Below, piece after piece: positions 1 to 64,000 of a stretch of DNA of 64,000 nucleotides. The DNA lies in contig CAXXKJ010000002.1 in NCBI GenBank assembly GCA_963675295.2, forward strand, positions 4,160,001 to 4,224,000, read 5' to 3'. This stretch comes from a bacterium (GTDB taxonomy: Bacteria > Electryoneota > Electryoneia > Electryoneales > Electryoneaceae). The notes under the pieces are model-generated. The model did not search any database. It was not told the origin of the DNA and saw only the letters and a list, made by a program, of their open reading frames with translations. The translations under genes and the position numbers were made by a program. Each line of letters opens with the position of its first letter. The stretch's first letter is position 1.

Positions 1-124
1 ATGGATTCAAGCCATTATTATTTCAAGAGCTCTATGGCTCGATAGCAAATCACGAGCCGGACAGAAGAGATCCTGAATGTAGTGAAGGATCTGGATTCCA
101 TATGATTCGCGCGTGAATGTTACG

Positions 125-214
125 TCATTCTGAACGAAGTGAAAAAGATCAGGCTATATTGACCGTTATCAAGGCTGGAAATTCTTCATTCCACTTCGTT
201 CCATTCAGAATGAC
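125..214. repeat. REP-like imperfect inverted repeat (GTCATTCTGAACGAAGTGAA ... CACTTCGTTCCATTCAGAATGAC)
   Basis: GTCATTCTGAA at 125 is the reverse complement of TTCAGAATGAC ending ~214; a related copy at ~68-92; lies downstream of the ABC permease. Confidence 0.55.
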
Positions 215-286
215 ACCCTTGGACCTTACATCTATTACCGACTACCGACCACCGACCACCATTTACCGGCCACCTTCCTCCCCGCC

Positions 287-2659
287 TCACTCCGTCCGGA
301 TGACGGTAATCGGGTTGACGGACGACGCGCGCCACGCCAGCGCGCCGGTTACCAGCAGCACGGCGGCGACGGTCACCGCGACAGCCAGCGGCAGCATCCA
401 CCACGCCATCGGCGCGTGCAGCACGAACCGCGACGCCCACATCGGCTCCAGCTTCAGCGAGATCAGCCAGCTGACGACATTCGCGATCAGCACCAGCACC
501 AGGAATTCACGCAGCACGAGCACGAGGATATTCCCCTGGCTCGCACCGAGCACCTTGCGCACGCCGATTTCGAACTTGCGTTGTTCGGCGACAAACGCCG
601 CCAATCCGAGCAGACCAAGGCACGACACCAGCAGCGCCAAGATGCCGAACAGGGTCAGCATCCGCGCGTTGCGTTCCTCGGACTGGTACCACTGCCCGAC
701 ACGTTCGTCGAGGAAGCGGTATTCGTAGGGACGATCAGGGATGTGTGTCTTCCAGATCTCGCCCAGCCGTTCGAGGGTGGCGGGGATGTCGTCACTCTTG
801 ATCCGCACACTCATCTTCGCCCCGCGCGGCGGATAGTAGATCATGAACTGCGGTTCGACCGGTGAGTGCAGCGACTGGAAGTGGTAGTTCTCGACGACGC
901 CGAGCACCGGGAATTCGCGTCCGCTCTGCCCCTTGATCACCTTCCCGGACCAGTCGTCCCAGCCGAAACCATCAATCGCGGCTTCGTTGATCAGACAGCC
1001 GTACAGGTCACCCGGGCGTGCCGGGTCGAAGTTGCGTCCATGAATCAGGTTCAGGCCGTACGTTTCGACGTACTTATCGCAGATGATATTCTTGTGCACC
1101 GTGATCGGGTTGCCGTTCCAGCCGGTGGGGATGACGTTATCCTCCGCCGTGCTCACTCCCGGCACCACCTCGGACATCGCCGCCGCGATCACGCCGGGAT
1201 CCTGCATCACTTCGTCCCGCATCGCCATGAAGTCACCGCCAGTGATTTCGGCGGACACCGGCAGGATAACGACCTGGTCCACGTTGAACCCGAGCGGCTG
1301 TTTTTTCAGGTAGTCGACCTGGTGATAGACCACTCCGACGAGTAACAGCAGCAGGATCGACATCACAAATTGCAGCAGTACCAGCCCGCGCCGCAGGTTG
1401 CGCGCGCCGCCACCGGATTTTAGTTGGCCGGACAGCACCCGCACCGGCGGGAACGCCGCGATCACCAGCGACGGGTACAACCCCGCGATCAGGCCGGTGA
1501 GTGTTGTGAACCCGATCAGTGCGAACAGCGGCCAGTCGAAGCTGTGGAAGATGTTGATCAATGGGCGTTGGAACAGGGTGCGGATCATCGGAAGCGTCAG
1601 CTCGACCAGCAGCAACGCCAGCGGTAACGCAATCAACGCGATCAGCAGCGAATCGAGAATCGCCTGCCCGAACAGGCTGGAGCGTGTCGCGCCGACGATC
1701 TTGCGGATTCCGGTTTCCCGTGACCGCAGCATCGACCGTGCGGTAGACAGGTTGACGAAATTGATCAGCGCAAGCAGGATTGTGCCGATGCCAATCGCGA
1801 GGAACAGCCACACGTTGCTCATGCTCGACTTGTAGGCGGCAAAATCGGCGATGATGCCGGTCGAGCGCAGATGAAAATCGGCCATCGGCTGCAGGTAAGC
1901 CGAGATCCCGGCCTGTTCCGGCAGCAATTCCTGGATCAACGGGGTGACCCGATCGGTCAACGTCGCCGGATCGACGCCGGGCGTGAGCAGCACATAGGTC
2001 ACCGTCGCGGTGTACCAGTGATTGAGCCAGTCCCAGTGATCATCCCGACTGAAGATTTCGTAGGGGACGATCACATCGAGCGTCATGTGCCCGGTTTCCG
2101 GCATGTCGGCGAACACGCCGGCGACGGTCAGCACCCGTTCGCCCTCAAACGTCAACGCCTGCCCGAGCGCCGGTTCGTCCCCGAAGAACAGGTCTGCCAC
2201 ATGCCTGCTGATCACCATCTGGTCGGGTGACTGTAGCGCGGTCGCGGGATCGCCTTCGAGGAAATCGAAGGTGAGTACGTTCAGCAGGGACGGGTCCGCG
2301 GCGATCATCGCGTCGATCTGGTGGCGTTCATCCTCGCGGCTCACCACCCAGTTGAACATCGCCATCAGCCGGGCGGCGTCGACCACCTCCGGGAACTGTT
2401 CCTTCATCGCCGGGCCGAGGGTCGCGACGGCGTATGGCAGACTCTGTTCGTCACCGTTTCCGCCGGGCCGGGTGGTCACCACGCGATGAATCTGCGTGTA
2501 GTTCTCATGATGCCGGTCGAAGGTGAATTCTTCGTTCAGGTACAATCCGATGGCCGCCACCACGGCCAGCGCGAGGGTAAAGCCGAGCACCTGGATCAGT
2601 GTGAACGCCCACTGCCGCCGCAGACGGCGGAAGGCTTGACGCAGCGCGACCGCGAACAT
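287..2659 (-). CDS. ABC transporter permease, MacB/FtsX-like (two periplasmic + FtsX repeats)
   Basis: NFVNLSTARS..RSRETGIRKIVGA and EQRKFEIGVRKVLGAS motifs; start moved to ATG (MFAVALRQ) after GGGGAG. Confidence 0.9.
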   Translation of the reverse strand: MFAVALRQAFRRLRRQWAFTLIQVLGFTLALAVVAAIGLYLNEEFTFDRHHENYTQIHRVVTTRPGGNGDEQSLPYAVATLGPAMKEQFPEVVDAARLMAMFNWVVSREDERHQIDAMIAADPSLLNVLTFDFLEGDPATALQSPDQMVISRHVADLFFGDEPALGQALTFEGERVLTVAGVFADMPETGHMTLDVIVPYEIFSRDDHWDWLNHWYTATVTYVLLTPGVDPATLTDRVTPLIQELLPEQAGISAYLQPMADFHLRSTGIIADFAAYKSSMSNVWLFLAIGIGTILLALINFVNLSTARSMLRSRETGIRKIVGATRSSLFGQAILDSLLIALIALPLALLLVELTLPMIRTLFQRPLINIFHSFDWPLFALIGFTTLTGLIAGLYPSLVIAAFPPVRVLSGQLKSGGGARNLRRGLVLLQFVMSILLLLLVGVVYHQVDYLKKQPLGFNVDQVVILPVSAEITGGDFMAMRDEVMQDPGVIAAAMSEVVPGVSTAEDNVIPTGWNGNPITVHKNIICDKYVETYGLNLIHGRNFDPARPGDLYGCLINEAAIDGFGWDDWSGKVIKGQSGREFPVLGVVENYHFQSLHSPVEPQFMIYYPPRGAKMSVRIKSDDIPATLERLGEIWKTHIPDRPYEYRFLDERVGQWYQSEERNARMLTLFGILALLVSCLGLLGLAAFVAEQRKFEIGVRKVLGASQGNILVLVLREFLVLVLIANVVSWLISLKLEPMWASRFVLHAPMAWWMLPLAVAVTVAAVLLVTGALAWRASSVNPITVIRTE

Positions 2660-2798
2660 GAAATCTCCCCCAGAGATGCAGTGAGGTGGTTGATGGAATG
2701 ACCACCCTTGTCGTCGTGTCGCCCTTGAGACTTCGGGGTTTGGAGCCGCGTTACACAGGTCTCGCTCTGTCCGGTCAGACACCGGGAATCGTCGGTTC

Positions 2799-2829
2799 AT
2801 CCCTGCTGGCGGAGCCATCAGGGGCACAT
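2799..2829. repeat. 31-bp intergenic hairpin repeat, copy 1
   Basis: ATCCCTGCTGGCGGAGCCATCAGGGGCACAT; one mismatch to copy at 12359-12389. Confidence 0.75.
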
Positions 2830-2943
2830 ACTTGCCGTGGTAAACGAGAACCGTTGCTGACAGTCATTCCCGGCTTGGAATGCACACGCAGCCTGCCTAG
2901 CTTGTAACAGCCCTTCACCTGGATCCCATGGATTGGAACCTGA

Positions 2944-4152
2944 ATGGATATTCAAATCGATGAGATTTTCAGCCTGGGTCTCGCCATCCTGATGGGGATA
3001 CTGGCCGGGAAATTCGCCTATCGGTTCAAGGTTCCGCGTGTCACCGGCTATCTCCTGATGGGCCTGTTGATCGGGCCTCATTTCACCAATCTCATTCCCG
3101 AGCATGTTGTCCACAACCTGGATGTGATCAACGACATCGCCCTCGGACTGATCCTGTTTGCCATCGGCAACGAATTCGAGTGGTCGCATCTCAACCGGAT
3201 CGGCATCGCCAAATTGTTGCAGCTGGCGTTGTTTGAAACGCTGGGTGTGCTGGTCTTTGTCAGTGGCGGCTTCATGCTGCTCGGCTATGATCCGGTGATC
3301 AGCCTGCTGGTCGGATCAATCGCCATTGCGACTGCACCCGCCGCGACGCTGCTGGTGGTCCGTGAATTTCACTCGCAGGGGCCATTAACCGACCGTCTGC
3401 TCGCGCTGGTCGCGGTGAACAACATCCTCGCGATGGGCCTGTTCCGCATCATCTACAGCTTCGTGCATCTCGGCAACGGCGCGGACTTGACCGCAACCAT
3501 CCTGCAACCGGTGTATGAAATCGTCGTCTCAATTGTCCTCGGCATCATCTTGGGCAAGATTCTCGGATTCTGGGAACGTCACCTGGATGAACTTCCGGAA
3601 CTGTTGCTGGTGATCATCGGGGTGGTGCTGGTCGGCACCGGCCTCGCGCGGATGCTGCAGCTCCCGCCGATGATGGTCGCAATGGCGGCCGGGGCGACCA
3701 TCGCCAATTCGTCCTACGTTCACCGTTTGATCTACGTCGAGCAACGCCAGCTCGAGCAGCCGATCTACATCGCGTTCTTCGTGTTGGCGGGGTTGTCGTT
3801 GCACGTGGAAATGCTCTTGCAAATGGGCTTTGCGGGGATCGTCTACCTCTTGGCCCGCACCGCCGGAAAGATCGGCGGTATCTGGTTGGCGGGACGTGTC
3901 ACCTCGCAGCCAGTTGAGGTATCCAAATTCCTCGGGATGACGTTGTTGTGCCAGGCAGGGGTCGCCATCGGGTTATCGTATGAAATCATCGCGGACTACC
4001 CGGAGATCGGCCAGATGATTACGACGATTGTGCTGGCGACGGTCATCCTCAACGAAACCGTCGGGCCGTATCTCGTCAAGCTTGGCTTGAGTATGGCCAA
4101 TGAGGTACCGGAGGACATCAGCGCACAACCGGCAGAAGTTCGCTCGTCATGA
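2944..4152 (+). CDS. Cation:proton antiporter (CPA2/Kef-type Na_H_Exchanger)
   Basis: Polytopic; PRVTGYLLMGLLIGP, ATAPAATL, FFVLAG, QAGVAIGL motifs. Confidence 0.88.
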   Translation: MDIQIDEIFSLGLAILMGILAGKFAYRFKVPRVTGYLLMGLLIGPHFTNLIPEHVVHNLDVINDIALGLILFAIGNEFEWSHLNRIGIAKLLQLALFETLGVLVFVSGGFMLLGYDPVISLLVGSIAIATAPAATLLVVREFHSQGPLTDRLLALVAVNNILAMGLFRIIYSFVHLGNGADLTATILQPVYEIVVSIVLGIILGKILGFWERHLDELPELLLVIIGVVLVGTGLARMLQLPPMMVAMAAGATIANSSYVHRLIYVEQRQLEQPIYIAFFVLAGLSLHVEMLLQMGFAGIVYLLARTAGKIGGIWLAGRVTSQPVEVSKFLGMTLLCQAGVAIGLSYEIIADYPEIGQMITTIVLATVILNETVGPYLVKLGLSMANEVPEDISAQPAEVRSS

Positions 4153-4175
4153 ACGAAGGTTAACCGGAGACTGGT

Positions 4176-4751
4176 GTGGCACCATCCACCCCGAATCCAC
4201 TGTTGATGGGAATCGCCATCGGTGTCGCTGTCCTGCTGATGGTGGTGATGACATTGCTGTCGCGAGCGCGACGGAACCGCTCGAGCTTCAGCTACCTCAC
4301 GGCTGCAATGCTCGGCGGGATTGACATTCTGACGTTGCGCAGTCGCACGCGGGACGATGCCATCGCCGAACTCGCCAGCCACGCCGCCGGAGTGTTGCGT
4401 TGGCCGGACGAAGATACCATACGGCGACGGCTGCGGAAACGGGAAGACGAAATGTCGACGGGTCTGGTCCACGGGATCGCGGTTCCACATGCCCGGTTCG
4501 TCAAGCTGGGACGGTCGCTGGTGATGTTCGCGCGGTCGGTGCACGGCATTGACTGGGACTGCATGGATGGTCAACCAGCGCACACCTTCTTCCTGCTGCT
4601 GACGCCGGAGGAAGATGAAAAAGCGCAGTTGAAGATGCTCGCCGAGCTGAGTTACTGCGCCGAAGATAAAGACTGCCGCGCGGTATTCGAGTCCGCCACC
4701 GAGTGCAAGGAAGTGATCGCCGCGATCCTCAAGGTGGTGAAATCCAGGTAA
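4176..4751 (+). CDS. PTS EIIA (Fru/Ntr-type) domain protein with N-terminal TM helix
   Basis: REDEMSTGLVHGIAVPHAR phospho-His motif; GIDWDCMDGQP..FFLLL. Confidence 0.85.
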   Translation: MAPSTPNPLLMGIAIGVAVLLMVVMTLLSRARRNRSSFSYLTAAMLGGIDILTLRSRTRDDAIAELASHAAGVLRWPDEDTIRRRLRKREDEMSTGLVHGIAVPHARFVKLGRSLVMFARSVHGIDWDCMDGQPAHTFFLLLTPEEDEKAQLKMLAELSYCAEDKDCRAVFESATECKEVIAAILKVVKSR

Positions 4752-4869
4752 CCGGCTGCTCTGCCTCCGTCCCGCCTCGTAGAATCTGAACCCTCCGCTC
4801 TCCGGTTTGTGCCAACCCCATGAAACTTGTCTACTTTCCCCCATTCACAACACAATCTGGGGTCTACCG

Positions 4870-5835
4870 ATGGTGCTCACCCGTCATCCCGACAATCCGA
4901 TCATCACCCGTGAATCGATAACCTCCACCCTGCCTGAGCTGGACGATGTCAGCTCGGTGTTCAACCCCGGCGCGGTGCTGGTCGACGGCAAGGTGCACCT
5001 GCTGCTGCGGGTGCAGAACCGTGGTCGCGAAACGTACCTGCTGCACGCGGTCAGTGATGATGGCGTCCAGTTCGACATTGACCCGGAACCGGTGGTGTTC
5101 AAAGGCATCGAGGAGATTGCCTCACCGGTGTATCACATCTACGACCCACGCATCACCGAATTGGACGGCCGCTACTACATCATGCTCGCGCTGGACATCC
5201 ACAACGGCTGCCGGCTCGGGCTGGCAGTGACCGATGATTTCCGTGAGTACGAATTCCTCGGCATCAAATCGCACATCGACAACCGGAACGGTGTCCTTTT
5301 CCCGGAACGGATCAACGGGCAGGTGTTCCGGCTTGACCGTCCCAACCACCCGACGGCGGACGGTCCCGCCTCCGGCGAGATGATCTGGCTGGTCTCCAGC
5401 CGTGACTTTACCCGCTGGATTCCGCACAGCCCGGTGCTGCAGGGACGTCCTCACTACTGGGACGAGCGTATCGGCTCGGGCCCGCCGCCGGTGAAGACCC
5501 GTGACGGCTGGCTGTTGATTTATCACGGCGTCGCGACCCATTTCTCCAGGTCGAACATTTATCAGGCCGGCGTGGCGTTGCTGGATCTGGAGGATCCGTG
5601 CAAACTGATCGGACGCACCCGCTACAATATCCTTGAACCGCGTGAGATGTACGAGCTGATCGGCCAGGTGCCGAATGTCGTTTTCCCCAGCGGGATGGTG
5701 GTCTGGGACACGGATGATGACGGGTACGCCCTGCCGGACAGCCGGGTGTCGATCTACTACGGCGCGGCGGACACGGTGGTGGGCCTCGCCGAAACGACGA
5801 TTGGCGAGCTGGTAAACGCCTGCAATGAAGCATAG
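4870..5835 (+). CDS. GH130 beta-mannoside phosphorylase (likely GH130_2, Man-beta-1,4-GlcNAc type)
   Basis: VFNPGAV, YDPRIT, NRNGVLFPERING, PPVKT..GWLLIYHGV, VPNVVFPSG, YYGAADT; no signal peptide. Confidence 0.88.
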   Translation: MVLTRHPDNPIITRESITSTLPELDDVSSVFNPGAVLVDGKVHLLLRVQNRGRETYLLHAVSDDGVQFDIDPEPVVFKGIEEIASPVYHIYDPRITELDGRYYIMLALDIHNGCRLGLAVTDDFREYEFLGIKSHIDNRNGVLFPERINGQVFRLDRPNHPTADGPASGEMIWLVSSRDFTRWIPHSPVLQGRPHYWDERIGSGPPPVKTRDGWLLIYHGVATHFSRSNIYQAGVALLDLEDPCKLIGRTRYNILEPREMYELIGQVPNVVFPSGMVVWDTDDDGYALPDSRVSIYYGAADTVVGLAETTIGELVNACNEA

Positions 5836-5932
5836 CCCGGATCGGGTTGCTACCCTCTGCCCCGTAGCTTGCCCGTTTTGGCTCTGACAACGCGGCCTGA
5901 TGGATACGGACACCTTTGGAGAGGTTACTGAA

Positions 5933-7165
5933 ATGAAGCGAGATCTCACGGTTTCATGTACCCTGCTTCTGTTCTCCCTTCTCTTCGTGTGCAACGCATC
6001 CGCCGAGTTTCCCGTCCCGCAAATCCCGTTCGAATTCCGCACTGCAACCGCCCCATCCGTGATCGATTCGCTCACCATTGACGGCCGTGGCGACGAACAG
6101 ACATGGCAGACCATCGCCTGGTCTGAGCCGTTTGTTGATATCCGTGGCTTCGACTACCAGCCCGCCCCGCGCTATGAGACCCGGATCAAGATGGCGTGCG
6201 ATGAGGACTACTTCTACGTGCTGGCGTGGCTGGAAGAACCGCATCTCTGGGCGACCTACGACCGGCACGACATGGTCATCTTCCACGAGAACGATTTCGA
6301 GGTGTTCATCGACCCGGACGGCGACCTGCACAATTACCTCGAACTCGAGATCAACGCGCTGGGGACAACGTGGGACCTGATGCTCACTCGTCCGTACCGT
6401 GACGCCGGCAAGGCTATCGACTCGTGGGAGATTCCCGGCCTGAAGTCCGCGATCCATCTCGACGGCACGTTGAACGATCCCACCGACACCGACACGGGCT
6501 GGGGCGTGGAGCTGGCGATTCCGTGGGAGGTAATCACCGAAGTCGACACCCGGGAACGGGGTCCTCACCAGACACATTCTCCGACCATGCACGTCAACTT
6601 CAGCCGCGTGCAGTGGCAGCTCGACATCGTAGACGGACAGTATGTCAAACGCTCCAATCCAGATACCGGCGAACCGTTACCCGAAGACAACTGGGTGTGG
6701 TCGGCGCAGGGCCTGATCGCGATGCATTACCCGGAACGGTGGGGTCTGGTCACCATGCGTGGCGGGCATCGCCGGGCCAGCCCACCGGATATGGGTGAGC
6801 AGGCTGTTACCAGCATCGAAGATCCGCTCGCCGATCCGAGGTTACAGGGGAAGACACCAGGCGTGCAGACTGATCCCCTGCGCGAGATGGCGATGCTTTG
6901 CTACTACGCGCAGAAGCGGTATTACGAAGCGAACCAGCGAGTTTACGCGAGTAAGATCGTGTCGCTGGACCTGCCGGACGAATCGCCATATCCAACCATC
7001 GAATGGCCGCCGGATCTGGTCTGGATGCGTGGCGGGTACCAGATGATTGTGTACGATGCAGAGCGCCGCAGCGGCCTGCGGATCCGTGAGGATGGCCGTC
7101 TTGAGATGATGCCGTATCATTCGACCGACTACCTGAAACCATCCCAGGGAGCGCCAACACGATGA
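5933..7165 (+). CDS. Secreted carbohydrate-binding family 9-like protein
   Basis: Signal peptide; IDG..DE..W, ENDFEVFIDPDGD...YLELEINALGT.WDL, NFSRVQW, NWVWS.QG.IAMH.PERWG. Confidence 0.8.
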   Translation: MKRDLTVSCTLLLFSLLFVCNASAEFPVPQIPFEFRTATAPSVIDSLTIDGRGDEQTWQTIAWSEPFVDIRGFDYQPAPRYETRIKMACDEDYFYVLAWLEEPHLWATYDRHDMVIFHENDFEVFIDPDGDLHNYLELEINALGTTWDLMLTRPYRDAGKAIDSWEIPGLKSAIHLDGTLNDPTDTDTGWGVELAIPWEVITEVDTRERGPHQTHSPTMHVNFSRVQWQLDIVDGQYVKRSNPDTGEPLPEDNWVWSAQGLIAMHYPERWGLVTMRGGHRRASPPDMGEQAVTSIEDPLADPRLQGKTPGVQTDPLREMAMLCYYAQKRYYEANQRVYASKIVSLDLPDESPYPTIEWPPDLVWMRGGYQMIVYDAERRSGLRIREDGRLEMMPYHSTDYLKPSQGAPTR

Positions 7166-7190
7166 CCGCGACGAGCAACGGCGGCGGACG

Positions 7191-9224
7191 ATGAACCTTT
7201 CCCCTCTCGACTGGACAATTTTCGCGGGGATGCTGCTGTTCCTGATCCTCAGCATTGTCGCCAGCCGCACGTTGATGAAATCGGTCGCGGATTTTCTCGC
7301 GGCCGGACGTTCGGCGGGACGCTACCTGCTGGCGGTATCGTCCGGGATCGCGATGCTCGGCGCGATCACCATCGTCGGCAACCTCGAGATGAACCTGCTC
7401 GCCGGGTTTTCGATGACCTGGTGGGGAATGACGACGAATGTCGTGCTGCTGATCATGATGGTGTTCGGCTGGGTGACCTACCGCTTCCGTCAGACTCGCG
7501 CGCTGACCATCGCCCACTTCTTCGAACTGAGATACAGCCGTGCGTTTCGTGTCTACGCCGGCATCCTTGCGGCGGTCAGTGGACTGATCAACTTCGGCAT
7601 CTTCCCGTCGGTCGGGACACGGTTTTTCATGTACTTTTGCGGTCTGCCGGACGCTTTCCCGTTGTTCGGCCTGATGATTCCAACCTTCCCGGTGATCATG
7701 GCCGGATTGCTGTCGATCTCGTTGTACTTCGTCTTCGCCGGCGGCCAGATCGCGGTGATCATCACCGATTTCCTGCAGGGTGTGTTCATCAATGTCGTCT
7801 TTGTCGCGATGATCCTCTACCTGCTGGCGATTGTCGACTGGGGCTCGATCCAGCAGGCGTTGCAGGGCGCGCCGGAAAATGCGTCTCTGATCAACCCGTT
7901 CAAGACCGGTCACATCGAGGATTTCAACTTCTGGTATTTCCTGATCGGCATCTTCGGAGTGTTCTATGGGGCGATGAGCTGGCAGGGCACGCAGGGCTAC
8001 AACGCGTCCGCCCGGAACGCTCATGAAGCCAAGATGGCGGGCATGCTCAGCGCGTGGCGTGGCCTGCCGCAAACGTTGATGCTGATGATTGTCCCGATCA
8101 TCGCGTACACGGTGCTTCATCATGCCGATTACGCCGGGATCGCGGAGAGTGTCAACGCGGTCATCGGCGGCATCGAGGGCGACGCAATCCAGAGCCAGTT
8201 GAAGGTGCCGCTGGTGCTGAGCCACCTGCTGCCGGTGGGCCTGATGGGGGCGTTCGCGGCGGTGATGCTGGCGGCATTCATCAGCACGCACGACTCCTAC
8301 CTGCATTCGTGGGGCAGCATCATCGTGCAGGATGTAATCATGCCGTTCCGGAAAGAACCGTTCACACCGGAACAACACATCAAGGTCTTGCGCTGGACGA
8401 TCATCGGTGTCGCGGTATTTATCTTCTTCTTCAGCCTGTTGTTCAAGCAGAGCCAGTACATCTTCCTCTTCTTCGCGATCACCGGCGCGATCTTCGCCGG
8501 TGGGTCCGGTGCGGTGATCATCGGCGGGTTGTACTGGAGTCGCGGCACTACGGCGGCGGCGTGGGCGGCGATGACCATCGGGTCCGGTATCGCGGTCGCC
8601 GGAATCATCATCCATCAGCTGGTGGACGATTTCCCGATCAACGGGCAGATGTTCTGGGCAATCAGCATGGGGGCGGCGTCGGTGCTGTACGTGGTCGTCT
8701 CGCTGCTGACCAGCCGTGGCCGGAAACACAACATGGACAAGCTGCTGCACCGTGGCGAGTACGATGAGAAGGGTGAACTGCAGCATGTCGACATCGGCCA
8801 GAAAAAAATCTGGAAGTTGCTCGGCATGACCGAGGAATTCACCACCGGCGACAAGCTCATCTTCGTCATGAACTACGCGTGGACCTTCCTCTGGTTCGGC
8901 GCGTTCGTGGTCGGCACGGTCTACAACCTGTCGCACGACGTCAGCGACGAATCGTGGATGACGTTCTGGAAAATCTACGTGTACGTGCAGCTGGCGATGG
9001 CGTTGGTCGCGATGGTGTGGTTCACCATCGGCGGCGCGTTTGATCTGAAAAAGATGGTCCACGCGTTGCGCACGATGGTCCGGGACGATTCCGACAGCGG
9101 GTTTGTCGCGCGTGAGCTGGATGTTGCCGCCACCGAACTACCGCCGATCGCGAAACCTTCCCCGGTGAGCCCTACGCGCCCGCTGGCCGAACCTCCAAGT
9201 GATGAGACGAACGATGCCCGATAA
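7191..9224 (+). CDS. Sodium:solute symporter (SSS family)
   Basis: SVADFLAAGRSAG, FRQTRALTIAHFFELRYS, many TM helices. Confidence 0.9.
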   Translation: MNLSPLDWTIFAGMLLFLILSIVASRTLMKSVADFLAAGRSAGRYLLAVSSGIAMLGAITIVGNLEMNLLAGFSMTWWGMTTNVVLLIMMVFGWVTYRFRQTRALTIAHFFELRYSRAFRVYAGILAAVSGLINFGIFPSVGTRFFMYFCGLPDAFPLFGLMIPTFPVIMAGLLSISLYFVFAGGQIAVIITDFLQGVFINVVFVAMILYLLAIVDWGSIQQALQGAPENASLINPFKTGHIEDFNFWYFLIGIFGVFYGAMSWQGTQGYNASARNAHEAKMAGMLSAWRGLPQTLMLMIVPIIAYTVLHHADYAGIAESVNAVIGGIEGDAIQSQLKVPLVLSHLLPVGLMGAFAAVMLAAFISTHDSYLHSWGSIIVQDVIMPFRKEPFTPEQHIKVLRWTIIGVAVFIFFFSLLFKQSQYIFLFFAITGAIFAGGSGAVIIGGLYWSRGTTAAAWAAMTIGSGIAVAGIIIHQLVDDFPINGQMFWAISMGAASVLYVVVSLLTSRGRKHNMDKLLHRGEYDEKGELQHVDIGQKKIWKLLGMTEEFTTGDKLIFVMNYAWTFLWFGAFVVGTVYNLSHDVSDESWMTFWKIYVYVQLAMALVAMVWFTIGGAFDLKKMVHALRTMVRDDSDSGFVARELDVAATELPPIAKPSPVSPTRPLAEPPSDETNDAR

Positions 9225-12200
9225 ATTCCAGCAGTTGCACGTCACCCGGATCGAACGCTTCCGGGACCGGATCGGCAAGCTGATCATTCGCGACACACGC
9301 GAACTGACCGTCGATTGCGCGTTGACGGATGAAGAGCTGCCGTTCGAGAAACGCACCTCGCTCGACTACAAACCGTTGCGTGAGGGCGGCTCCTGGGGCA
9401 GCGAATACCAGATGGCGTGGCTGCACTTGAGCGGTACTGTTCCCTCGGAGTGGGCGGGCAAGACGGTTGTCGCCCAGCTGGATATCGGCGGCGAGGGGCT
9501 GGTCTATGACGACGCGGGCAAGATGCTGCAGAGCGTCAGCAGCGGGTCCATTTTCGATAAGGATTACGCCCGCGATATCGTGCTGCTGTTTGACGAAGCT
9601 CCCGATGGCGAAACGGTCGAGCTCTGGATTGACGCCTCCGCCAATGACCTGTTTGGCTTGATTACCGAGATGGACCCATCCGCGGAATCGCCGAAACGCT
9701 ACGGCGAGTGGAAAGCGGAGCTGAAACACGCCCGTCTCGCGTTGTTCGATACTGATCTCTGGCACCTGTGGATGGATTTGCGGATTGTGCTCGGCCTGAT
9801 CCGCACCTTGCCCGAGGATGGTGTCCGCCGTGCCCGGCTGATCCGTTGCGGCAGCGAGGCGGTGGATGTCTTCACCGAGAACCCGGCCAATGCATCCCTC
9901 TCTCGCGAAGTACTGGCACGCGAACTGAGCAAACCGGCCGCGGCGTCGGATTTGAACGCCGTCGCGATCGGACACGCGCACCTCGACACCGCGTGGCTGT
10001 GGCCGGTACGTGAGGGCAAACGCAAAGCCGAACGCACCTTCGCCAGCCAGTGCGACCTGATCGAACGCTATCCGGGCTATGTATTTGGCGCGTCTCAGCC
10101 GCATCAGTACGAGTATGTCCGTGACCGCAAGCCTGAATTGTGGGAACGGATCAAATGGCATGTGAACAACGGTGGCTGGGAACCGCTCGGCGGGATGTAC
10201 ACCGAGGCCGACTGCAACCTCGCGTCCGGGGAAGCGTTGGCGCGGCAACTGCTTTACGGCAAGCGCTTCTTCCTCGATGAGTTCGGTGTCGATGTCAGGC
10301 ACCTGTGGCTGCCGGACGTGTTCGGTTACTCCGCCGCGCTGCCGCAGTTGCTGAAGAAGGCCGGGATCGACTACTTCATCACGATCAAGATCTCGTGGAA
10401 CCAGTTCAACAAGTTCCCGCACCACACGTTTGTCTGGCGTGGCATCGACGGCAGCGAGGTACTCGCTCATTTCCCGCCCGAGGGCAACTACAACAGCATG
10501 CTGGACGCAGATTATCTAGTACCAGGCCGGGATGCATTCACCGAAAAAGACCGTGTCGATGTGTTCCTCAGCAGCTTCGGCGTCGGGGACGGCGGCGGCG
10601 GCCCGTTACCGGAAACCATCGAGTACGGCAAACGGCTGGCGAACACCGAGGGCGCGCCACGGGTGCGTTTTGGCCGCGTGGCGGACTTCTTCGACGAACT
10701 GGAAAGCTACCGTGACCAGCTCGACCGTTGGTCCGGAGAGCTGTACCTCGAGCTGCACCGCGGCACGTTGACCACGCAGGCGAAGGTCAAGCGCAGCAAC
10801 CGTAAGCTGGAATACCTGCTACAGGCGACGGAAATGCTGCACGCGTTTCTGCCGTTGGATGAGTACCCGGCGACTGAGCTGACGGCGGCGTGGAAAACAC
10901 TACTTATCAACCAGTTCCACGACATCCTGCCGGGGTCGAGTGTCACTGAAACGTATCGTGTCACGCTGGCGGAATATGACCGCATTGCACAAACCTGCGC
11001 CGAGCTGGAACAGGCAGCCGTAGAGAAGCTCGGCACGGCGGATGACAATGCCATCACCCTGTTCAATCCGCTCAGCAACGCGTTTTACGGCGATGTCGCA
11101 CTCCCGGATTCCTGTCCACGGAAGCAGCTGTTCAACCGGCAGGGTGATCCGTTACCGACGCAGCTCATCGGCGACCAGACCTGGATTTCGCTGGAACTCA
11201 AGCCGTCCTCGTTGGACACCATTCACAGCTCGGATCTGGAGATTCAACCCTCCGACCCGGTGGAGGGACGGATTCTCGAGAACGACCGGATCCGTTTCGA
11301 GTTCGACAAAGCCGGCCATCTGATCCACGCCATTGACGCGGACAGCGGCTGGGACGCCATCCCGGAAGGCGAACCCGGCAACCGCTTCCTGCTCTTCGCC
11401 GACCGTCCCAATGACTGGGACGCGTGGGACGTTGACCTGTTCTATGAGACCAACCTGCTTGGCGAAGCGGAGTGTGTTGGATATGAATCGCTGGGAGTGG
11501 GGTCGGTCGGGTCGGCGTTACGGTTCACATTCAAGAGGAACAAGTCGACGATCGTGCAGGATGTGATTCTCACGTGGTATTCCAACGAACTCCGCTTCAT
11601 TACGCGCGTTGACTGGCACGAAGATCACACGATGCTGCGTGTCAACTTCCCGGTCAATGTGCAGACGGACCGTGCCGCGTTCGACATTCAATACGGCCAC
11701 GTATTTCGTCCGACCCATCGTAACACGAGCTGGGATAAGGCCCGTTTCGAGAGCGCGGCGCACCGGTATGTCGATCTGTCCGAGCAGGATCGTGGCGTCG
11801 CGTTGCTCAACGATTGCAAGTACGGGCATGGTGTTCACGACAATGTCATCAGCCTCAATCTGCTGCGCTCGCCGACTTATCCTGACCCGGACGCCGACCG
11901 TGGGCAGCACGAATTCACCTTCTCACTGTACCCGCACGAGGGCGATCTGGTGCGTTCGGATGTCATCGAGCGTGCGGCAGCACTCAACCAGCCGCCGCTG
12001 GCCTGGCCGGGGATCAGGGTTGAATCGAAGGCGCTACCGTGTACGTTGACCGGTGATGGCTTGGCCCTGACCACAATCAAGCGCGGCGAGGACGGGGACG
12101 CGTGGATTGTACGGGTGGTGGAAACTCGCGGACGGCGTAGCAGCGGCACACTGCAGTGCGAGCTGCCCGGTGCGGAAATCGTTGAGTGTGATCTGATCGA

Positions 12201-12294
12201 GCGGCCGTTCGGTGATGAGGCGTCCGGTTCGATCGAGTTCGAGATGGGACCGTTCGAGATCCGGACCTTTGCGGTCCGAGTGAACCAAGTCTGA
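9214..12294 (+). CDS. GH38 alpha-mannosidase (cytoplasmic, Ams1/MngB-like)
   Basis: IGHAHLDTAWLWP, LWLPDVFGYS, GELYLELHRGT, NQFHDILPGS; no signal peptide. Confidence 0.95.
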   Translation: MPDKFQQLHVTRIERFRDRIGKLIIRDTRELTVDCALTDEELPFEKRTSLDYKPLREGGSWGSEYQMAWLHLSGTVPSEWAGKTVVAQLDIGGEGLVYDDAGKMLQSVSSGSIFDKDYARDIVLLFDEAPDGETVELWIDASANDLFGLITEMDPSAESPKRYGEWKAELKHARLALFDTDLWHLWMDLRIVLGLIRTLPEDGVRRARLIRCGSEAVDVFTENPANASLSREVLARELSKPAAASDLNAVAIGHAHLDTAWLWPVREGKRKAERTFASQCDLIERYPGYVFGASQPHQYEYVRDRKPELWERIKWHVNNGGWEPLGGMYTEADCNLASGEALARQLLYGKRFFLDEFGVDVRHLWLPDVFGYSAALPQLLKKAGIDYFITIKISWNQFNKFPHHTFVWRGIDGSEVLAHFPPEGNYNSMLDADYLVPGRDAFTEKDRVDVFLSSFGVGDGGGGPLPETIEYGKRLANTEGAPRVRFGRVADFFDELESYRDQLDRWSGELYLELHRGTLTTQAKVKRSNRKLEYLLQATEMLHAFLPLDEYPATELTAAWKTLLINQFHDILPGSSVTETYRVTLAEYDRIAQTCAELEQAAVEKLGTADDNAITLFNPLSNAFYGDVALPDSCPRKQLFNRQGDPLPTQLIGDQTWISLELKPSSLDTIHSSDLEIQPSDPVEGRILENDRIRFEFDKAGHLIHAIDADSGWDAIPEGEPGNRFLLFADRPNDWDAWDVDLFYETNLLGEAECVGYESLGVGSVGSALRFTFKRNKSTIVQDVILTWYSNELRFITRVDWHEDHTMLRVNFPVNVQTDRAAFDIQYGHVFRPTHRNTSWDKARFESAAHRYVDLSEQDRGVALLNDCKYGHGVHDNVISLNLLRSPTYPDPDADRGQHEFTFSLYPHEGDLVRSDVIERAAALNQPPLAWPGIRVESKALPCTLTGDGLALTTIKRGEDGDAWIVRVVETRGRRSSGTLQCELPGAEIVECDLIERPFGDEASGSIEFEMGPFEIRTFAVRVNQV

Positions 12295-12358
12295 GCGTAT
12301 GCCCCGACCGCAACAAAGCTGGGCGGGATCGGCCGTCGCTGGAAATCACCGGAGAATA

Positions 12359-12389
12359 ATCCCTGCTGGCAGAGCCATCAGGGGCACAT
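12359..12389. repeat. 31-bp intergenic hairpin repeat, copy 2
   Basis: ATCCCTGCTGGCAGAGCCATCAGGGGCACAT. Confidence 0.75.
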
Positions 12390-12418
12390 GATCGAGGTCA
12401 TGTCAGGGAGGAGATGAG

Positions 12419-13441
12419 ATGCGCTTCAGTATTGGTTTGACGTTGACCTGGCTGCTGGTTTTGACGGCGATTCCGTTGCTCGCCGGGGAACTGGTTGAAT
12501 CGACCACCGTCCCGGTGTTCGATCATCAGGTGCTTCATTTCAACCCTGATTCGACGGATCTGTACGTCGACGCACCGGTCGTCGCGCTGGACAACGGACG
12601 CGAGGCGGTATGTCCGGTGACCCTGCCCGACTACAACAAATCCACCCGGATCCTCGCGCACCTGACCCTCGATCCGATTCCGAAGGACATGCTGACGGTC
12701 CATGATCGCTGGGACCGCGCGGGGAACGTCCGTCTCACCAACCTCGACGGTCCGGATGTCGAGATCGCGCGCTTCATGACCAGTTACGGCGGCCACACCG
12801 AGCACACCCTCGATGTCACCCACCTCGCGCCGTTGCTCACCGGCGAACGGGACCTGGTCGCATTTGTCGATACCTGGGTCAGTCCCGGTTGGCAGGTGAC
12901 GTTCGATCTCGAATTCATGCCGGACACGTCCGCCTACGCACCCGACTGGGTGTTGCCGGTTTACTACACCACCGGGATGAACGCGCAGGACAATCCGGAC
13001 GGTGTCGACATTCCGGTTACCATTCCGCCGGGATTGGCACGGGTCGCGTTGGTCTACATCTCGACCGGTCACTGCACGGATGGCCGTGACGAGGACGAAT
13101 TCTACGCCAAGCCGAATGTGATCTCGGTGGATGGCATGGTGGTTGAACGGTTACACCCGTGGCGGGATGATTGCCGTGAGTACCGTGACCACAATCCGTA
13201 CACGGCGAAATGGACCGACGGCACGTGGTCCTCCGACTACAGCCGCAGCGGGTGGTGCCCGGGTGTGGAAGTTGACCCGACGGTCATCGACCTCACCGGC
13301 AATCTGTCGCCCGGCGAGCACACGATGCATATCGAGGTCGAGAACATGCGGCCCATTGACGAGGAAGAGCATTTCGGTTACTGGCGCATCTCCGCGCACC
13401 TGATCGGCTGGAAGGAGTACCCGCTGCTGTGGATCAACTGA
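12419..13441 (+). CDS. Peptide-N-glycosidase F-like protein
   Basis: Signal peptide; DRWDRAG, EIARFMTSYG, TGH...DEF, WRDDC...NP, SRSGWCPG motifs. Confidence 0.85.
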   Translation: MRFSIGLTLTWLLVLTAIPLLAGELVESTTVPVFDHQVLHFNPDSTDLYVDAPVVALDNGREAVCPVTLPDYNKSTRILAHLTLDPIPKDMLTVHDRWDRAGNVRLTNLDGPDVEIARFMTSYGGHTEHTLDVTHLAPLLTGERDLVAFVDTWVSPGWQVTFDLEFMPDTSAYAPDWVLPVYYTTGMNAQDNPDGVDIPVTIPPGLARVALVYISTGHCTDGRDEDEFYAKPNVISVDGMVVERLHPWRDDCREYRDHNPYTAKWTDGTWSSDYSRSGWCPGVEVDPTVIDLTGNLSPGEHTMHIEVENMRPIDEEEHFGYWRISAHLIGWKEYPLLWIN

Positions 13442-14937
13442 CTTTGCCACTGATCCCCCGGCCGGAAACGGTCACCTTCACCGGCGGTTCGCTCTCGCTG
13501 CCGCTGCGCATGTCGGTGTTCACGACAGACGAGGTCCGTTTCGAACGGATCTGGGCACCGTTGCGCCCGTTCGCGCATGCGTGGCTGCCGGGCCTGATGC
13601 TGCGGCCCGTCGTCAAACCGGACACCGCCGCAGTTCGGATCGGCGAAGCAACGGACGGGCTCGCCGAATCGTTCTCGCTGAATGTCCGCCACGACCGGGT
13701 AGACCTGCAACACTCTGGCGATGCCGGCCTGTTTTACGCGCTGCTCACGCTGCTGCAACTGCTGGCGACGGCGGAGCGGGACGGCGAGACCGTGCTCCTC
13801 CCCACGTTCGAACTGGGTGACCGTCCGCGCTTTCGCTGGCGCGGGATGCACCTCGATATCGCGCGCCATTTCTTCCCTGTCGAAGTGATCAAGCGCTACC
13901 TCGACGTGCTCGCGCTGCACCGCATCAACACCTTCCACTGGCACCTGACCGACGACCAGGGCTGGCGCATCGAGATCCGCCGTTACCCGAAACTGACCGA
14001 GGTTGGCGCCTGGCGAACGGAAGCCGACGGCACTCGAACCGGCGGGTTTTACACCCGTGCGGAAATCCGCGAGGTGGTTGAGTACGCCGCCGAACGGTTT
14101 ATCACGATCGTCCCCGAGATCGAGATGCCCGGCCATGCTCGTGCGGCGCTGGCAGCGTATCCGGAATTCTCGTGCACCGGCGAAGAGCAGCCGGTTCCAA
14201 GCACCTGGGGTGTGTTCGAGGATGTTTTCTGCGCGGGGAATCCGAAAACGCTGGAGTTCCTCGAGGATGTGCTGGAAACGGTGTTTGCCTTGTTTCCGGG
14301 ACCGTACGTGCACATCGGCGGCGACGAAGTCCCGGACACACGCTGGCGTCACTGCCCCACCTGCCGGATGACGCAGATGAAGGAGTTTCTGCAATCTCCG
14401 GCGCATCTGCAGAACTGGCTGCTGACGGAAGTGCTGGCCATCCTGCACCGGAACGACAAGCGGTTGGTCGGCTGGGACGAGATCGCTGATCTGCCGTTCT
14501 CGAACAACGCCGTGGTGATGGCGTGGCGGTCCAGCGATAACGCCCTCGCCGCCGCGATGAACGGGCACCAGGTAGTGATGAGCCCCACCGCGCACTGCTA
14601 CTTCGACTACGCACAGGCGAAAGATGGCGAGCCGGACGCGTTCCCGGCGGTGCTGACCCTCGACCAGGTGCTGGACTTCGATCCCGCGCCGTCGCGGTGG
14701 CCGGAGTTTGTCCAGTCACAGGTGCTCGGCGGACAGGGGAATTTGTGGACGGAACGGATCACCACCGAGCAGCACCTGCAGTACATGCTACTGCCCCGGC
14801 TGAGCGCGTTGGCGGAACGGTTGTGGTCAACGCGAACTGAAACTGTGGACAAGGCGGAGTTCCGGCAACGGCTCGCCTGTTTCCTGCCGCTGCTCGACAA
14901 GCTGGAAGTCCACTACCGCCATCCGTCACGCGGCTGA
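13429..14937 (+). CDS. GH20 beta-N-acetylhexosaminidase
   Basis: DRPRFRWRGMHLDIARHF, HWHLTDDQGWRIEI, PEIEMPGH, HIGGDE catalytic motif; no signal peptide. Confidence 0.95.
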   Translation: MDQLTLPLIPRPETVTFTGGSLSLPLRMSVFTTDEVRFERIWAPLRPFAHAWLPGLMLRPVVKPDTAAVRIGEATDGLAESFSLNVRHDRVDLQHSGDAGLFYALLTLLQLLATAERDGETVLLPTFELGDRPRFRWRGMHLDIARHFFPVEVIKRYLDVLALHRINTFHWHLTDDQGWRIEIRRYPKLTEVGAWRTEADGTRTGGFYTRAEIREVVEYAAERFITIVPEIEMPGHARAALAAYPEFSCTGEEQPVPSTWGVFEDVFCAGNPKTLEFLEDVLETVFALFPGPYVHIGGDEVPDTRWRHCPTCRMTQMKEFLQSPAHLQNWLLTEVLAILHRNDKRLVGWDEIADLPFSNNAVVMAWRSSDNALAAAMNGHQVVMSPTAHCYFDYAQAKDGEPDAFPAVLTLDQVLDFDPAPSRWPEFVQSQVLGGQGNLWTERITTEQHLQYMLLPRLSALAERLWSTRTETVDKAEFRQRLACFLPLLDKLEVHYRHPSRG

Positions 14938-15241
14938 ACCCGCTCGCCGGACCCTTCGGACGAACCGGGTCTAGCACAGACAAACCGTGGCCCCGCTCAA
15001 GAGAACGGGGGTACGTGCTTCACAAGCAAGACGCCAGCCGGTACCGCACCTCTACCACGCTTCGGTTTTAAACTGTCTCACCTGGCACGGCGGGCAGCAG
15101 GCCAGGATTCTTTGGCACAGTCTACTCCCCGAGCGAAGCTCTTGCGAATGGAATTAGGCAAGCCGAATCTTGTATCCAATGATAATCGAAAACTTACATT
15201 CCATTCTGAATTCCAACCTTCACCCGTGGAAGGAACGTGAG

Positions 15242-17863
15242 ATGGTCAAGCGCCTCATCGTCCCATTGTATCTGATTCTGGGCCTTCTGGTGCTGTCGTA
15301 TTCCCCCTCCTTCGCATTGGACACCGGCAAGATCGCGGGGGTTGTGGTGGACACTGCCGGGGAACCAATCCCCTCGGTCCACGTGGTGCTGGCCGGAACC
15401 GAATCCGGCGGCGCCAGCGACCTCGACGGCAACTACTACATCATTGGTATCACCCCGGGGCAATACGATCTCCAGTTCAGCGCACTGGGGTATCGCACAC
15501 AGATTGTCACCGGCGTGACCGTCCGCTCCAACTACACCACCCGTGTCAACGCCACGTTGGACGAAGAGTCGATCGAACTGGAACCGGTAACGGTGGTGTT
15601 CGAGAAGCCGCCGGTGGATCTGGAAGACACAGGGCAGCGGATCACGGTCGCCGGGGATTTTGTCCGCAGCATGCCGATGCAGAACACCGACGAGATTCTC
15701 GAGTTTCAGGCGGGAGTGAGCGCCAGCGCGGACGGCGAACTGCACATCCGTGGCGGGCGCAGCGGTGAGGTCGGGTACATTGTGGACGGTCTTCGGGTGG
15801 ATAATCCGTTGTACGGCACCGGCGCGACTGGCGCCAACCGTCACACCCTGCAGGAGCTGCAGCTCCTCTCCGGCACCTTCAACGCCGAGTATGGCCAGGC
15901 ACAGAGCGGGATTGTGCAGATCGTGACCCGCGAGGGCGACGAACGCTACCGGGTGCACGTTGATTATGAATCCCCACGGCTCAACGACAGCCCGTACCGG
16001 ACCAGCAACTGGGTACGCGCAGGCAGTGACGCGGTTGTTAATCCCACGACCGGTGAGTCGGCGTACGAATCGACAGACGTTTCCGACCTGCACGACCTCT
16101 GGGTGCCAGTGCAAGGCTTCCTCGGCGTGACACTCTCCGGCCCGGTCCCGATGGTCCCGCAGACAACGTTCTTTGTTAACGGTGTCCATGAAGCGGAAAA
16201 CAGCTACCTGCCGTTCGGCGATCGCTGGGCGCGTCAACTATCCGGCAAGGTGACTCACAAGCGTGGGTCCGGCAAATTGACCCTCAGCGGTGCGTACGCC
16301 TACGAAAATTCGCAGAGCTACAGCCACGCATGGAAGTATGTCCCGGACCACTATTACCGCCGGTTCAACACCACGCAACGGCTGTCTGCCAGCTACTCGT
16401 ACAATGTGTCGCAGTCGCTGGTGCTGGAGGTGTTGAGCGGGTACAGCCGATTGGATCAGGACCGCAAGATTTTTGAGGATTGGGCGGACTACCTCGCCAG
16501 CGACTACTCCCCGGCCGATTTCACCTACGCGCAATATTTTTACGATCAGGAGGACTGGTCGGACATCTGGCGCGAAAGTTCGTCGACCACGTTCACCAAC
16601 TGGATCAAGGCGTCCTGGCAGCGGAATCCGGTGCATTTGTGGACCGCTGGTGTCGAGGCGAACGCGAAGCAGCTCGATCTGGAAGATATTCGTGACCTGC
16701 GCATCGGGACGAACGGCGAACGTGAAGGCGTTGTGGACCAGTTCGACCAGAGTCCAGTGGAATACGCCGCCTTCGTGCAGGACAAGATCGAGCTGGGCTA
16801 CCTCGTCGTAAATGCAGGATTGCGGTTTGACTACGTCGACCCAAAGGCTGAGGGCTGGGCTGACCCGGAAACGCCGAAGCGTAGGCTGAAGGAAGTGGAC
16901 CCGTCGTATCAGTTGAGCCCGCGTCTCGGCCTCGCGCACCCGATCAGCCCGGAATGGACGCTGCACTTCGCGTACGGCCACTTCTTCCAGTTCCCGGACT
17001 ATGTCAACCTGTACATGAACGCCGCCGACCTCAATCCGGATACGTTGGCGAACCGATCATTCGATGTCATCGGCAACCCCGCATTGAAGCCGGAGCGCAC
17101 GGTTTCCTACGAAGTCGGCCTCAAGGGCATCATCGCGGAAAACTGGGGTTGCAGCTTCACCGCGTTCTACAAGGACATCACCGATCTCGTCGGCACCCGG
17201 CAGGTTCGCTACGGCGCGTCGTACAACTACGCCCCGTTCGTGAACATTGATTACGCGAACGTGAAGGGCTTCGAGGTCAACCTCAGCCGCAGCCTTGAGC
17301 GGTTCTGGAGCCTGCAGGCGAACTACACCTTCAGCATCGCACGCGGGAACTCGTCCGAACCAACCACCGGCTACTATGACGCCTACACCGGCACTCCGGA
17401 AGCACGGCAGGAGTATCCGATGGATTTCGACCGGCGGCATGTGGCGAATGTGATGCTTGCGTGGAACGCCGGCTTCGAGGATTATCCGCGTGTATTCGGC
17501 AGCTCCATCCTCAGCGGTGCGGGGGTCGGGTTGATCGGGCAGTACGCCAGCGGGTTGCCGTATACGCCCTACTCGGCGGCCGGCGAGCAATTGTCGCTGC
17601 GCAACTCGGAACGGATGGCGTACACGATGACGGTCGACCTGCGCCTGAGCAAACGGCTTCGCTGGAGTGGGGTGGATTTGACCGTCTACAGCACCATTTC
17701 CAACCTGTTCGACCGGGACAATCCGTTGTTCGTCGATTCACGCACGGGTGAACCGTGGGAGAGCACATTGGTCAGCAACAACATCGCCTTCGATCAGCTG
17801 CACGACCCGAGTCGTGTCGGTCCGCCACGGATGATCAAGGTCGGTGTGGAGGTTTCCTTTTGA
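15242..17863 (+). CDS. TonB-dependent receptor (CarboxypepD_reg + plug + barrel)
   Basis: Signal peptide; LHIRGGRSGEV.Y.VDG, SGTFNAEYG, GNP.LKPERT..YE, C-terminal VEVSF. Confidence 0.92.
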   Translation: MVKRLIVPLYLILGLLVLSYSPSFALDTGKIAGVVVDTAGEPIPSVHVVLAGTESGGASDLDGNYYIIGITPGQYDLQFSALGYRTQIVTGVTVRSNYTTRVNATLDEESIELEPVTVVFEKPPVDLEDTGQRITVAGDFVRSMPMQNTDEILEFQAGVSASADGELHIRGGRSGEVGYIVDGLRVDNPLYGTGATGANRHTLQELQLLSGTFNAEYGQAQSGIVQIVTREGDERYRVHVDYESPRLNDSPYRTSNWVRAGSDAVVNPTTGESAYESTDVSDLHDLWVPVQGFLGVTLSGPVPMVPQTTFFVNGVHEAENSYLPFGDRWARQLSGKVTHKRGSGKLTLSGAYAYENSQSYSHAWKYVPDHYYRRFNTTQRLSASYSYNVSQSLVLEVLSGYSRLDQDRKIFEDWADYLASDYSPADFTYAQYFYDQEDWSDIWRESSSTTFTNWIKASWQRNPVHLWTAGVEANAKQLDLEDIRDLRIGTNGEREGVVDQFDQSPVEYAAFVQDKIELGYLVVNAGLRFDYVDPKAEGWADPETPKRRLKEVDPSYQLSPRLGLAHPISPEWTLHFAYGHFFQFPDYVNLYMNAADLNPDTLANRSFDVIGNPALKPERTVSYEVGLKGIIAENWGCSFTAFYKDITDLVGTRQVRYGASYNYAPFVNIDYANVKGFEVNLSRSLERFWSLQANYTFSIARGNSSEPTTGYYDAYTGTPEARQEYPMDFDRRHVANVMLAWNAGFEDYPRVFGSSILSGAGVGLIGQYASGLPYTPYSAAGEQLSLRNSERMAYTMTVDLRLSKRLRWSGVDLTVYSTISNLFDRDNPLFVDSRTGEPWESTLVSNNIAFDQLHDPSRVGPPRMIKVGVEVSF

Positions 17864-17874
17864 ACCGGAATCAG

Positions 17875-20874
17875 ATGCAGCCCCGGATCACGATCCGCCT
17901 GATGCTGGCGGTGTTGCTGGCGATTTTTGCGGGAACCGTTGCCTTCAGCGCGGACCCCGGCGACCATGAGATCAAGGACCGGGATGCGTTGAAACGTCTC
18001 GGCGCGGTGGTCGAGGATCGCGGGATCGGTCTGCTCGACAAGGGCGAGCTGGCCAACCTTATCACCAACATCGGGATCATCAGCGATTTCCATTTCGGCA
18101 CTCCGGCGCTGCACTGGCCGCGCAATGGAGAGGACGTGCAACACTACGGCTTCGGTGTCGGTCTGGTCGTGCTGGCGGACGGGCAGGTGGTCGCCTCGGT
18201 GCACGATCCCGATTCCCCGTTGCTCGATTACGGCTGGGAAGCCGAGCAGGGATCGCTCGGCGGCTTGTTCAACGATGTTCGTACGGACGACAACACGGCG
18301 GCCGACGAGGTGACGCCGTTCCTCGCGTTCTCCGACCGTCCGGCGACGTGGCCTGTGGTCGGCGGCGAACCCACCTGGCCCGGCCCGTTCCGGCGTGACC
18401 TCGCCAACCCCACTCAGGAGGTGGAAGGCGAATTCACCTCCGACCGTGACATTTACTCCGTCTTTCGTGACAAGCGAGATGTCGGCCTGCGAGTCGAACA
18501 GATCGCCTACTCGTACAGCCGCCCCTACGCGACTGACCTGATTTTCGTCCGCTACGTGCTGCACAACGACAGCGGCGCGGATTTGGATGAGGTCTACGCA
18601 GGTTTCTTCGCGGATCTCAAGGCGGATTTCTACGCCGACGACCGTATCGGCACGTGGTCGCTTGTCGATGGCGAGAAGTATCCGTCGTTCTTCTTCAAGC
18701 AGGACCTGAACGGCGTCCCGCAACGTGACGACTCATCCCTGTTCGAACAGTGGGTTGGACCGGTCGGCTGGATCGGCGCGGGGATTGTCGCGACGCCGGA
18801 CGACATGGGCGTGACCAGCTTCCACTACTACCACGACGACGAAAGTCCGGTCGAGGACGAAGATTTCAGCGCGATTCTGCGCAATGATCCGTCAGGCACG
18901 AACAACCCGGACTGGTATTTCCACGGCGACAATCCACAGTATGACGACGTCTCGGTGCAGGCCGAGGTGGACAAGGATGCGTTCCCCGGGTCGGAGATTA
19001 CGTTTACCTCAGGCGTGGGACCGTTCTCGCTTCCGGCGGGTGGCAGCGAGGAATTCGCGCTGGCATTCGTGATCGGCGCCGATTCAACGGAGCTGTACGA
19101 CAATGCCGCCACTGCCTACCAGATGGCGCGCGAGATGCACTACCAGGGGTCCGGCCCACCGGCGACTCCGACCCTGCGTGCGACACCGGGCGACGGCGAG
19201 GTTCTACTGAGCTGGGACAATGTCGCGGAAGGCAGCGTGGACGCATTCACCGGGCTGCGTGATTTCGAGGGCTACCGACTCTACAAGTCCACTGACGGCG
19301 GCCTGACCTGGGGCGATGTGGTCACCAACTGGTTCGGCGAACCATCCGGCTACGTGCCCATCTTCCAGTGCGATCTGGTCGACAGCTTCACCGGCCCGGA
19401 CCCTGCGTACGGTCCGGATTTCCCCAACGCGAATGTCTGGCTCGGCGACGACACCGGCCTCAAGCACAGCTACCTCGATACGGATGTCACCAACGGCGTC
19501 GAAACGTGGTACACGATCACCGCTTACGATCGTGGCTTGTACGATCCGGATGATCCTCTCGCCGCCGAACCGAGCTACGAAACCTCGTTCGGCAATTCCG
19601 CCAGCGACGCGAACACCGTTGCCGTCACTCCCGGCACCCGCGCCGGGGACTGGCGTGCGGGCACGGCGGGCGGGCTGATCGAACTGAACGGCGCGGTCAG
19701 TGACGGCTACATCGACATCGAAATTATCGACAGCGACGAGCTGACCGGCTACACCTACAACGTCACCTTCAATGATGTCGGCGACACGTTGTCCCTCGAG
19801 CCGGACACGGTTATCGTCGAGGAAACGTCACTGAATCTCGAGTGCCTGACTACCGGCACGAATGTGTTCACCGACATGCACAGCGGTAAGGAATTCGTCT
19901 ACTTCAACGTGCCACTGAGCATGGCACAGCCGGCGGTGGACGGTTTCCGTCTTATTGTGCAGGATGTGGACGGGACCGGCGTGCGGGACCTGGGTTGGAC
20001 CACGGTGAACGACGAAGAGAGCACCTTTACCTGGTGGACGGCGAACAACTACCCGTCGAATCCGTCCAGTTACGAGGAAGTGGTCGCGGGGGCGATGGAC
20101 TGGCGTGTCAGCATCACCGACTCACCTGTCGAATTTCGGACGACAACTCTTGGGTTTACCGAACAATTCCATGACACTTCGTTCGCAGCACCGCTTAAAC
20201 TGGAAGTGTCCGACAATGCTGCGGATGGTGTGTGGACCGATGTAACCGACTACGGCGCGTTTTCCGATCTCGTGTTTGCGTTCGGGCCGATTCCATCGCT
20301 GAGTCCGGTTGGTTGGGATCTCGAGCCGGGCGGGGCAGCGTGGAACCCGTCCACCCCACCGGACGGCACCCCGTTGTTCCCGGACATTCTGTGGTTGCGT
20401 GACGATGACGACGACACGTCCGGTGCGGAGGTGTGGCTGAAGACGAACAACGGGCCGCCGGATGCAATTCCGCCGAGCGTTGGCGACGTCTTCACGATTA
20501 TCACGTACAAGCCGTTCCGGCGGGGCCTGGTCTATGAATTCACCACCGAGGCTCCCTCCACGTCCGCAACTGTCGATCTCGGCGCGATTCGTGTGGTTCC
20601 GAACCCGTATATCGTGGATAGCGCCATGCGTGGCTCGGATGGCGAGGGGCAGGTGATGTTCACCAACCTGCCTTCCCGTTGCGACATCACGATTTACACC
20701 GTTGCCGGGCGCAAGGTGGCGGAGCTGACGCATGACAGCAGCGGCACGGAAGGATTTGCGTACTGGGATTTGCGCAACGAACACGGCCAGGACATTGCGT
20801 ACGGGGTGTACGTGTATGTCGTATCCACCCCGGACGGTGACAAGCATACAGGAAAATTGATGGTGATCCGGTAG
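17875..20874 (+). CDS. Large secreted acidic protein with FN3-like region and T9SS-type C-terminal domain
   Basis: Signal peptide; PPATPTL...GDGEV.LSWD, DFEGYRLYKS; C-term IRVVPNPY...FTNLP..C.ITIYTVAG...WDLRN..GQDIAYGVY...KLMVIR. Confidence 0.75.
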   Translation: MQPRITIRLMLAVLLAIFAGTVAFSADPGDHEIKDRDALKRLGAVVEDRGIGLLDKGELANLITNIGIISDFHFGTPALHWPRNGEDVQHYGFGVGLVVLADGQVVASVHDPDSPLLDYGWEAEQGSLGGLFNDVRTDDNTAADEVTPFLAFSDRPATWPVVGGEPTWPGPFRRDLANPTQEVEGEFTSDRDIYSVFRDKRDVGLRVEQIAYSYSRPYATDLIFVRYVLHNDSGADLDEVYAGFFADLKADFYADDRIGTWSLVDGEKYPSFFFKQDLNGVPQRDDSSLFEQWVGPVGWIGAGIVATPDDMGVTSFHYYHDDESPVEDEDFSAILRNDPSGTNNPDWYFHGDNPQYDDVSVQAEVDKDAFPGSEITFTSGVGPFSLPAGGSEEFALAFVIGADSTELYDNAATAYQMAREMHYQGSGPPATPTLRATPGDGEVLLSWDNVAEGSVDAFTGLRDFEGYRLYKSTDGGLTWGDVVTNWFGEPSGYVPIFQCDLVDSFTGPDPAYGPDFPNANVWLGDDTGLKHSYLDTDVTNGVETWYTITAYDRGLYDPDDPLAAEPSYETSFGNSASDANTVAVTPGTRAGDWRAGTAGGLIELNGAVSDGYIDIEIIDSDELTGYTYNVTFNDVGDTLSLEPDTVIVEETSLNLECLTTGTNVFTDMHSGKEFVYFNVPLSMAQPAVDGFRLIVQDVDGTGVRDLGWTTVNDEESTFTWWTANNYPSNPSSYEEVVAGAMDWRVSITDSPVEFRTTTLGFTEQFHDTSFAAPLKLEVSDNAADGVWTDVTDYGAFSDLVFAFGPIPSLSPVGWDLEPGGAAWNPSTPPDGTPLFPDILWLRDDDDDTSGAEVWLKTNNGPPDAIPPSVGDVFTIITYKPFRRGLVYEFTTEAPSTSATVDLGAIRVVPNPYIVDSAMRGSDGEGQVMFTNLPSRCDITIYTVAGRKVAELTHDSSGTEGFAYWDLRNEHGQDIAYGVYVYVVSTPDGDKHTGKLMVIR

Positions 20875-20975
20875 TTGAGTGGAGCGAACATCGAGGGACA
20901 CGATCCGCTTCACCATCGCAACATTTTCTACAGGATCAACAGCCCCGGAGGGGGGCGCATAACGAGGAGAATCGC

Positions 20976-21959
20976 ATGCGTATTGCTCTGACTTTCTTCC
21001 TGCTGGTACTGGTCTCCGGGATCAGTTCGGCGGATGTAATTTTCGAGGAACACTTCACCGACGGCAGCATCCAGGACGGCTGGTTCTCTCCGTGGCCGGA
21101 AGGCCAGGATATTGTGATCACTCCGGACCCGACCGCGCCGAGCGGCGATGGTTGGACCGGCAGTGTCGCCGGCGACCAGGCTTCCACCGCGCTCAACGGC
21201 ACCATGGACCTGGAAGATTACACGGTTGAATCCTGGATCTACACGATTGTCTCGAACGACGTCATGTTCCCGGTTTATAACGCCGTCGCGGCGCGTTGGG
21301 ACACGACCAACGGCAATTCGTACTACTATTTTACCACCATGTTCGGCTCGACCAAGAAAATGCGGCTGCGTCGCTATCCGGGCTCCGGCTTTGCCGCGGA
21401 AACCTTCATTGAATGGTCTGCCGCGGAGATTCCCGGCGGCGCCCCGACTGAGAGCAGCTGGCACAAGATGACGCTGCGTGTTTCCGGCGACGAGATCTGG
21501 TGCTACTGGGATGATCAATTGATGCCCGGCTGCCCGTACACCCCGTCAGCGGAATTCCGCCAGTACTCCGGGTTCTTCGGCATCTACGAGTTCTACATGG
21601 GCGACCAGGTTACCGAACCGGAAACGCGGTTTGACGATTTCATGGTCACCGATGAAAACAACGACGTCGACGAGATCACGATCGCACCGGTACCGAACTC
21701 ATCCATCGTCAGCTCGCTGTACCCGAACCCGTTCAACGCCAGCACCACGGTCACCTTCACCAATTCGGTTCCGGGTGATGTGACGCTGGCGGTGTGGGAC
21801 GTGCTCGGTCGACAGATGGCGACCCTTCAGCACGGGTTCCTCTCCCCCGGCGATTTCCGGGTGACGTGGGACGCGGCCGGCTATTCGACCGGCAACTACT
21901 TCATTACCGTGCAGCTCGGCGACAAGCAGGTGGTGCATCGCGCCGTGCTGACCAAGTAG
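20976..21959 (+). CDS. Secreted beta-sandwich (lectin-like) protein with T9SS type A CTD
   Basis: Signal peptide; C-term YPNPFNAST...WDVLGR...STGNYFI. Confidence 0.75.
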   Translation: MRIALTFFLLVLVSGISSADVIFEEHFTDGSIQDGWFSPWPEGQDIVITPDPTAPSGDGWTGSVAGDQASTALNGTMDLEDYTVESWIYTIVSNDVMFPVYNAVAARWDTTNGNSYYYFTTMFGSTKKMRLRRYPGSGFAAETFIEWSAAEIPGGAPTESSWHKMTLRVSGDEIWCYWDDQLMPGCPYTPSAEFRQYSGFFGIYEFYMGDQVTEPETRFDDFMVTDENNDVDEITIAPVPNSSIVSSLYPNPFNASTTVTFTNSVPGDVTLAVWDVLGRQMATLQHGFLSPGDFRVTWDAAGYSTGNYFITVQLGDKQVVHRAVLTK

Positions 21960-22105
21960 CGCTTACTCAGGTTGTGACCAACTTTCGGGATCAGGCGAGG
22001 CGAGTCGTTTCGCCTGATTCCGGCGGTGTTGATCATGCGGGCGTGCGGAAGGTTGGTGGTTAGCACCGTCGCACACCCGCAGCAGCCCACAATGCGAGGT
22101 CTCGC

Positions 22106-24772
22106 ATGAGTCGTTGGAAACCGAATCACGGATGGGCGATCGCCAGCGTTCTGCTGGCGTTGTTGCTGCTTCCGGCAACGTTATTCGCCGCACCGGAGAT
22201 CGTGGTGCCGGGCAGCGTCGTCTTTCAGCTGTCGTACGCTGACGCCCTGCCGCAGGACGCGTCCGAGGGTGCCCTGTTGCGCACAGGTGACGCCGCGTTT
22301 GACGAGTGGTTGGGCACGATTGACGCCAGCAGCATGAAGAACGAATTCGGCGACCTGATGCCGGACATGCGTGTCGTGCGGTATGACGCAGACCGGCCGG
22401 GCGGGCAGATTCTGGACGAGCTGCGGGATTTCCCGTTTGTCGTGCAGGCGGACGCCAACTACGCATTCCCGTGGTCTGAGCTCACGCGAACCCCGTCTGA
22501 CCCGGAAGCGCCGGGCCAGTGGCACCATTACGCGATCAATTCGTATCGCGGCTGGGCGTTGGCGCAGGGGTCGGACGATATCATCATCGGCATCGTTGAC
22601 AGCGGTGTCGACTATGACCATCCCGATCTCGAGAGCAGCATCTGGGTTAATCCCGGTGAGGATCTGAACAACGACGGTATCTGGGACGCTTCCGACGTTG
22701 ACGGTCTCGACAACGACGACAACGGCTACATCGACGACGGCATCGGCTGGGATTTTGTCACCGAGACCGAAGTCTTTCCCGGTGACGATCCGGGTCCGCC
22801 AGACAACGATCCCAACGATTTCGACGGACACGGCACCCACTGTTCCGGCGATGCTGCCGCGACCACGAACAACGGCATCGGTGTTGCCGCTCCCGGTTGG
22901 GGCTGCAAGATCGGCGCGTTGCGGGCGGGCTGGACGACGACAGGCGGCCTCGGGGTTGTCGGTCTGCTTGAGGCGACCAATGCCATCACCTATGCCATGA
23001 ACCACGGTTTCGATGTCATCTCGATGAGCTTTGGTGGACCGGGCGGCGATCCGTTCTACTTCCAGCAGGCGATGCAGATGGCGTATGACGCTGGCCTGAT
23101 CCTCGTCGCGGCAGCTGGCAATGAAAGCTCGAATGTGCCGCAGTATCCCGCCGCCGAGGACATGGTGATCGCCGTCGCCGCGACCGACCAGAACGATGAG
23201 CTGGCCGATTTCTCCAGCTGGGGCGACTGGGTCACCTTGGCCGCGCCCGGTGTCGCGATTTACAGTACCACGAATGCGGGCGGCTACGGCCAGCAGGGCG
23301 GTACCAGCATGGCGTGCCCGATTGTTGCCGGTTCCATCGCCAACCTGATGAGCATCGCGCCGCCGGGCTGGACTAACGACGACATCATCTTCCGGCTCAC
23401 CTCCACTGCGCGTGAAATTCCGGTTCCGGGCACCGGCGCCGGTATTGTCGACCTCGGCGCATTGCTTGACGTGTACGTCTCGGTCGACTCGGTCTGGGTG
23501 TACGATGGCGTCGTGCCGCACATCATTCACGGGCAGGAAGGCACCTTCGGCATGCGCTGGCAGAAGCATGACCAGAGCGCGCAGGAAGTGTCGCTGAAGC
23601 TGACCTGCGACGAACCCCGGGTCACGCTTGGTGCTGATTCGCTGTGGATCGGGATCGTGACACAGGGCCAGTCTGGAAACTTCGAGGTGCCGGTAACTGT
23701 CGCGCCCGGTGACGAGGATGTCGAGACGATTGACGTCGTCGCCCGCTTCCGTGGCTCGGATTTCTTCAACAACGATTTCGACTTCGAGCAGATCATCCCG
23801 CTACGTGTCGGCCAGGCACCGGTGCTGCTGATCGACGATGACCAGGGCGGCGCGGGCCGTATTGACACGTGGTATCTCAGTGCGATGGAGCAGGTCGGGG
23901 TGGAAACCGAAGCGATCAAACGGTCGGATATCTCGGTGCTGGCCGATTTTGTCGCGGGCTACGAGGCAATCATTTACGCGTCCGGCAGCCGCACCAGCAA
24001 CCATCTCACCGGGGATGACCTGGCCGTCTTCAGCGACTACCTGAACGACGGCGGCAAGATGCTGTTCTCCGGACAGAACATCGCTGAAGATCTGGCGGCG
24101 ACCAACCCGGACGTGCTCGACACCCTGTTCCACATCGAGCTGACTGAGCCCAACGCGAACCAGCTTGTGGTGCGTGGCATCGAAGGCCATCCGATCACCG
24201 ATGGCTTCTACCTCTTCCTCGCCGGTGAGGGGGGCGCGTGGAACCAGGACAACATCGACGTGCTCGCCGCTCAGGACGGCGCGGAACCGTTGTTCGTATT
24301 CAGCGCGGACCAGCCTGAGCGGTTGGCGGGTGTGCGAGTACAGGAAGGAATGCGCGACCTGGTTTTCTGCTCGTTCGGTCTGGAAGCAATCAACGATGAC
24401 TGGGTGAACGCGTCCACCCGTGCCGAGGTGCTCGACCGGATCTTCGTCGCCTGGGGCTTTGAGACTGGTGTCGCCGAACCGGGCAGGGACGGGTCAGGGC
24501 TGATCGCGGATGAGTTCGCCGTCTCCCGCCTGTGGCCGAATCCGACGAACGGGTTCGTGCAAAGTGTGATCACGTTGCCGTCACCGGGTCAGGTACGAAT
24601 CCGTGTGTTTGACCTGCTCGGACGGGAAGTGGATGCGTACGACTTCGCCGGTTCCGCCGGTCATAACCGTTTTTCTTGGCAGATGCCGGCGGGATTGAGT
24701 TCGGGGATGTATTTCCTCCGAGCCGAGCATCAGGCGGATGCACGGCAACAGCGTTTCCTGTATGTCAAGTGA
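22106..24772 (+). CDS. S8 subtilisin-like serine protease with T9SS type A CTD
   Basis: Catalytic triad IVDSGV / GHGTHCSG / GTSMACP; AAAGN; WPNPTN...SSGMYF CTD. Confidence 0.93.
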   Translation: MSRWKPNHGWAIASVLLALLLLPATLFAAPEIVVPGSVVFQLSYADALPQDASEGALLRTGDAAFDEWLGTIDASSMKNEFGDLMPDMRVVRYDADRPGGQILDELRDFPFVVQADANYAFPWSELTRTPSDPEAPGQWHHYAINSYRGWALAQGSDDIIIGIVDSGVDYDHPDLESSIWVNPGEDLNNDGIWDASDVDGLDNDDNGYIDDGIGWDFVTETEVFPGDDPGPPDNDPNDFDGHGTHCSGDAAATTNNGIGVAAPGWGCKIGALRAGWTTTGGLGVVGLLEATNAITYAMNHGFDVISMSFGGPGGDPFYFQQAMQMAYDAGLILVAAAGNESSNVPQYPAAEDMVIAVAATDQNDELADFSSWGDWVTLAAPGVAIYSTTNAGGYGQQGGTSMACPIVAGSIANLMSIAPPGWTNDDIIFRLTSTAREIPVPGTGAGIVDLGALLDVYVSVDSVWVYDGVVPHIIHGQEGTFGMRWQKHDQSAQEVSLKLTCDEPRVTLGADSLWIGIVTQGQSGNFEVPVTVAPGDEDVETIDVVARFRGSDFFNNDFDFEQIIPLRVGQAPVLLIDDDQGGAGRIDTWYLSAMEQVGVETEAIKRSDISVLADFVAGYEAIIYASGSRTSNHLTGDDLAVFSDYLNDGGKMLFSGQNIAEDLAATNPDVLDTLFHIELTEPNANQLVVRGIEGHPITDGFYLFLAGEGGAWNQDNIDVLAAQDGAEPLFVFSADQPERLAGVRVQEGMRDLVFCSFGLEAINDDWVNASTRAEVLDRIFVAWGFETGVAEPGRDGSGLIADEFAVSRLWPNPTNGFVQSVITLPSPGQVRIRVFDLLGREVDAYDFAGSAGHNRFSWQMPAGLSSGMYFLRAEHQADARQQRFLYVK

Positions 24773-24782
24773 GGGAGGACGC

Positions 24783-25796
24783 ATGAACAGGTCGCTGCAA
24801 CGGGTAGGCTTGACGCTGCTGCTGGTGGCGGTGCTGCTGCCCGGACACGCTGCTGGGTTTGACAAGCCCGGCACCACCGCCGCCACTTTTCTGCAGATCA
24901 TTCCCGGCAGTCGTGTTCCGGCGATGGGTGGCGCGGGAGTCGCATTGGCCGGTGGCGCGGAAATGCTCGCGATCAACCCGGCCGCGATCGCCTCGGACCG
25001 GTTCTCGGCGTCGTTCGCTTACAACGACTGGTTCGCCGGGCTAGAGCATCAAACATTGGCCGTCACCGCTCCAGTCCGGCCCAATCTGCGCGTCGGGATT
25101 CACGCGATCTCGTTCGGCGGGGACGAATTCGAGCAGACGACGCTCGAGATGCAAAACGGGAACGGCGTCATGGTCGACTACGGCGATCTGGCGGTGGGTG
25201 CATCCGCGATCATGCAATTGACTGACCGTTTCACCGTCGGCATCACCGGGAAATACATCCGCCAGGACCTGTTCCATACCTCCGCGCAGACCGGCGCGCT
25301 TGACGTCGGCACGCTGCTGCACACCACGCTGGACGGTTTTTCCATCGGCATGGCGATGACCAACCTCGGCGGCGACATGCAGCTCACCGGGCAGGATCTG
25401 ATCGCCGACGCGGAGTCGGACAATGCCGCCGAAACCCGGCTGCACACGTCGAAATGGCCGTTGCCGCTGTCCTTCCAGTTCGGCTTCGGCTGGCGGCTGG
25501 TGGGCGAGCAGGACGCGTTCTGGCGGGACGATCTGCACGAGTTCACCCTCGCGGTCGACAGCCGGCATTTGAACGAAGGGATTACCACCGTGCACGCCGG
25601 CGCGGAATACGGGCTGTACGACATCGTCTTCCTGCGCGGCGGCCGCAGCCTGAACCACGACACCGAGGAGTGGTCGTTCGGCGGTGGCGTGCGGGTCAAC
25701 CTGCGCAGCCTGACCGTGAACGCCGACTTCGCCTACGCCGACATGGGCGACCTGAACTCAGTAAAGCGGGTGACGTTACGGATTTGCGGACGCTGA
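24783..25796 (+). CDS. PorV/PorQ-family outer-membrane beta-barrel
   Basis: GTTAATFLQI.PGSR..AMGGA, INPAA, DVG, G.EY...VFLRGG. Confidence 0.8.
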   Translation: MNRSLQRVGLTLLLVAVLLPGHAAGFDKPGTTAATFLQIIPGSRVPAMGGAGVALAGGAEMLAINPAAIASDRFSASFAYNDWFAGLEHQTLAVTAPVRPNLRVGIHAISFGGDEFEQTTLEMQNGNGVMVDYGDLAVGASAIMQLTDRFTVGITGKYIRQDLFHTSAQTGALDVGTLLHTTLDGFSIGMAMTNLGGDMQLTGQDLIADAESDNAAETRLHTSKWPLPLSFQFGFGWRLVGEQDAFWRDDLHEFTLAVDSRHLNEGITTVHAGAEYGLYDIVFLRGGRSLNHDTEEWSFGGGVRVNLRSLTVNADFAYADMGDLNSVKRVTLRICGR

Positions 25797-25938
25797 CCCC
25801 GGCTGGGCGCAGCATTCACCAACAGGTAAGGCGAATGGCGATCACCAACTGGTGAGACGGATCTGGAACGAATTGCATTCGATAATCGTCCTGCGGCACG
25901 TGTGAATCGCCCGACTGCTATCATTCCCAACAACAAAC

Positions 25939-25970
25939 AAGCGGCCCTCGGTAATCTACCGGGACCGCTT
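25939..25970. terminator. Intrinsic terminator (original tRNA-Lys terminator; possibly also ends the glycan locus)
   Basis: AAGCGGCCCTCGGTA-ATC-TACCGGGACCGCTT hairpin with T-rich tails on both strands. Confidence 0.7.
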
Positions 25971-25978
25971 CTTTTCGT

Positions 25979-26024
25979 GTGCGCCATCAGGGACTTGAAC
26001 CCCGAACCTGCGGATTAAGAGTCC
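25979..26024 (-). repeat. att site: 46-bp exact copy of tRNA-Lys 3' half (distal att)
   Basis: GTGCGCCATCAGGGACTTGAACCCCGAACCTGCGGATTAAGAGTCC identical to 63137-63182. Confidence 0.95.
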
Positions 26025-26172
26025 AAAAAATACTAATTGCGTATCAAGTTGATTTTTAGCTTGTTATCAATCTAAGTGGTATTAAAATCAGCTATATAGC
26101 GTTCACTTTTCGTTCGTTTTTAGCCCTGATCATCCTTCCGAATACCTTGTGATCTTCGCATCCCATTTCGCT

Positions 26173-26193
26173 ATGCCCACCTATTGCCCACCA
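26173..26193 (+). promoter_or_regulatory. Putative integrase arm-type binding site (left end)
   Basis: ATGCCCACCTATTGCCCACCA, identical to 52127-52147. Confidence 0.75.
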
Positions 26194-26535
26194 AAATTCC
26201 AGGTGGTTTCTGCTTTCTATCTGTGTCGAGAAAGATGAGTCTGGACTCTCCAAAGAGGCATTTCTGATCACCACTGATCATCACTGATTGTTGATCAACA
26301 ATCCCGTAGACAGCCGTATCCCACCACATAGTCATTTATTATCACTAAGTGTCGCTAAAACAACATTTTGATTCAAAGGGTAATCAATGCATCTTCCTCC
26401 CAGCAGTTCAAAATCTGTGCTTGGAAAGTTGCTCTTTGACAAGCGAGTCATATCCAGTGTGAAGTGCGAATCTGGTCGCATCAAACAGCGTCACCTACCA
26501 GAAATTGGGTGACCACGTAGACAAGGAGTTTAAAG

Positions 26536-26910
26536 ATGAACGAGCATGAATTGGGTCAGGACACTGAAGAAAACAGTGCTGATGATACAATTAACCAGCA
26601 TCCCGAACCAAAGGATGGAACACAGAGTGCTTCAGCTTATGCTGAACATGTCACAAGTGACAGTGCACTAAGCAAGGGCGAGTTCCTGTTCGGTGGGAGA
26701 AAGTATTACTCCATCAAACGGACGCAGGAAATCCTGCATGAGCGTGGCACAGATGCATCCGATTCCTTCATTCGCGGCAAACTGAAATCAAAGCAGTTAG
26801 CCTCGTACAGGATGAACGGTCGCAGAAGATTATTCATACCCGTTGAAGATTTTGAACGGTTCTTCGACGAAGGTGGATTCGCAATGCAGCTTGTCCCCGC
26901 GTATGAATAA
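26536..26910 (+). CDS. Excisionase-like / HTH_17 DNA-binding protein
   Basis: YYSIKRTQEIL...SFIRGKLKSKQLASYRMNGRRRLFIPVEDFERF; RBS AAGGAG; at island end. Confidence 0.65.
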   Translation: MNEHELGQDTEENSADDTINQHPEPKDGTQSASAYAEHVTSDSALSKGEFLFGGRKYYSIKRTQEILHERGTDASDSFIRGKLKSKQLASYRMNGRRRLFIPVEDFERFFDEGGFAMQLVPAYE

Positions 26911-27003
26911 GCCGTAGAGAAATCAAGGGCGGTGTAGTGCCGCCCTTGGTGATACTGATGGTTGAACAGAGTTGGGCTTTTTTTCAGCGAAACCAAAGAA
27001 TTG

Positions 27004-27561
27004 ATGAGGAACGTAAAGATGGATGTGAAGAAGATACCAGTCCCATGGACAGTATATGTGATTACTGATGATGTGGGCGATCAGGAAATAGAAGTAATCG
27101 TGCAACGGCTTAAGGACGACCATGATAATGATAAGAGCACTAAAGACACGATGGATAGTGCTATTCGAATCATGGAAAACGCACACAAAAATGGTGGCGT
27201 TGCTTACGACTGGCATGAATACGATTTTCTTACAGTCTACTTAGCGCCGGATGCAGTATCGTCGTTTATTGAGAAAGGCGTCTACTTACTCGTGGACTTA
27301 GTCAACACAGAAGAGTACAAACATCAAGTTCTTATACGTCCATTTAATATGGCGTATGTCCCGTACATAAGTGAAGGATTTATTTACTGCCGTTACGAAC
27401 GAGATCTAACATATGAAGATCGAAAAATAATAAATGGATGGAATGGCAACCATCATTGGTGTTGTCAAAGCCAAAGGGGTGCGATTCATGCCCTGGAGCA
27501 AAACAGTCCATTGAGATCTGTTGTTGAACAAGAAAGAATGTTATTGAATAATAGACATTAA
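27004..27561 (+). CDS. Hypothetical protein (low GC)
   Basis: ~185-aa ORF; start uncertain; no recognisable motif. Confidence 0.5.
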   Translation: MRNVKMDVKKIPVPWTVYVITDDVGDQEIEVIVQRLKDDHDNDKSTKDTMDSAIRIMENAHKNGGVAYDWHEYDFLTVYLAPDAVSSFIEKGVYLLVDLVNTEEYKHQVLIRPFNMAYVPYISEGFIYCRYERDLTYEDRKIINGWNGNHHWCCQSQRGAIHALEQNSPLRSVVEQERMLLNNRH

Positions 27562-27649
27562 TATTTATTTCTTGGTTTCTAAAACATCAATGATGAAGGA
27601 TTACCTGGCATAAGAGCTTGTAGGTCAAACATAACCAAAGGAGTAGGTC

Positions 27650-28407
27650 ATGACTGAACAGGTTCTTATGCCAGATCCTTATGCACCAGTCGAACTTCAA
27701 GCACTCCGACGCACCAATGGCAATTCCAGTAGCCGACTTGCTGTGGTGCTCGAACCCGAGGGTGAAGCGAAGGAAGTCGGAATTGTCAGCCAGGATTACC
27801 GGCTGGTTAAAACAGAGAAGTTGTGCAAGTCGCAGAAGACCTGCTGAACCGAACGGGGATCCCCGTCGAAGAACACCAGACATTGTGGAACGGAAAGAAA
27901 TTCCGGCAGCGGTATCTGCTGACCCAGACCACGGGCGAAGTGAAGGTTGGTGATGTTGTAGCTTGCACATTGGATGCAGTCAACAGCTACGATGGCAGTA
28001 CCACCTTCGGCCTGGAATTCAACGCAGTCCGGCTGGTTTGTAGTAACGGCATGATGTTGTCATTCATGCTTGGCGGATTCCGGTTCAAGCACTGGGGAAG
28101 CCAGAACTTCGACCGTGAATTACGAGTAGCGGCGCGTCAACTGGATCGTGTAGGGAATCGTCTTCACATGGTGCTGCCGATGCTGGTGGATCTTACCCAC
28201 AAGCGGATGCGTCGTGCCGACATTCAGAAGTTTTTCCGCGAAACCAACTTGCCGATCACTACCCAAGCGAAGGTGTTCAACGGTATTGAAGACGACACAG
28301 CCTGGGGCGTGTACAACGCGGCAACCGATGTGTTGACCAAGCAGGAACGCTTCAGTGCCGAGAACCTGAACAGGCGTGTATCGCAGTACTTCCTGTCGCC
28401 AAACTAA
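27650..28407 (+). pseudogene. DUF932/DUF945-family phage/plasmid protein, frameshifted at A-run 27809-27812
   Basis: GIVSQDYRLV + NSYDGST...RLVCSNGM; adding one A restores YRLVKNREVVQVAEDLL. Confidence 0.7.
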
Positions 28408-28427
28408 CCGAGAGGAGGTGATCATCC

Positions 28428-29333
28428 ATCGACGTTCTACGTCAATCCCTCATCAAGTCCTACCTGTGGTGCCCTGCCAGCTTCAAGTACCGATACATCG
28501 ATCAAATCCCTTCAGCCTTCCGGTCAGTGGCTGCACTGCATGGCCGTGTGCTGCACCAGCTCATCGAAGAGATGCACCTGGTGAACTGGGATCTGGACAT
28601 CACAGCTCGCTACCGGGAACGGTTCGACCACGAGGAATACCGTGGGGATGAATCGGGCACACCCGTTTTCTGGAAAAAAGACCGTGACGCGTCAATCGGC
28701 GAATTGGTAGGTGAAGCTACCGAAATGCTTGCGAACTACCGCGAGAAGGGATGGAATCGACGTACAAATGTGATCCTGTCCGAAGCGACGTTCATGCTGA
28801 AGGTAGGACGGAACGTCTTTAGTGGAACGGTGGATCAGATTCGCCGTGATGGTGACCGTTGGCAGTTGTTGGATTTCAAATCATCGAAGTTCCCACCGAA
28901 CCAGCAATTCCTTGACCTGGACTATCAGCTCGGTCTGTACGCACTGGCTTGCTGGCGTGGTGTGTTCAAGATGCCTGATGGCACGATGCGAATGCTGGAA
29001 ATCCCACCTGAAAAGCTGGATATCGTGTACTACCAGCTTCGCGATCATATCCCCTACAAGCGCAACGGTAACGGCTATGTCGCTGGTGATGAAAAAGGCG
29101 ATCCACGTCGCTCAACAAGTCGAAGCCGTCAACAGCTGATTTCACTGAAGCGCGACCTCGCGGCGATTGCCAGCAACATCAACCGTGGTGTATTCCCACG
29201 CAACCCAGGCATGATCAATTGCCCTGCGTGTGCGTTCGCTGACATCTGCCTATCGGATGCGCAGGGTGTCGGTCTGTCATCCAGGCAGGTACGATCCATC
29301 GAATCCTTGACCATAACGGGAGAAGCTGCATGA
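28428..29333 (+). CDS. PD-(D/E)XK RecB/AddB/Cas4-like nuclease with predicted 4-Cys Fe-S cluster
   Basis: SLIKSYLWCPASFKYRYID upstream and in frame with the ORF-track start; G.VDQI..LLDFKS, QLGLY, CPACAFADIC; apparent ATC start. Confidence 0.82.
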   Translation: MDVLRQSLIKSYLWCPASFKYRYIDQIPSAFRSVAALHGRVLHQLIEEMHLVNWDLDITARYRERFDHEEYRGDESGTPVFWKKDRDASIGELVGEATEMLANYREKGWNRRTNVILSEATFMLKVGRNVFSGTVDQIRRDGDRWQLLDFKSSKFPPNQQFLDLDYQLGLYALACWRGVFKMPDGTMRMLEIPPEKLDIVYYQLRDHIPYKRNGNGYVAGDEKGDPRRSTSRSRQQLISLKRDLAAIASNINRGVFPRNPGMINCPACAFADICLSDAQGVGLSSRQVRSIESLTITGEAA

Positions 29334-30067
29334 GCAAAACAAGGAACGGTACGCCAGCACGACAGAAACCCGGTTCAGATGAATCGGGCGTTGTTGTCCT
29401 GGATGCCATCAACCAACTGGACTGTATCGACATCGAAACCGAAGTGGCGGCGATGATGGAAAACATCCCCCCGTCGTTGGTTCGTGTTCGTATCGATCAC
29501 AGTCCATCTGGTCGGCATCGCATGTTCATCGATAACGGCGAATCCTACGACGATAGCCAGGAAGACCAGGTCGATGTACCTGACAACGTCTTCAGCGGAA
29601 TCGTTGTGTTCAGCCAAACGGTGAGTGCGCTGTGGGTTGAAGGCGAGCAAGTACCCCGCTACAGCGCCATCGACGGAAAGATCACCAGCGGTGATGGGTC
29701 CATTCACCTGGCTTCACAAGCCAAAGACAAAATGCGCCTGTTCGTTTTGACGTACCTGGAAACCAAGCCGCAACTGGTGGTTTTCAACCTGTCACCGACT
29801 TCCATCAAGCACTGGCGCAACCACCTGCAACGGCTTGCCCGTTCGAAAGCACCAGCCATTGCCGTCATCACTCGTTTCAGCCTGTCGGATGTTCAACGCA
29901 ACGGCTATCGTTGGGCTGAAGTTCAGTGCAGCATTGACCGTATTGTCACGCAGCAGGAACTGGATGTTGCCATGCAGCTGCGCGAAGAATGCCGTCAAGC
30001 GTTTGGAGTGATCCAGGAACAGGATTTTGATGATCCTGGCGATCGTGTTTCCGGGGAGGGCGACTGA
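29330..30067 (+). CDS. Hypothetical phage-type protein, possibly ssDNA-binding/annealing
   Basis: Overlapping ATGA coupling to nuclease; LSPTSIK.W...L...AVITRFSL; acidic C-tail. Confidence 0.5.
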   Translation: MSKTRNGTPARQKPGSDESGVVVLDAINQLDCIDIETEVAAMMENIPPSLVRVRIDHSPSGRHRMFIDNGESYDDSQEDQVDVPDNVFSGIVVFSQTVSALWVEGEQVPRYSAIDGKITSGDGSIHLASQAKDKMRLFVLTYLETKPQLVVFNLSPTSIKHWRNHLQRLARSKAPAIAVITRFSLSDVQRNGYRWAEVQCSIDRIVTQQELDVAMQLREECRQAFGVIQEQDFDDPGDRVSGEGD

Positions 30068-30168
30068 TGATACTGGCACGTATCCCTTGGCGCGAAATCG
30101 GAAAGGTAGCCGAAACAGCGATTGAAGGCGCTGCGGTCCTGATGAAGTGGATCAAGTCGAAGTGGTAA
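30067..30168 (+). CDS. 33-aa peptide MILARIPWREIGKVAETAIEGAAVLMKWIKSKW
   Basis: TGATG stop/start overlap; followed by terminator; absent from ORF track. Confidence 0.5.
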   Translation: MILARIPWREIGKVAETAIEGAAVLMKWIKSKW

Positions 30169-30174
30169 ACGAAC

Positions 30175-30202
30175 AAGGGGACGATCGGTGTCGCCCCCTT
30201 TT
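30175..30202. terminator. Terminator between convergent genes
   Basis: AAGGGGACGA...TCGCCCCCTTTT imperfect hairpin. Confidence 0.55.
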
Positions 30203-30233
30203 AGCCTTTGGAATATTACTTCGTAGCTCGGGT

Positions 30234-32060
30234 CTATCTGACCAACATTACCTTCTGCACCTGGTCCATTTGACCGGGAACGGTCGCGCGCACGAAATAC
30301 ATCCCGCTCGCCAGATTCGAACCGTCCAGTGTGAATGTGTGCGTCCCGGCGTCAACCGAACCCCGCACGAGTTCCGCAACCTGCTGACCCATCACGTTGT
30401 ACACGGTCACATTCAGCTCCGCCGTTTCCGGCAGGCTGACCGCGATCATGGTGCTGGGGTTGAACGGGTTCGGATAAACGGGCAGCAGTTCGTATTCCGT
30501 AGGAAGTGGTTTCGTGGCATTGTTCGCAGGTTCCACATCGAACAAACCTTCCCCTGCCCAGCCGGTAACCTCATTGCCGCCGGCTAGAGCCGCGTCCTTC
30601 GTGAACGGGAAGTAGCCGCCGAACTGCGGGCCACCGCCGTTGGGATTCATCCCGATCCAACCCCACATCTCGTACTCACCGGCGGGCGCGAAGGCAGGAA
30701 TGTCCTGCGTCAGGCTTCCCGTCGCTTCCATGAAAGGAAGCAGCGTAAACAGGGTCTGGAACTGGATCTGCGGGTAGAACTGGCCGTTCGGTAGTTTTAC
30801 TTTTGTCCAAACCGTTAATCCGGTATAATTACCAGGCAGTGTACTTACAATATTGATATCGTAGTGCAGTGTTCCGCCAGCAGCAGGGAGATTGGTTCCG
30901 GATGTCGGCGTGAGGGTAACAACAACTGGGTCTTGCTGTGGTCCGGGTTGTTCCCACCACGTGATGGAGTCGGCAAGCCAGGCTGCTCCGAGCACATCGG
31001 TATCTCCGTCGCCATCCATATCCGCAGCATAGACGTCCCTCGCACCTGTGAAATCGTCATCCACGTTATGTTCTGTCCACGCGGTGCCCTCACCGTCGGC
31101 GTTCTCCCACCATGTGATTTCATAGTCGTTCTGGCAGGCACCGAGTACATCCATGTCACCGTCACCGTCCACATCGGTTGCGTATACAGAGTACGCACCG
31201 TCAAAATCCCCATCCACGATGTGTTCAATCCACGATGTGCCAGCGCCATCGGCGTTCTCCCACCACGTGATGTCGTCAGCAACATCAGCTGCACCAAGCA
31301 TGTCGATGTCACCATCTCCATCCACGTCCACCGCATGTACGGAGCGCGCACCATTGAAGTCTCCTTCCACCGTGTGTTCCGTCCACGCGGTGCCATCACC
31401 GTCAGTGTTCTCCCACCATGTGATGTCGTCGGCCAGCCTGGCCGTACCGAGCACGTCCGTGTCGCCGTCACCGTCCACGTCCGCGGCGGTCACGGAGCAA
31501 GCGTAATTGTAATCAATAGCGACGACGTGATTGTCCCACGCTGTGCCATCGCCGTCTATGTTCTCCCACCATAGAATCTGGTCGTCCTCAGCAGCCGCCC
31601 CGAGAACATCGGTGTCACCGTCGCTATCCACATCCATCGCATATACGGAATGCGCACCTTGGAAGGCTATGGCTACGGTGTGAACGGTCCATGAGGTGCC
31701 TGTACCGTCAGAGTTTTCCCACCATTTGATGGCATCGGCATGGAAAGCCGCACCAAGTATGTCGGTATCTCCGTCGCCGTCTACATCCATCGCGTACACT
31801 TCATTTGCACCATTGAAGTCGATGTCCACTGTGTGCTCGATCCACGACGTACCCGAACCGTCGGCGTTCTCCCACCATGTGATATCATCGTCATCAAATG
31901 CCGCACCGATCACGTCGGTGTCACCGTCACCGTCCACGTCCGTCGCAAACACGGAAACCGCATGGAAAAACTCATCATCTACAGTGTGTTCAACCCAGTC
32001 CTGCGCCGCCACAAAGACCGGCAGCACCAGCAAAAACATGCCCGTCATGAAGTACTTCAT
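30234..32060 (-). CDS. Secreted FG-GAP/VCBS 7-repeat beta-propeller + Ig-like domain + T9SS CTD
   Basis: Signal peptide MKYFMTG..; seven ~51-aa repeats with DVDGDGDTD; YPNPFNPST...LASGMYFV...KVMLVR. Confidence 0.88.
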   Translation of the reverse strand: MKYFMTGMFLLVLPVFVAAQDWVEHTVDDEFFHAVSVFATDVDGDGDTDVIGAAFDDDDITWWENADGSGTSWIEHTVDIDFNGANEVYAMDVDGDGDTDILGAAFHADAIKWWENSDGTGTSWTVHTVAIAFQGAHSVYAMDVDSDGDTDVLGAAAEDDQILWWENIDGDGTAWDNHVVAIDYNYACSVTAADVDGDGDTDVLGTARLADDITWWENTDGDGTAWTEHTVEGDFNGARSVHAVDVDGDGDIDMLGAADVADDITWWENADGAGTSWIEHIVDGDFDGAYSVYATDVDGDGDMDVLGACQNDYEITWWENADGEGTAWTEHNVDDDFTGARDVYAADMDGDGDTDVLGAAWLADSITWWEQPGPQQDPVVVTLTPTSGTNLPAAGGTLHYDINIVSTLPGNYTGLTVWTKVKLPNGQFYPQIQFQTLFTLLPFMEATGSLTQDIPAFAPAGEYEMWGWIGMNPNGGGPQFGGYFPFTKDAALAGGNEVTGWAGEGLFDVEPANNATKPLPTEYELLPVYPNPFNPSTMIAVSLPETAELNVTVYNVMGQQVAELVRGSVDAGTHTFTLDGSNLASGMYFVRATVPGQMDQVQKVMLVR

Positions 32061-32232
32061 GGTGTATCCCCCCCGTTTATCCCCTACAAACACGAATGTT
32101 TTAAAATGATAACACGGGAACCCCGTCAGCATAAAGCCGTTAATTGCGAAAATTGCAAAAAAAAGCCACAACAAGATGCTGTGGCTGTTGGACTTGCTAA
32201 TAAGGAGAGTCTAACTCCGCTCTGGATCACAC

Positions 32233-34608
32233 TCAGCGCACGAGCATCACCTTCTGGACCGCATTCAGTTGGCCGGGAACGGTCGCGCGCACGAAATACA
32301 TCCCGCTCGCCAGATTCGAACCGTCCAGCGTGAATGTGTGCGTCCCGGCGTCAACCGAACCCCGCACAAGTTCCGCAACCTGCTGACCCATCACGTTGTA
32401 CACGGTCACGGTCAGTTCGGACGTTGCAGGTAATGTCACCTGAAGCTTCGTTGTTGGGTTAAACGGATTCGGGTAGATCGGCTGCATCTCATACACGGTC
32501 GGTAGAAAGCCCTCGGACGCTACGGTTTCGCCCATCTCGAATTCACCCCTCGCTGACCATTCGTTGATTTCCGTGCCATCGATCACCGCCGCATTCTTTG
32601 CAAACGGGAAGAAGCCCCCGAACTGTGGACCGCCGCCATTGGGGTTTACACCGATCCAGGCCCACATCTCGTAGTCGCCAGCCGGAGCGAAACTCGGGAT
32701 GTCTTGCATCAGACTGCCAGTGAGGTCCATGTAGGGTGTTAAGGTAAATGTATACTGGAATTGTATCTGCGGGTAGAACGTGCCGTTTGGAAGTTTGACC
32801 TTTGTCCAGAACCAGACTCCGGGATAGCTGTTCGGCAAATCACTGACCACATTCGCATCGAATTCGAGTAATCCTCCGTTAGCTGGCAGGTTGGTGCCTG
32901 AGGTTGGTGTTAAGATGACTTCAACAGGATCGGCTTCGCCACCGCTAATGGTGAAGACTCCGCTGACGTCTGAGATGGCTGGATCATTCACCGAGGCAAT
33001 CTCGATCTCAAAGTTGGAGCCCGTGTCCCCTGTCTCCGGGATCGTCCATTCGTATGTCCCGTCGCTCGGGGTGGAACTGATGATGGTGGAGTGGAATGAC
33101 CCGTTTATGAGCAGGTTGATCTCGACATTTTCGTCAAGGTTGTCCGACCACTCGATGGTATGGGTTTCACCGCGGGCCCAGACCTCGCCACCGGATGGGG
33201 AGATGATGGAAATCACGGGGCCGGGGGTGGGCTGAATGGAAAGCTCGTTGCTGAAATCGAAGATGAATTCGTTGTCCACCGACGTAACCTTGATTCTCGA
33301 ATGGTGGAGCCACTGCCCCTGGTCGGGGATGGTCCACATGAACGAACCATCGCTGGGGGTGGATTCCGCGATCAGATCCAGAAGCGTGCCGGTCCACCAC
33401 TCGAGGCGTACGTCTCCGGTGATGTTGTCGTCCCAGGTGATCTCGTAGGTGAACCCATGGTACCAGGTTTCGCCGCCGAGGGGGTTGGTGATGTGAATCT
33501 CCGGCCCGCTGTAGGGAACTTGCTCCCACCAACTGAACCCATCGGCTCCACGGCTCATCAGGTCAATGTCGCCGTCGCCGTCGATGTCGCCGGACACAAC
33601 TCCATAGTAAGGCTGCACCACTTCGGTGACGAAGTGTGAGTCGAACAGAAATGACCCATCGTTGATCCAGTACGTCAGTTTGTCTTCGTACAGGCCACCA
33701 TATTGGTTCTGGTGAGCCGTAACGATGTCCAGGTCTCCGTCGTTGTCGATGTCAACGACCGAGCGACCATTGGATTGGGGCGCTCCTCCTGGAATATTGT
33801 AATCGGACCAGTCGTCACCTGCCCCTTCGTTTTCGATCCAGCCCAGAGTGCTCTCCGCGGTGAAGATATCGGTGTCGAAATCGCCGTCTATGTCGACTGC
33901 GATCATTCCACCGAAATTGTTGAAGGAGATCGTTACTATTGGGAAAGATGAGCCGTCCCCGTTCACGTTTTCGTAGAGAACAGTATCGTTGTTGCTCGCG
34001 ACAATATCGTTGTCACCGTCGTTATCCACGTCCAGGATGATGATGTCCCTGAAGTCCTGCCAGCCACCATCCTGCAGATAGTGGATTTCCCACGGGTCGG
34101 ATCCGTTGTTCCTGATCCATGTATTGCCATATTGACCCCGAGTCAGGGCGAGGTCCGGATCGCCGTCTCCATCGATGTCACCCACGTCCATAGCGCTGCA
34201 GGCCATAAGATCTTCGGTGATGGTCTCGATGTCCCAGTAGATGGTATCCCCCTGGGTCTGATACCACACCCAGACCGTCGTGAGCCCCACCCCCGCAATG
34301 TCGAGGTCACCATCACCATTGAAATCGGCGACGGCGCAGTCCCGCAGATGCTGCCAGCCGGAGACCACGGTGTGTTCGGCGAAGGAGTCGCCGTTGTTGA
34401 TGTTTTCCATCCACCAGAGTCCGGCGTACCAGTAGGCGTACTGGTTGTAGACGGCGTCCAGGTCGCCGTCCTGGTCCAGGTCGACCAATTCGAAATGCGT
34501 TGTTCCCCCCTCAGTATCAGGGATGGGATGCTGAACCCAGCCTATCTGGCCCAAGACCATCATCGGAATGGCGATTACGAGCAACAGTGAATAGCGCAGA
34601 ACCTTCAT
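32233..34608 (-). CDS. Secreted FG-GAP protein + two Ser/Thr-rich (P.GGE.W) Ig-like domains + Ig-like domain + T9SS CTD
   Basis: DLDQDGDLD-type repeats; PLGGETW / PSGGEVW domains; same CTD as neighbour. Confidence 0.85.
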   Translation of the reverse strand: MKVLRYSLLLVIAIPMMVLGQIGWVQHPIPDTEGGTTHFELVDLDQDGDLDAVYNQYAYWYAGLWWMENINNGDSFAEHTVVSGWQHLRDCAVADFNGDGDLDIAGVGLTTVWVWYQTQGDTIYWDIETITEDLMACSAMDVGDIDGDGDPDLALTRGQYGNTWIRNNGSDPWEIHYLQDGGWQDFRDIIILDVDNDGDNDIVASNNDTVLYENVNGDGSSFPIVTISFNNFGGMIAVDIDGDFDTDIFTAESTLGWIENEGAGDDWSDYNIPGGAPQSNGRSVVDIDNDGDLDIVTAHQNQYGGLYEDKLTYWINDGSFLFDSHFVTEVVQPYYGVVSGDIDGDGDIDLMSRGADGFSWWEQVPYSGPEIHITNPLGGETWYHGFTYEITWDDNITGDVRLEWWTGTLLDLIAESTPSDGSFMWTIPDQGQWLHHSRIKVTSVDNEFIFDFSNELSIQPTPGPVISIISPSGGEVWARGETHTIEWSDNLDENVEINLLINGSFHSTIISSTPSDGTYEWTIPETGDTGSNFEIEIASVNDPAISDVSGVFTISGGEADPVEVILTPTSGTNLPANGGLLEFDANVVSDLPNSYPGVWFWTKVKLPNGTFYPQIQFQYTFTLTPYMDLTGSLMQDIPSFAPAGDYEMWAWIGVNPNGGGPQFGGFFPFAKNAAVIDGTEINEWSARGEFEMGETVASEGFLPTVYEMQPIYPNPFNPTTKLQVTLPATSELTVTVYNVMGQQVAELVRGSVDAGTHTFTLDGSNLASGMYFVRATVPGQLNAVQKVMLVR

Positions 34609-35294
34609 CAGTCTATCCCCCCAATTATCGATCAAGAACACCTTCGACGGTCGCGTCCCGAAGTTTGGTGGAAACTGCGATCCACCCTCAGCTGTTGAAA
34701 GCTACGCCGCATCTAGAAAGCGATCAACCGAATCAAGCGGGGATCGGCATTTTTGTGATTTCGTTCACCTACTTCCCCATCGACCCATATTTTGTTGTGA
34801 CAAGCACTTAAGTCCCCCCCCATTAACTCCGAGAGCGTATTACCCAGGCCTAACATTTCGGTCTGTCACGATTCAAGGGATCGCATCATCCAATGCGATG
34901 AAGAGGATTTCGGCAGATACGAAAGCGCCTCTTGAGCTGGATAGCCTGGGGGCGTGTGGGTGACTGCTGGCATGTTGTAGTTACGCGACATTTCTGTCAG
35001 ATCGGGGTGCCGGTGGAAAATACCCGGTGAGGAAAATACCGGGCTTTCGACATAGACCGAGCCAGGGAACGTTCAGTTGATTTTTTTTTTTTGAAATTTT
35101 TTGGTGGGACACATAGTGCGGTTCGGACGCGGTTTTCCATATCTTTCCCTTTGAAACCTTTCGTATAGGAAGTTCATAGAAAAAGGCGCCGATCTGACCG
35201 AAGCGCCCTTGCTAACTGACTGCCAGCCAAGTAATTTCTGTAGGTCAAGCAAGAATAGTATCCCAATGTAACTTGTCCGCCGGTGGAGGATTAG

Positions 35295-35429
35295 ATGCTG
35301 AAGTGGTCGAAGGAACATATTGAAGCCGTGGACAAGGACTGTCCGGGTATCGCTGAGCAGATCTATAGATTTGAAGCGAACCAACTGCCGGACTGCCCGT
35401 ACTGTAGCTCAGATGACACAGCGCTTGTC
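35295..35429 (+). pseudogene. Small Zn-ribbon-like gene truncated by IS
   Basis: RBS GGAGG, CPYCSS motif, reading frame runs into IS end. Confidence 0.5.
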
Positions 35430-35438
35430 TGTATGTCT

Positions 35439-36479
35439 TCAAAGCCTTTGGGACAGAAGCTTAGTTATGGTTCCGGTCTTTTCAGTGTAGTGGTTTTCTC
35501 GTGTTGATCTCAAGTTTTGTCGTCTTCTTTCCTGCAGTGTTTTCCGTTTGATCTCCTCGCGTTTGGTTTGAATTTCGTGGTAGCGGCCGCTGTACATGTC
35601 GGCCGGTGTGATGTTGTCCAGCGATTCGTGGACACGTTCGTGGTTGTACCAAGTGACGAAGGCATCGATCTGATGTCGTAAGTCGTCCGGGAACCAGTAG
35701 TTCTGCAGCTTGATAAGGTTCTTCATCGTGCGGTGGTAGCGTTCGATCTTACCCTGTGTCATCGGGTGATACGGCTTGCCGCGCGTATGGTCCATCTTCT
35801 GATCTGACAGGTACTTCGCCAGTTCTTTCGACACATAGCACGGCCCGTTGTCCGACAGCAGCCGGGGACGGTGACGCACGGTCACCTGGTCGATTCCGGC
35901 ATGTTCAAGTGCCAGATCGAGGGTTTCCTTCACGTCATCCGCTGACATGGTCGTAAACAGCTTCCACGACAGGATGTAGCGGCTGTAATCGTCCATCACC
36001 GTCGACAGGTAATACCACCCCCAGCCGACCACCCGGAAGTACGTGAAATCCGTCTGCCACAGCTCGTTGATCCGGCGGGTCGGATTCTTGAATTTATCCG
36101 CCGCCTTCAGCACGATGTAATTCGGGCTGGCAATCAAATCATACGACTTAAGTATCCGGTATACACTGGATTCCGAGATGTACCAGCCGTGCTCGTCGGT
36201 AATGTGCCAGGCCAGTTCACGGGGTGTCTTGTCCGGATGGTCCAGCGCCAGGTCACGCACCCGTTTCTTCTCCTGATCCGGGATCTTGTTCCAGAACTGG
36301 CGCACGACGGGCTTCCGATCGACCAGACCGTCAAAGCCATCATCCACGTACTGGCTATACCAGCGATAGAACGTGCTGCGCGGGATGTCCAACTGCTCCA
36401 GCGTGCGTTTCACACCCAGATCGGACTGCTCCACCAGACGGATGATTTCCAGCTTCTCTGAAGCGCTGTGTCGCATCAT
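35439..36479 (-). CDS. IS transposase OrfB (HTH + DDE/rve)
   Basis: WQTDFTY, LLSDNGPCY, PMTQGKIERYHRTMK. Confidence 0.93.
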   Translation of the reverse strand: MMRHSASEKLEIIRLVEQSDLGVKRTLEQLDIPRSTFYRWYSQYVDDGFDGLVDRKPVVRQFWNKIPDQEKKRVRDLALDHPDKTPRELAWHITDEHGWYISESSVYRILKSYDLIASPNYIVLKAADKFKNPTRRINELWQTDFTYFRVVGWGWYYLSTVMDDYSRYILSWKLFTTMSADDVKETLDLALEHAGIDQVTVRHRPRLLSDNGPCYVSKELAKYLSDQKMDHTRGKPYHPMTQGKIERYHRTMKNLIKLQNYWFPDDLRHQIDAFVTWYNHERVHESLDNITPADMYSGRYHEIQTKREEIKRKTLQERRRQNLRSTRENHYTEKTGTITKLLSQRL

Positions 36480-36847
36480 TCGTCCGGGTCGATACCCTGA
36501 TCGATGCAGCTTTTTTTTAGGTACTGATTCTGCAGATACAGATCCGAAACACCACGCCGAAGCTCTTCGTTTTCACGTTTCAGCTGCTTCACTTCGTCGC
36601 TGCTGGCTTCACGTTTCGTGTCGCCCTGCAGACGCTTCTTCCCGGCTTCCAGAAATTCCTTCGACCAGCTATAATACTGATTTGCGTGAATCTCTTCGAT
36701 CCGGCACAGCTCGGCGATGCTCATCTCGCCACGCAGACCTTCCAGCACGATGCGGATCTTCTCTTCGGACGAAAACTTCCGGCGGGTACGACGCTTCACT
36801 TCGCGTACGGCTTCTTCGGATGGCGACTTCTTTGGCCTTGGGCTCAT
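36476..36847 (-). CDS. IS transposase OrfA (HTH) with A8G slippery site near 36510-36518
   Basis: RRKFSSEEKIRIVLEGLRGE.SIAELCR; A AAA AAG motif on minus strand. Confidence 0.9.
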   Translation of the reverse strand: MSPRPKKSPSEEAVREVKRRTRRKFSSEEKIRIVLEGLRGEMSIAELCRIEEIHANQYYSWSKEFLEAGKKRLQGDTKREASSDEVKQLKRENEELRRGVSDLYLQNQYLKKSCIDQGIDPDE

Positions 36848-36933
36848 GACTGACCTCCTCATTCGTCAATCTAAGACCAAAACCATAACTAACTACAGAC
36901 CTACAAATGTCCCACTTCCTCTGACGTCAGACA

Positions 36934-37467
36934 GGCAAGTTCAAGTAATGTGTCTGGAGTATGGTGGTCATCAGCACCGAGGCATATATCTGGTCTTGCT
37001 GCCTTTGGATAGAGTTCAAATGGCAGAGGTCTTTCCGGATATGAGTGAATGTCGATAATTACGGCATGCCCGAATTGTTTAAGCATGTTATCAACAACGT
37101 CTGCAAACTCTTTATGGTGCGGATCATAGTAGGTGCGTTTCAAACGTTCTGAATCCTGACTCGATAAGCGTCGCATGGGTTCGCCATTGTGCCGCTTCAC
37201 ATAGGTCGCGCCCATGCCCTTGTCTGCCATGGGTTCAGCATCGTCGTTCCTAAACCTCTCAGGGTCGACAAGAAGACGGCTGTATTTGTATCTTAGTACA
37301 TGATATTCTGCCTTGGCAGCGGACAAAAACTGGTCGGTAAAATGGTCAGTCATGATGTTCAACTCGGTTTCCATCTCATCATTGGTCAAGAAGTAGTGAG
37401 ACGCTTCCGCAGCTGGAATCTCACGAGAGCTATGTGGTACATGAATCAGAACCGGGTTCGGGCACAT
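36934..37467 (-). pseudogene. N-formylglutamate amidohydrolase, C-terminally truncated by IS
   Basis: IHVPHSS, TDHFTD, SRLLVDPERF, YYDPHH, IDIHSYP, RPDICLG; frame enters IS IR. Confidence 0.8.
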
Positions 37468-37519
37468 ATGTCATCCTCTAGTTAGCAAGTTTAAACTATC
37501 CTTAAGGGAGGTCCACAGT

Positions 37520-38278
37520 ATGAATATAGCTGATTTCAGTGAGGTCGCGCAGTTATTGCTAGCAGACACGGGTTACATCTGGGACGCCATAGAGAATTAT
37601 GAGGGCGAATGCTTTGAGTTTTATATGAAGGAGGAACACAGCATCACCTATGATAAAGAGAACGACTTATGGCTAGACGATGGAAACAACTCTATCGACG
37701 AGGACAAGATACATGATGATTATTTGTGGGATTTTCAACACGATTATTCCAAAATTATAGAATACCTTCGTGAATATATTGATAACACATCAGATGAAAT
37801 GGGTACTATACTAGAGTTTGCCATCCCATCAATGTTTACAAGTTCGGGTTTAGGAAACTGGTATGCAAAGATTAAAGATAAGTATTATTTTTTTTCAGAG
37901 AGTGAATATAGGCCTGAATATGACCAATATGATCCTAACTATGACTGGCAAAAAGATGGTAGTTTTAATTACAATATGTGTTTAGATTACATAATCAAAG
38001 CATCTGAATGGGATCCTGTTAAAGAAATGCGTAAGCTCTCATCCAGCTTTGAACGAGCAAAGGGTGATCACGACGAAAATGACGATATTGATCAATGGCC
38101 CGATCTTTTCCAAGTTCATCCTGCAGATCCAGATTCGTTGGTTGAAATCTTTACAGGTAAAGATCCAACGACAGTAGGTGAGAAGGAAGCCAAAGCACTC
38201 CGATTAAAAGTCGCTAACTATCTTTCTCGGTGGGGCTTTGCATCCAATGGTGAACCACTCCCTACGAAAAGGAAATAG
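37520..38278 (+). CDS. Hypothetical acidic protein (low GC)
   Basis: 252-aa ORF with RBS GGAGG; D/E/Y/W rich. Confidence 0.65.
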   Translation: MNIADFSEVAQLLLADTGYIWDAIENYEGECFEFYMKEEHSITYDKENDLWLDDGNNSIDEDKIHDDYLWDFQHDYSKIIEYLREYIDNTSDEMGTILEFAIPSMFTSSGLGNWYAKIKDKYYFFSESEYRPEYDQYDPNYDWQKDGSFNYNMCLDYIIKASEWDPVKEMRKLSSSFERAKGDHDENDDIDQWPDLFQVHPADPDSLVEIFTGKDPTTVGEKEAKALRLKVANYLSRWGFASNGEPLPTKRK

Positions 38279-38334
38279 CTTTTACACGTCATGCAAGCTT
38301 GCGTACATTTGGCATTAAGATACAAGAGGCATTC

Positions 38335-39360
38335 ATGAGCAAATTTATGCAAGGATTTCTTCAGGACCTTAAACGTGATTTATTGATCGATGATGAGTGG
38401 TATATTGATCACGATGATGGGTTCGAGTGGTGGCCTGGACCCTATTCCCAACGCATAAGGATGATAGGACCTAAAGAATTTAAGGGGATGAAGCTCTATA
38501 AGGTTTCCGCAACGACAAAGATACTTTCAATCAAGAAAAAGTTGTTTGGAAAAAATAGAACTGAACAAGCACTGCTTTTACTTAATCGTTATCCGTTATT
38601 AAATTCGTATGTTTACGATAAAAAACAATCGGTAGTTTCTATATGCTCTTCGTGCTATTTCCCTGAGGCAAGCAAAGTTGGATATCTGTACTGGACGTCT
38701 ATTTCTGCTGCATTTCAAGTTGCACTTGGGGCAATTGGCCTTGAACTTTTGCCGGAACTGTGTGGTGGCCATGTCTTCACAAGCAACCATCCTGCCAGGA
38801 TGGTTCGAACGGACCTTGATGATCTCACAAATATTATCGCAAGCTTGGAACATAAAGTTCATGAGATGTTTTCATCAAGAATAGCAATAGAAATTGATAA
38901 GGTTGGTAAATTTTTAAATGATAATACTGATTTTCTGACAAACTATGAAGAGGATCAACTAACTACCGAGTTACCATTTATTTCTGAAGAACCAGCTGTC
39001 ATGAAATATCTTAATTTGACTGATGGCTCACCATATTCAGAGACCGTCCTACTAAGAATACTCACTGTGGATCAACACCCTAAGCTTAACGAAGGCTTTT
39101 TAGTTCAGATTTCCCTTCCAATTCGTCTTTCAGAAAAATGCATCACAGAACTGAACAGAATAGAAACCGAGCGATTTTACGGCACGCATGTATTCGGTGC
39201 TTGGACTAATGACCATACACTAGGACCTACCCATTCTATTTTTCTGCCATTTGTGGTGTACAAGGATAACACACTTTTAAACACTGTGTTGTCCATGATA
39301 CTGCGTTCGCAAAATGTTAGAGAATTTACGGTATTTCCTGATCGCCTAAAATTTTGCTGA
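38335..39360 (+). CDS. Hypothetical protein (low GC)
   Basis: ~340-aa ORF; no confident family. Confidence 0.65.
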   Translation: MSKFMQGFLQDLKRDLLIDDEWYIDHDDGFEWWPGPYSQRIRMIGPKEFKGMKLYKVSATTKILSIKKKLFGKNRTEQALLLLNRYPLLNSYVYDKKQSVVSICSSCYFPEASKVGYLYWTSISAAFQVALGAIGLELLPELCGGHVFTSNHPARMVRTDLDDLTNIIASLEHKVHEMFSSRIAIEIDKVGKFLNDNTDFLTNYEEDQLTTELPFISEEPAVMKYLNLTDGSPYSETVLLRILTVDQHPKLNEGFLVQISLPIRLSEKCITELNRIETERFYGTHVFGAWTNDHTLGPTHSIFLPFVVYKDNTLLNTVLSMILRSQNVREFTVFPDRLKFC

Positions 39361-39445
39361 AGTGTGAGTTGAATTTTGGTATTTGCCGACGCTTGAATAT
39401 CTAAAACGCGGATAGGATCGTTGCTTACAACTTCCTATCGATAGA

Positions 39446-39629
39446 TCAACCGGTATCGCGTCGATTCTGCCACAGCTCTTCCAGCAGCGCCTCCACCTGT
39501 TTCTCTTGAAATGCTGTTGATCCTGGCGTGTAGGATGATGCATGGGCACCGGGTAGGTCTTCAGCATACGCAGGTTCGATTCGTGGTTCTTCACTGAAGC
39601 AACGAGTCGAGATCGTTTTGATTAGACAT
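39446..39629 (-). pseudogene. Frameshifted paralog of the small ORF at 45813-46100
   Basis: Hand translation SEEPRIE..PGSTAFQEKQVEALLEELWQNRR matches SEEPRIE..PDSAVHQAKLVEQAFEEWWQNRQ. Confidence 0.6.
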
Positions 39630-39655
39630 GGTCCCTGCCACCAGATTTCTTTTGT

Positions 39656-40510
39656 CTACTTCTGCGATTCCCACTCCTTGATATACCTCGTCACAACGGG
39701 AAAACCGGATTGCTGTGCCAACTCAGCAGCAGTGAGTCCTTCGTCATCAAGGATGTCTGTCTTTGCACCGTGTTGCAGTAAGAGTTCACAACATTCAAGG
39801 AAACCAAGCTTTGCCGCGTAATGCAGTGGTGTCCATGTTGTGTAATCAGCCTTGTTCGAATCAGCTCGCCAGCTAAGCAGGAATCGCACCCTTGCAATAT
39901 CCAGATCGTAAACTGCTTTTGTCAGCGCTGTCATACCATGCGAGTCAAATTCATGTATAATTTGACGATGAGTAGTTTGTATCACTCCTCGTTTTACTGC
40001 TAAATCATAGATATTTTCATTGTTTTTTCCGACACCCTCCAAGGCAAGGGCTCCATGTTCGAATAACGAATCGAAGACCCCAAAACGCTCAAAATCACCT
40101 ACACCAAGACTTTCCCAACCCTGCGCTAATTCAATGTAGATTGGAGGCACTCCCCAGGCGTCAAATCCGTCTATATCTACACCAGCTTCCTTCAGAATAC
40201 GGATGCAACCGAAGGCGTCCAGATACACTGCCAGATGGATCAGATTGCCGCTGATTATCCCTGGATTGATCCGATTTGTGTCCTGCTTCCAGAAAGGCAA
40301 GATCTTGTGCAAATAATAGTAATGTGCTGTATCTGGGTCAGCAAACTTCTTGGGATCAAAACTTTCGAAGGCCGCCTGAATTATGAAGTCATCGTAGCCA
40401 TCTATCCTGTAGTCAGCGGCGTCTGGTTCACCTAGCAGTAGAAGACGAAGACGTTCCGTGTCGTCTTGAGCAATAGCGATGATAACTTCCTTGAACCAAG
40501 CTTCTTCCAT
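39656..40510 (-). CDS. Ankyrin-repeat protein
   Basis: GMTALTKAV, WTPLHYAAKLGFLECCELLLQHGA, GLTAAELA. Confidence 0.85.
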   Translation of the reverse strand: MEEAWFKEVIIAIAQDDTERLRLLLLGEPDAADYRIDGYDDFIIQAAFESFDPKKFADPDTAHYYYLHKILPFWKQDTNRINPGIISGNLIHLAVYLDAFGCIRILKEAGVDIDGFDAWGVPPIYIELAQGWESLGVGDFERFGVFDSLFEHGALALEGVGKNNENIYDLAVKRGVIQTTHRQIIHEFDSHGMTALTKAVYDLDIARVRFLLSWRADSNKADYTTWTPLHYAAKLGFLECCELLLQHGAKTDILDDEGLTAAELAQQSGFPVVTRYIKEWESQK

Positions 40511-40538
40511 AGATTCTGCCTTTCCTGAGTACTCAGTT

Positions 40539-40970
40539 TTAATTCCGATCCCTGAGTTCAGCGCGAACCTGCATAAGTATTTGACCTAAGTGATTTTTTC
40601 CGCGACCAGTTCGAAGATCGACACCCCAGTACGTATCGCCCCAACGGTTGCCTTCCTGGATGTGTTCGTTCCCAGTGGCAAGCAGTTGCTGAGCCATTAT
40701 TGTGTGCTGCTGAAATTTAGCACGCACGCCTTCGAGCATCACGTTCCGTTTCATGTGATCCCAGTTCTTCTGCAACTTTACCCGCTGACCTTCGCGCTTT
40801 GCCTGTTCAGGTGATGCAAGCTTGCGGATTTTTTCAGCTTCACCCTGATCAGCACACTTGCTTGCCTGAAAGAAGTGTTCGACGGTAGGATATCGCTTCC
40901 CATCCACATCGATGGGGGATTCGAGGAAGTTGTCCAGAAACTCGTAGTCTTCTGAAAATCGCTTGATCAT
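40539..40970 (-). CDS. NADAR (YbiA-like) hydrolase
   Basis: FLDNF, YPTVEHFFQASK, AKFQQH, LLATG, EGNRWGDTYWG, GKNHLGQILMQVR. Confidence 0.9.
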   Translation of the reverse strand: MIKRFSEDYEFLDNFLESPIDVDGKRYPTVEHFFQASKCADQGEAEKIRKLASPEQAKREGQRVKLQKNWDHMKRNVMLEGVRAKFQQHTIMAQQLLATGNEHIQEGNRWGDTYWGVDLRTGRGKNHLGQILMQVRAELRDRN

Positions 40971-41115
40971 ATAGTCTCCAGACTGTGCCTCTTCAATGCC
41001 CTTAAATTCAGATCTGTCAACAGCGGCTATCAACCGCTAGTTTTAACACCAACGTCAGTTAGTTGCCGTGCAGTGTACCTAGGATTTCTACTCACCATAA
41101 CTCGAAACTGAACTC

Positions 41116-41143
41116 AAAAGGGAATCTCGGAAGATTCCCTTTT
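41116..41143. terminator. Intrinsic terminator
   Basis: AAAAGGGAATCT-CGGA-AGATTCCCTTTT perfect hairpin. Confidence 0.75.
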
Positions 41144-41238
41144 CTGGCGCGGATGTAATTAATCAGATTCCATTCAGTAAGGTGGCATCATGTCGCGGGA
41201 AGTGATCCATTGCGCCAGGCACCCCCACCGAATTCGTG

Positions 41239-42558
41239 TCACTTCACATAGACGATCTTTTGCATCTGCCTACCACTACCGTTCAATGCGGCTTGAATGA
41301 AGTAAACGCCACTTGCCAGGTTGCTCGGTGACCAGCTAAGTCGATGTTCGCCAGCGGTGAACATATCGCGTGCGAGCGTTTCAACAAGCCGGCCAGTCAC
41401 ATCGTAAACAGCGATTGAAAGCTGACCGGATGCAGGCAAGACAACACTGACACCAACCGTGCTGTTGAACGGATTGGGGTATGCTTGCGACATGGTGAAC
41501 GTTTCCGGCTGAACGGGTTCTGTCAACTCACCAGAATCAGACAAATCGGCTTCAAAGTCCCAACCACGATCATGTACCGCCAATTCGTTGTTCCTGCCAA
41601 CCTTGTTGAACTGGAACGAATCTTCAGCAATCACGGTGTTGGGCAGTGTTCCGAGCATAGTATGGAACTGGTACTCACCACCAGGCGCGAAATTCGGCAC
41701 AAACTGGATACCCTGGAACTGAACCTGGTATTCAGCAGGTAGATTCAGGTTCTGGAACGCAACCAGCGGACCGTAGCTGTTTCCATTTGGCAGAGTAACA
41801 CTCGCCCAGGCAGTCGTAACAAGGGGAGTCGCACCGTTCTGGATCATTCCGACAAAATTCAGCGCGCCACCGCGTGCAGGAATGGTGGTGTTGCCTACTG
41901 GATCAACTGTGATCGTCGGGTAGTAGGTAGTGACCACGAAATTGTCGAAGTGTGCCCCATTTTCGCTCTCATAGTACGGACCTGCACCAACCCACAGATA
42001 CAAGTCATCCAAGGTTGAGAAGTTGTCGAAACCGTAAATCACCCGTTCATTCGGACCGCCAACGTCCCACGTGATCTCCCAATCTCCATAGTTACGTTCC
42101 ATGCGCACCACATGTTCACGGAAACCGAAATCGGGGATCGGAACCTGTTCCTGGTGGTCCAACTCCCAGCGCGTGTAGAGTATATCCAAGTCTTCTTGCT
42201 GCAGGTAGAACATGTTCGACCAGTCGTACGCGCCACCTGCCCACGGCATTCCTTCTGACATACCCATGTACACATTGTTGAACTGTGTCATGGTGTCGCG
42301 AGGATAGACGTCAAATTCGATCGTCCACACTTCCGGCATCGTTCCCAATGGTACACCAAAGATTCCAGTGTCATTCCAATAGCCCCAGACTTCAAGTGCG
42401 TAATCACCTTCATGCATCGTTACTTCGCCGAAATCATTGACTAATACCCACGGTTCAAGCGTGCCATCCTCAAAATCATCCTCAAAAATCACGACATCTG
42501 CAACAGATGTTCCAGCCAGCATGAAAATGGCTACGATCCAGCTAAGTGCTTTCTTCAT
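41239..42558 (-). CDS. Secreted beta-sandwich protein + Ig-like domain + T9SS CTD
   Basis: Signal peptide MKKALSW..; FEDDFEDG; YPNPFNST...LASGVYFI...KIVYVK. Confidence 0.8.
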   Translation of the reverse strand: MKKALSWIVAIFMLAGTSVADVVIFEDDFEDGTLEPWVLVNDFGEVTMHEGDYALEVWGYWNDTGIFGVPLGTMPEVWTIEFDVYPRDTMTQFNNVYMGMSEGMPWAGGAYDWSNMFYLQQEDLDILYTRWELDHQEQVPIPDFGFREHVVRMERNYGDWEITWDVGGPNERVIYGFDNFSTLDDLYLWVGAGPYYESENGAHFDNFVVTTYYPTITVDPVGNTTIPARGGALNFVGMIQNGATPLVTTAWASVTLPNGNSYGPLVAFQNLNLPAEYQVQFQGIQFVPNFAPGGEYQFHTMLGTLPNTVIAEDSFQFNKVGRNNELAVHDRGWDFEADLSDSGELTEPVQPETFTMSQAYPNPFNSTVGVSVVLPASGQLSIAVYDVTGRLVETLARDMFTAGEHRLSWSPSNLASGVYFIQAALNGSGRQMQKIVYVK

Positions 42559-42789
42559 CTTTCTTCCCCTCGTTCTGTTTCGAGTACCGATCCCGCATCG
42601 GTTGCTGAAAGAAGGAGTGGAAATCAAAAGGGGTGAACTAATCCAAAAATTGGAAATGTTACGTCGGACTTGAGTAGAGGAAAACAAAGATCGAATTTAG
42701 GTCAGTATTTTTAGTGCTGGAAGTAGTTCTGAACCGCAAAAACTGCTGGTAGTTGATCCAATCGAAAAGCACTCATCGAATGGGATCAT

Positions 42790-43479
42790 CTAGTTGCTAT
42801 CCGTTGACTCAGACGTGTTATCCAGCGGTCGATTCTTTACCGCCCAAAGGTAGAGATCCCTGAGTTTTGCCAGGCCTACTTTGTTGCGGATTGCTTCGGT
42901 GCGTTTGCGGATTGCCCACTCAGAGAGGTGAATCATGTCGGCAATTTCTGCGACGCTCTTGCCATCCTGCAGCAGTCGCAACACCTCAAGTTCGCCTGCA
43001 CTTAATCCATATGGAACTGCTGATTCGTCTGAATCGATGTCTGCTTTCGACTTGCTTGAGGTCTCATCGCCAGCTGGTGCAGGCAAATTGCTCGGCCATA
43101 CATCCTTGCCTGAATATGCATCGTGGATTGCCTTGACAATTTCCTGATTCGACGCGTGTTTTGTCAAAAAGGCTCTGGTCATTTCAAATGCTTTACGCGG
43201 GACATCAATATCCTGCACTGCAGAAATCACGATTATCCGGACTGCTGGCTTCAGTTCCTGCATTCGCCTGATCGTACGCCACTCACGCATACCGTAAAGA
43301 TCAAGATCGAATAACACGACGTCGACCTGTTCTTTTGTGAAAACAGCCAGGGCCTCGTCACGTGTCTGACATGCGGCCACCAACCGAAGTTCGTGTTCGC
43401 GACGAACAAGATTTCGCATTCCTTCCAGCGCGAGTGCCTGGTCTTCAACTGTAAGAACATGGATAATCGAGGACGACAT
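42790..43479 (-). CDS. NarL/LuxR-family response regulator
   Basis: VEDQ, VVLFDLDL receiver; LSAGELEVLRLLQDGKSVAEIA HTH. Confidence 0.85.
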   Translation of the reverse strand: MSSSIIHVLTVEDQALALEGMRNLVRREHELRLVAACQTRDEALAVFTKEQVDVVLFDLDLYGMREWRTIRRMQELKPAVRIIVISAVQDIDVPRKAFEMTRAFLTKHASNQEIVKAIHDAYSGKDVWPSNLPAPAGDETSSKSKADIDSDESAVPYGLSAGELEVLRLLQDGKSVAEIADMIHLSEWAIRKRTEAIRNKVGLAKLRDLYLWAVKNRPLDNTSESTDSN

Positions 43480-43481
43480 GG

Positions 43482-45692
43482 TCAACTCCCCTCAGATTTC
43501 ACTGTATCAAGTCTACTGGGAATCAACATCCAGACTCCGGTCAGCTCGTCAAATCGACGTTCAACAGGCAACCGCAGCTCAACTGTGGTTCCAGCTGAAT
43601 CGTGTGATCGAACCTCGCACGTTCCACCATGAGCCAACATGCGCGTTTCCATCAGCACCAATCCGAGGGACTCAGATTGATGTTTGTCCAGCTCGCGAAT
43701 CCCGATTCCATTGTCTTCGATTTGAATACGGACAGGAGAAGCAGAGGTATAACTACGTACAATGACGCTAGATGCTTTAGAGTGTCGATGAACATTGATC
43801 AGTGCATCCTGGATGCAAAGAAACAAATCCAGCTTCACATCAGAGCCAAAATCTACTTTGTCCTCTTCAATCTCACAGGAACATGCAAATGAATGAGAGT
43901 ATTGTTCAACGACCGAACGCAGCATATCCGCATATTCGAATTGGACCAGGGAAGGTAAAAGCGAACGACTACTTGTTCTTACTTCGCGTTCTGAATCAAA
44001 TAGCAATTTGATCATACGTAGTGATTTGTGAAACAACTTATCATCAACTTCTTTGGCCAGCTCTTCCATTTCCCTACCACAATAGAGAAGAACAGCACAA
44101 ACATTCGAATGAAGGAAGCTTTGTGTATCTGCTCTGATGCTGCTATTTTCACGTGTACTGGCTTCACTAATCTGTTTCAATTTCTGCTGATATAACTTAT
44201 CCTGTTTTTGTTTTTCTATCCGTAGTTTTGCGTGCTTATACCAGATATAAAGCAACACAACCAACAGTGGAACAATCACACCTACCAGGAGATTGAGCCA
44301 ATGACGGTGAAACCACCAACCATACCAAGGTACATGAACCAATTCATACAAATTGAATCTGCCATCTCGATCAATCAGAATTGCATGTTTTCCGGCGAGT
44401 ATTACTTCGGTAGAACGTTTCGCATGATTGCTTTGTATGCGGCCTTCAATTACACCAAGTGGCTGAAATTGGGTATCTAGCAGCCACGAACGAGTCTCAT
44501 CGACGACCAGGTAAGCTGGCCCATTTTGCTCCCGTGATCCAGCAATTTCAATCCGTGAGTAGTGAACTCCATCTGAAACTGCAAAACCAGGCGTAGCATG
44601 AAAGCGTAAATGCCGGAACATACCCACAAATAGATCAGGATCGACGCCCTGATCTACAACCAGTTCGGGAGTAATCCCTGCATGAAAGACCAATCTGGTT
44701 TGGCCAAGTGTGGTGGTAGAGTCAACTGTCGAACCAGTTTCAGGATCCAACAGCCAGAGTGTTGTGACTTTGCTTTCTTGCAATGAAATCCCAGATCGGA
44801 CGACCAGCAACCTGTCCTGCCATGGAACAACCTCTGCTGATCCGCCCCCACCACCAGTGTTCCTATACCATAGCAGGGTTCCATGGTCGTCATAGCAGAA
44901 GACATAAGAGTACTCGTCCGTAAACAGGGCGTTTCCCATTCCATTGCCTGGGGCACTGCTGACACCGACAAATCGATGTTGACCACTTCGTTCAGTCTCA
45001 TGTATGAATCGAACGTTGACTCGAACACCCGTTTGGATATCGAAGAGTACGTGATGCTTGTCGTCCAACCGCATCATTCTCAGTCGCCAGACCTTCAAAG
45101 AACTTGGGTATACCACGCCCACAAACGTACTTGAATCTGCGCTAGCAATTGGTCGCGACACAGTTACTTCGTTGCTAATCCCCTGTAAAGGCCTGTATGG
45201 AACATTCACATCTTGTAGCAATGATGTTGACTGCCCCTTCAGTAGATCGAACATGTAGCATGTCTGAGAAGTATCCGTCTTTTGTGAAAAACAGATCCAT
45301 CGTGTGTTCGTTTGATCGTCTGCGACAAAACTCATATCATAAAATGGCACCTGACGAGGAAAACTGGTTGCACGTTCCAGATTGAACCGGCCCAGATTTG
45401 GCGATCCGGAAGGGGCTTCAATCTGCAGGTAGCGTTCATTACTTAAACCACGATGCCCCAGGTGAGCAACAACCAGGAAAGGATCAGGTAGTGAGTCCGC
45501 AACAAACGGTTCAATTGCTTGTGTGTCGAGGCTGAATGTGCGAATGTGTCGAAACTGATAGGGGTATGCTTTTGGATTCGGTTCAGAATACTCACAACCA
45601 GTAACGAACAGAACGAGACATCCTGCAAACAAAACTAACGCTGCTGTTCCGGGTGAGTGTGTAGGCGATTTCATCGAGTCAATATACCGCAT
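43482..45692 (-). CDS. Sensor histidine kinase (HisKA_3-like) with large extracytoplasmic domain
   Basis: TM helix, QDALINVHRHSKAS, IEDNGIGI, LGLVLM..R. Confidence 0.82.
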   Translation of the reverse strand: MRYIDSMKSPTHSPGTAALVLFAGCLVLFVTGCEYSEPNPKAYPYQFRHIRTFSLDTQAIEPFVADSLPDPFLVVAHLGHRGLSNERYLQIEAPSGSPNLGRFNLERATSFPRQVPFYDMSFVADDQTNTRWICFSQKTDTSQTCYMFDLLKGQSTSLLQDVNVPYRPLQGISNEVTVSRPIASADSSTFVGVVYPSSLKVWRLRMMRLDDKHHVLFDIQTGVRVNVRFIHETERSGQHRFVGVSSAPGNGMGNALFTDEYSYVFCYDDHGTLLWYRNTGGGGGSAEVVPWQDRLLVVRSGISLQESKVTTLWLLDPETGSTVDSTTTLGQTRLVFHAGITPELVVDQGVDPDLFVGMFRHLRFHATPGFAVSDGVHYSRIEIAGSREQNGPAYLVVDETRSWLLDTQFQPLGVIEGRIQSNHAKRSTEVILAGKHAILIDRDGRFNLYELVHVPWYGWWFHRHWLNLLVGVIVPLLVVLLYIWYKHAKLRIEKQKQDKLYQQKLKQISEASTRENSSIRADTQSFLHSNVCAVLLYCGREMEELAKEVDDKLFHKSLRMIKLLFDSEREVRTSSRSLLPSLVQFEYADMLRSVVEQYSHSFACSCEIEEDKVDFGSDVKLDLFLCIQDALINVHRHSKASSVIVRSYTSASPVRIQIEDNGIGIRELDKHQSESLGLVLMETRMLAHGGTCEVRSHDSAGTTVELRLPVERRFDELTGVWMLIPSRLDTVKSEGS

Positions 45693-45812
45693 GGCACGGT
45701 GTTTCTCAAGAGTTCTGGCGTCTGAGGAAGTGAGGCAGATGATGAGCTTCTGCTATGCCATAGGTTTTTGATTGACGAATTAGAAGGTCAATTATCAACC
45801 CATTGCTACGGC

Positions 45813-46100
45813 TTATATCCTATACATCCCTTTGCCCTGTCGATTCTGCCACCACTCTTCAAACGCTTGTTCCACAAGCTTTGCCTGATGAACCGCCGAA
45901 TCAGGCGACAATGGTAAACCAGATGTTGTTGAGTCATCGGGGTTGTCCGTTTCAATTCGGGGTTCTTCGCTGGCTGGTTTGAACTTCGAATGCCGTAAAC
46001 CAAGAGCTCGAGCTAGTCTAGACCGTTCTTTTTTTTGTTGTTTTGTGTCGCCCCAATCAAGGGACGTGCTGTCAGTACTTCGTGATTTGTGTAGGTTCAT
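45813..46100 (-). CDS. Small hypothetical protein
   Basis: RBS AGGTGAGG; paralogous fragment at 39446-39629. Confidence 0.6.
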   Translation of the reverse strand: MNLHKSRSTDSTSLDWGDTKQQKKERSRLARALGLRHSKFKPASEEPRIETDNPDDSTTSGLPLSPDSAVHQAKLVEQAFEEWWQNRQGKGMYRI

Positions 46101-46249
46101 ATGGATTCCTCACCTGTTTCGTGTTTTTTTGTTTTGATGCGCTGTTATACCGTCCTATCCCGTCAGGGTGCTGTTAGTGCGGGACACGTCTGGGCATGTC
46201 CTTAAGCACGCAGTGCGCCGCAGCGAGACAACACAAAAAAACGAGTAGG

Positions 46250-46536
46250 ATGACCAAAACGTGACAGGAATGACCACTTTTCCAGGGTGCTTTGGTCATA
46301 CTTAACTTGTGTTATAATTAGTAAATACACGGCGAATGACCGAAATGACCGGAATTTTTCAGAACCTTTTATAGGGTACGTATTCTATATTGTTAGGTTT
46401 ATCTAACTAGTCGATATACCAGTTTCTAAAAAAAGTGGTCATTTCAGTCATCACGCTCGTAATTAGCTTAATAGACAGGACTTAAGTATGACTAAACACA
46501 TCAAAAAAAGCTGTCATTTTCGGTCATTCTGGTCAT
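46250..46536. promoter_or_regulatory. Putative replication origin: 12 ATGAC-type iterons in mirror symmetry around an AT-rich core
   Basis: Hexamers at 46250, 46261, 46270, 46294, 46336, 46345, 46437, 46446, 46488, 46512, 46522, 46531; directly 3' of primase-helicase. Confidence 0.75.
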
Positions 46537-48628
46537 CGTGTTTTTTTGTTTTTGTTTCGCCGTAGAAGTGTTTCTTCCGCAGGATTTCGAAGCCGTACTT
46601 CTGTTTAGCACTGCGCGTTTCTTGATACGCTACCACGTGACTGTCTTGCAAACGACGGAAGTAATCCTGATGACGTTCAGGACGTAAACGCATTGACTTA
46701 AGCATCTCCCGGAATTCCATTTTCATGATATGGCTACCACCACCATGGGTTGCACCTTCGCCATCGACATAACCCAATACCAAGGCTTCAGCAACCAGAT
46801 CCGTTTCAGCTTCGATGTTTGTTTGTGCTGAATCGTAAAGGTCTTTTTCCAGATCCGTGATTGGGCATGGAATACCGTAGCGCGCTGTCGATGTCTGTCT
46901 TTGGGCTTCCCATTTCTTATGCCGTTTTTTCAGTTCAGTGCGCATGTAGTGACCAAATCGTTCACGAATTTCATCCTTGATGTGCGGATTCAGCTTCTTG
47001 ATCGCCGGCACCTTGTAGATGAAGAAATTGTTGTGATCTGGACTGGTTGGTTTTTCATCAGCAACCAGGAATACCGGCCTTGGTTCGTTGGTCGTCAGGA
47101 TGATGTTGGTGTTGTTACGTACACGGTACTGCGGCATGTATTTTTCGTTAACGGTCAGGAATTCGCTGCCGGTCACCCCTTTGATCTGCACGTACTGGCT
47201 TTTTTTGTTGATGTAGTTTTCTTCCACCATTAATAGTTTGTTCGTATAGAACGGGGTAAAATTTTGCTTGTCGCCATCCCAGTCAGAAGCCAGGTCAGGA
47301 AAAATGCTAGCAACGATTTCAGAAAAGGTTGTTTTACCGGTACCACGTTCACCTGTTAGCACTAAAACTGGTAGCTTTTGGTAGTTTGTGTAGCAGTACA
47401 AGGCAAGCCAGTTCTTGATGAAATCGCTATGCTGGTCAAAAAGACTATCCAACCATCGATCTACAAAAGCGTTATCTTTCTTGTCCACTTCTAGATCAGA
47501 CGGAATTTGTATCTGTAGACGACCAGTGTCGAAGTTCAGATCGTAGTCCACCTGGTTGAATGCTGCGCTGGCACGTCGTTCGACGGTAAATTCAGCGCTA
47601 GGTATGTTTCGTCTGCGGGACAGGAAGGTCTTAACATAGTCGCGGTTTCCTTTGCTGATGTAGTCATCGCGGACTTTCACCACATGGGCGTTGCTGTCCG
47701 TCACCTGCACGCGCATCAGTTTGTCTTCCAACATGAACATGCCGGGCTCGACAGGATCTTCGTAGAAGTAGTGTTGATCACCGACAGATTGGCAGTGGGA
47801 ACAGTTCATCTCGACAAAGCCCTTCTTCGTCAGTTGTACGAAAGCGGATGGGCTTTCCGAATTCAAATCATCACAAAACGGGCAGTAGCACGGCTGCTTG
47901 TGGTCCTTGCAGGTTTCCAGGTAAGGGCGTAAGGTTTCCAGTTTGAAACTGGTTCGCTTGTTGGGCAAGACAACATCCATGTCATGTCCGATGTATCGAT
48001 ACTTACCTGCCGGTTGTGCGTTTCCATTGGACGCCTGAACAGCTTTTTCCCTGGCTACTTTTTCCACTTCATCCAGCGGCACCTGGAACCAGATACCTTC
48101 CGTATTCACCTTTAGAATGAAACGATCCGGATTCGGGTTCACATTGGGATATAGCTTCATGTGGCGAGCAAATACACCAGAATCAAACTGCGGGAAGCGT
48201 TTCTTCGCCCAGCCGTAGACTTTGTCGGCCTCATCTGGATCCGTGAAGTACAGACCATTTTGCGGATCAAATGGCAGGATCACCCGGAAACGGGGCTGAA
48301 CCCCACGATGATCAGGCTTGTCTTCCAGATGGTTTGTTGATGTGTACAGGATGTAGTTGTGGTCCTTGAACTGTGCTTCGGCAGCTTCAATGGAAATCAA
48401 TCCATCGTCCGCATCAAGTGCTAGCCCTACCATTCCCTGGTAGCTTTCCTTACCACAATTCTGATCTGGATCCCACACGTTGGTTGCGTGGGCGTAGCTG
48501 CTGAATAGTGTTTCTAAGGCGGGTCGATCTAGCAGGTTTACTGATTCAAGCTTGAATCTTGTTACATTGTTGCCATCAGATTTTGTTTGTAATTTCTTTT
48601 CCTTATTAATAGAAAGTCTAATTTCCAT
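46514..48628 (-). CDS. AEP primase-polymerase + Zn-finger + SF3 (DUF5906/NrS-1-like) helicase
   Basis: LALDADDG, YTSTNH, RFRVILPF; CPFCDD..CSHC; GERGTGKTT, LMVEE, VNEKY.P.Y, ILTTN. Confidence 0.85.
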   Translation of the reverse strand: MEIRLSINKEKKLQTKSDGNNVTRFKLESVNLLDRPALETLFSSYAHATNVWDPDQNCGKESYQGMVGLALDADDGLISIEAAEAQFKDHNYILYTSTNHLEDKPDHRGVQPRFRVILPFDPQNGLYFTDPDEADKVYGWAKKRFPQFDSGVFARHMKLYPNVNPNPDRFILKVNTEGIWFQVPLDEVEKVAREKAVQASNGNAQPAGKYRYIGHDMDVVLPNKRTSFKLETLRPYLETCKDHKQPCYCPFCDDLNSESPSAFVQLTKKGFVEMNCSHCQSVGDQHYFYEDPVEPGMFMLEDKLMRVQVTDSNAHVVKVRDDYISKGNRDYVKTFLSRRRNIPSAEFTVERRASAAFNQVDYDLNFDTGRLQIQIPSDLEVDKKDNAFVDRWLDSLFDQHSDFIKNWLALYCYTNYQKLPVLVLTGERGTGKTTFSEIVASIFPDLASDWDGDKQNFTPFYTNKLLMVEENYINKKSQYVQIKGVTGSEFLTVNEKYMPQYRVRNNTNIILTTNEPRPVFLVADEKPTSPDHNNFFIYKVPAIKKLNPHIKDEIRERFGHYMRTELKKRHKKWEAQRQTSTARYGIPCPITDLEKDLYDSAQTNIEAETDLVAEALVLGYVDGEGATHGGGSHIMKMEFREMLKSMRLRPERHQDYFRRLQDSHVVAYQETRSAKQKYGFEILRKKHFYGETKTKKHDDQNDRK

Positions 48629-48797
48629 ATTTTTTCCTTTGGTTTAACCTTTGATATCCCATAGATCATAATATTCATCTTCATATCTTTCGTTTTCTTC
48701 CTGATAGTCTTGCATACATGCTGCATACCAGTCTTCTTCGTTGTCATACATATTTCCTTCAAGCCATTCTGGCTTTTTCTTCTTAACTACTTTTTCA

Positions 48798-49004
48798 TCA
48801 TTCTGCTTTTTCCATTTCATAGAAAATCCTTGGTTTGTTATCGTTCAAATAGTAGATACGCTTGATGTGATCAACTTGTCGTCGACTGATACCGTATCTG
48901 TTCTGGATGTAGCGCCGTGATAAATCCATATCCAGGGCACGGCATACATTGCTACAAAGTCTTGTGTCTTCCAGTACTTCCGCTGTCGTGGTATGTAGTC
49001 CCAT
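48798..49004 (-). CDS. Small HTH protein (Cro-like position)
   Basis: LSRRYIQNRYGISRRQVDHIKR; RBS AAGGA; divergent from XRE gene. Confidence 0.55.
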   Translation of the reverse strand: MGLHTTTAEVLEDTRLCSNVCRALDMDLSRRYIQNRYGISRRQVDHIKRIYYLNDNKPRIFYEMEKAE

Positions 49005-49565
49005 AAGTTTTGTCCTTGATTTGTTTCACTTACACATCAGTTTCGATTCAAATTGTCCCGACAAAAACCGCCGTAGCGGTATCTGCCGTAGACTTTCAAT
49101 TCTGGAAAAGATATGTAATATCTGACAATTATATTATAACATTTTTCGGCATATTTGTCAATAGCCGGTCAGAAATATTTTCTGGGTCTCCTCGGCCATT
49201 CAATCTTTCATTTGTATCCTATACCCCTATTGAAGAGTGCAGGATGCCACTGCCACAACCGTTGTCAAGTTTGGATTTCAGCGAAGACGCAGGGCATAAA
49301 AACCGCGGATTGCACCGTTTGAATTTCAGCAGAAACTCTGAAAAAACTGGATGAGACTTCCAAGACAAGTCCATAAAAAAATTACATTTACTATAATTAT
49401 TATGTTTTATATGAATTTCGAATCCGTTTCTGAAACTACCCTCTATCTAGGGGCGAAGAGTCTCCCTGCCAGCCTCCCAGAGTCGACTGACAGATTACAC
49501 TTGCGTAGGGGACACTTATGGCGATAGTATTGAGTGTCTTATGTCCCCTCAATATCAGGAGTCAC

Positions 49566-50369
49566 ATGACCATGTTCGACAGACCTGAACGAGACCGCTC
49601 GCTTACAGCCAAGTTCTTGAGCACCCTTCGTGATAAATTGGCCTATACCCAGGAAGAGATGGCAGAGCTTTTCGGTGTTTCCAAAAAAACGTATGCAAGA
49701 TGGGAGCGTGGCAACTATGCACCCAAACCTTCGATCTTGTATCCATCCCTTGCAGCACTTCTGCTGACTGGTTCAGCGTCAACTTCGATAAAGAACGTAA
49801 TAAGAGATTTTATTGGAAAAGAATCCTTACCATTTGACATCAGAGCTAGATTGAGGGCTGGCGATTCGAAATCAGGTCCTAATTTGCTTGATAAAAGCAA
49901 AAAACAGTCCATCATTATCATGAAGAAAGGATCTACGCCCCCAGAAAAATATGAAATGAACAGTATTGGAATGTGGGGCTTTGGCCCAATAGATTATGAT
50001 TATATCACGTTTGAACTATTTCAGAATACTTCAAAAGGAGATATACTGTTATTGAAATTTATCATACCATCACAAGGATTACGACATAACAATAACACAC
50101 AGTCACAAGGTCATTCAAAAGCAGTACAGGCTATTTTAAGTCGAGATGCGATTGTAGCCTCACAAACTATTAATTCAATAGTGTATGATAACAATGATAT
50201 CGACAAAAAAGTATATTTTTATTCTTTTCAATTGGAAACAAAGCTCTTGCCGAGCCATATACTATACTATAAAGTAGAGATAGTTAAATTCATAGAATCC
50301 GAAAAGGAAGAAGAACCTTTTGACAAAATTGTAATTTGGAGCGCTGAAGGAAACATTGAAATACAGTAG
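49566..50369 (+). CDS. XRE-family HTH regulator with unknown C-terminal domain
   Basis: LRDKLAYTQEEMAELFGVSKKTYARWERG; RBS AGGAG. Confidence 0.8.
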   Translation: MTMFDRPERDRSLTAKFLSTLRDKLAYTQEEMAELFGVSKKTYARWERGNYAPKPSILYPSLAALLLTGSASTSIKNVIRDFIGKESLPFDIRARLRAGDSKSGPNLLDKSKKQSIIIMKKGSTPPEKYEMNSIGMWGFGPIDYDYITFELFQNTSKGDILLLKFIIPSQGLRHNNNTQSQGHSKAVQAILSRDAIVASQTINSIVYDNNDIDKKVYFYSFQLETKLLPSHILYYKVEIVKFIESEKEEEPFDKIVIWSAEGNIEIQ

Positions 50370-50452
50370 ATAAAAGACCCACACCATTTCGCCCATGGTG
50401 TGGGTCACAAGCTAGAACGGAGCTTACGCTCCGAACACAGAAAGGAAATATC

Positions 50453-51034
50453 ATGAAAGAAAGTAAGAAACGCAACTTTGGAGGATCAGATCTCCTTGGT
50501 AGGCAGAGCGAATTGCCAAACCCTAACCACAGCCTGGTGACTGTGATACCGGCCGAGATAGAATCGCTCCTTGCAGAGCAGGGATTTGTGACTCTATCAC
50601 AGCTATACGATCGACTTCCGCGCAACCGTGAAAACGGACGGAGACTCATTGGGTTCAACACGCTGTGTGAATATGCCCGGATTGGTTTGATGAAAACACG
50701 GGTGCTAAACCGCAAGAACATGCGCGTGTTGGACCGGGACATGGTTGAGTGGTTTTTCAGGGTACTACCAACCGGACAGCGGGAGTTTCAACTGATCCAC
50801 GAGAGCTTTCGGGATAACCACTGGTATATAGGTGAGTCGGATGAGTTCAACAAGCCGGCGGGTAGATCCCGGGCTGAAAACCTAAGACTGCACAGAGAAA
50901 GGGAAAAACTCGCGACCAAGTATTGTAACCTCGTTAACGATATCCTGCCTGACTTGGAAGAAAATCGGCTCAGCGAAGACGATGTCCTGGAAAGCCTTAA
51001 GCCACTTGAATCCGAAGTTCGCCAGCTGGTATAA
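50453..51034 (+). CDS. Hypothetical protein upstream of integrase
   Basis: 193-aa ORF with RBS AAGGA. Confidence 0.6.
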   Translation: MKESKKRNFGGSDLLGRQSELPNPNHSLVTVIPAEIESLLAEQGFVTLSQLYDRLPRNRENGRRLIGFNTLCEYARIGLMKTRVLNRKNMRVLDRDMVEWFFRVLPTGQREFQLIHESFRDNHWYIGESDEFNKPAGRSRAENLRLHREREKLATKYCNLVNDILPDLEENRLSEDDVLESLKPLESEVRQLV

Positions 51035-51063
51035 GAACATGTAAGCGAACCGAGGAGACGATT

Positions 51064-52119
51064 ATGGCTTGGCTAGAGCGGAAGGAAACGAAATCCGGAC
51101 GCAGAACTTGGTACGTCCGATTCTGGAAACCGGACGGAAGCAAGGGCTCAAAAGCCCTGGGTGTAGGATTGACGAAGCGCGAAGCCCAGCAATTAATGCT
51201 GGATTTTGAACGGAAACAGGCACTTGTTGCGGCAGGTCTGGTTACTCCAGACACCATGGACTGCTCATTGAACGAATTTGTGAAAATGCACCATACGTTT
51301 TCGAAAGCCAACAAGGCAGAGAGCACGGTACTTCGCGACGACAATACCCTTCGAAATCTGATGACCTTCGCGGGTAGTAAGATTCAGGTAAAGGAGATAA
51401 ATCGGTGGATAATCGACGATTACGTCGCACACAGGCTGGAGAGAGTCAAGCCTGGAACGGTGAATCTTGAGATTCGACATCTGAAAGCTGCATTCAACCA
51501 GGCCGTTCGGTGGGATTTGATCGGGGACAATCCGTTTAAAGGTGTTAAGCAGATCAGAATTCCACAATCCGACGTTCCGAAATTCCTTGATCAAGGACAG
51601 ATCGAGCAACTCTTAGCTGTAATGGTGTCAGATCCGTTACTGCCCTTAGTAAGATTCTATCTATTTACGGGCGCCAGACTTCGCGAAGGTGTTTATCTAC
51701 GGGGAGACGATCTTGATTTTGACCGCAAGATTATTCTGTTCCGTGGTCGTTGGACGAAAAGCAAACGCAATAGAATCCTACCTTTCGGCCAACTCCCCGA
51801 GTTAGAATCATTGCTGCTTGGGCAAAGTCCCAAACAGGATTTCCCAGTATTCCACTCGGTAAAGGGATCTGACACCATGTGGAACATTCATTGGGTGGGG
51901 CACAGGATCAGCGAAATGTTTAACAGGATCGGCATCCCTTGGGCAACTACGCATACCCTCAGGCACACCTTCGCTTCGCATTTGGTAATGCAGGGCGTAG
52001 AGCTTTTCACTGTTTCTAGGCTGCTGGGGCACTCTTCCGTCACGATTACCGAGCGGCATTACGCACACCTAGCACCTGGTCATGCAGAACGGGCAATCGC
52101 GAAGCTCCCTTATCGCTAG
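51064..52119 (+). CDS. Tyrosine recombinase/integrase
   Basis: TGARLRE, TKSKR, HTLRHTFAS, LLGHS, HYAH; N-terminal arm-binding-like WYVRFW. Confidence 0.95.
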   Translation: MAWLERKETKSGRRTWYVRFWKPDGSKGSKALGVGLTKREAQQLMLDFERKQALVAAGLVTPDTMDCSLNEFVKMHHTFSKANKAESTVLRDDNTLRNLMTFAGSKIQVKEINRWIIDDYVAHRLERVKPGTVNLEIRHLKAAFNQAVRWDLIGDNPFKGVKQIRIPQSDVPKFLDQGQIEQLLAVMVSDPLLPLVRFYLFTGARLREGVYLRGDDLDFDRKIILFRGRWTKSKRNRILPFGQLPELESLLLGQSPKQDFPVFHSVKGSDTMWNIHWVGHRISEMFNRIGIPWATTHTLRHTFASHLVMQGVELFTVSRLLGHSSVTITERHYAHLAPGHAERAIAKLPYR

Positions 52120-52126
52120 CGCGGCA

Positions 52127-52147
52127 ATGCCCACCTATTGCCCACCA
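52127..52147 (+). promoter_or_regulatory. Putative integrase arm-type binding site (right end)
   Basis: ATGCCCACCTATTGCCCACCA identical to 26173-26193. Confidence 0.75.
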
Positions 52148-52155
52148 GCACAGAA

Positions 52156-52186
52156 AGGGGGTTAACGCTATTAAGCGTAAACCCCT
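52156..52186. terminator. Element-supplied terminator next to att
   Basis: AGGGGGTTAACGC-TATTAA-GCGTAAACCCCT hairpin. Confidence 0.65.
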
Positions 52187-52193
52187 GTTTTTA

Positions 52194-52236
52194 CTAGTGC
52201 GCCATCAGGGACTTGAACCCCGAACCTGCGGATTAA
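52194..52236 (-). repeat. Middle att site: 43-bp copy of tRNA-Lys 3' half
   Basis: CTAGTGCGCC...GCGGATTAA identical to 63134-63176, diverges at the anticodon loop. Confidence 0.93.
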
Positions 52237-52465
52237 TAGACTTATGCTCTGCAAAAGCCGATTTATCTTTATATGTACTTATATATTAGATAAATAATAT
52301 AGGCGTATCAGGCAGTTTCTTCTTGACAAGATGAGATCCATAATTCTGCAGGAGCTCTCTTCTCCTCCCCCGATTGCACCCTGAGTTTCGCTCGCCTTAC
52401 TCGACCACACATTTTGTCACAGGTGGCATTAACAATCTCTGTGATTTCGAGGACAAGCACAAAAC

Positions 52466-53011
52466 ATGGCCTTAGATCTGGTACTGCGATTACGTGATGG
52501 TGATGAAGAAGCGTTCCGCGAACTATTTCTGTCGTATGTACGGGTGCTCATCAGCTTTGTCTACGGAATCGTTCACGACCTACCCATTGCAGAAAACATC
52601 GTCCAGGATGTCTTTGTCGAACTCTGGAACCGGCGGCGATCGCTGAATCCCAATTCGAGCATCCGCCCCTACCTCTACACAATCGCGAAGAATAAAGCTT
52701 TCAAGCATCTGAGGCACAAAGATGTTGAACGCCGACATGCAGATGAAACAAGTCAAAGTGACCTGTTCGAACCCTCCCCAGAGCATTCTGTCATCTCCGA
52801 AGAAAGAATCGCTGCGATTCACGCTGCCATCGATGCTCTACCTGAGAAATGCAAGCTTGTCTTCAAGATGAACCGTTTCCAGGATCTAAGCTATGCTGAG
52901 ATCGCTGAGGTGCTGGATATTTCAAAGAAGACTGTAGAAGCCCACATGAGCCGTGCCCTGCGAGAACTGCGCGACAAGCTCGGGCATTTGTTTGTCCTGC
53001 TATTCCTCTAA
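52466..53011 (+). CDS. ECF sigma-70 factor (FecI/Bacteroidetes-type)
   Basis: GDEEAFRELF, AENIVQDVFVELW, LPEKCKLVF.MNR...SYAEIAEVLDISKKTVE. Confidence 0.92.
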   Translation: MALDLVLRLRDGDEEAFRELFLSYVRVLISFVYGIVHDLPIAENIVQDVFVELWNRRRSLNPNSSIRPYLYTIAKNKAFKHLRHKDVERRHADETSQSDLFEPSPEHSVISEERIAAIHAAIDALPEKCKLVFKMNRFQDLSYAEIAEVLDISKKTVEAHMSRALRELRDKLGHLFVLLFL

Positions 53012-53145
53012 TCGTCCAGAAGCGTCAAACCACCCACCAGTAATCCTGTCTGCCATGTCGAGTCTCCCTGCTCTCCTGGAGACTAAGGGTATTCTCTGCC
53101 TAAGGGGTACCACCAATAGAACCCGGGATTTGCAGGAGTTGAGTC

Positions 53146-54159
53146 ATGAACCATGAGATCGATCTTGAATTGCTGGCGAAGTACTTGTCCGGCGAATGTT
53201 CGGACCAGGAAGTGAATGATGTTGAAACGTGGATGGCCCTTGATGAGGAAAACCGACAGTCAGTCGAACAGTTGCGTCAAATCTGGGAGACACCTCCGCC
53301 GGATATCGCCGCATCAAGTGATATCGAACGGATGTGGGAAGAGGTCGCCGACCAGACTAGCCGCAAATCTGACAGGACTGCCAGCCGATCCACCAAGGTC
53401 ATTCCACTGTTCAGCAGTAAGGTGCTTCGCTATGCGGCCGCCATTGCGATACTGGTCATTCTGAGCGTGACGATGATTCAAACGATCCCAACACTGCTGA
53501 CTACTGGTGAAACTCAACTGGCTGAGTTGACCATTCCGAACGCAAACCAGGATAGCATCACTTTAGCTGATGGTACCGTGGTCACCTTGGACGCGGGTTC
53601 AACCCTTCGCTATCCGAAATCGTTCGTTGGCCGAACGCGCGAGGTTGAGTTGAACGGCGAAGCCTATTTCGATGTTGCACCTGACCAAGACAAACCGTTC
53701 ACAATAAAAACTGCGCTGGGGCGTGTTCAGGTTCTGGGTACAGAGTTTTCCGTGCGTGGTTGGGACAAGAACGAACCACTGCGGGTTGTTGTTGCTGAGG
53801 GCAAGGTTTCACTCGCTTCAAAAACTGACCTGTCTCAACCGGTGATTCTCACGGCTGGACTGGAAAGCGCCGTATGGAGTGGAATGATACCTACTGAACC
53901 TCGAGAAGCTGACCTCAGCACCGAATTCAGTTGGATGCAGGGTGTCCGGATTTACAGCGGGCATACGGTCCAAACGGTCATCTTCGACATGCAGCGCTGG
54001 TATGACCTCAATATCGATTTTGTTGACAGTGATCTGCTTTCAGAGCGAGTCTCACTGCGAATCGAACGCGACAGTCAAACGGAAGCGCTTGATTTGATGG
54101 CTGTCCTGACAGGTACCAGTTGGATTCAAACACAAGAAGGTGTGCAATTCACCAGGTAG
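53146..54159 (+). CDS. FecR-family anti-sigma/transducer
   Basis: LADGTVVTLDAGSTLRYP, REVELNGEAYFDV, VLGTEFSV. Confidence 0.92.
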   Translation: MNHEIDLELLAKYLSGECSDQEVNDVETWMALDEENRQSVEQLRQIWETPPPDIAASSDIERMWEEVADQTSRKSDRTASRSTKVIPLFSSKVLRYAAAIAILVILSVTMIQTIPTLLTTGETQLAELTIPNANQDSITLADGTVVTLDAGSTLRYPKSFVGRTREVELNGEAYFDVAPDQDKPFTIKTALGRVQVLGTEFSVRGWDKNEPLRVVVAEGKVSLASKTDLSQPVILTAGLESAVWSGMIPTEPREADLSTEFSWMQGVRIYSGHTVQTVIFDMQRWYDLNIDFVDSDLLSERVSLRIERDSQTEALDLMAVLTGTSWIQTQEGVQFTR

Positions 54160-54194
54160 TAGATCGCTACCTGTGAATCCAGGGGAGTTGTGTC

Positions 54195-56909
54195 ATGAAA
54201 CAGCTCGATCGACAAGTGCCATTGTTCATCTTGATCCTGTTGTTAACAGCCGGGATGGCTTTCCCACAGCAGGTACTCACAGGTGCTGACTTTATCCGAG
54301 TTGAGCCAGATGATGTTGTTATTCCGGAATCGCTGCTGAAGACGGTTGACCTGAATCTCGAGCGGGTAACGTTCGGCCAGGCACTAAGTGAGATCGCAGA
54401 ACTAGGTGGTCTGGCTTTCAATTTCAATCATGACAGAATCCCAGTTGAAGAACGGATCATTTTAAAGGTTCAGCAGACGCGGATAATCGACGCTTTGATC
54501 AAGCTAATGAGTAAGACGAATACGCATTTGGTCATTACCTCCGCTAAAGATTTCGCGATCGTCCCGGATGTTCTGGAAGAGCTGGAAACGCAGCCGATTC
54601 GCGGCACACTGGAAGATGCTGAAACAGGGGAACCCGTTCCGGCTGGGACGATCCAGGTTCTGGGTCTCGGCTTGGCGGCCGCTACAGACATCGAAGGCAG
54701 ATATGAGTTTCCAGCGCTGGCGGAGGGTGTGTATGCCCTTTCGATTCGACATTTGGGTTATGAACCGCTGGTTGTGGATGTGTACCACGGAAACGGCCAT
54801 TTCGAGTCATCCTACACAATCAAACTGCAACCTACTGTCTTGAACCTGAGCGATGTTACCATAACGCCCGGTAGTTTCTCATTCATGGATGTTTCGCCAG
54901 CGAGCCCGCAGACTTTGACACGTGAGGATATCGAAACAGTTCCACAATTCGGCGAAGACATTTATCGCGCTGTGAAACGTTTACCCGGTCTTTCCTCTGG
55001 CGACTACGCAGCGCATTTCTCTGTACGCGGCGGTCGACCCGATGAAACACTGGTCATTTTCGATGGTCTGGAATTGCGTGAACCGTTTCATTTGAAAGAA
55101 TACCAGGATGGTGCGTTGAGCATCATCGACATCGAAGCAATTGACAATGTCAATTTGATGACGGGTGGTTTTCCGACCGAGTACGGAAATCGTATGAGTG
55201 GTGTATTTGACATCACCAGTCGCGATCCAAGGGAAGGTGAGAACAAGTACACGCTTGGTCTGAGCCTGATGAATGCTCGTGCAACGACAGAAGGCACATT
55301 CGCGAATGGGAAAGGTGCCTGGTTCACATCGGCGCGACGCGGGTATCTGGATGCTGTGCTGGGATTATTGAACGCGGACGATATTCCCAAGCCCGCGTAC
55401 TACGACATCTTCAGCAAGGTGCGCTATGACCTGAACGAAAACCATCGAATTAGTGTTAACCTGCTTCATTCTCGGGATCGGTTCACGTTCGATACCATAG
55501 CCACAACTGGCTACCTGGATACGATTGACACAAAAGAATACGCGGACAACACATATGGTAATTCCTACCTCTGGACGCGTCTTCAGTCGAAACTGCATGA
55601 TCAGGTGAGAGTGACAACCCTGCTTTCTGCCGGGTTGGTCACACAATCTCAATTTGGTTATGAACGATATACCAGGAATGATGAAGACATCTATTCCTTG
55701 GACGATAACCGCGATTACACTGTATACCAGGCGAAGCAGGACTGGCAGCTGGATGTAACAGAGTGGTTGATGTTCAAGACGGGCATCGACTTGAAACAGG
55801 AAGATGTGGACTACAAACTTGTCAGCACGGTTGGACAGAATCCCGACGATCCTTCTCCCGACTCCACTCAGCACTTTCCAGTTGTTACTGAAAACAACTA
55901 TGTCAGAGACAGCCGCTATATAGGTACCTATCTCGCGGCGAAAGTCAGACTATTTCCTGGTTTGTTTGCCGAAGCAGGCGCTCGATACGACCAGGCTGAC
56001 CATTCAAACGATGAAGATTTCAGCCCCCGCGCACATCTGATGTATTCCCCATTCCGAAACGGAACACTGCGATTCGGTTGGGGACAATACCGCCAGATTC
56101 ACAGCATTGAGCAGGTTGCTGAGCTGAATGGCGCGACAGAGTATTACCCATCCGAGCTTTCCGAACAATGGACCGTTGGTTATCAGCATAACTTTGATGA
56201 CGGTTCCAGGCTTCGGATCGAAGGATACGTGAAGGAAGTTCAGAATCCGCGTCCCCTGTTCCGGAACTGGAACGAGGGCATCAACTTCTTCAACGAAGTT
56301 GACGAGGATCGCATCTTCCTGGTCCCCGACAAGATGACCAGTCGGGGTGTTGAGCTCTACTTCACACGTAGTTTCGGCAGAACGTGGTCGTTTCAAGGTA
56401 GCTACGCTTTGGCTTTCCTGGAAGAAACCATAAGCACGGTTGACCTGGTAAATGAGCGTGGTACCCTCGAATTCGATCGCACACACGACCATCCTCGCGA
56501 TCAACGGCACGCCTTGTACCTCGATCTCGCCTGGCGTCCCAATCACCTGTGGACAGTCAGCGGCGCACTTGCCTATCACTCCGGGTGGCCGATCACCCTG
56601 GCCACGATGTATGAAGTTACGGATGAAGATGGTGAAATCGACTACACCGTCCGTCCGAACAAACTGTACGCGAACCGTCTGCCCGATTACTACCGTTTCG
56701 ATGTTCGAGTGACCCGCAGATACGCCATGACACATGGTGATCTGCGTGTCTTTCTCGAAGTCGCCAACCTGACCAATCACGAGAACATCTACAGCTATGA
56801 CTTCTACCGCAGCCCGGGTGTAAACGGCGGCAAGGTTTTCATCACTGAACCGGAGACATGGTTCACCATTCTCCCATCCTTTGGAGTGAGCTGGACCGGC
56901 AACCTGTAA
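54195..56909 (+). CDS. TonB-dependent transducer (N-terminal signalling-like extension)
   Basis: N-terminal extension, CarboxypepD_reg, FSVRGG.PDE...DG, TGGFPTEYGNRMSGV. Confidence 0.9.
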   Translation: MKQLDRQVPLFILILLLTAGMAFPQQVLTGADFIRVEPDDVVIPESLLKTVDLNLERVTFGQALSEIAELGGLAFNFNHDRIPVEERIILKVQQTRIIDALIKLMSKTNTHLVITSAKDFAIVPDVLEELETQPIRGTLEDAETGEPVPAGTIQVLGLGLAAATDIEGRYEFPALAEGVYALSIRHLGYEPLVVDVYHGNGHFESSYTIKLQPTVLNLSDVTITPGSFSFMDVSPASPQTLTREDIETVPQFGEDIYRAVKRLPGLSSGDYAAHFSVRGGRPDETLVIFDGLELREPFHLKEYQDGALSIIDIEAIDNVNLMTGGFPTEYGNRMSGVFDITSRDPREGENKYTLGLSLMNARATTEGTFANGKGAWFTSARRGYLDAVLGLLNADDIPKPAYYDIFSKVRYDLNENHRISVNLLHSRDRFTFDTIATTGYLDTIDTKEYADNTYGNSYLWTRLQSKLHDQVRVTTLLSAGLVTQSQFGYERYTRNDEDIYSLDDNRDYTVYQAKQDWQLDVTEWLMFKTGIDLKQEDVDYKLVSTVGQNPDDPSPDSTQHFPVVTENNYVRDSRYIGTYLAAKVRLFPGLFAEAGARYDQADHSNDEDFSPRAHLMYSPFRNGTLRFGWGQYRQIHSIEQVAELNGATEYYPSELSEQWTVGYQHNFDDGSRLRIEGYVKEVQNPRPLFRNWNEGINFFNEVDEDRIFLVPDKMTSRGVELYFTRSFGRTWSFQGSYALAFLEETISTVDLVNERGTLEFDRTHDHPRDQRHALYLDLAWRPNHLWTVSGALAYHSGWPITLATMYEVTDEDGEIDYTVRPNKLYANRLPDYYRFDVRVTRRYAMTHGDLRVFLEVANLTNHENIYSYDFYRSPGVNGGKVFITEPETWFTILPSFGVSWTGNL

Positions 56910-57012
56910 CAAAACTCTAAGTATATATAATTCAATAGGTTCGCGTCGATTTTGTCAGCGATACAAGGCCGAAGACTTGCCTGTTCGGAGCGAATCGAAA
57001 GGGGAGATTCAC

Positions 57013-59427
57013 GTGAAGAACATCAGAGTACTCAGAATTCTTGTGTTTGTTGCCATGTTTGCAGTGCAGTTGATGTCCGCGTACGCGGCTCCTGAAGGCG
57101 GTCTTTCAGGCCGTGTGTTGAGCCGTTCTACGAAAGGGGCCTTGTACGGTGTCTCTGTGCATGTCCAGGGCATGGCGAAGGGCGCATCAACGAATGAGAT
57201 GGGGGAGTTCACCATTTCCAGGCTATCCCCCGGCTCCTACACTCTCGTCTTCTCATATCTCGGGTACGAGGAATTGACGGTCGACCAACTCGAGGTGGGA
57301 CTGACTGTGCTCGACCTCGGCGATGTGTATCTGGTCGATGAAGTGCTTTCACTCAATCAGGTTGTCGTGTCGCCGGGTTCCTATTCCGTCATGGGTACAG
57401 AACAGCTTTCGCGGCAGACGCTGAGCAAAGAAGAAATTGAGAATATGTCTTACGCCGAAGATGTCACCCGAGCGGTCACACGTTTACCCGGTGTGACTTC
57501 CAACGACTATTCGTCAAAGTTTTCTGTGCGCGGTGGTGAGGCAGATGAGGTGCTGTTCCTGCTGGATGGCATGGAACTGTACGAACCGTTTCACCAACGT
57601 GACTTCGCTGGCGGCCTGTTCAGTCTGGTGGACGTGGAAACCATAGACGGCATCGATCTGATGACCGGTGGCTACCCGGCTCGATACGGAAACCGGCAGA
57701 GCGCGGTGTTTGACATGCGAACAAAACGACAGCGGATAAGCGAGCGTAATACAACCCTTGGTTTTAGCATTATGGCTCTTAGTGGATATACTGACGGAAC
57801 ATTCTCGGATGGTCGCGGTCGATATCAACTCAGCGCCCGTCAGGGTATTTTGAACGTGCTGTTCAAATTAGCTGATCAGACTGAACGAACACCTGAATTC
57901 TATGATGCTGCTGGCAAGGTGGAATGGGATCTCAACGACAGACACGAGCTGTCCTTCCATTTCCTCACGGCGGGTGACAAGACCGCCATTCGCGACGAAG
58001 CCCCGCGAGAATTCCCGGAGGACGATCCCGCCCCCGGTCAGGATTTCGACCGGCACGACACACTCTACGACAACAACTACGCGTGGCTGACCCTGCGCTC
58101 GATCTTCAGCAAAAGGCTTACCGCACGCTCCATCGCCTACTTCGGGCGCATCCATCACAACCGCCGTGGGGCGATGGACAAATACGATCGTGGTGACAAA
58201 CTGGTATTCAGCTTGCGTGACCGGCGTAACTACCAGTTCTTCGGCTTGAAACAGGATTGGGACTGGGACATTTCCGACCGCGTCTACCTGCAATACGGAT
58301 TTAATGTGAAATCTCAGGAAGCGGACTACGACTATTACTACTCCACCGACGAATGGCGGATGAATGAGAACGCTGAATTCTTCCGCTACCAGCGCCAGTA
58401 TGGCTACGACGACGTGAAGTCCGGTGGGCAAACAGCCGCCTACACCTCTCTGCGCTGGAAGGCGACGGACAGACTCTATTTCGATTCTGGCTTGCGCCAC
58501 GATTTCGTCAGCCACACCGATGATAACCTGATCAGCCCGCGCCTGGGCGTGGCGTATTCACTGGGACGAAACACCGTTCTGCGCGGCGGTTGGGGCTATT
58601 TCTACCAATCCCAGGGAATCAATGAGCTGGATGTCAATCACAACGTCCGCCAATTCGACGAAGCCGAACTATCCACCCACTACGTGGTCGGTCTGGAGCA
58701 CACATTCAATCGAGGCCTGAATGTCCGTGTGGATGGCTACTACAAAGACATCTCCCGCATGAGCCCCGGGTATTTCAACCTGCGTGATCCGTGGGAGCTG
58801 TTCCCCGAATCCCGCAACGACAATGTCCGCCTGGAGTTTGATGGTGCTCGGGCGTGGGGCCTTGAAGTGTTCATGAAATACGACATGGGCGACAAGTATT
58901 CCTGGTGGCTGTCGTACGCGTACACGAAGGCGGAAGAAAACGTCACCGCCATCGCGTTCGACGGAGTGCTGGACCGCCGCCTCGGCTGGCTGCCGCGCGA
59001 AACCGACCAGCGCCACACCATCTACGCCGATATGAACTACCGACCTTGGACCGACTGGCTGATCAACGTGTCCTGGCAGTTCCATACCGGCTGGCCGTAC
59101 ACCCAATACACTTTCAACTTCACTGAGCTACCCAACGGCGACCTGCACTGGCAGCCGGCCCACTACGAATTTCGCGGTGAGCAATTCGATCCCTACCACC
59201 GCATGGATGTGCGCGTCAATCGGTACTGGACCACCGGCTGGGGTCGCTTGTCCGCGTACCTGCATATCATCAACCTGTACAACCGTGAGAACATCCGGAA
59301 ATGGGATCTGGATACAGGTACCGATGATGGCGCTGTCCCGGATGGCCAGGGGGGATACGTCTACTTCGAAGATCCAGCTCTCTGGTTTGGCGTCACTCCG
59401 ATACTCGGCGTGTCGCTGGAGTTCTGA
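57013..59427 (+). CDS. TonB-dependent receptor, paralog of upstream TBDR
   Basis: FSVRGGEADE, TGGYPARYGNRQSAV, C-terminal VSLEF; GTG start after GGGGAG. Confidence 0.9.
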   Translation: MKNIRVLRILVFVAMFAVQLMSAYAAPEGGLSGRVLSRSTKGALYGVSVHVQGMAKGASTNEMGEFTISRLSPGSYTLVFSYLGYEELTVDQLEVGLTVLDLGDVYLVDEVLSLNQVVVSPGSYSVMGTEQLSRQTLSKEEIENMSYAEDVTRAVTRLPGVTSNDYSSKFSVRGGEADEVLFLLDGMELYEPFHQRDFAGGLFSLVDVETIDGIDLMTGGYPARYGNRQSAVFDMRTKRQRISERNTTLGFSIMALSGYTDGTFSDGRGRYQLSARQGILNVLFKLADQTERTPEFYDAAGKVEWDLNDRHELSFHFLTAGDKTAIRDEAPREFPEDDPAPGQDFDRHDTLYDNNYAWLTLRSIFSKRLTARSIAYFGRIHHNRRGAMDKYDRGDKLVFSLRDRRNYQFFGLKQDWDWDISDRVYLQYGFNVKSQEADYDYYYSTDEWRMNENAEFFRYQRQYGYDDVKSGGQTAAYTSLRWKATDRLYFDSGLRHDFVSHTDDNLISPRLGVAYSLGRNTVLRGGWGYFYQSQGINELDVNHNVRQFDEAELSTHYVVGLEHTFNRGLNVRVDGYYKDISRMSPGYFNLRDPWELFPESRNDNVRLEFDGARAWGLEVFMKYDMGDKYSWWLSYAYTKAEENVTAIAFDGVLDRRLGWLPRETDQRHTIYADMNYRPWTDWLINVSWQFHTGWPYTQYTFNFTELPNGDLHWQPAHYEFRGEQFDPYHRMDVRVNRYWTTGWGRLSAYLHIINLYNRENIRKWDLDTGTDDGAVPDGQGGYVYFEDPALWFGVTPILGVSLEF

Positions 59428-59467
59428 GACCCATTCTCACGACTGGTCGAATTGAGGAGATCCTGAG

Positions 59468-60220
59468 ATGAAGAAAGTCCCGATCATACTGTTCCTGCTA
59501 CCTGTACTGCTGATGCTTTGCGCTGCAGGATGCAACAAGGATAATACCAGAAGCAGTCCCATTGTGCCGGGTGACGAACGTGAGCCAGATACAACCTATC
59601 ACCCGCAAATTGATCCGGAGTCATTTACCAGCGCCATCGACAACAGCTGGCTGCCGATGCCGGCAGGGTACACTTACGTATACGAAGGAGAAACGGAGGA
59701 GGGGCTTGAACATATCGAGGTGACCTTTTCCGCGGACACTCGCATGGTCATGGGTGTCGAATGTCGCGTAGTACGTGACAAGGTCTGGGTGGACGGGGAG
59801 TTCGTGGAGGATACCTGGGACTGGTACGCGCAGGACAGCCAGGGCAACATTTGGTACTTCGGCGAAGACTCCTATGACTTCGAGGACGGCGCGTGGGTAT
59901 TGTCATCGGGGAGCTGGGAAGCGAATGTCGATGGTGCCCAGCCCGGGATATATATGCATGCCGTTGCGGAAATCGGTGTGGATTACCGGCAGGAGTACTA
60001 TTTCAATCATGCCGAGGACATGGCTCGCGTACTTGAAACGAACGCATCCGCAACCATAGGCCTCGGCACCTACACGGATTGCCGCATCACACTGGACTGG
60101 AATCCGTTGGAAGAAGGATCTGAAGAAACCAAGACCTATGCACCCGGCGTCGGGCAGATCCGTGAAACGATCATGGAGACTGGGGATGTGATCGAATTGA
60201 TCGAAATCATTGAGCGGTAA
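59468..60220 (+). CDS. Acidic lipoprotein of unknown function
   Basis: Lipobox AAG-C; EDTWDWYAQD..GNIWYFGE, YRQEYY, YAPGVG. Confidence 0.75.
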   Translation: MKKVPIILFLLPVLLMLCAAGCNKDNTRSSPIVPGDEREPDTTYHPQIDPESFTSAIDNSWLPMPAGYTYVYEGETEEGLEHIEVTFSADTRMVMGVECRVVRDKVWVDGEFVEDTWDWYAQDSQGNIWYFGEDSYDFEDGAWVLSSGSWEANVDGAQPGIYMHAVAEIGVDYRQEYYFNHAEDMARVLETNASATIGLGTYTDCRITLDWNPLEEGSEETKTYAPGVGQIRETIMETGDVIELIEIIER

Positions 60221-60276
60221 CCTCTGTGAACTCGCGGTCTAACGTCCTCTTAACCCTCCGGACGTAGGCCACAATT

Positions 60277-60308
60277 TCCCCGGATACATCTTGTATTCGG
60301 GGATTTTT
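60277..60308. terminator. Terminator between convergent genes
   Basis: TCCCCGGATAC...GTATTCGGGGA followed by TTTTT. Confidence 0.65.
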
Positions 60309-60319
60309 GCTTCAGGGAC

Positions 60320-61726
60320 TCAGCTAATGGCAGGGGTGGGGAATTCAAGTGTTGCACGGAACAGATTATCTGTGGTCAGGTCGTATCGCACTTTGATCCC
60401 AAGCGCGTTGGCATAAGCCTCGACCAGTGTCAGCCCAAGCCCAAACCGCTCAGTACCACTCCGATTCTCGTCCTTCTGCCAGAACGGTTTCGCGATATCA
60501 GCCAGGTCAACCGTTTGCAGCGATTGCGTGGGGTTGCTGATGGACCAGGTGATACTCGTTGCATGGGTCGCTAGCTCAATTGCTATACGCTCATGATCGT
60601 TGGTGTAATGGCAGGCATTAATCATCAGATTTGAAAACATGGATTTCAGCAATTCTGCGGATGATTTAATTTGAACATGATCCGGCAACCGAGTCTGGAT
60701 CGTACACACACTTCCAGTCCGGTCCTGCAGGCCGGCTAGCGTGTACGCTGTGAGCGCCGCGAGATCAACCATGTCATCGGGAACACTCTTGCGGATTTCC
60801 TCCGAACGTGCGATGGCGAGCAATGCACTTACCAGCACATCCAACTGTTTGGAAATGGCCAAGATGTCGTTGAGGTAGATTATCTGTGATGAGTCATCTG
60901 TGTTCTGTAGCCGCTGGAGTTCAACCTCTGCGAGTGTTCGTAGCTCAGCGATTGGGGTCCGGAGTTCATGAGCAGCATCCGCAGTGAATCGTTTCTCGCG
61001 CTGATACGCTTCATCTATGCGATAGAATGCTCTGTTTAAAGCTGCAACAAGGGGGCGAACTTCTTTAGGCTGGATTTGTTCCGGCAGCCGCTGATCGAGT
61101 TTGTCCACATCCAGGTTTTCAACGGATACTTGGAGTTGATGCAATCGTCCCAGCGCCCAATTGACCGCTAACAACACCACGGGAATTGTAATGATTAGTA
61201 GCACAACACCGGCAACAACGATTCCAGCCAGCACTGACCTCAATGTTGTGTCCAATGGTTCACGGGTGGTTGCCAGAGAAAGGACAAGCGGAACAGGATC
61301 ATTGGTCTCAGATGGTTCTTCAATTCGTGGAACGTAAGCCCATCTCAGCAGGCGACCGGCAGATCCATTGGGGAGGATGACATTGTTGAAAACCATTGAA
61401 TCCGGCATGCTGTCATCACGAACCATTTCATCAATTCCGTACTCGACCAGAACAGTGCCCGTAGCTGTCACGAGCATGAACCACGGATCAGCAGTTGTAT
61501 CAAGTAGTGCATGATTGGCAAGGTCTTCCAAGTCGATTTCGAACTGGCCACGCTCGTTGATTTCTGTGACCTGAATGATGTTCTGAGCTTGTTCCTGCAT
61601 TCCATTGTCGAATGATGCTTGCATCGTCTGATGCAGGGTAGACCACATCATTGCTCCAGCGATCAGAATCAAGATGGTGAAGCTGGCCAACAAACTGATC
61701 AGCAGACGTGTGTGTATGGAGTTCAC
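60320..61726 (-). CDS. Sensor histidine kinase (QseC/CzcS-like, HAMP-HisKA)
   Basis: REKRFTADAAHELRTPIA, NLMINA, GLGLTLV. Confidence 0.9.
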   Translation of the reverse strand: MNSIHTRLLISLLASFTILILIAGAMMWSTLHQTMQASFDNGMQEQAQNIIQVTEINERGQFEIDLEDLANHALLDTTADPWFMLVTATGTVLVEYGIDEMVRDDSMPDSMVFNNVILPNGSAGRLLRWAYVPRIEEPSETNDPVPLVLSLATTREPLDTTLRSVLAGIVVAGVVLLIITIPVVLLAVNWALGRLHQLQVSVENLDVDKLDQRLPEQIQPKEVRPLVAALNRAFYRIDEAYQREKRFTADAAHELRTPIAELRTLAEVELQRLQNTDDSSQIIYLNDILAISKQLDVLVSALLAIARSEEIRKSVPDDMVDLAALTAYTLAGLQDRTGSVCTIQTRLPDHVQIKSSAELLKSMFSNLMINACHYTNDHERIAIELATHATSITWSISNPTQSLQTVDLADIAKPFWQKDENRSGTERFGLGLTLVEAYANALGIKVRYDLTTDNLFRATLEFPTPAIS

Positions 61727-62400
61727 TCCTCCACCCCACCGATCATGTAGCCCAATCCACGTCGTGTTCTAATGAATGATATTTGTCCCGGTACGTCGAT
61801 CATTTTACGCAGGGTGCTGATTGCAGCTTCGACGGCATTGCTGGCAGGTTGACGGTCGTCGTCATAGAGGTGCAGTTCCAGTTCCCGACGGGTAACCATC
61901 TGACCCTGCCGCAACATCATGTACTCCAGCAGTGCCAGTTCACGTGGACGCATGTCCAGCGGTTGTCCATCTCGCCAGACCTGCCGTGTGTTCAGATTAA
62001 GACGAAGAAGATCGCACTCAACGACTGGTGTACGCTGAGCATATCGCCGTCTTACCAATGCTTTCACACGAGCTTGCAGCTCGGTTAGTGCAAAAGGCTT
62101 AACCAGGTAGTCGTCCGCGCCGGCAGTCAATCCCTGCACACGATCATCAACAGTGTCCTTCGCTGAGACAATGATAACCCCGGCAGCATGACCTGATCGT
62201 TTCATGCCCTCAAGCACGGCATACCCATCCTTCTCCGGCAGCATGATATCGAGGATGACTACATCGTAATCAATATCAGCGAGCAAAAGGAGGGCGCAGT
62301 CGCCGTCAGGTGCTGTATCAACAGCATACCCGAGCGTCTGCACCCCTTTCGCCATGTACTTGCGGAGACGTTCGCTGTCCTCAACAATCAGGCAGCGCAT
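61723..62400 (-). CDS. OmpR-family response regulator
   Basis: IVED, ILDIMLP, GADDYLVKPF, IRTRRGLGY. Confidence 0.93.
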   Translation of the reverse strand: MRCLIVEDSERLRKYMAKGVQTLGYAVDTAPDGDCALLLLADIDYDVVILDIMLPEKDGYAVLEGMKRSGHAAGVIIVSAKDTVDDRVQGLTAGADDYLVKPFALTELQARVKALVRRRYAQRTPVVECDLLRLNLNTRQVWRDGQPLDMRPRELALLEYMMLRQGQMVTRRELELHLYDDDRQPASNAVEAAISTLRKMIDVPGQISFIRTRRGLGYMIGGVEE

Positions 62401-62403
62401 GGA

Positions 62404-62898
62404 TCAGTCATCGTCTTCGCCATCGTCGTCATCATCATCATCTTCGCCAGACAGTTGTTGTCCATTGCCAAAATACATCAATTCATGAGTGTTGTCACCT
62501 ACCTTGATCTCAACTTCGTAGGCCATGATCTGGATTTTCACTGCTTCCTTGATCTTTGCGCCGTCATATTGCTGCATGATAGCCTGGCGAACGGCTTCCG
62601 GTAGTTGACTGTTTGCGATTTCGGTTTCGATCTCGAGCACTTCACCGTTCTCGCCGACTTCGACTTCAACATCATCTTCTTCGGCTTCGTAGACTGTCAT
62701 CCCACCTTCGGTTTCAGCGACGACATCGCCAGGCTGTTCGCCATCGAAGGCAGCCAGAAATGCTTGCTGTACGGATGCCGGCAACGCATCCCATTTGACC
62801 GAACGTTCGTCATCTTCTGCAATCGTTGTTTGAACGGTACCAAAAACGGCGATTCCAGCGATCAGGATAAATCCTGTCAGCCACAGCATCTTTTTCAT
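62404..62898 (-). CDS. Periplasmic PepSY-like (BLIP-like) protein with poly-Asp tail
   Basis: Signal peptide; two LP..V.QA repeats; YEAE / YEVEI; GEDDDDDDDGEDDD. Confidence 0.72.
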   Translation of the reverse strand: MKKMLWLTGFILIAGIAVFGTVQTTIAEDDERSVKWDALPASVQQAFLAAFDGEQPGDVVAETEGGMTVYEAEEDDVEVEVGENGEVLEIETEIANSQLPEAVRQAIMQQYDGAKIKEAVKIQIMAYEVEIKVGDNTHELMYFGNGQQLSGEDDDDDDDGEDDD

Positions 62899-63095
62899 CT
62901 CATCTCTCCTCAGTGTTCAACCTTAAATCTGTGTGCCCTGAAGTATAGAATCGCGAATCTTACACGATAATTACCTACCCATCAAAAAGCGCCACTGAAG
63001 AGCAACAGATTGCCCGGATCATCCAGGTAGCCTAATGGAAATCTCCTGTCACCCCCTCAAAGATTCGTTGGCCCATATTTGGCCCACGGACGGAA

Positions 63096-63127
63096 AAAGA
63101 GGTTACGCCAATTTGCGTAACCTCTTT
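63096..63127 (-). terminator. Terminator downstream of tRNA-Lys (element-supplied)
   Basis: AAAGAGGTTACGC-CAATTT-GCGTAACCTCTTT hairpin. Confidence 0.75.
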
Positions 63128-63137
63128 CTATTTCTAG

Positions 63138-63210
63138 TGCGCCATCAGGGACTTGAACCCCGAACCTGCGGATTAAGAGTCCGTTGCTCTGCCAATTGAG
63201 CTAATGGCGC
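63138..63210 (-). tRNA. trnK: tRNA-Lys (CTT), CCA not encoded
   Basis: GCGCCATTAGCTCAATTGGCAGAGCAACGGACTCTTAATCCGCAGGTTCGGGGTTCAAGTCCCTGATGGCGCA folds as a cloverleaf. Confidence 0.96.
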
Positions 63211-63595
63211 AAAATGCTTGTTGTGTTTACGGTGTGGCTGCCAGCTCACGCCACGGTTGCAAGTCTACTGTACAGTGGGGTCGCGAATCTGCTGTAGAAA
63301 CGATCTACGACCAGATGTACACCTGTCTTCGAACTCGCTGTGCCGCGAAACCGTTGTCAAGTCTACCGTTGTCCAGCGAACTGAGTGTCGGCGACCTCGC
63401 CGCAAACGACCCGCCATGATACGAAACGAGCGCGCCCGGCGCAACTGTGTTCTCCGCGCAGCGCGCCTGGACACTTGATCAGATGGTTCTCAGCAAACAG
63501 AATCTCGTAAACGCCCGTCAATCAGCGACGTTGCAGCGTCCGCCACACCGGATGCAATCTAACCTGGAGAACTCCCGTTCGCCTGGAATCGACGC

Positions 63596-64000
63596 TTATT
63601 CGGAATCGGTTTGAGCCTCATCCATGTTCTGTTCGGCGAACTTCATCACTTCTTCGATGTCTTCGACATCCTTGCCGAGATTGGCCAGTTCCCACCGGGC
63701 GGACATCACCATGCCGCTGTCGCTGGTTGCGCTGTAGGTGTCGAGGAACGTCTTGTACGCTTCCTTGGCCATGGTGGTGTCACGGATGTCATTGGCGTAC
63801 AGGAAGCCGATCATGAACTGGGCTTCGTCGGCACGTTCGCCGTTCGGATAGGCGTCAACCACCGCCTGGTAAGCGGCGACAGCTGCGTAGAAGTCGCGTG
63901 CTTCCTGGGCCTTCTTGGCCTTGACAAACAGTTCTTCTTCCGATGGACCGCTGGCACAACCGGTGCTCAGAACCAGCGCCGTCACCAGCACAAGGGCGGC
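63596..64000 (-). CDS. TPR lipoprotein (BamD/YbgF-like), 5' end outside window
   Basis: LSTG-C lipobox; AVAAYQAVVDAYP....DEAQFMIGFLY. Confidence 0.7.
   Translation of the reverse strand, partial: AALVLVTALVLSTGCASGPSEEELFVKAKKAQEARDFYAAVAAYQAVVDAYPNGERADEAQFMIGFLYANDIRDTTMAKEAYKTFLDTYSATSDSGMVMSARWELANLGKDVEDIEEVMKFAEQNMDEAQTDSE

Follow-up and report, generated by a model that had tools for sequence, protein, structure and literature searches.

Do eleven adjacent genes of a bacterium of the family Electryoneaceae form one locus for foraging on glycoproteins, or do two independent units lie side by side? The genes occupy positions 4870-25796 of the 64,000-nucleotide stretch of DNA that was analyzed (the window), and an earlier note on this DNA had read them as a single, SusD-less N-glycan locus. 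Its account of eleven genes on the + strand, in the families given below, is borne out by the ORF list and by Pfam and NCBIfam profiles. We prefer the second answer, with a probability of roughly 0.6: an N-glycan salvage operon (module A, 4870-14937) adjoins an independent, SusD-independent uptake cassette (module B, 15242-25796).

4870..5835, + strand, module A: GH130 beta-mannoside phosphorylase, predicted cytoplasmic (PF04041, E 6.2e-52)
5933..7165, + strand, module A: CBM9-like exported protein (PF06452, 31.8 bits)
7191..9224, + strand, module A: divergent transporter of the sodium:solute symporter family, SSS (PF00474, E 4.6e-20)
9199..12294, + strand, module A: GH38 alpha-mannosidase of the Ams1 type, predicted cytoplasmic (four GH38 domains and Ams1-like_1st)
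12419..13441, + strand, module A: PNGase F-like amidase, predicted exported (PF09113, E 4.5e-32; PF09112, E 3.8e-11)
13429..14937, + strand, module A: GH20 beta-N-acetylhexosaminidase, predicted cytoplasmic (PF00728, E 6.6e-113)
14938..15241, no strand, between modules A and B: intergenic gap of 304 bp from GH20 to the receptor
15242..17863, + strand, module B: TonB-dependent receptor (PF00593, PF13620, PF07715)
17875..20874, + strand, module B: 999-aa exported all-beta protein with no Pfam family
20976..21959, + strand, module B: 327-aa T9SS cargo (Por_Secre_tail, residues 248-323)
22106..24772, + strand, module B: S8 subtilase with a T9SS sorting domain (PF00082, E 3.3e-47; Por_Secre_tail, residues 809-879)
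24783..25796, + strand, module B: PorV/PorQ-family outer-membrane barrel (NF033709, 155.7 bits, cut-off 90)

Signal peptides were called with a 12-mer Kyte-Doolittle hydropathy heuristic rather than SignalP, and the predicted localizations depend on the same heuristic. Signal-like N-terminal hydrophobic stretches (2.4-3.0) occur in the CBM9-like, PNGase, receptor, 999-aa, 327-aa, S8 and PorV-like proteins, and none was seen by this measure in GH130 (1.51), GH38 (0.01) or GH20 (1.08), in agreement with the earlier claims. The same note had spoken of "CTD proteins"; among these are the 999-aa protein and the PorV/PorQ-type barrel, which are not ordinary cargo.

The modules were delimited where synteny breaks off in G028, G026 and G032. 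The gap there, estimated earlier at about 300 bp, measures 304 bp, and a consensus scan found no convincing sigma-70 promoter or terminator within it. Among the seven genomes with both modules, adjacency is confined to two, the present one (G000) and its closest relative (G027); elsewhere in the genus, the modules lie on different contigs (G028) or about 1 Mb apart in a complete genome (G032). Module B is present and the PNGase unmatched in at least six genomes (G031, G018, G025, G022, G039 and G078), while in G037, which has the PNGase operon, the 999-aa protein goes unmatched at E<=1e-20. Module A genes were found in 0 of the 11 module B loci that were fetched, whose neighbors are housekeeping genes, e.g. 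those for RecO, a Mur ligase and TatD. Module B is a separately conserved cassette, placed beside module A only in this genus. The claim of one locus is not supported, as its halves are not co-conserved, an outcome that the earlier note had itself named as counting against it.

A single glycoprotein-foraging pipeline, running from the S8 protease through this receptor to a periplasmic PNGase, the SSS symporter and the cytoplasmic enzymes, is therefore doubtful, even with the genes adjacent and on one strand in G000 and G027 and both modules held somewhere by seven genomes. Such a pipeline would agree with the proposal for Bacteroides, as worded by Crouch et al. (2022, PMC9522356), that a periplasmic PNGase acts on imported proteolytic glycopeptides, and two further S8 proteases would fit it: one, of the same architecture, stands upstream of the G034 operon in divergent orientation, and the other neighbors a PNGase on contig L112. 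However, the G034 protein is just 30% identical and thus a paralogue, and the restricted adjacency, the occurrence of either module without the other's marker protein and the 304-bp gap all argue against a single pipeline. The modules came together recently and do not form an inherited unit, but in this genus module A may receive glycopeptides from module B.

The adjacency in two genomes could reflect genuine functional recruitment.

What, then, would module A do? Twelve relatives were compared for synteny, and the operon was found, whole or in part, in seven other genomes of the family and on four metagenome contigs (L076, L107, L096 and L092, with parts of it; of 68 loci, 7 have one operon partner or more). 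The order GH130-CBM9-SSS-GH38-PNGase-GH20 is complete in G027, G028, G032 and G037 and partial in G036, G034 and G026, with the SSS gene the best conserved (62-96% identity). The PNGase-GH20 pair is all that G041 and G042 keep of the module, and it is retained on contigs L074, L083 and L086; G063-G065 have the PNGase without other module A genes. The glycosidase half of the earlier proposal, a conserved operon of enzymes compatible with the N-glycan core, stands on this synteny and on the families, and N-glycan salvage is the likely function of module A.

The PNGase-like protein matches 3ks7 (E 2.9e-35), PNGF-II 4r4x (E 7.3e-34) and PNGase F 1pnf (E 1.8e-11) in the PDB. In the alignment, D99 corresponds to catalytic Asp60 of PNGase F and D151-T-W153 to Glu118-Thr-Trp120, and 13 orthologues all keep D99, R100, D151, W153, E227, R276 and WCPG unchanged. 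A loss of catalytic residues, which would have spoken against the earlier note, was not found: the catalytic Asp is kept, and the Asp at the Glu118 position is shared with active group-1 Bacteroides PNGases, e.g. BF0811, as they are described in PMC9522356. All 13 orthologues have a signal peptide and no sorting domain, and the window protein lacks both sorting domain and lipobox. Since the genome has no GH18 and a single GH20, the PNGase is its only recognized N-glycan-releasing enzyme.

The GH38 enzyme (Pfam domains N, middle, C and C2 plus Ams1-like_1st) has as its best solved relatives the yeast Ams1 fusion 7vqo (E 2.4e-154), then 7ufs and 6lz1, and matches bacterial SpGH38 2wyh at only E 8.9e-15. 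This proximity to eukaryotic Ams1-type enzymes counts as support for the N-glycan role, as do another GH38, exported and accompanied by a sugar ABC transporter, 11 kb upstream and the GH29 fucosidase, GH3 and DUF4838 genes beside the operon in G032. GH20, the sole member of its family in the genome by tblastn, has 6q63 as its top solved match (E 1.5e-116). In eukaryotes, a cytosolic free-oligosaccharide pathway comprises Png1, ENGase and Man2C1/Ams1, so that an Ams1-type GH38 acts after the PNGase. Module A shares that succession; unlike Png1, its PNGase has the PNGase F fold rather than the transglutaminase type and is predicted to be periplasmic, and its proposed purpose is nutrition, not quality control.

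For GH130, the closest solved relatives are TM1225 (1vkd, E 5.6e-54), which we take to be a mannooligosaccharide phosphorylase, and Uhgb_MP (4udg, E 4.4e-45), with the beta-1,2-oligomannan phosphorylase 9fj8 scoring near the latter; the motifs YDPR, NRNGVLFP, RP and YHGV are identical in alignments to 1vkd and 4udg. BT1033 and Uhgb_MP are reportedly GH130_2 Man-beta-1,4-GlcNAc phosphorylases. The window enzyme resembles them in its predicted cytoplasmic location, in standing beside a sugar transporter within an N-glycan gene set and, by the GH130 rules as given in Cuskin et al. (2015, PMC4599007), in conserved basic motifs and a Tyr that adjoins the catalytic Asp. It may belong to GH130_2 and act on Man-beta-1,4-GlcNAc; its nearest solved relative is TM1225, not Uhgb_MP.

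Its two neighbors are less easily placed. The CBM9-like protein, whose more than 6700 homologues are named merely "carbohydrate-binding family 9-like", was modeled with AF2 at pLDDT 87.6; residues 34-277 match BACUNI_03838 4jpq (Z 20.8) and the cellobiose-bound CBM9 1i82 (Z 18.9), a pilin-like part lies at residues 301-394 (Z 9.1), and structure comparison of the model found no enzyme fold. It is probably a periplasmic glycan-binding protein. The SSS symporter scores 93 bits against TIGR00813, under the cut-off of 184, and a sequence search at E<=1e-3 gave no solved relative; oligosaccharide transport is not known for any SSS transporter, which counts against the salvage reading.

From these parts we would order salvage as follows. 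The periplasmic PNGase F-type amidase would release whole N-glycans from glycopeptides that have passed the outer membrane, with a preference for high-mannose or complex glycans without core alpha-1,3-fucose, given its likeness to type I enzymes. The CBM9-like protein would bind the new reducing end, the exported GH38 from 11 kb upstream might trim the glycan, and the symporter would bring it into the cytoplasm. There, the Ams1-type GH38 would take off the alpha-mannoses, GH130 phosphorolysis would convert the beta-mannose to Man-1-P, and GH20 would cleave the chitobiose. Counting against salvage, NagA (TIGR00221), NagB/Glucosamine_iso (PF01182) and mannose-6-P isomerase (PF01050, PF20511) had no match in the 92.8%-complete genome, so that the parts found do not explain how GlcNAc and mannose would serve as carbon sources.

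The operon might instead serve uptake and phosphorolysis of beta-mannosides (mannan or mannobiose), with the PNGase-like protein doing another job, e.g. a deglycosylation that unblocks proteases in peptide foraging. Of the 19 phylum genomes possessing the CBM9-like gene, 9 have GH130 adjacent to it and to the SSS gene, and the triad is conserved without any PNGase in G043, G044, G010 and G011; beta-mannosides in general may be its substrate, which counts against an N-glycan-specific role, and TM1225 as the top solved match points the same way. PNGase homologues also adjoin an OPT oligopeptide transporter (L075) or an S8 protease (L112) in the absence of glycosidases; likewise against N-glycan salvage, most homologues on metagenome contigs lack CAZyme partners (GH38, GH130, GH20 or SSF in 0 of 13 long loci scanned). 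We nevertheless consider this explanation unlikely: the operon carries inserted GH38, PNGase and GH20 genes in the four complete cases and in L096, the operon holds no mannanase or epimerase by Pfam, the PNGase-GH20 pairing recurs independently, and two other GH130 paralogues lie near a different cassette (C2:3.38-3.40 Mb).

Far less probable still is recycling of the cell's own N-linked glycoconjugates. It would suit family f7, where the PNGase adjoins a multi-domain glycosyltransferase/methyltransferase of ~1930 aa (G063, G065 and L105), but the genome has no STT3/PglB oligosaccharyltransferase in a search that detected archaeal controls, which argues against self-glycoprotein turnover, and the enzyme set matches the eukaryote-type Man-GlcNAc2 core.

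Salvage of foraged N-glycans, as we read module A, has partial counterparts. Bacteroides N-glycan PULs (B. fragilis BF0811, B. massiliensis B035DRAFT_03341), as presented in PMC9522356, also have PNGases of the PNGase F family that bear a signal peptide of type I, and their PNGase neighbors include GH130, GH29 and GH3, the last two likewise found in G032. Periplasmic action after glycopeptide import was already proposed there, as we propose for module A, and in this respect the design is not new. Measured against those PULs as described, the window locus lacks SusC/SusD, GH92 and GH18, its alpha-mannosidase, phosphorylase and hexosaminidase are all predicted to be cytoplasmic, and its inner-membrane step would be taken by an SSS symporter with a CBM9-like partner. 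As outlined for S. pneumoniae EndoD/ABC-NG (Robb et al. 2017, PMC5215778), glycan would be freed outside the cytoplasm, imported in oligosaccharide form and dismantled inside; import before digestion is likewise described for the B. longum GH38/GH125 operon (review PMC10154615), and both share intracellular GH38-type mannosidases and a hexosaminidase with module A. In these accounts, the Gram-positive pathways belong to monoderm cells and rely on endo-beta-N-acetylglucosaminidases and on ABC transporters that have solute-binding proteins, whereas module A, in a diderm cell, combines a PNGase with an SSS symporter and a GH130 phosphorylase.

The description of the locus as "SusD-less" is correct, with 0 matches to SusD (PF07980, PF14322) in the 92.8%-complete genome and the B. 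thetaiotaomicron control detected, but it is a trait of the phylum rather than of the locus: SusD matched in 1 of 79 phylum genomes, a MAG 76% complete with 4% contamination. The module B receptor has an N-terminal carboxypeptidase-regulatory-like domain, scores 90 bits against the SusC/RagA model TIGR04056 (cut-off 368) and lies directly upstream of the 999-aa orthologue in all 11 fetched loci, where the 999-aa protein occupies SusD's usual PUL position. The latter has full-length orthologues in 11 further genomes and homologues in 4961 cluster representatives at E<=1e-3, with no PDB sequence match; at its C-terminus, ~110 aa match the PorZ model's end (E 3.3e-9). Its AF2 model (pLDDT 85.9) gave Foldseek matches, all of low TM, to Fn3 arrays, to PorZ 5m11 and to GH94/GH116 N-domains.

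The PorV/PorQ barrel, under the cut-offs of both the PorQ and PorV equivalog models, adjoins the 999-aa orthologue in 7 of the 11 loci. Seven PorV-like paralogues occur in the genome, five of them after a receptor/999-aa-like pair, making five receptor/999-aa-paralogue/PorV-like triads. We read module B as belonging to a set of SusD-independent uptake cassettes, at least five in this genome and paralogous to one another. In each, the TonB-dependent receptor is accompanied by a large surface protein, whose tail is PorZ-like, and by a PorV/PorQ-like barrel that probably anchors this protein. The S8 protease, with a ~350-aa middle region without an assigned domain, has full-length orthologues (38-70% identity) beside the receptor/999-aa pair in five loci (G028, G031, G018, G025 and G022), and in G028, G031, G022 and G025 the cassette has homologues of the 327-aa head domain beside it, a domain for which Pfam gave no match at a threshold as loose as E<=1. 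Because it has its own T9SS-exported S8 and small cargo, module B most likely harvests protein or peptides. In this it would resemble P. gingivalis RagAB with gingipains, a TonB-dependent importer with T9SS-exported proteases for peptides as described in 10.1101/755678, except that its protease is an S8 and not a cysteine protease, and that the RagB/SusD lid is replaced by the 999-aa all-beta protein and its dedicated PorV/PorQ-like barrel.

We propose, at a probability of about 60%, that the eleven genes between 4870 and 25796 form two units and that the first of these acts on N-glycans. Module A would salvage N-glycans from glycopeptides in the periplasm, and module B would harvest proteins or peptides at the cell surface. 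ORF, Pfam and NCBIfam analyses recovered all eleven same-strand genes that the earlier note had described, and an N-terminal hydropathy check (a heuristic, distinct from SignalP) agreed with its list of signal peptides. The genes are arranged as follows.

4870-14937, + strand: module A, the operon; in order GH130, exported CBM9-like protein, sodium:solute symporter (SSS, third gene), GH38, PNGase F-like protein, GH20
304-bp gap between GH20 and the TonB-dependent receptor
15242-25796, + strand: module B, the receptor cassette; TonB-dependent receptor, 999-aa protein, 327-aa protein and S8 subtilase (each with a T9SS sorting domain), PorV/PorQ-like barrel

The reported absence of SusD was confirmed, with no match to the SusD models PF07980 and PF14322 in the bacterium's own genome (G000; 4.8 Mb, 92.8% complete) and a positive Bacteroides control. 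It is not a special property of the locus, since PF07980 was matched in just one of the 79 species genomes that make up our phylum sample, a MAG of 76% completeness and 4% contamination. Consensus scans of 4000-23900 returned 3 promoter-like sites (5.5 expected) and 10 terminator-like sites (14.3 expected), none of either kind in the 304-bp gap, and a sigma-54 search returned 3 matches (4.9 expected), none in the locus; these scans are uninformative either way.

The reading of all eleven genes as a single glycoprotein N-glycan foraging locus was not supported by comparison with other genomes of the phylum, in which either module can occur in the absence of the other and the modules are not inherited as a pair. 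Six genomes with an orthologue of the 999-aa protein (G018, G022, G025, G031, G039 and G078) had no PNGase match at E <= 1e-10, and in G037, which carries the operon, the search for the 999-aa protein gave nothing at E <= 1e-20. The modules are adjacent in just two of the seven genomes that have both, namely G000 and the ~90%-identical G027. They lie ~1 Mb apart in G032 and on different contigs in G028, a member of the same genus, where glycosyltransferase and ATP-grasp genes on the opposite strand come after the operon. A true single pipeline of eleven genes would suit the adjacency in G000 and G027 and is at odds with the remaining distribution; we regard it as rather unlikely. Coupling is not required, because each module exists without the other and they are not inherited together. 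Within the two-unit reading, module B may well deliver glycopeptides to module A in the genus of G000.

Thirteen of the 79 phylum genomes, our own included, encode a PNGase orthologue (E < 1e-100), and ~19 kb on each side of the gene was compared by tblastn in the 12 other genomes. A metagenome scan with the PNGase orthologue alignment added 68 loci, 7 of which carry one or more operon partners.

Gene arrangements at PNGase loci in phylum genomes (G) and on metagenome contigs (L)
Whole GH130-CBM9-SSS-GH38-PNGase-GH20: G027, G028 (extra GH38-like gene inserted), G032, G037
CBM9-SSS-GH38-PNGase-GH20: G036, L096
SSS-GH38-PNGase: G034 (GH130-CBM9 elsewhere on the same contig)
GH130-CBM9-SSS-PNGase: L076, L107
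SSS-PNGase-GH20: L092
PNGase-GH20: G041 and G042 (these two genes alone), L074, L083, L086
Operon cut by contig end: G026
PNGase without operon partners, beside a ~1930-aa multi-domain glycosyltransferase and a T9SS cargo: G063, G064, G065 (by Pfam in G063 and G065)

Twenty-three of the 68 metagenome loci are shorter than 4 kb, too short for neighbours to show, and a Pfam search of 98 ORFs at 13 long loci found no GH38, GH130, GH20 or SSF. PNGase adjoins an OPT oligopeptide transporter at L075 and an S8 protease at L112. The CBM9-like gene is present in 19 of the 79 phylum genomes; it adjoins GH130 and/or SSS in 13 of them and both in 9, including four (G010, G011, G043 and G044) in which GH130-CBM9-SSS occurs without PNGase. 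Module A is a conserved operon assembled from sub-modules. The GH130-CBM9-SSS arrangement, PNGase-less genomes included, identifies that trio as the oldest unit and GH38 and PNGase-GH20 as later additions. Where PNGase is missing, the trio may serve other beta-mannosides.

Several further genes were seen at these loci. The ~1930-aa protein has GT2, GT4/GT1 and multiple methyltransferase domains and is conserved in a different family of the phylum; it lies beside PNGase at L041/L042 (G063), L045 (G065) and the metagenome locus L105, a group in which PNGase also neighbours a T9SS cargo of no known function. In the complete genome G032, DUF4838, a GH3 with a PA14 insert and a GH29 alpha-L-fucosidase stand directly beside GH130 (L048:8895-16024); such decoration-removing enzymes would be expected with complex or plant N-glycans. 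Just upstream of our GH130, at 2944-4751, a Na+/H+ exchanger precedes a PTS EIIA(Ntr)-like gene. The pair, which is kept in G027, may provide a link to regulation; G037, too, has an EIIA-like gene, there ahead of a second SSS and GH130. Downstream of the operon, two genera encode tandem ~1020-1050-aa proteins with FlgD-Ig-like tails (L036:5902-12390 in G034; L040:6315-12515 in G036), which showed no relation to the 999-aa protein by tblastn.

The PNGase F-like protein has two beta-sandwich domains, PF09113 (111.2 bits, cut-off 25) and PF09112 (43.5 bits, cut-off 22.4), and its nearest solved relatives in the PDB are 3ks7 (a putative PNGase F), PNGF-II (4r4x) and PNGase F (1pnf). In the alignments, D99 corresponds to Asp60 of 1pnf inside a common W-D-R motif and D151-T-W153 to Glu118-Thr-Trp120; E227, within a D-E-F motif, and R276, preceding WCPG, also occur in 3ks7 and PNGF-II. 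Asp60 is the catalytic residue of PNGase F, and E227 and R276 are putative counterparts of its Glu206 and Arg248. D99, R100, D151, W153, E227, R276 and WCPG are invariant among the 13 orthologues, all of which have a signal peptide and lack a sorting domain. The Glu118 position reports core-fucose tolerance, with Glu or Asp marking type I and Gly type II. From its sequence, the protein is predicted to be a PNGase F-family amidase (EC 3.5.1.52), type I at this position. Group-1 Bacteroides PNGases have the same Asp and PNGase F-like activity, and BF0811 strips complex and high-mannose, not plant, N-glycans, according to Crouch et al. 2022 (PMC9522356). The same authors take the type I signal peptides of the Bacteroides enzymes as a hint that they act in the periplasm, on glycopeptides made by proteolysis, so the periplasmic PNGase mechanism put forward in the earlier note is already in print.

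The CBM9-like protein (PF06452, 31.8 bits, cut-off 23.4) has more than 6700 homologues of 45-60% identity in several FCB phyla, annotated solely as 'carbohydrate-binding family 9-like'; the protein atlas returned its own family alone, with Planctomycetota also among the taxa, and a PDB sequence search gave marginal CBM9 matches alone. Its model (pLDDT 87.6) consists of a CBM9 domain followed by a small C-terminal domain that is pilin-like (Z 9.1), and no enzyme fold was found in it. In VIA-align comparisons of this model, the CBM9 domain matched 4jpq (Z 20.8) and the cellobiose-bound 1i82 (Z 18.9, rmsd 2.4, 179 aligned residues). Since CBM9 modules bind the reducing ends of sugars and PNGase-released glycans end in a free reducing GlcNAc, a periplasmic reducing-end binder beside the symporter is a reasonable candidate role. 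The symporter is divergent, scoring under the TIGR00813 cut-off, and a sequence search of the PDB gave no solved relative. With all three exo-enzymes predicted to be cytoplasmic, it would need to carry a trisaccharide or tetrasaccharide as a minimum, except where periplasmic enzymes shorten the glycan first. An exported 1360-aa GH38 with CHB_HEX_C, Fn3_assoc and PA14 domains, 11 kb upstream of the operon, is a candidate trimming enzyme and follows genes for the binding protein, ATPase and permease of a sugar-type ABC transporter, with a divergent PAS-rich hybrid histidine kinase beside it.

L163 (contig C2 of G000, 4142000-4160500), locus 4890-16335 (4-15 kb before the window begins): ABC transporter and exported GH38

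The L163 genes could provide periplasmic trimming of alpha-mannose and a sensor of the same substrate.

GH130 (PF04041, E 6.2e-52) shares the motifs YDPR, NRNGVLFP, RP and YHGV identically with TM1225 and Uhgb_MP in alignments, and the individual hallmark residues of the family lie in these motifs. By the rule for GH130 phosphorylases given in Cuskin 2015 (PMC4599007), namely phosphate-binding basic residues and a Tyr beside the catalytic Asp, the phosphorylase hallmarks are present. Its nearest solved relative is TM1225 (186 bits), closely followed by Uhgb_MP (157), the beta-1,2-oligomannan phosphorylase 9fj8 (152) and RaMP2 5ayd (146), so that membership of GH130_2, with Man-beta-1,4-GlcNAc as substrate and GlcNAc at the +1 subsite, is only a candidate assignment; scores with the NCBIfam beta-1,2-mannobiose phosphorylase equivalogs were 188 and 169 bits against far higher cut-offs of 550 and 450. 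The hydropathy heuristic found no signal peptide, and GH130 was scored as cytoplasmic. GH38 has five domains in Pfam, of which Ams1-like_1st (26.5 bits) falls slightly below its cut-off of 27, and it is far nearer the eukaryotic Ams1-type 7vqo (E 2.4e-154) than the bacterial SpGH38 2wyh (E 8.9e-15). Ams1-type enzymes trim free oligosaccharides broadly. GH20 is an ordinary hexosaminidase and by tblastn the sole one in the genome, where no GH18 was found.

Recycling of the cell's own glycoproteins was put low as a function of the operon, because STT3 was not found in the genome. The genome yielded no NagA, no NagB-type deaminase and no mannose-6-phosphate isomerase of either type I or type II; two ROK kinases are present. 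The missing NagA, NagB and isomerase cut against N-glycans as food, as does the occurrence of the GH130-CBM9-SSS trio without PNGase. The operon's products may feed cell-envelope precursors, for example through Man-1-P to GDP-mannose; alternatively, entry enzymes for GlcNAc and mannose may be present in unrecognised form.

In module B, the receptor scored 90.4 bits with TIGR04056 against a cut-off of 368.25, outside the SusC/RagA type, and resembles SusC in its N-terminal carboxypeptidase-regulatory-like and plug parts alone; consistent with the zero matches to PF07980 and PF14322 in the genome, no neighbour is a SusD/RagB-family lipoprotein. The barrel belongs to the PorV/PorQ family (NF033709, 155.7 bits, cut-off 90) and is neither a canonical PorV nor a canonical PorQ, since its scores with those equivalog models (46.6 and 54.7 bits, respectively) are under cut-off. 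Full-length orthologues of the 999-aa protein, at 53-92% identity, occur in G018, G022, G025, G027, G028, G031, G032, G034, G036, G039 and G078; the protein is split or truncated in G021, G023, G026 and G038, and G019 and G020 have relatives at 38% identity. The receptor lies directly upstream of the orthologue in all 11 fetched loci, with a PorV-like barrel adjacent in 7, an S8 orthologue (38-70% identity) in 5 and a homologue of the 327-aa head in 4. Module A genes were found in none of the 11 loci, and the remaining neighbours are housekeeping genes or CARDB/LVIVD T9SS cargo. G000 contains five triads of receptor, 999-aa paralogue and PorV-like barrel, with one rearranged copy besides. One copy (C2:3381259-3401880) lies ~8-13 kb from the genome's two other GH130 paralogues and could be a variant cassette for beta-mannan.

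The 999-aa protein is exported, all-beta (model pLDDT 85.9) and outside any Pfam family; its own large family numbers 4961 cluster representatives at E <= 1e-3, falling to 338 at E <= 1e-30. Over the C-terminal ~110 residues it matches the final part of the PorZ model, and PorZ is among its Foldseek matches; whole-model searches gave low-TM multi-domain matches alone, and a PDB sequence search gave nothing. Pfam searches at E <= 1 with its two halves, the 327-aa head and the middle of S8 likewise returned nothing usable. PorZ is held at the cell surface by PorQ. By analogy, the cassette's own PorV/PorQ-like barrel may anchor the 999-aa protein next to the receptor. In function, module B with its own S8 would most resemble RagAB with gingipains, a protein or peptide uptake system (preprint 10.1101/755678).

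A bolder proposal, to which we give long odds, is a complete SusD-free glycoprotein-harvesting route, undescribed in print. The receptor would be capped by the 999-aa protein, whose uncleaved PorZ-like tail would be held on a private PorQ-like barrel; the capped receptor and the T9SS-anchored S8 protease would import glycopeptides; PNGase would free the glycan in the periplasm; and the CBM9-like protein would grip the new reducing end and pass the glycan to the symporter. If true, the symporter would be without precedent among SSS transporters, both in importing oligosaccharides of N-glycan size and in working with a binding protein.

In searches of the open-access literature we found no description of the operon, of a role for the CBM9-like family or of comparable receptor cassettes that lack SusD. 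Every step has a known analogue, and the conceptual gain is therefore modest. To our knowledge, bacterial N-glycan use is known almost solely from Bacteroides of the gut and from a small number of Gram-positive species, both pathogens and commensals. The operon differs from those systems in having a PNGase where they have an endo-glycosidase, an SSS symporter where they have SusCD plus MFS or ABC transporters, and a phosphorylase for beta-mannose with all exo-enzymes cytoplasmic. It would represent a different wiring of N-glycan use, in sediment-type bacteria that are uncultured and belong to a small SusD-free phylum. The analysis ties two large uncharacterised families, the CBM9-like proteins and the receptor partners of 999-aa type, to testable roles, and the split into two units guards against the spread of an erroneous single-pipeline annotation. 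In practical terms, the gain would be new PNGases and a candidate importer of glycans.

Further along, at 53146-59427, two more TonB-dependent receptors with carboxypeptidase-regulatory-like N-domains come after a FecR-like anti-sigma protein, and neither receptor is followed by a partner of the 999-aa type. Directly after the PorV-like gene begins a stretch of low GC (26000-52200; 0.42-0.49, against 0.60-0.62 in the locus), beside which no tRNA was found. In addition to an HTH/MqsA-like protein and a PD-(D/E)XK nuclease, it contains the following genes and looks like an integrated mobile element.

35439-36479: rve transposase
46514-48628: DUF5906 primase-like protein
51064-52119: phage-type integrase

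Follow-up and report, generated by a model that had tools for sequence, protein, structure and literature searches.

A cargo-carrying integrative island at a tRNA-Lys gene of an Electryoneaceae genome and its capsid-less relatives in the FCB group

The stretch of DNA analyzed here (the window: 64,000 nt, positions 4,160,001 to 4,224,000 of contig CAXXKJ010000002.1 from a bacterium of the Electryoneaceae) contains a 26.2-kb low-GC island, island A, flanked on both sides by perfect repeats of a tRNA-Lys(CTT) gene's 3' end (Table 1). The GC content is 0.59–0.63 before 26 kb, 0.41–0.57 inside the island, and about 0.58–0.59 past the tRNA. The original tRNA terminator hairpin is immediately to the left of attR, a decayed further piece of tRNA adjoins the middle att, and a third att copy is located inside the intact tRNA at 63.1 kb, so that island A and a 10.9-kb segment without an integrase, island B, form a tandem array. 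The 25-nt seed of the att core occurs in only three places in the 4.81-Mb genome, all of them at the tRNA-Lys locus. The island of the original prediction was confirmed in its att copies and iterons; it is indeed bounded by att sites, but these had to be corrected to tRNA 3' ends, present in three copies within a tandem array. Matches to GCCCAY-N5-GCCCAC were found three times in the window, versus 0.02 expected, every one beside an att copy, and this motif is a candidate arm-type integrase site.

Table 1. Features of island A and of the adjoining tandem segment, in window coordinates
Feature	Position	Strand	Remarks
attR (distal att)	25979..26024		46 nt, exact match to tRNA-Lys(CTT) 3' end
GCCCAC-N5-GCCCAC motif	26175..26191	+	150 nt inside attR
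124-aa ORF, weak excisionase candidate	26536..26910	+	HTH_17 E 0.076, below cut-off; profiles give no support
199-aa ORF	26962..27561	+	No family matched
DUF932 gene	27650..28407	+	1-nt frameshift near 27808; siblings encode 252 aa
PD-(D/E)XK nuclease	28527..29333	+	Cas4/RecB-like
ORF245, OB-fold protein	29330..30067	+	No Pfam family; resembles phiC31 gp3 and T4/RB69 gp32 ssDNA-binding proteins
Two FG-GAP repeat proteins	30234-32174, 32233-34641	-	Cargo; T9SS C-terminal sorting domains
IS3-family insertion sequence	35429..36934	-	Transposase ORFs 35439-36479, 36476-36862
Truncated FGase gene	36901-37467		Abuts IS3
Two unknown cargo ORFs	37520-38278, 38299-39360
Ankyrin protein	39656-40510		Cargo
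NADAR	40539-41033		Cargo
T9SS-sorted protein	41239-42687		Cargo
LuxR-type response regulator	42790-43485		Cargo
Histidine kinase	43482-45692		Cargo
95-aa ORF beside origin	45813..46100	-	Conserved in siblings I3 (72% identity) and I4 (51%)
Candidate replication origin	46230..46545		Inverted iteron arrays around AT-rich stretch, directly 3' of helicase gene
Replication protein, 704 aa	46514..48628	-	SF3 helicase core (DUF5906)
Small HTH protein, 68 aa	48798..49004	-	Heads replication operon; 96% identical to I4 counterpart
Small ORF, divergent regulatory region	49010..49354	+	Common to sibling I4
XRE-family regulator, 283 aa	49518..50369	+	Divergent from small HTH
193-aa ORF between XRE and integrase genes	50453..51034	+	No function assigned
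Tyrosine integrase, 351 aa	51064..52119	+	Full-length Phage_integrase match; tRNA-proximal end
GCCCAC-N5-GCCCAC motif, second copy	52129..52145	+	49 nt from att core
Middle att	52194..52236		43 nt, identical to 63134-63176 (tRNA-Lys 3' end)
Island B, 10.9 kb, integrase-less	52237..63136		Tandem partner of island A
GCCCAT-N5-GCCCAC motif	63071-63087		Within island B
Intact tRNA-Lys(CTT), integration target	63137..63210	-

Island B encodes an ECF sigma factor, FecR, two TonB-dependent receptors, a two-component system, and a PepSY-like protein, and no remnant of the family core described below was found in it. In a genome of the same genus (G001), the same flanks and the same tRNA-Lys, with an att fragment, enclose a different 16.5-kb insert, and no island A sequence is present at the matching locus. 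We counted this comparison as support for probable mobility at the tRNA-Lys site.

In the direction from 52.2 kb to 26.0 kb, the gene order of island A is the one originally described: integrase, an ORF, divergent XRE and HTH genes, helicase, iterons, cargo, a three-gene module, two small ORFs, and att. The XRE-family regulator is a candidate master repressor, and the small ORF in the divergent region probably starts further downstream than annotated. The cargo spans 15 kb (30.2–45.7 kb of the window), and its IS3 element is 100% identical to the copy in sibling island I4. The 124-aa ORF had been called Xis-like, for which a sub-threshold HTH_17 match is the sole basis. The claimed lack of terminase, capsid, relaxase, and T4SS genes was upheld: families for these functions, and for portals and tails, went undetected among 38 proteins scanned with Pfam and 19 with PHROGs.

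Of the primase/helicase named in the original prediction, the helicase core stands, whereas the primase half, at the N-terminus of the protein, is a lead only, taken from the Atlas and lacking a homology match. The protein scores 27 bits on TIGR01613 (cut-off 108.7). ATGAC[CT], or else its complement, occurs ten times within the 316 nt of the candidate origin, versus 73 times in the whole 64 kb (1.14 per kb), making this the densest such cluster in the window, in agreement with the iteron origin proposed earlier. Sibling island I3 has the same origin layout with a different iteron, ATGACA, and its helicase is 59% identical to that of island A.

The module at 27650-30067 is formed by the DUF932, PD-(D/E)XK, and ORF245 genes. 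Among solved structures, the ORF245 model (pLDDT 83.6) matches phiC31 gp3 best (Z 8.7 over 148 aligned residues, rmsd 3.9) and next a set of ssDNA binders with OB folds, gp32 among them (Z 5.2); 50 phage proteins match ORF245 at E <= 1e-3. Five copies of the 2.5-kb module are present in the genome at 82–84% DNA identity, with proteins 85–98% identical among the five islands. Codon positions 1 and 2 are 0.89–0.99 identical and position 3 is 0.60–0.87 identical, which shows the module to be under strong purifying selection, as judged from these copies. We infer that its role is in processing replicated DNA or in establishment in a new cell. Island A itself may be impaired, because it has an IS3 insertion in its cargo and a frameshift in DUF932, a gene that is extremely constrained elsewhere in the family; contigs of all four runs (X5–X8) show the identical frameshift.

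The other four islands are located at tRNA-Gln, tmRNA, tRNA-Ser, and tRNA-Leu genes. All five module copies are beside a tRNA or tmRNA gene whose 3' end is directly repeated (over 28, 15, 13, 55, and 46 nt), and each island has a different integrase, the sibling integrases being only 25–31% identical. Siblings I1, I2, and I4 carry D5_N/DUF5906 proteins, the primase-helicase of I1 reaching 269.8 bits on TIGR01613. The siblings also carry an AlpA/HTH_17-type regulator, and much defence cargo is present in I1, I3, and related loci. Neither capsid, terminase, relaxase, nor T4SS families were found in the 38, 41, and 54 proteins examined from the five islands, none of which has terS, capsid, portal, or interference genes.

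The element family inferred originally proved to be real and to have many members. Beyond the five islands, the module marks 35 loci in other FCB-group genomes, drawn from species representatives among Electryonea, Neomarinimicrobiota, and Bacteroidia MAGs, and 197 metagenome stretches match the family. The PD-(D/E)XK gene is adjacent in 27 of the 35 loci, ORF245 falls into 69 clusters at 90% identity, every one unnamed, and RadC is present in the Neomarinimicrobiota relatives. Element sizes are about 7–8, 11, 18, 18, 26, and 60 kb, the smallest being a cargo-free minimal member (L019) that adjoins a tmRNA gene. Among members, the integrase/att cassette occupies three different positions in an otherwise identical circular gene order, which fits a putative circular intermediate. 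Scans of the neighbours at 22 loci (5 own, 4 close, and 13 distant) never placed the core inside a full prophage or ICE. The 125 neighbour proteins from 13 related loci included a single large terminase, in the distant relative L075 (13025-14647, 2.4 kb from the module), and no relaxase or T4SS families were found in the five islands or in these 13 loci.

The original prediction proposed a check for raised coverage. In runs X6 and X7 the k-mer depth across island A rises from flank level at attR to about twofold near the origin, while in run X5 it is nearly flat. Depth follows position (rho 1.0 in X6 and 0.94 in X7) and not GC (rho -0.2 and -0.09) over six contigs of one sample. The gradient is a weak hint of replication; per-contig k-mer depth is not a copy number, and a strain mixture could give the same gradient. 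Because Logan contigs end at the att repeat, attP and attB junctions are out of view; terminal overlaps indicating circular contigs were found in 0 of 80 metagenome contigs. The virome search proposed earlier, two scans of IMG/VR viral contigs, gave no relatives, and there were none in 50,697 phage records or, with ORF245 as the query, in 72,556 plasmids. The host genome (92.8% complete) has no match to the HK97 capsid and no recognizable complete prophage, with a lone terminase-portal pair, and profile searches of the whole genome gave no Relaxase (PF03432), no TraG-D_C (PF12696), and one marginal AAA_10 match (27.2 bits).

We favor, with a probability of roughly 0.55, the reading that island A is a site-specific integrative, self-replicating, cargo-carrying element with a mode of action like that of a PICI-type island or of a tycheposon with cargo. 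Upon relief of the XRE repressor, the integrase would excise a 26.2-kb circle, perhaps aided by the 124-aa protein; a 37.2-kb composite of islands A and B, with the same arm-type motifs, could be an alternative product. The helicase protein would then fire the iteron origin, and the nuclease and OB-fold proteins would process the replicated DNA, in recombination-dependent replication or concatemer formation, or alternatively might help the DNA to establish in a new cell. The island encodes no transfer machinery and would therefore have to borrow its means of moving between cells; phage particles or vesicles would be the most likely vehicles for this unproven step, as reported for tycheposons (bioRxiv 10.1101/2020.12.28.424599) and VEIMEs (PMC9618062).

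A true phage satellite of the PICI, P4, or VEIME type is a tentative second reading to which we give a distinctly smaller chance. A helper phage would de-repress the island, which would excise, replicate, and be packaged in helper capsids, probably as concatemers, and so could do without encoding a capsid or terminase itself. The PICI-like layout (integrase, divergent XRE and HTH genes, replicase, and iteron origin 3' of the replicase) agrees with this, as do defence cargo of the kind often seen in satellites, the terminase beside the module in L075, and a nuclease and OB-fold module that could make concatemers. In the portions of the reports consulted, VEIMEs are encapsidated without major capsid genes of their own (PMC9618062), and a DUF932 gene of a Variovorax integrated plasmid was selected after phage exposure (bioRxiv 10.1101/2025.06.20.660599). 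However, the five islands are devoid of terS, capsid, portal, and interference genes, the terminase is a single case among the 125 neighbour proteins, sizes from about 7–8 to 60 kb reveal no packaging constraint, and the host is without a recognizable complete prophage. Together with the lack of matches among viral contigs and phage records and of terminal overlaps, this left the helper dependence postulated originally without support.

Two further readings are unlikely. An integrative mobilizable element would be transferred as ssDNA by the conjugation machinery of another element, from an oriT unrecognizable by sequence. The ssDNA-binding-like protein, nuclease, and DUF932 of the module, together with the RadC of the Neomarinimicrobiota relatives, may resemble gene sets that go with ssDNA entry on plasmids and ICEs. 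DUF932 also occurs, according to one report (bioRxiv 10.1101/2025.06.20.660599), on an integrated plasmid alongside tra genes. Against it are the absence of relaxase and T4SS families from the five islands and 13 related loci, their near absence from the profile searches of the 92.8% complete genome, and the lack of ORF245 matches in the 72,556 plasmids. The other, about as unlikely, is that island A is what decay has left of a prophage or ICE, which would have shed its structural or transfer genes and ceased to be an independent element. The DUF932 frameshift and IS3 insertion of island A would suit such decay, as would island B and the G001 insert, integrase-less leftovers at the same tRNA; but the same core without structural or transfer genes recurs in the 22 loci, there is a minimal member free of cargo, strong purifying selection acts on the core genes, and both the integrase and the helicase have full-length reading frames.

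For the favored reading of a self-replicating cargo island, several known systems offer comparisons, and the PICI/P4-like core order noted originally was upheld. In SaPIs the replicase gene precedes an origin with an AT-rich stretch between its iterons, as in island A, which also shares with PICIs the terminal integrase and divergent repressor/activator switch, and, in its siblings, defence-type cargo. It differs in its size (26 kb versus about 10–18 kb), in the absence of terS, ppi, cpm, and capsid genes, and in having no known helper. Likeness to P4 resides in the integrase with a P4-family primase-helicase in I1, I2, and I4 and in the AlpA/HTH_17-type regulator of the siblings, but psu, sid, delta, and eps are absent and the island A replicase scores far below the TIGR01613 cut-off. 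Genomic islands at tRNA and tmRNA genes occur in tandem arrays that include integrase-less, cis-mobilizable elements; the three direct att copies, the integrase-bearing unit adjoining an integrase-less one, and an arm-like motif that the two units share at their tRNA-proximal ends match this arrangement, which is not an element family and is silent on replication or transfer.

VEIMEs (integrative mobile elements encapsidated within virions), capsid-gene-free satellites integrated in marine bacteria including Flavobacteria, likewise have a tyrosine integrase, a primase/helicase, AlpA/excisionase-type genes, and no major capsid genes, as far as the consulted part of their description goes (PMC9618062). 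They are defined, however, by concatemers in virions and are small, whereas the present family spans 7–60 kb and has no members in viral contigs. Close to the family are the tycheposons (Hackl et al.; bioRxiv 10.1101/2020.12.28.424599), cargo-bearing islands that integrate at tRNA genes, replicate themselves, lack capsid and conjugation genes, and form tandem arrays. In the available portion of that report they share the tyrosine recombinase at tRNA genes that leaves partial tRNAs, their own primase/helicase replication genes, cargo between hallmark modules, a cargo-carrying type without capsid or conjugation machinery, and tandem arrays with integrase-less leftovers that build islands at the tRNA. 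Their host is Prochlorococcus and not an FCB-group bacterium, one or two elements per genome are reported versus five here, and the DUF932/PD-(D/E)XK/OB-fold module is not mentioned in that portion, the comparison being by description only. An undescribed kind of element, as had been proposed, is therefore not what these islands represent: elements of this kind are already known as tycheposons, PICIs, and VEIMEs. What appears to be undescribed is this particular FCB variant, a family with a hallmark module of its own.

The region delimited by the original prediction (25979–52236) proved to be a real 26.2-kb unit, island A, as indicated by exact att copies and a drop in GC content. It belongs to a widespread, apparently unnamed FCB family of integrative replicative elements and is satellite-like or tycheposon-like. 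The GC content was 0.59–0.63 up to 26 kb, 0.41–0.57 from 26 kb to the tRNA gene, and ~0.58–0.59 past it. A 25-nt seed of the att core was found nowhere in the 4.81-Mb genome beyond the three copies at this locus, which is a tandem array formed by these copies, island A and segment B. The coordinates of the features are collected in the table.

Features of the tRNA-Lys locus, its sibling islands, and related loci (window positions unless a genome or locus is named; G000, own genome; G001, same-genus genome; L, locus; island A as read from the tRNA side)
Element	Feature	Coordinates	Description
tRNA-Lys locus	tRNA-Lys(CTT)	63137–63210, minus strand	sole tRNA gene in the 64-kb window
tRNA-Lys locus	Segment B	52237–63136	ECF sigma factor, FecR, two TonB-dependent receptors, two-component system, PepSY-like protein
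Island A	Middle att	52194–52236	exact 43-nt copy of the tRNA-Lys 3' end
Island A	Tyrosine integrase	51064–52119	
Island A	193-aa ORF		next after the integrase
Island A	283-aa XRE regulator		divergent from 68-aa HTH protein
Island A	704-aa replication protein		SF3 helicase core (DUF5906); VapE and P4-primase matches weak
Island A	413-nt intergenic region		after the 704-aa helicase protein
Island A	95-aa ORF		conserved; follows the intergenic region
Island A	Cargo		~15 kb: histidine kinase, LuxR regulator, T9SS-sorted proteins, NADAR, ankyrin protein, two unknowns; truncated FGase adjoining IS3; two FG-GAP T9SS proteins
Island A	NADAR gene	39656–41033 (with the adjoining ankyrin gene)	
Island A	IS3	35429–37467 (with the truncated FGase gene)	
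Island A	Module end		ORF245, PD-(D/E)XK nuclease, DUF932, two unannotated ORFs, distal att
Island A	Distal att	25979–26024	exact 46-nt copy of the tRNA-Lys 3' end
I1	tRNA-Gln island		17.8 kb; 28-nt repeat; cargo: type I restriction-modification system, AAA protein
I2	tmRNA island		11.3 kb plus a further 2.4-kb segment; 15-nt repeat; cargo: T9SS-sorted proteins
I2	Further segment	G000:C2:1697354–1699733	
I3	tRNA-Ser island	L011–L014, G000:C2:1460701–1520770	60.1 kb; 13-nt repeat at GC step; cargo: type ISP enzyme, PLD-helicase, two AAA_15 proteins, NERD/UvrD, DUF2779, MotB/OmpA pair
I4	tRNA-Leu island		18.1 kb; 55-nt repeat; cargo: T9SS-sorted proteins
I4	1120-aa frame	L015:1988–5350	
Related MAG	MCM-like protein	L016:6062–7885	
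Related MAG	Module with QueC	L018:2277–4645	
Neomarinimicrobiota MAG	Large terminase	L075:13025–14647	
Own genome	Terminase–portal pair	L047:8334–11393 (G000:C2:8334–11393)	
G001	tRNA-Lys insert	L044, G001:C59:23001–42000	

The Pfam scan of 38 proteins and the PHROGs scan of 19 detected no capsid, terminase, portal, tail, relaxase, or T4SS family. ATGAC[CT] and its complement together occur 10 times within 316 nt immediately 3' of the helicase gene, against 73 times across the whole window, and these iterons form two inverted arrays around an AT-rich stretch. Island I3, one of the siblings of A in the same genome, has the same architecture with ATGACA as the iteron, and this co-variation of initiator and repeat argues for the region as a candidate origin. 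A primase domain was also sought in the replication protein, where BLASTP against AEP-TOTE or PriCT_1 relatives aligned the helicase core only. Likewise, hhalign gave the 124-aa, 199-aa, and 193-aa ORFs probabilities of 0.1–0.2% against the HTH_17 proteins of the siblings, which gives no support for an excisionase; an Atlas lead for the 193-aa ORF scored 0.83, under the useful range. The ORF at 30147–30587 was discarded, since it runs antisense to a T9SS sorting domain, hence its “matches” at >100 places, and ORF91 (28376–28651) is probably no gene. Within the cargo, NADAR scored against PDC-M42C, a candidate defence family (E 3e-14), and the adjoining ankyrin protein against PDC-M72A (E 2e-9); from these matches, the two may be a defence or counter-defence pair.

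This copy of the element carries two blemishes. A 1-nt deletion near 27808 splits DUF932 into two frames (residues 1–54 and 55–252), and since the contigs of four public sequencing runs, three from one sample (X5–X7) and one from a second (X8), are identical to the window across it, it is not an assembly polishing error. The IS3 element (1506 bp) is 100% identical to a copy inside I4 and abuts the truncated FGase (N-formylglutamate amidohydrolase) gene, overlapping its last codons; ~50 C-terminal profile positions are missing, and the gene was probably truncated by the insertion.

A 2.5-kb block of island A (27682–30222) was found in four further copies in the genome, with 82–84% DNA identity; each is located in an island of low GC content that immediately adjoins a tRNA or tmRNA gene and has a direct repeat of that gene's 3' end (I1–I4). 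Each sibling has a tyrosine integrase of its own, only 25–31% identical to that of A, a small HTH protein, and a replicative helicase, of the D5_N/DUF5906 P4 type in I1, I2, and I4 and of the window's type in I3 (59% identity). The proteins of the shared module (DUF932, PD-(D/E)XK nuclease, and ORF245) are 85–98% identical between islands. At the codon level, third positions are 0.60–0.87 identical (~0.65 in most pairs) and first and second positions 0.89–0.99, which points to old divergence under strong purifying selection and not to recent duplication. The 68-aa HTH protein of A is 96% identical to that of I4, despite their different helicase types; the modules thus have different histories, and the elements are mosaics.

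Several features of the siblings deserve description. I3 is a 60-kb defence island that also encodes a DUF559 helicase-nuclease, and its MotB/OmpA pair is reminiscent of Zorya. Next to I2, a second 15-nt tmRNA repeat 2.4 kb further on encloses one T9SS-sorted protein gene, a small tandem leftover like segment B. I4 contains a 1120-aa frame with a spore-photoproduct-lyase-like radical-SAM domain and an MCM-type P-loop, and a related MAG (L016) has a 607-aa MCM-like protein in the same position; these proteins may stand in for the usual replicative helicase in a permuted form of the element.

Among 41 genomes of relatives, the own genome included, 7 contain ORF245; for other genomes of the same family, the count was 5 of 15. 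An alignment search yielded 35 loci in species-representative genomes, belonging to Candidatus Electryonea, Candidatus Neomarinimicrobiota (several per MAG), and uncultured Bacteroidia. The PD-(D/E)XK nuclease adjoins ORF245 in 27 of these, and a contig end truncates seven of the remaining eight. Integrases were seen in seven loci, as were DUF5906-type helicases, an AEP-TOTE primase domain being present in one of these and PriCT_1 in another, and RadC precedes DUF932 in three Neomarinimicrobiota loci. A metagenome collection gave 197 stretches, and the nuclease lies beside ORF245 in 66 of the 80 kept, none of which had the terminal overlap of 15–300 nt expected of circular contigs. ORF245 relatives were absent from IMG/VR contigs by protein or alignment (a collection of predicted viruses, not raw virion reads), and tblastn with ORF245 gave no match in 50,697 phage records or 72,556 plasmids, nor did the helicase in the phage records. 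In one related MAG (L018), the module adjoins QueC, a radical-SAM (QueE-like) gene, and FolE2, with a PDDEXK_13 nuclease nearby, and this cargo looks like a 7-deazaguanine DNA-modification type.

The smallest arrangement observed was that of L019, a cargo-free member of ~7–8 kb adjoining a tmRNA gene, with the order DUF932, nuclease, ORF245, helicase, small ORF, and integrase; no distal repeat of at least 11 nt was found for it. In Bacteroidia MAGs, the integrase and tRNA-Ser come directly after ORF245, and in I4 and L016 the module, not the helicase, adjoins the integrase side. The circular gene order is the same in all, with the position of the int/att cassette as the sole difference, which would fit a circular intermediate.

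The relatives of ORF245 form 69 clusters at 90% identity, none of them named or carrying a Pfam domain. Its profile reached 28, 126, and 1130 representatives at E ≤ 1e-30, 1e-10, and 1e-3, respectively, and none of 30 distant representatives tested had a Pfam family; it also matches 50 phage proteins at E ≤ 1e-3, mostly uncharacterised, and nothing meaningful in a PDB sequence search. Its AlphaFold model (pLDDT 83.6, pTM 0.76) most resembles gp3, the recombination directionality factor of phiC31 (Foldseek E 2.5e-3; VIA Z 8.7 over 148 residues, rmsd 3.9), followed by ssDNA binders with an OB fold, namely a BRCA2 OB domain (Z 6.0), RB69 and T4 gp32 (Z 5.2), and then many SSBs. From the model, ORF245 is predicted to be an OB-fold ssDNA-binding protein; it is unlikely to act as a directionality factor, given the tyrosine type of the integrases here. 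For DUF932 (pLDDT 88.2), no neighbour was convincing: the best Foldseek match had E 5e-3 and TM <0.25, and the best VIA matches (Z up to 6.6), to Mediator, FP-domain, frataxin, and MotA C-terminal folds, gave no function. The available portions of the DUF932 literature likewise gave no function and no description of the module or family. The proposed “recombination module” is therefore reasonable for two of the three genes, the nuclease being Cas4/RecB-like and ORF245 a predicted OB-fold protein. The module would serve concatemer formation by recombination-dependent replication, or the establishment of incoming DNA.

Segment B comprises 10.9 kb without an integrase, and a search of it for element-core remnants returned none. 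The window has three copies of the motif GCCCAY-N5-GCCCAC, where shuffling predicts 0.02. One lies 150 nt inward of the distal att, a second 49 nt inward of the middle att, and the third at the proximal end of B, separated from the tRNA by 50 nt. These copies are candidate arm-type integrase sites. As the tRNA-proximal end of B shares both this motif and a terminator-like hairpin with the integrase end of A, the integrase of A might move B, or A and B jointly. The same-genus genome G001 matches the tRNA-Lys locus in its left flank (88% identity) and its right flank (86%), and it has tRNA-Lys and a fragment of att; a different 16.5-kb insert lies between them, made up solely of signalling genes, with no integrase and nothing of islands A or B. 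With the same flanks and att fragment around an unrelated insert, tRNA-Lys is a hotspot with turnover. The G001 insert encodes histidine kinases, a sigma-54 activator, an MCP, and a 1886-aa PAS hybrid kinase.

Mobility was assessed in the four runs in which the island was seen as contigs (X5–X8), leaving out X1–X4 (5–8% of sampled words). No attP or attB junctions were seen in the Logan contigs, which break at the 46-nt att repeat. A loose end at 26173, near att, was a 24-nt internal repeat of the 52.1-kb region and not a junction, and the listed “joints” were discarded, having sides of 21–32 nt inside FG-GAP/T9SS repeats. The k-mer depths per contig, for the host-flank contig and then six island contigs approaching 47 kb (25001–47221), were 40, 40, 41.8, 40.7, 40.9, 41.1, and 46.7 in X5; 59.8, 79.2, 88.8, 91.3, 98.5, 108.2, and 121.2 in X6; and 72.1, 70.3, 87, 98.5, 98.4, 127.1, and 139.3 in X7. 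In X6 and X7, two of the three runs from a single sample, depth thus rose steadily to about twice the flank level close to the origin, and island depth followed position (rho 1.0 and 0.94, respectively) and not GC content (−0.2 and −0.09). This gradient is a weak hint of an origin firing while integrated, as it comes from one sample, six contigs, and k-mer depths that are not copy numbers; a strain mixture could mimic it.

The original prediction of a satellite-like element was borne out as regards the element and the reality of its family (five siblings, 35 loci, and 197 metagenome stretches); the helper dependence that it proposed is unproven. That such cores sit inside full prophages or ICEs, this one being a decayed remnant, found no example: capsid, terminase, relaxase, and T4SS families were absent from 95 sibling proteins, and capsid, portal, tail, relaxase, and T4SS proteins from 125 neighbour proteins of 13 related loci. 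One large terminase (Terminase_6N and GpA_ATPase) was present among the latter, in L075, 2.4 kb after ORF245; this is the only family member seen with one, and no capsid gene was found there. The own genome (92.8% complete) has one large terminase (504 aa, PHROG E 1e-36) adjoining a portal gene (E 8e-28). The DNA here has the GC content of the host, the pair is flanked by a TonB receptor and a MacB/FtsX transporter, and the 20 kb scanned showed no further recognisable phage gene; the two genes are what remains of a prophage or else form a minimal packaging cluster. HK97-type capsid and Relaxase (PF03432) had no match in this genome, nor did TraG-D_C (PF12696), and AAA_10 (PF12846) had one marginal match. 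No resident prophage or ICE presents itself as a helper, which would have to come from outside.

A broader reading, to which we give a probability of about 0.2, is that the module of DUF932, Cas4-like nuclease, and gp3/gp32-like OB-fold protein is the mark of a hitherto undescribed family of replicative islands, FCB-wide in range and with neither capsid nor conjugation genes, whose circular replicative backbone swaps integrase-attP cassettes and so colonises many tRNA/tmRNA genes of one genome, whose origin fires while integrated, which would explain the depth gradient, and which spread in hijacked virulent-phage particles or vesicles. The family spans relatives of Bacteroidota, Neomarinimicrobiota, and Electryonea. 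Should this reading hold, these phyla would gain their first satellite-type family, one that would be a major carrier of their defence and type-IX-secretion cargo. The five sibling islands make up ~145 kb of the 4.8-Mb genome; among their genes are those for restriction-modification and other defence, for surface proteins exported by type IX secretion, and for signalling. The hallmark module occurs in hundreds of metagenome contigs, in little-studied FCB lineages such as Neomarinimicrobiota, and, if active, the elements would be a main route of gene flow in phyla without characterised satellites or tycheposon-like elements. They also provide an experimental context for three conserved proteins, DUF932, the Cas4-like nuclease, and the OB-fold protein (a superfamily without a Pfam entry), and the origin, integrase sites, and sibling set make the system directly testable.

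Compared with known elements, island A differs from prophages, since capsid, portal, terminase, and tail genes were not found in it, and from ICEs and IMEs, since no relaxase or T4SS family was found in any of the five islands. Against P4-like satellites, its replicase scored 27 bits on TIGR01613, under the cut-off of 108.7, whereas that of I1 scored 269.8, and no psu, sid, delta, or eps gene was found in A by the Pfam and PHROGs scans. PICIs measure ~10–18 kb. Island A shares with them a site-specific integrase with flanking att repeats, a divergent regulatory module, and a replicase with an adjacent iteron origin, its primase domain being a candidate only. However, terS, ppi, cpm, and capsid homologues were not found in the same scans, where unannotated ORFs remain, and the sizes differ (26.2 kb for A, 11–60 kb for the siblings). 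Membership of both groups thus fails on packaging and capsid genes, and of PICIs also on size. Satellites need not encode capsid genes, as the accessible text on VEIMEs states (PMC9618062); VEIMEs are concatemers inside virus particles, and here no relatives were found in IMG/VR contigs, which are predicted viruses and not virion reads.

A literature search on phage satellites of Bacteroidota with a primase and an integrase yielded no such family, and preprint supplements might bear on this. The original prediction of an undescribed element family held in part: as far as the available parts of the sources go, the kind of element is already described (tycheposons, VEIMEs), whereas this FCB family appears undescribed. 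A 2025 paper, in the portion available, describes vesicle and virus-like fractions of many phyla that contained tycheposon-like elements and others with a recombinase and a primase, located near tRNAs; Bacteroidota is named as one of the sources. Tycheposons, according to the accessible part of the preprint, are integrase-bearing elements at tRNAs with partial tRNAs at their ends, own primases and helicases, cargo, no capsid or conjugation machinery, repeated integration at one tRNA, and integrase-less leftovers (bioRxiv 10.1101/2020.12.28.424599). On that partial description, which allows for tyrosine or large serine recombinases, A has a tyrosine recombinase at a tRNA leaving a partial tRNA, autonomous-replication genes without a capsid or conjugation apparatus, as in the cargo type, and tandem integrations with leftovers at the same tRNA (three att copies and segment B, with a different insert in G001). 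Every tycheposon feature compared was found in island A, a likeness at the level of description.
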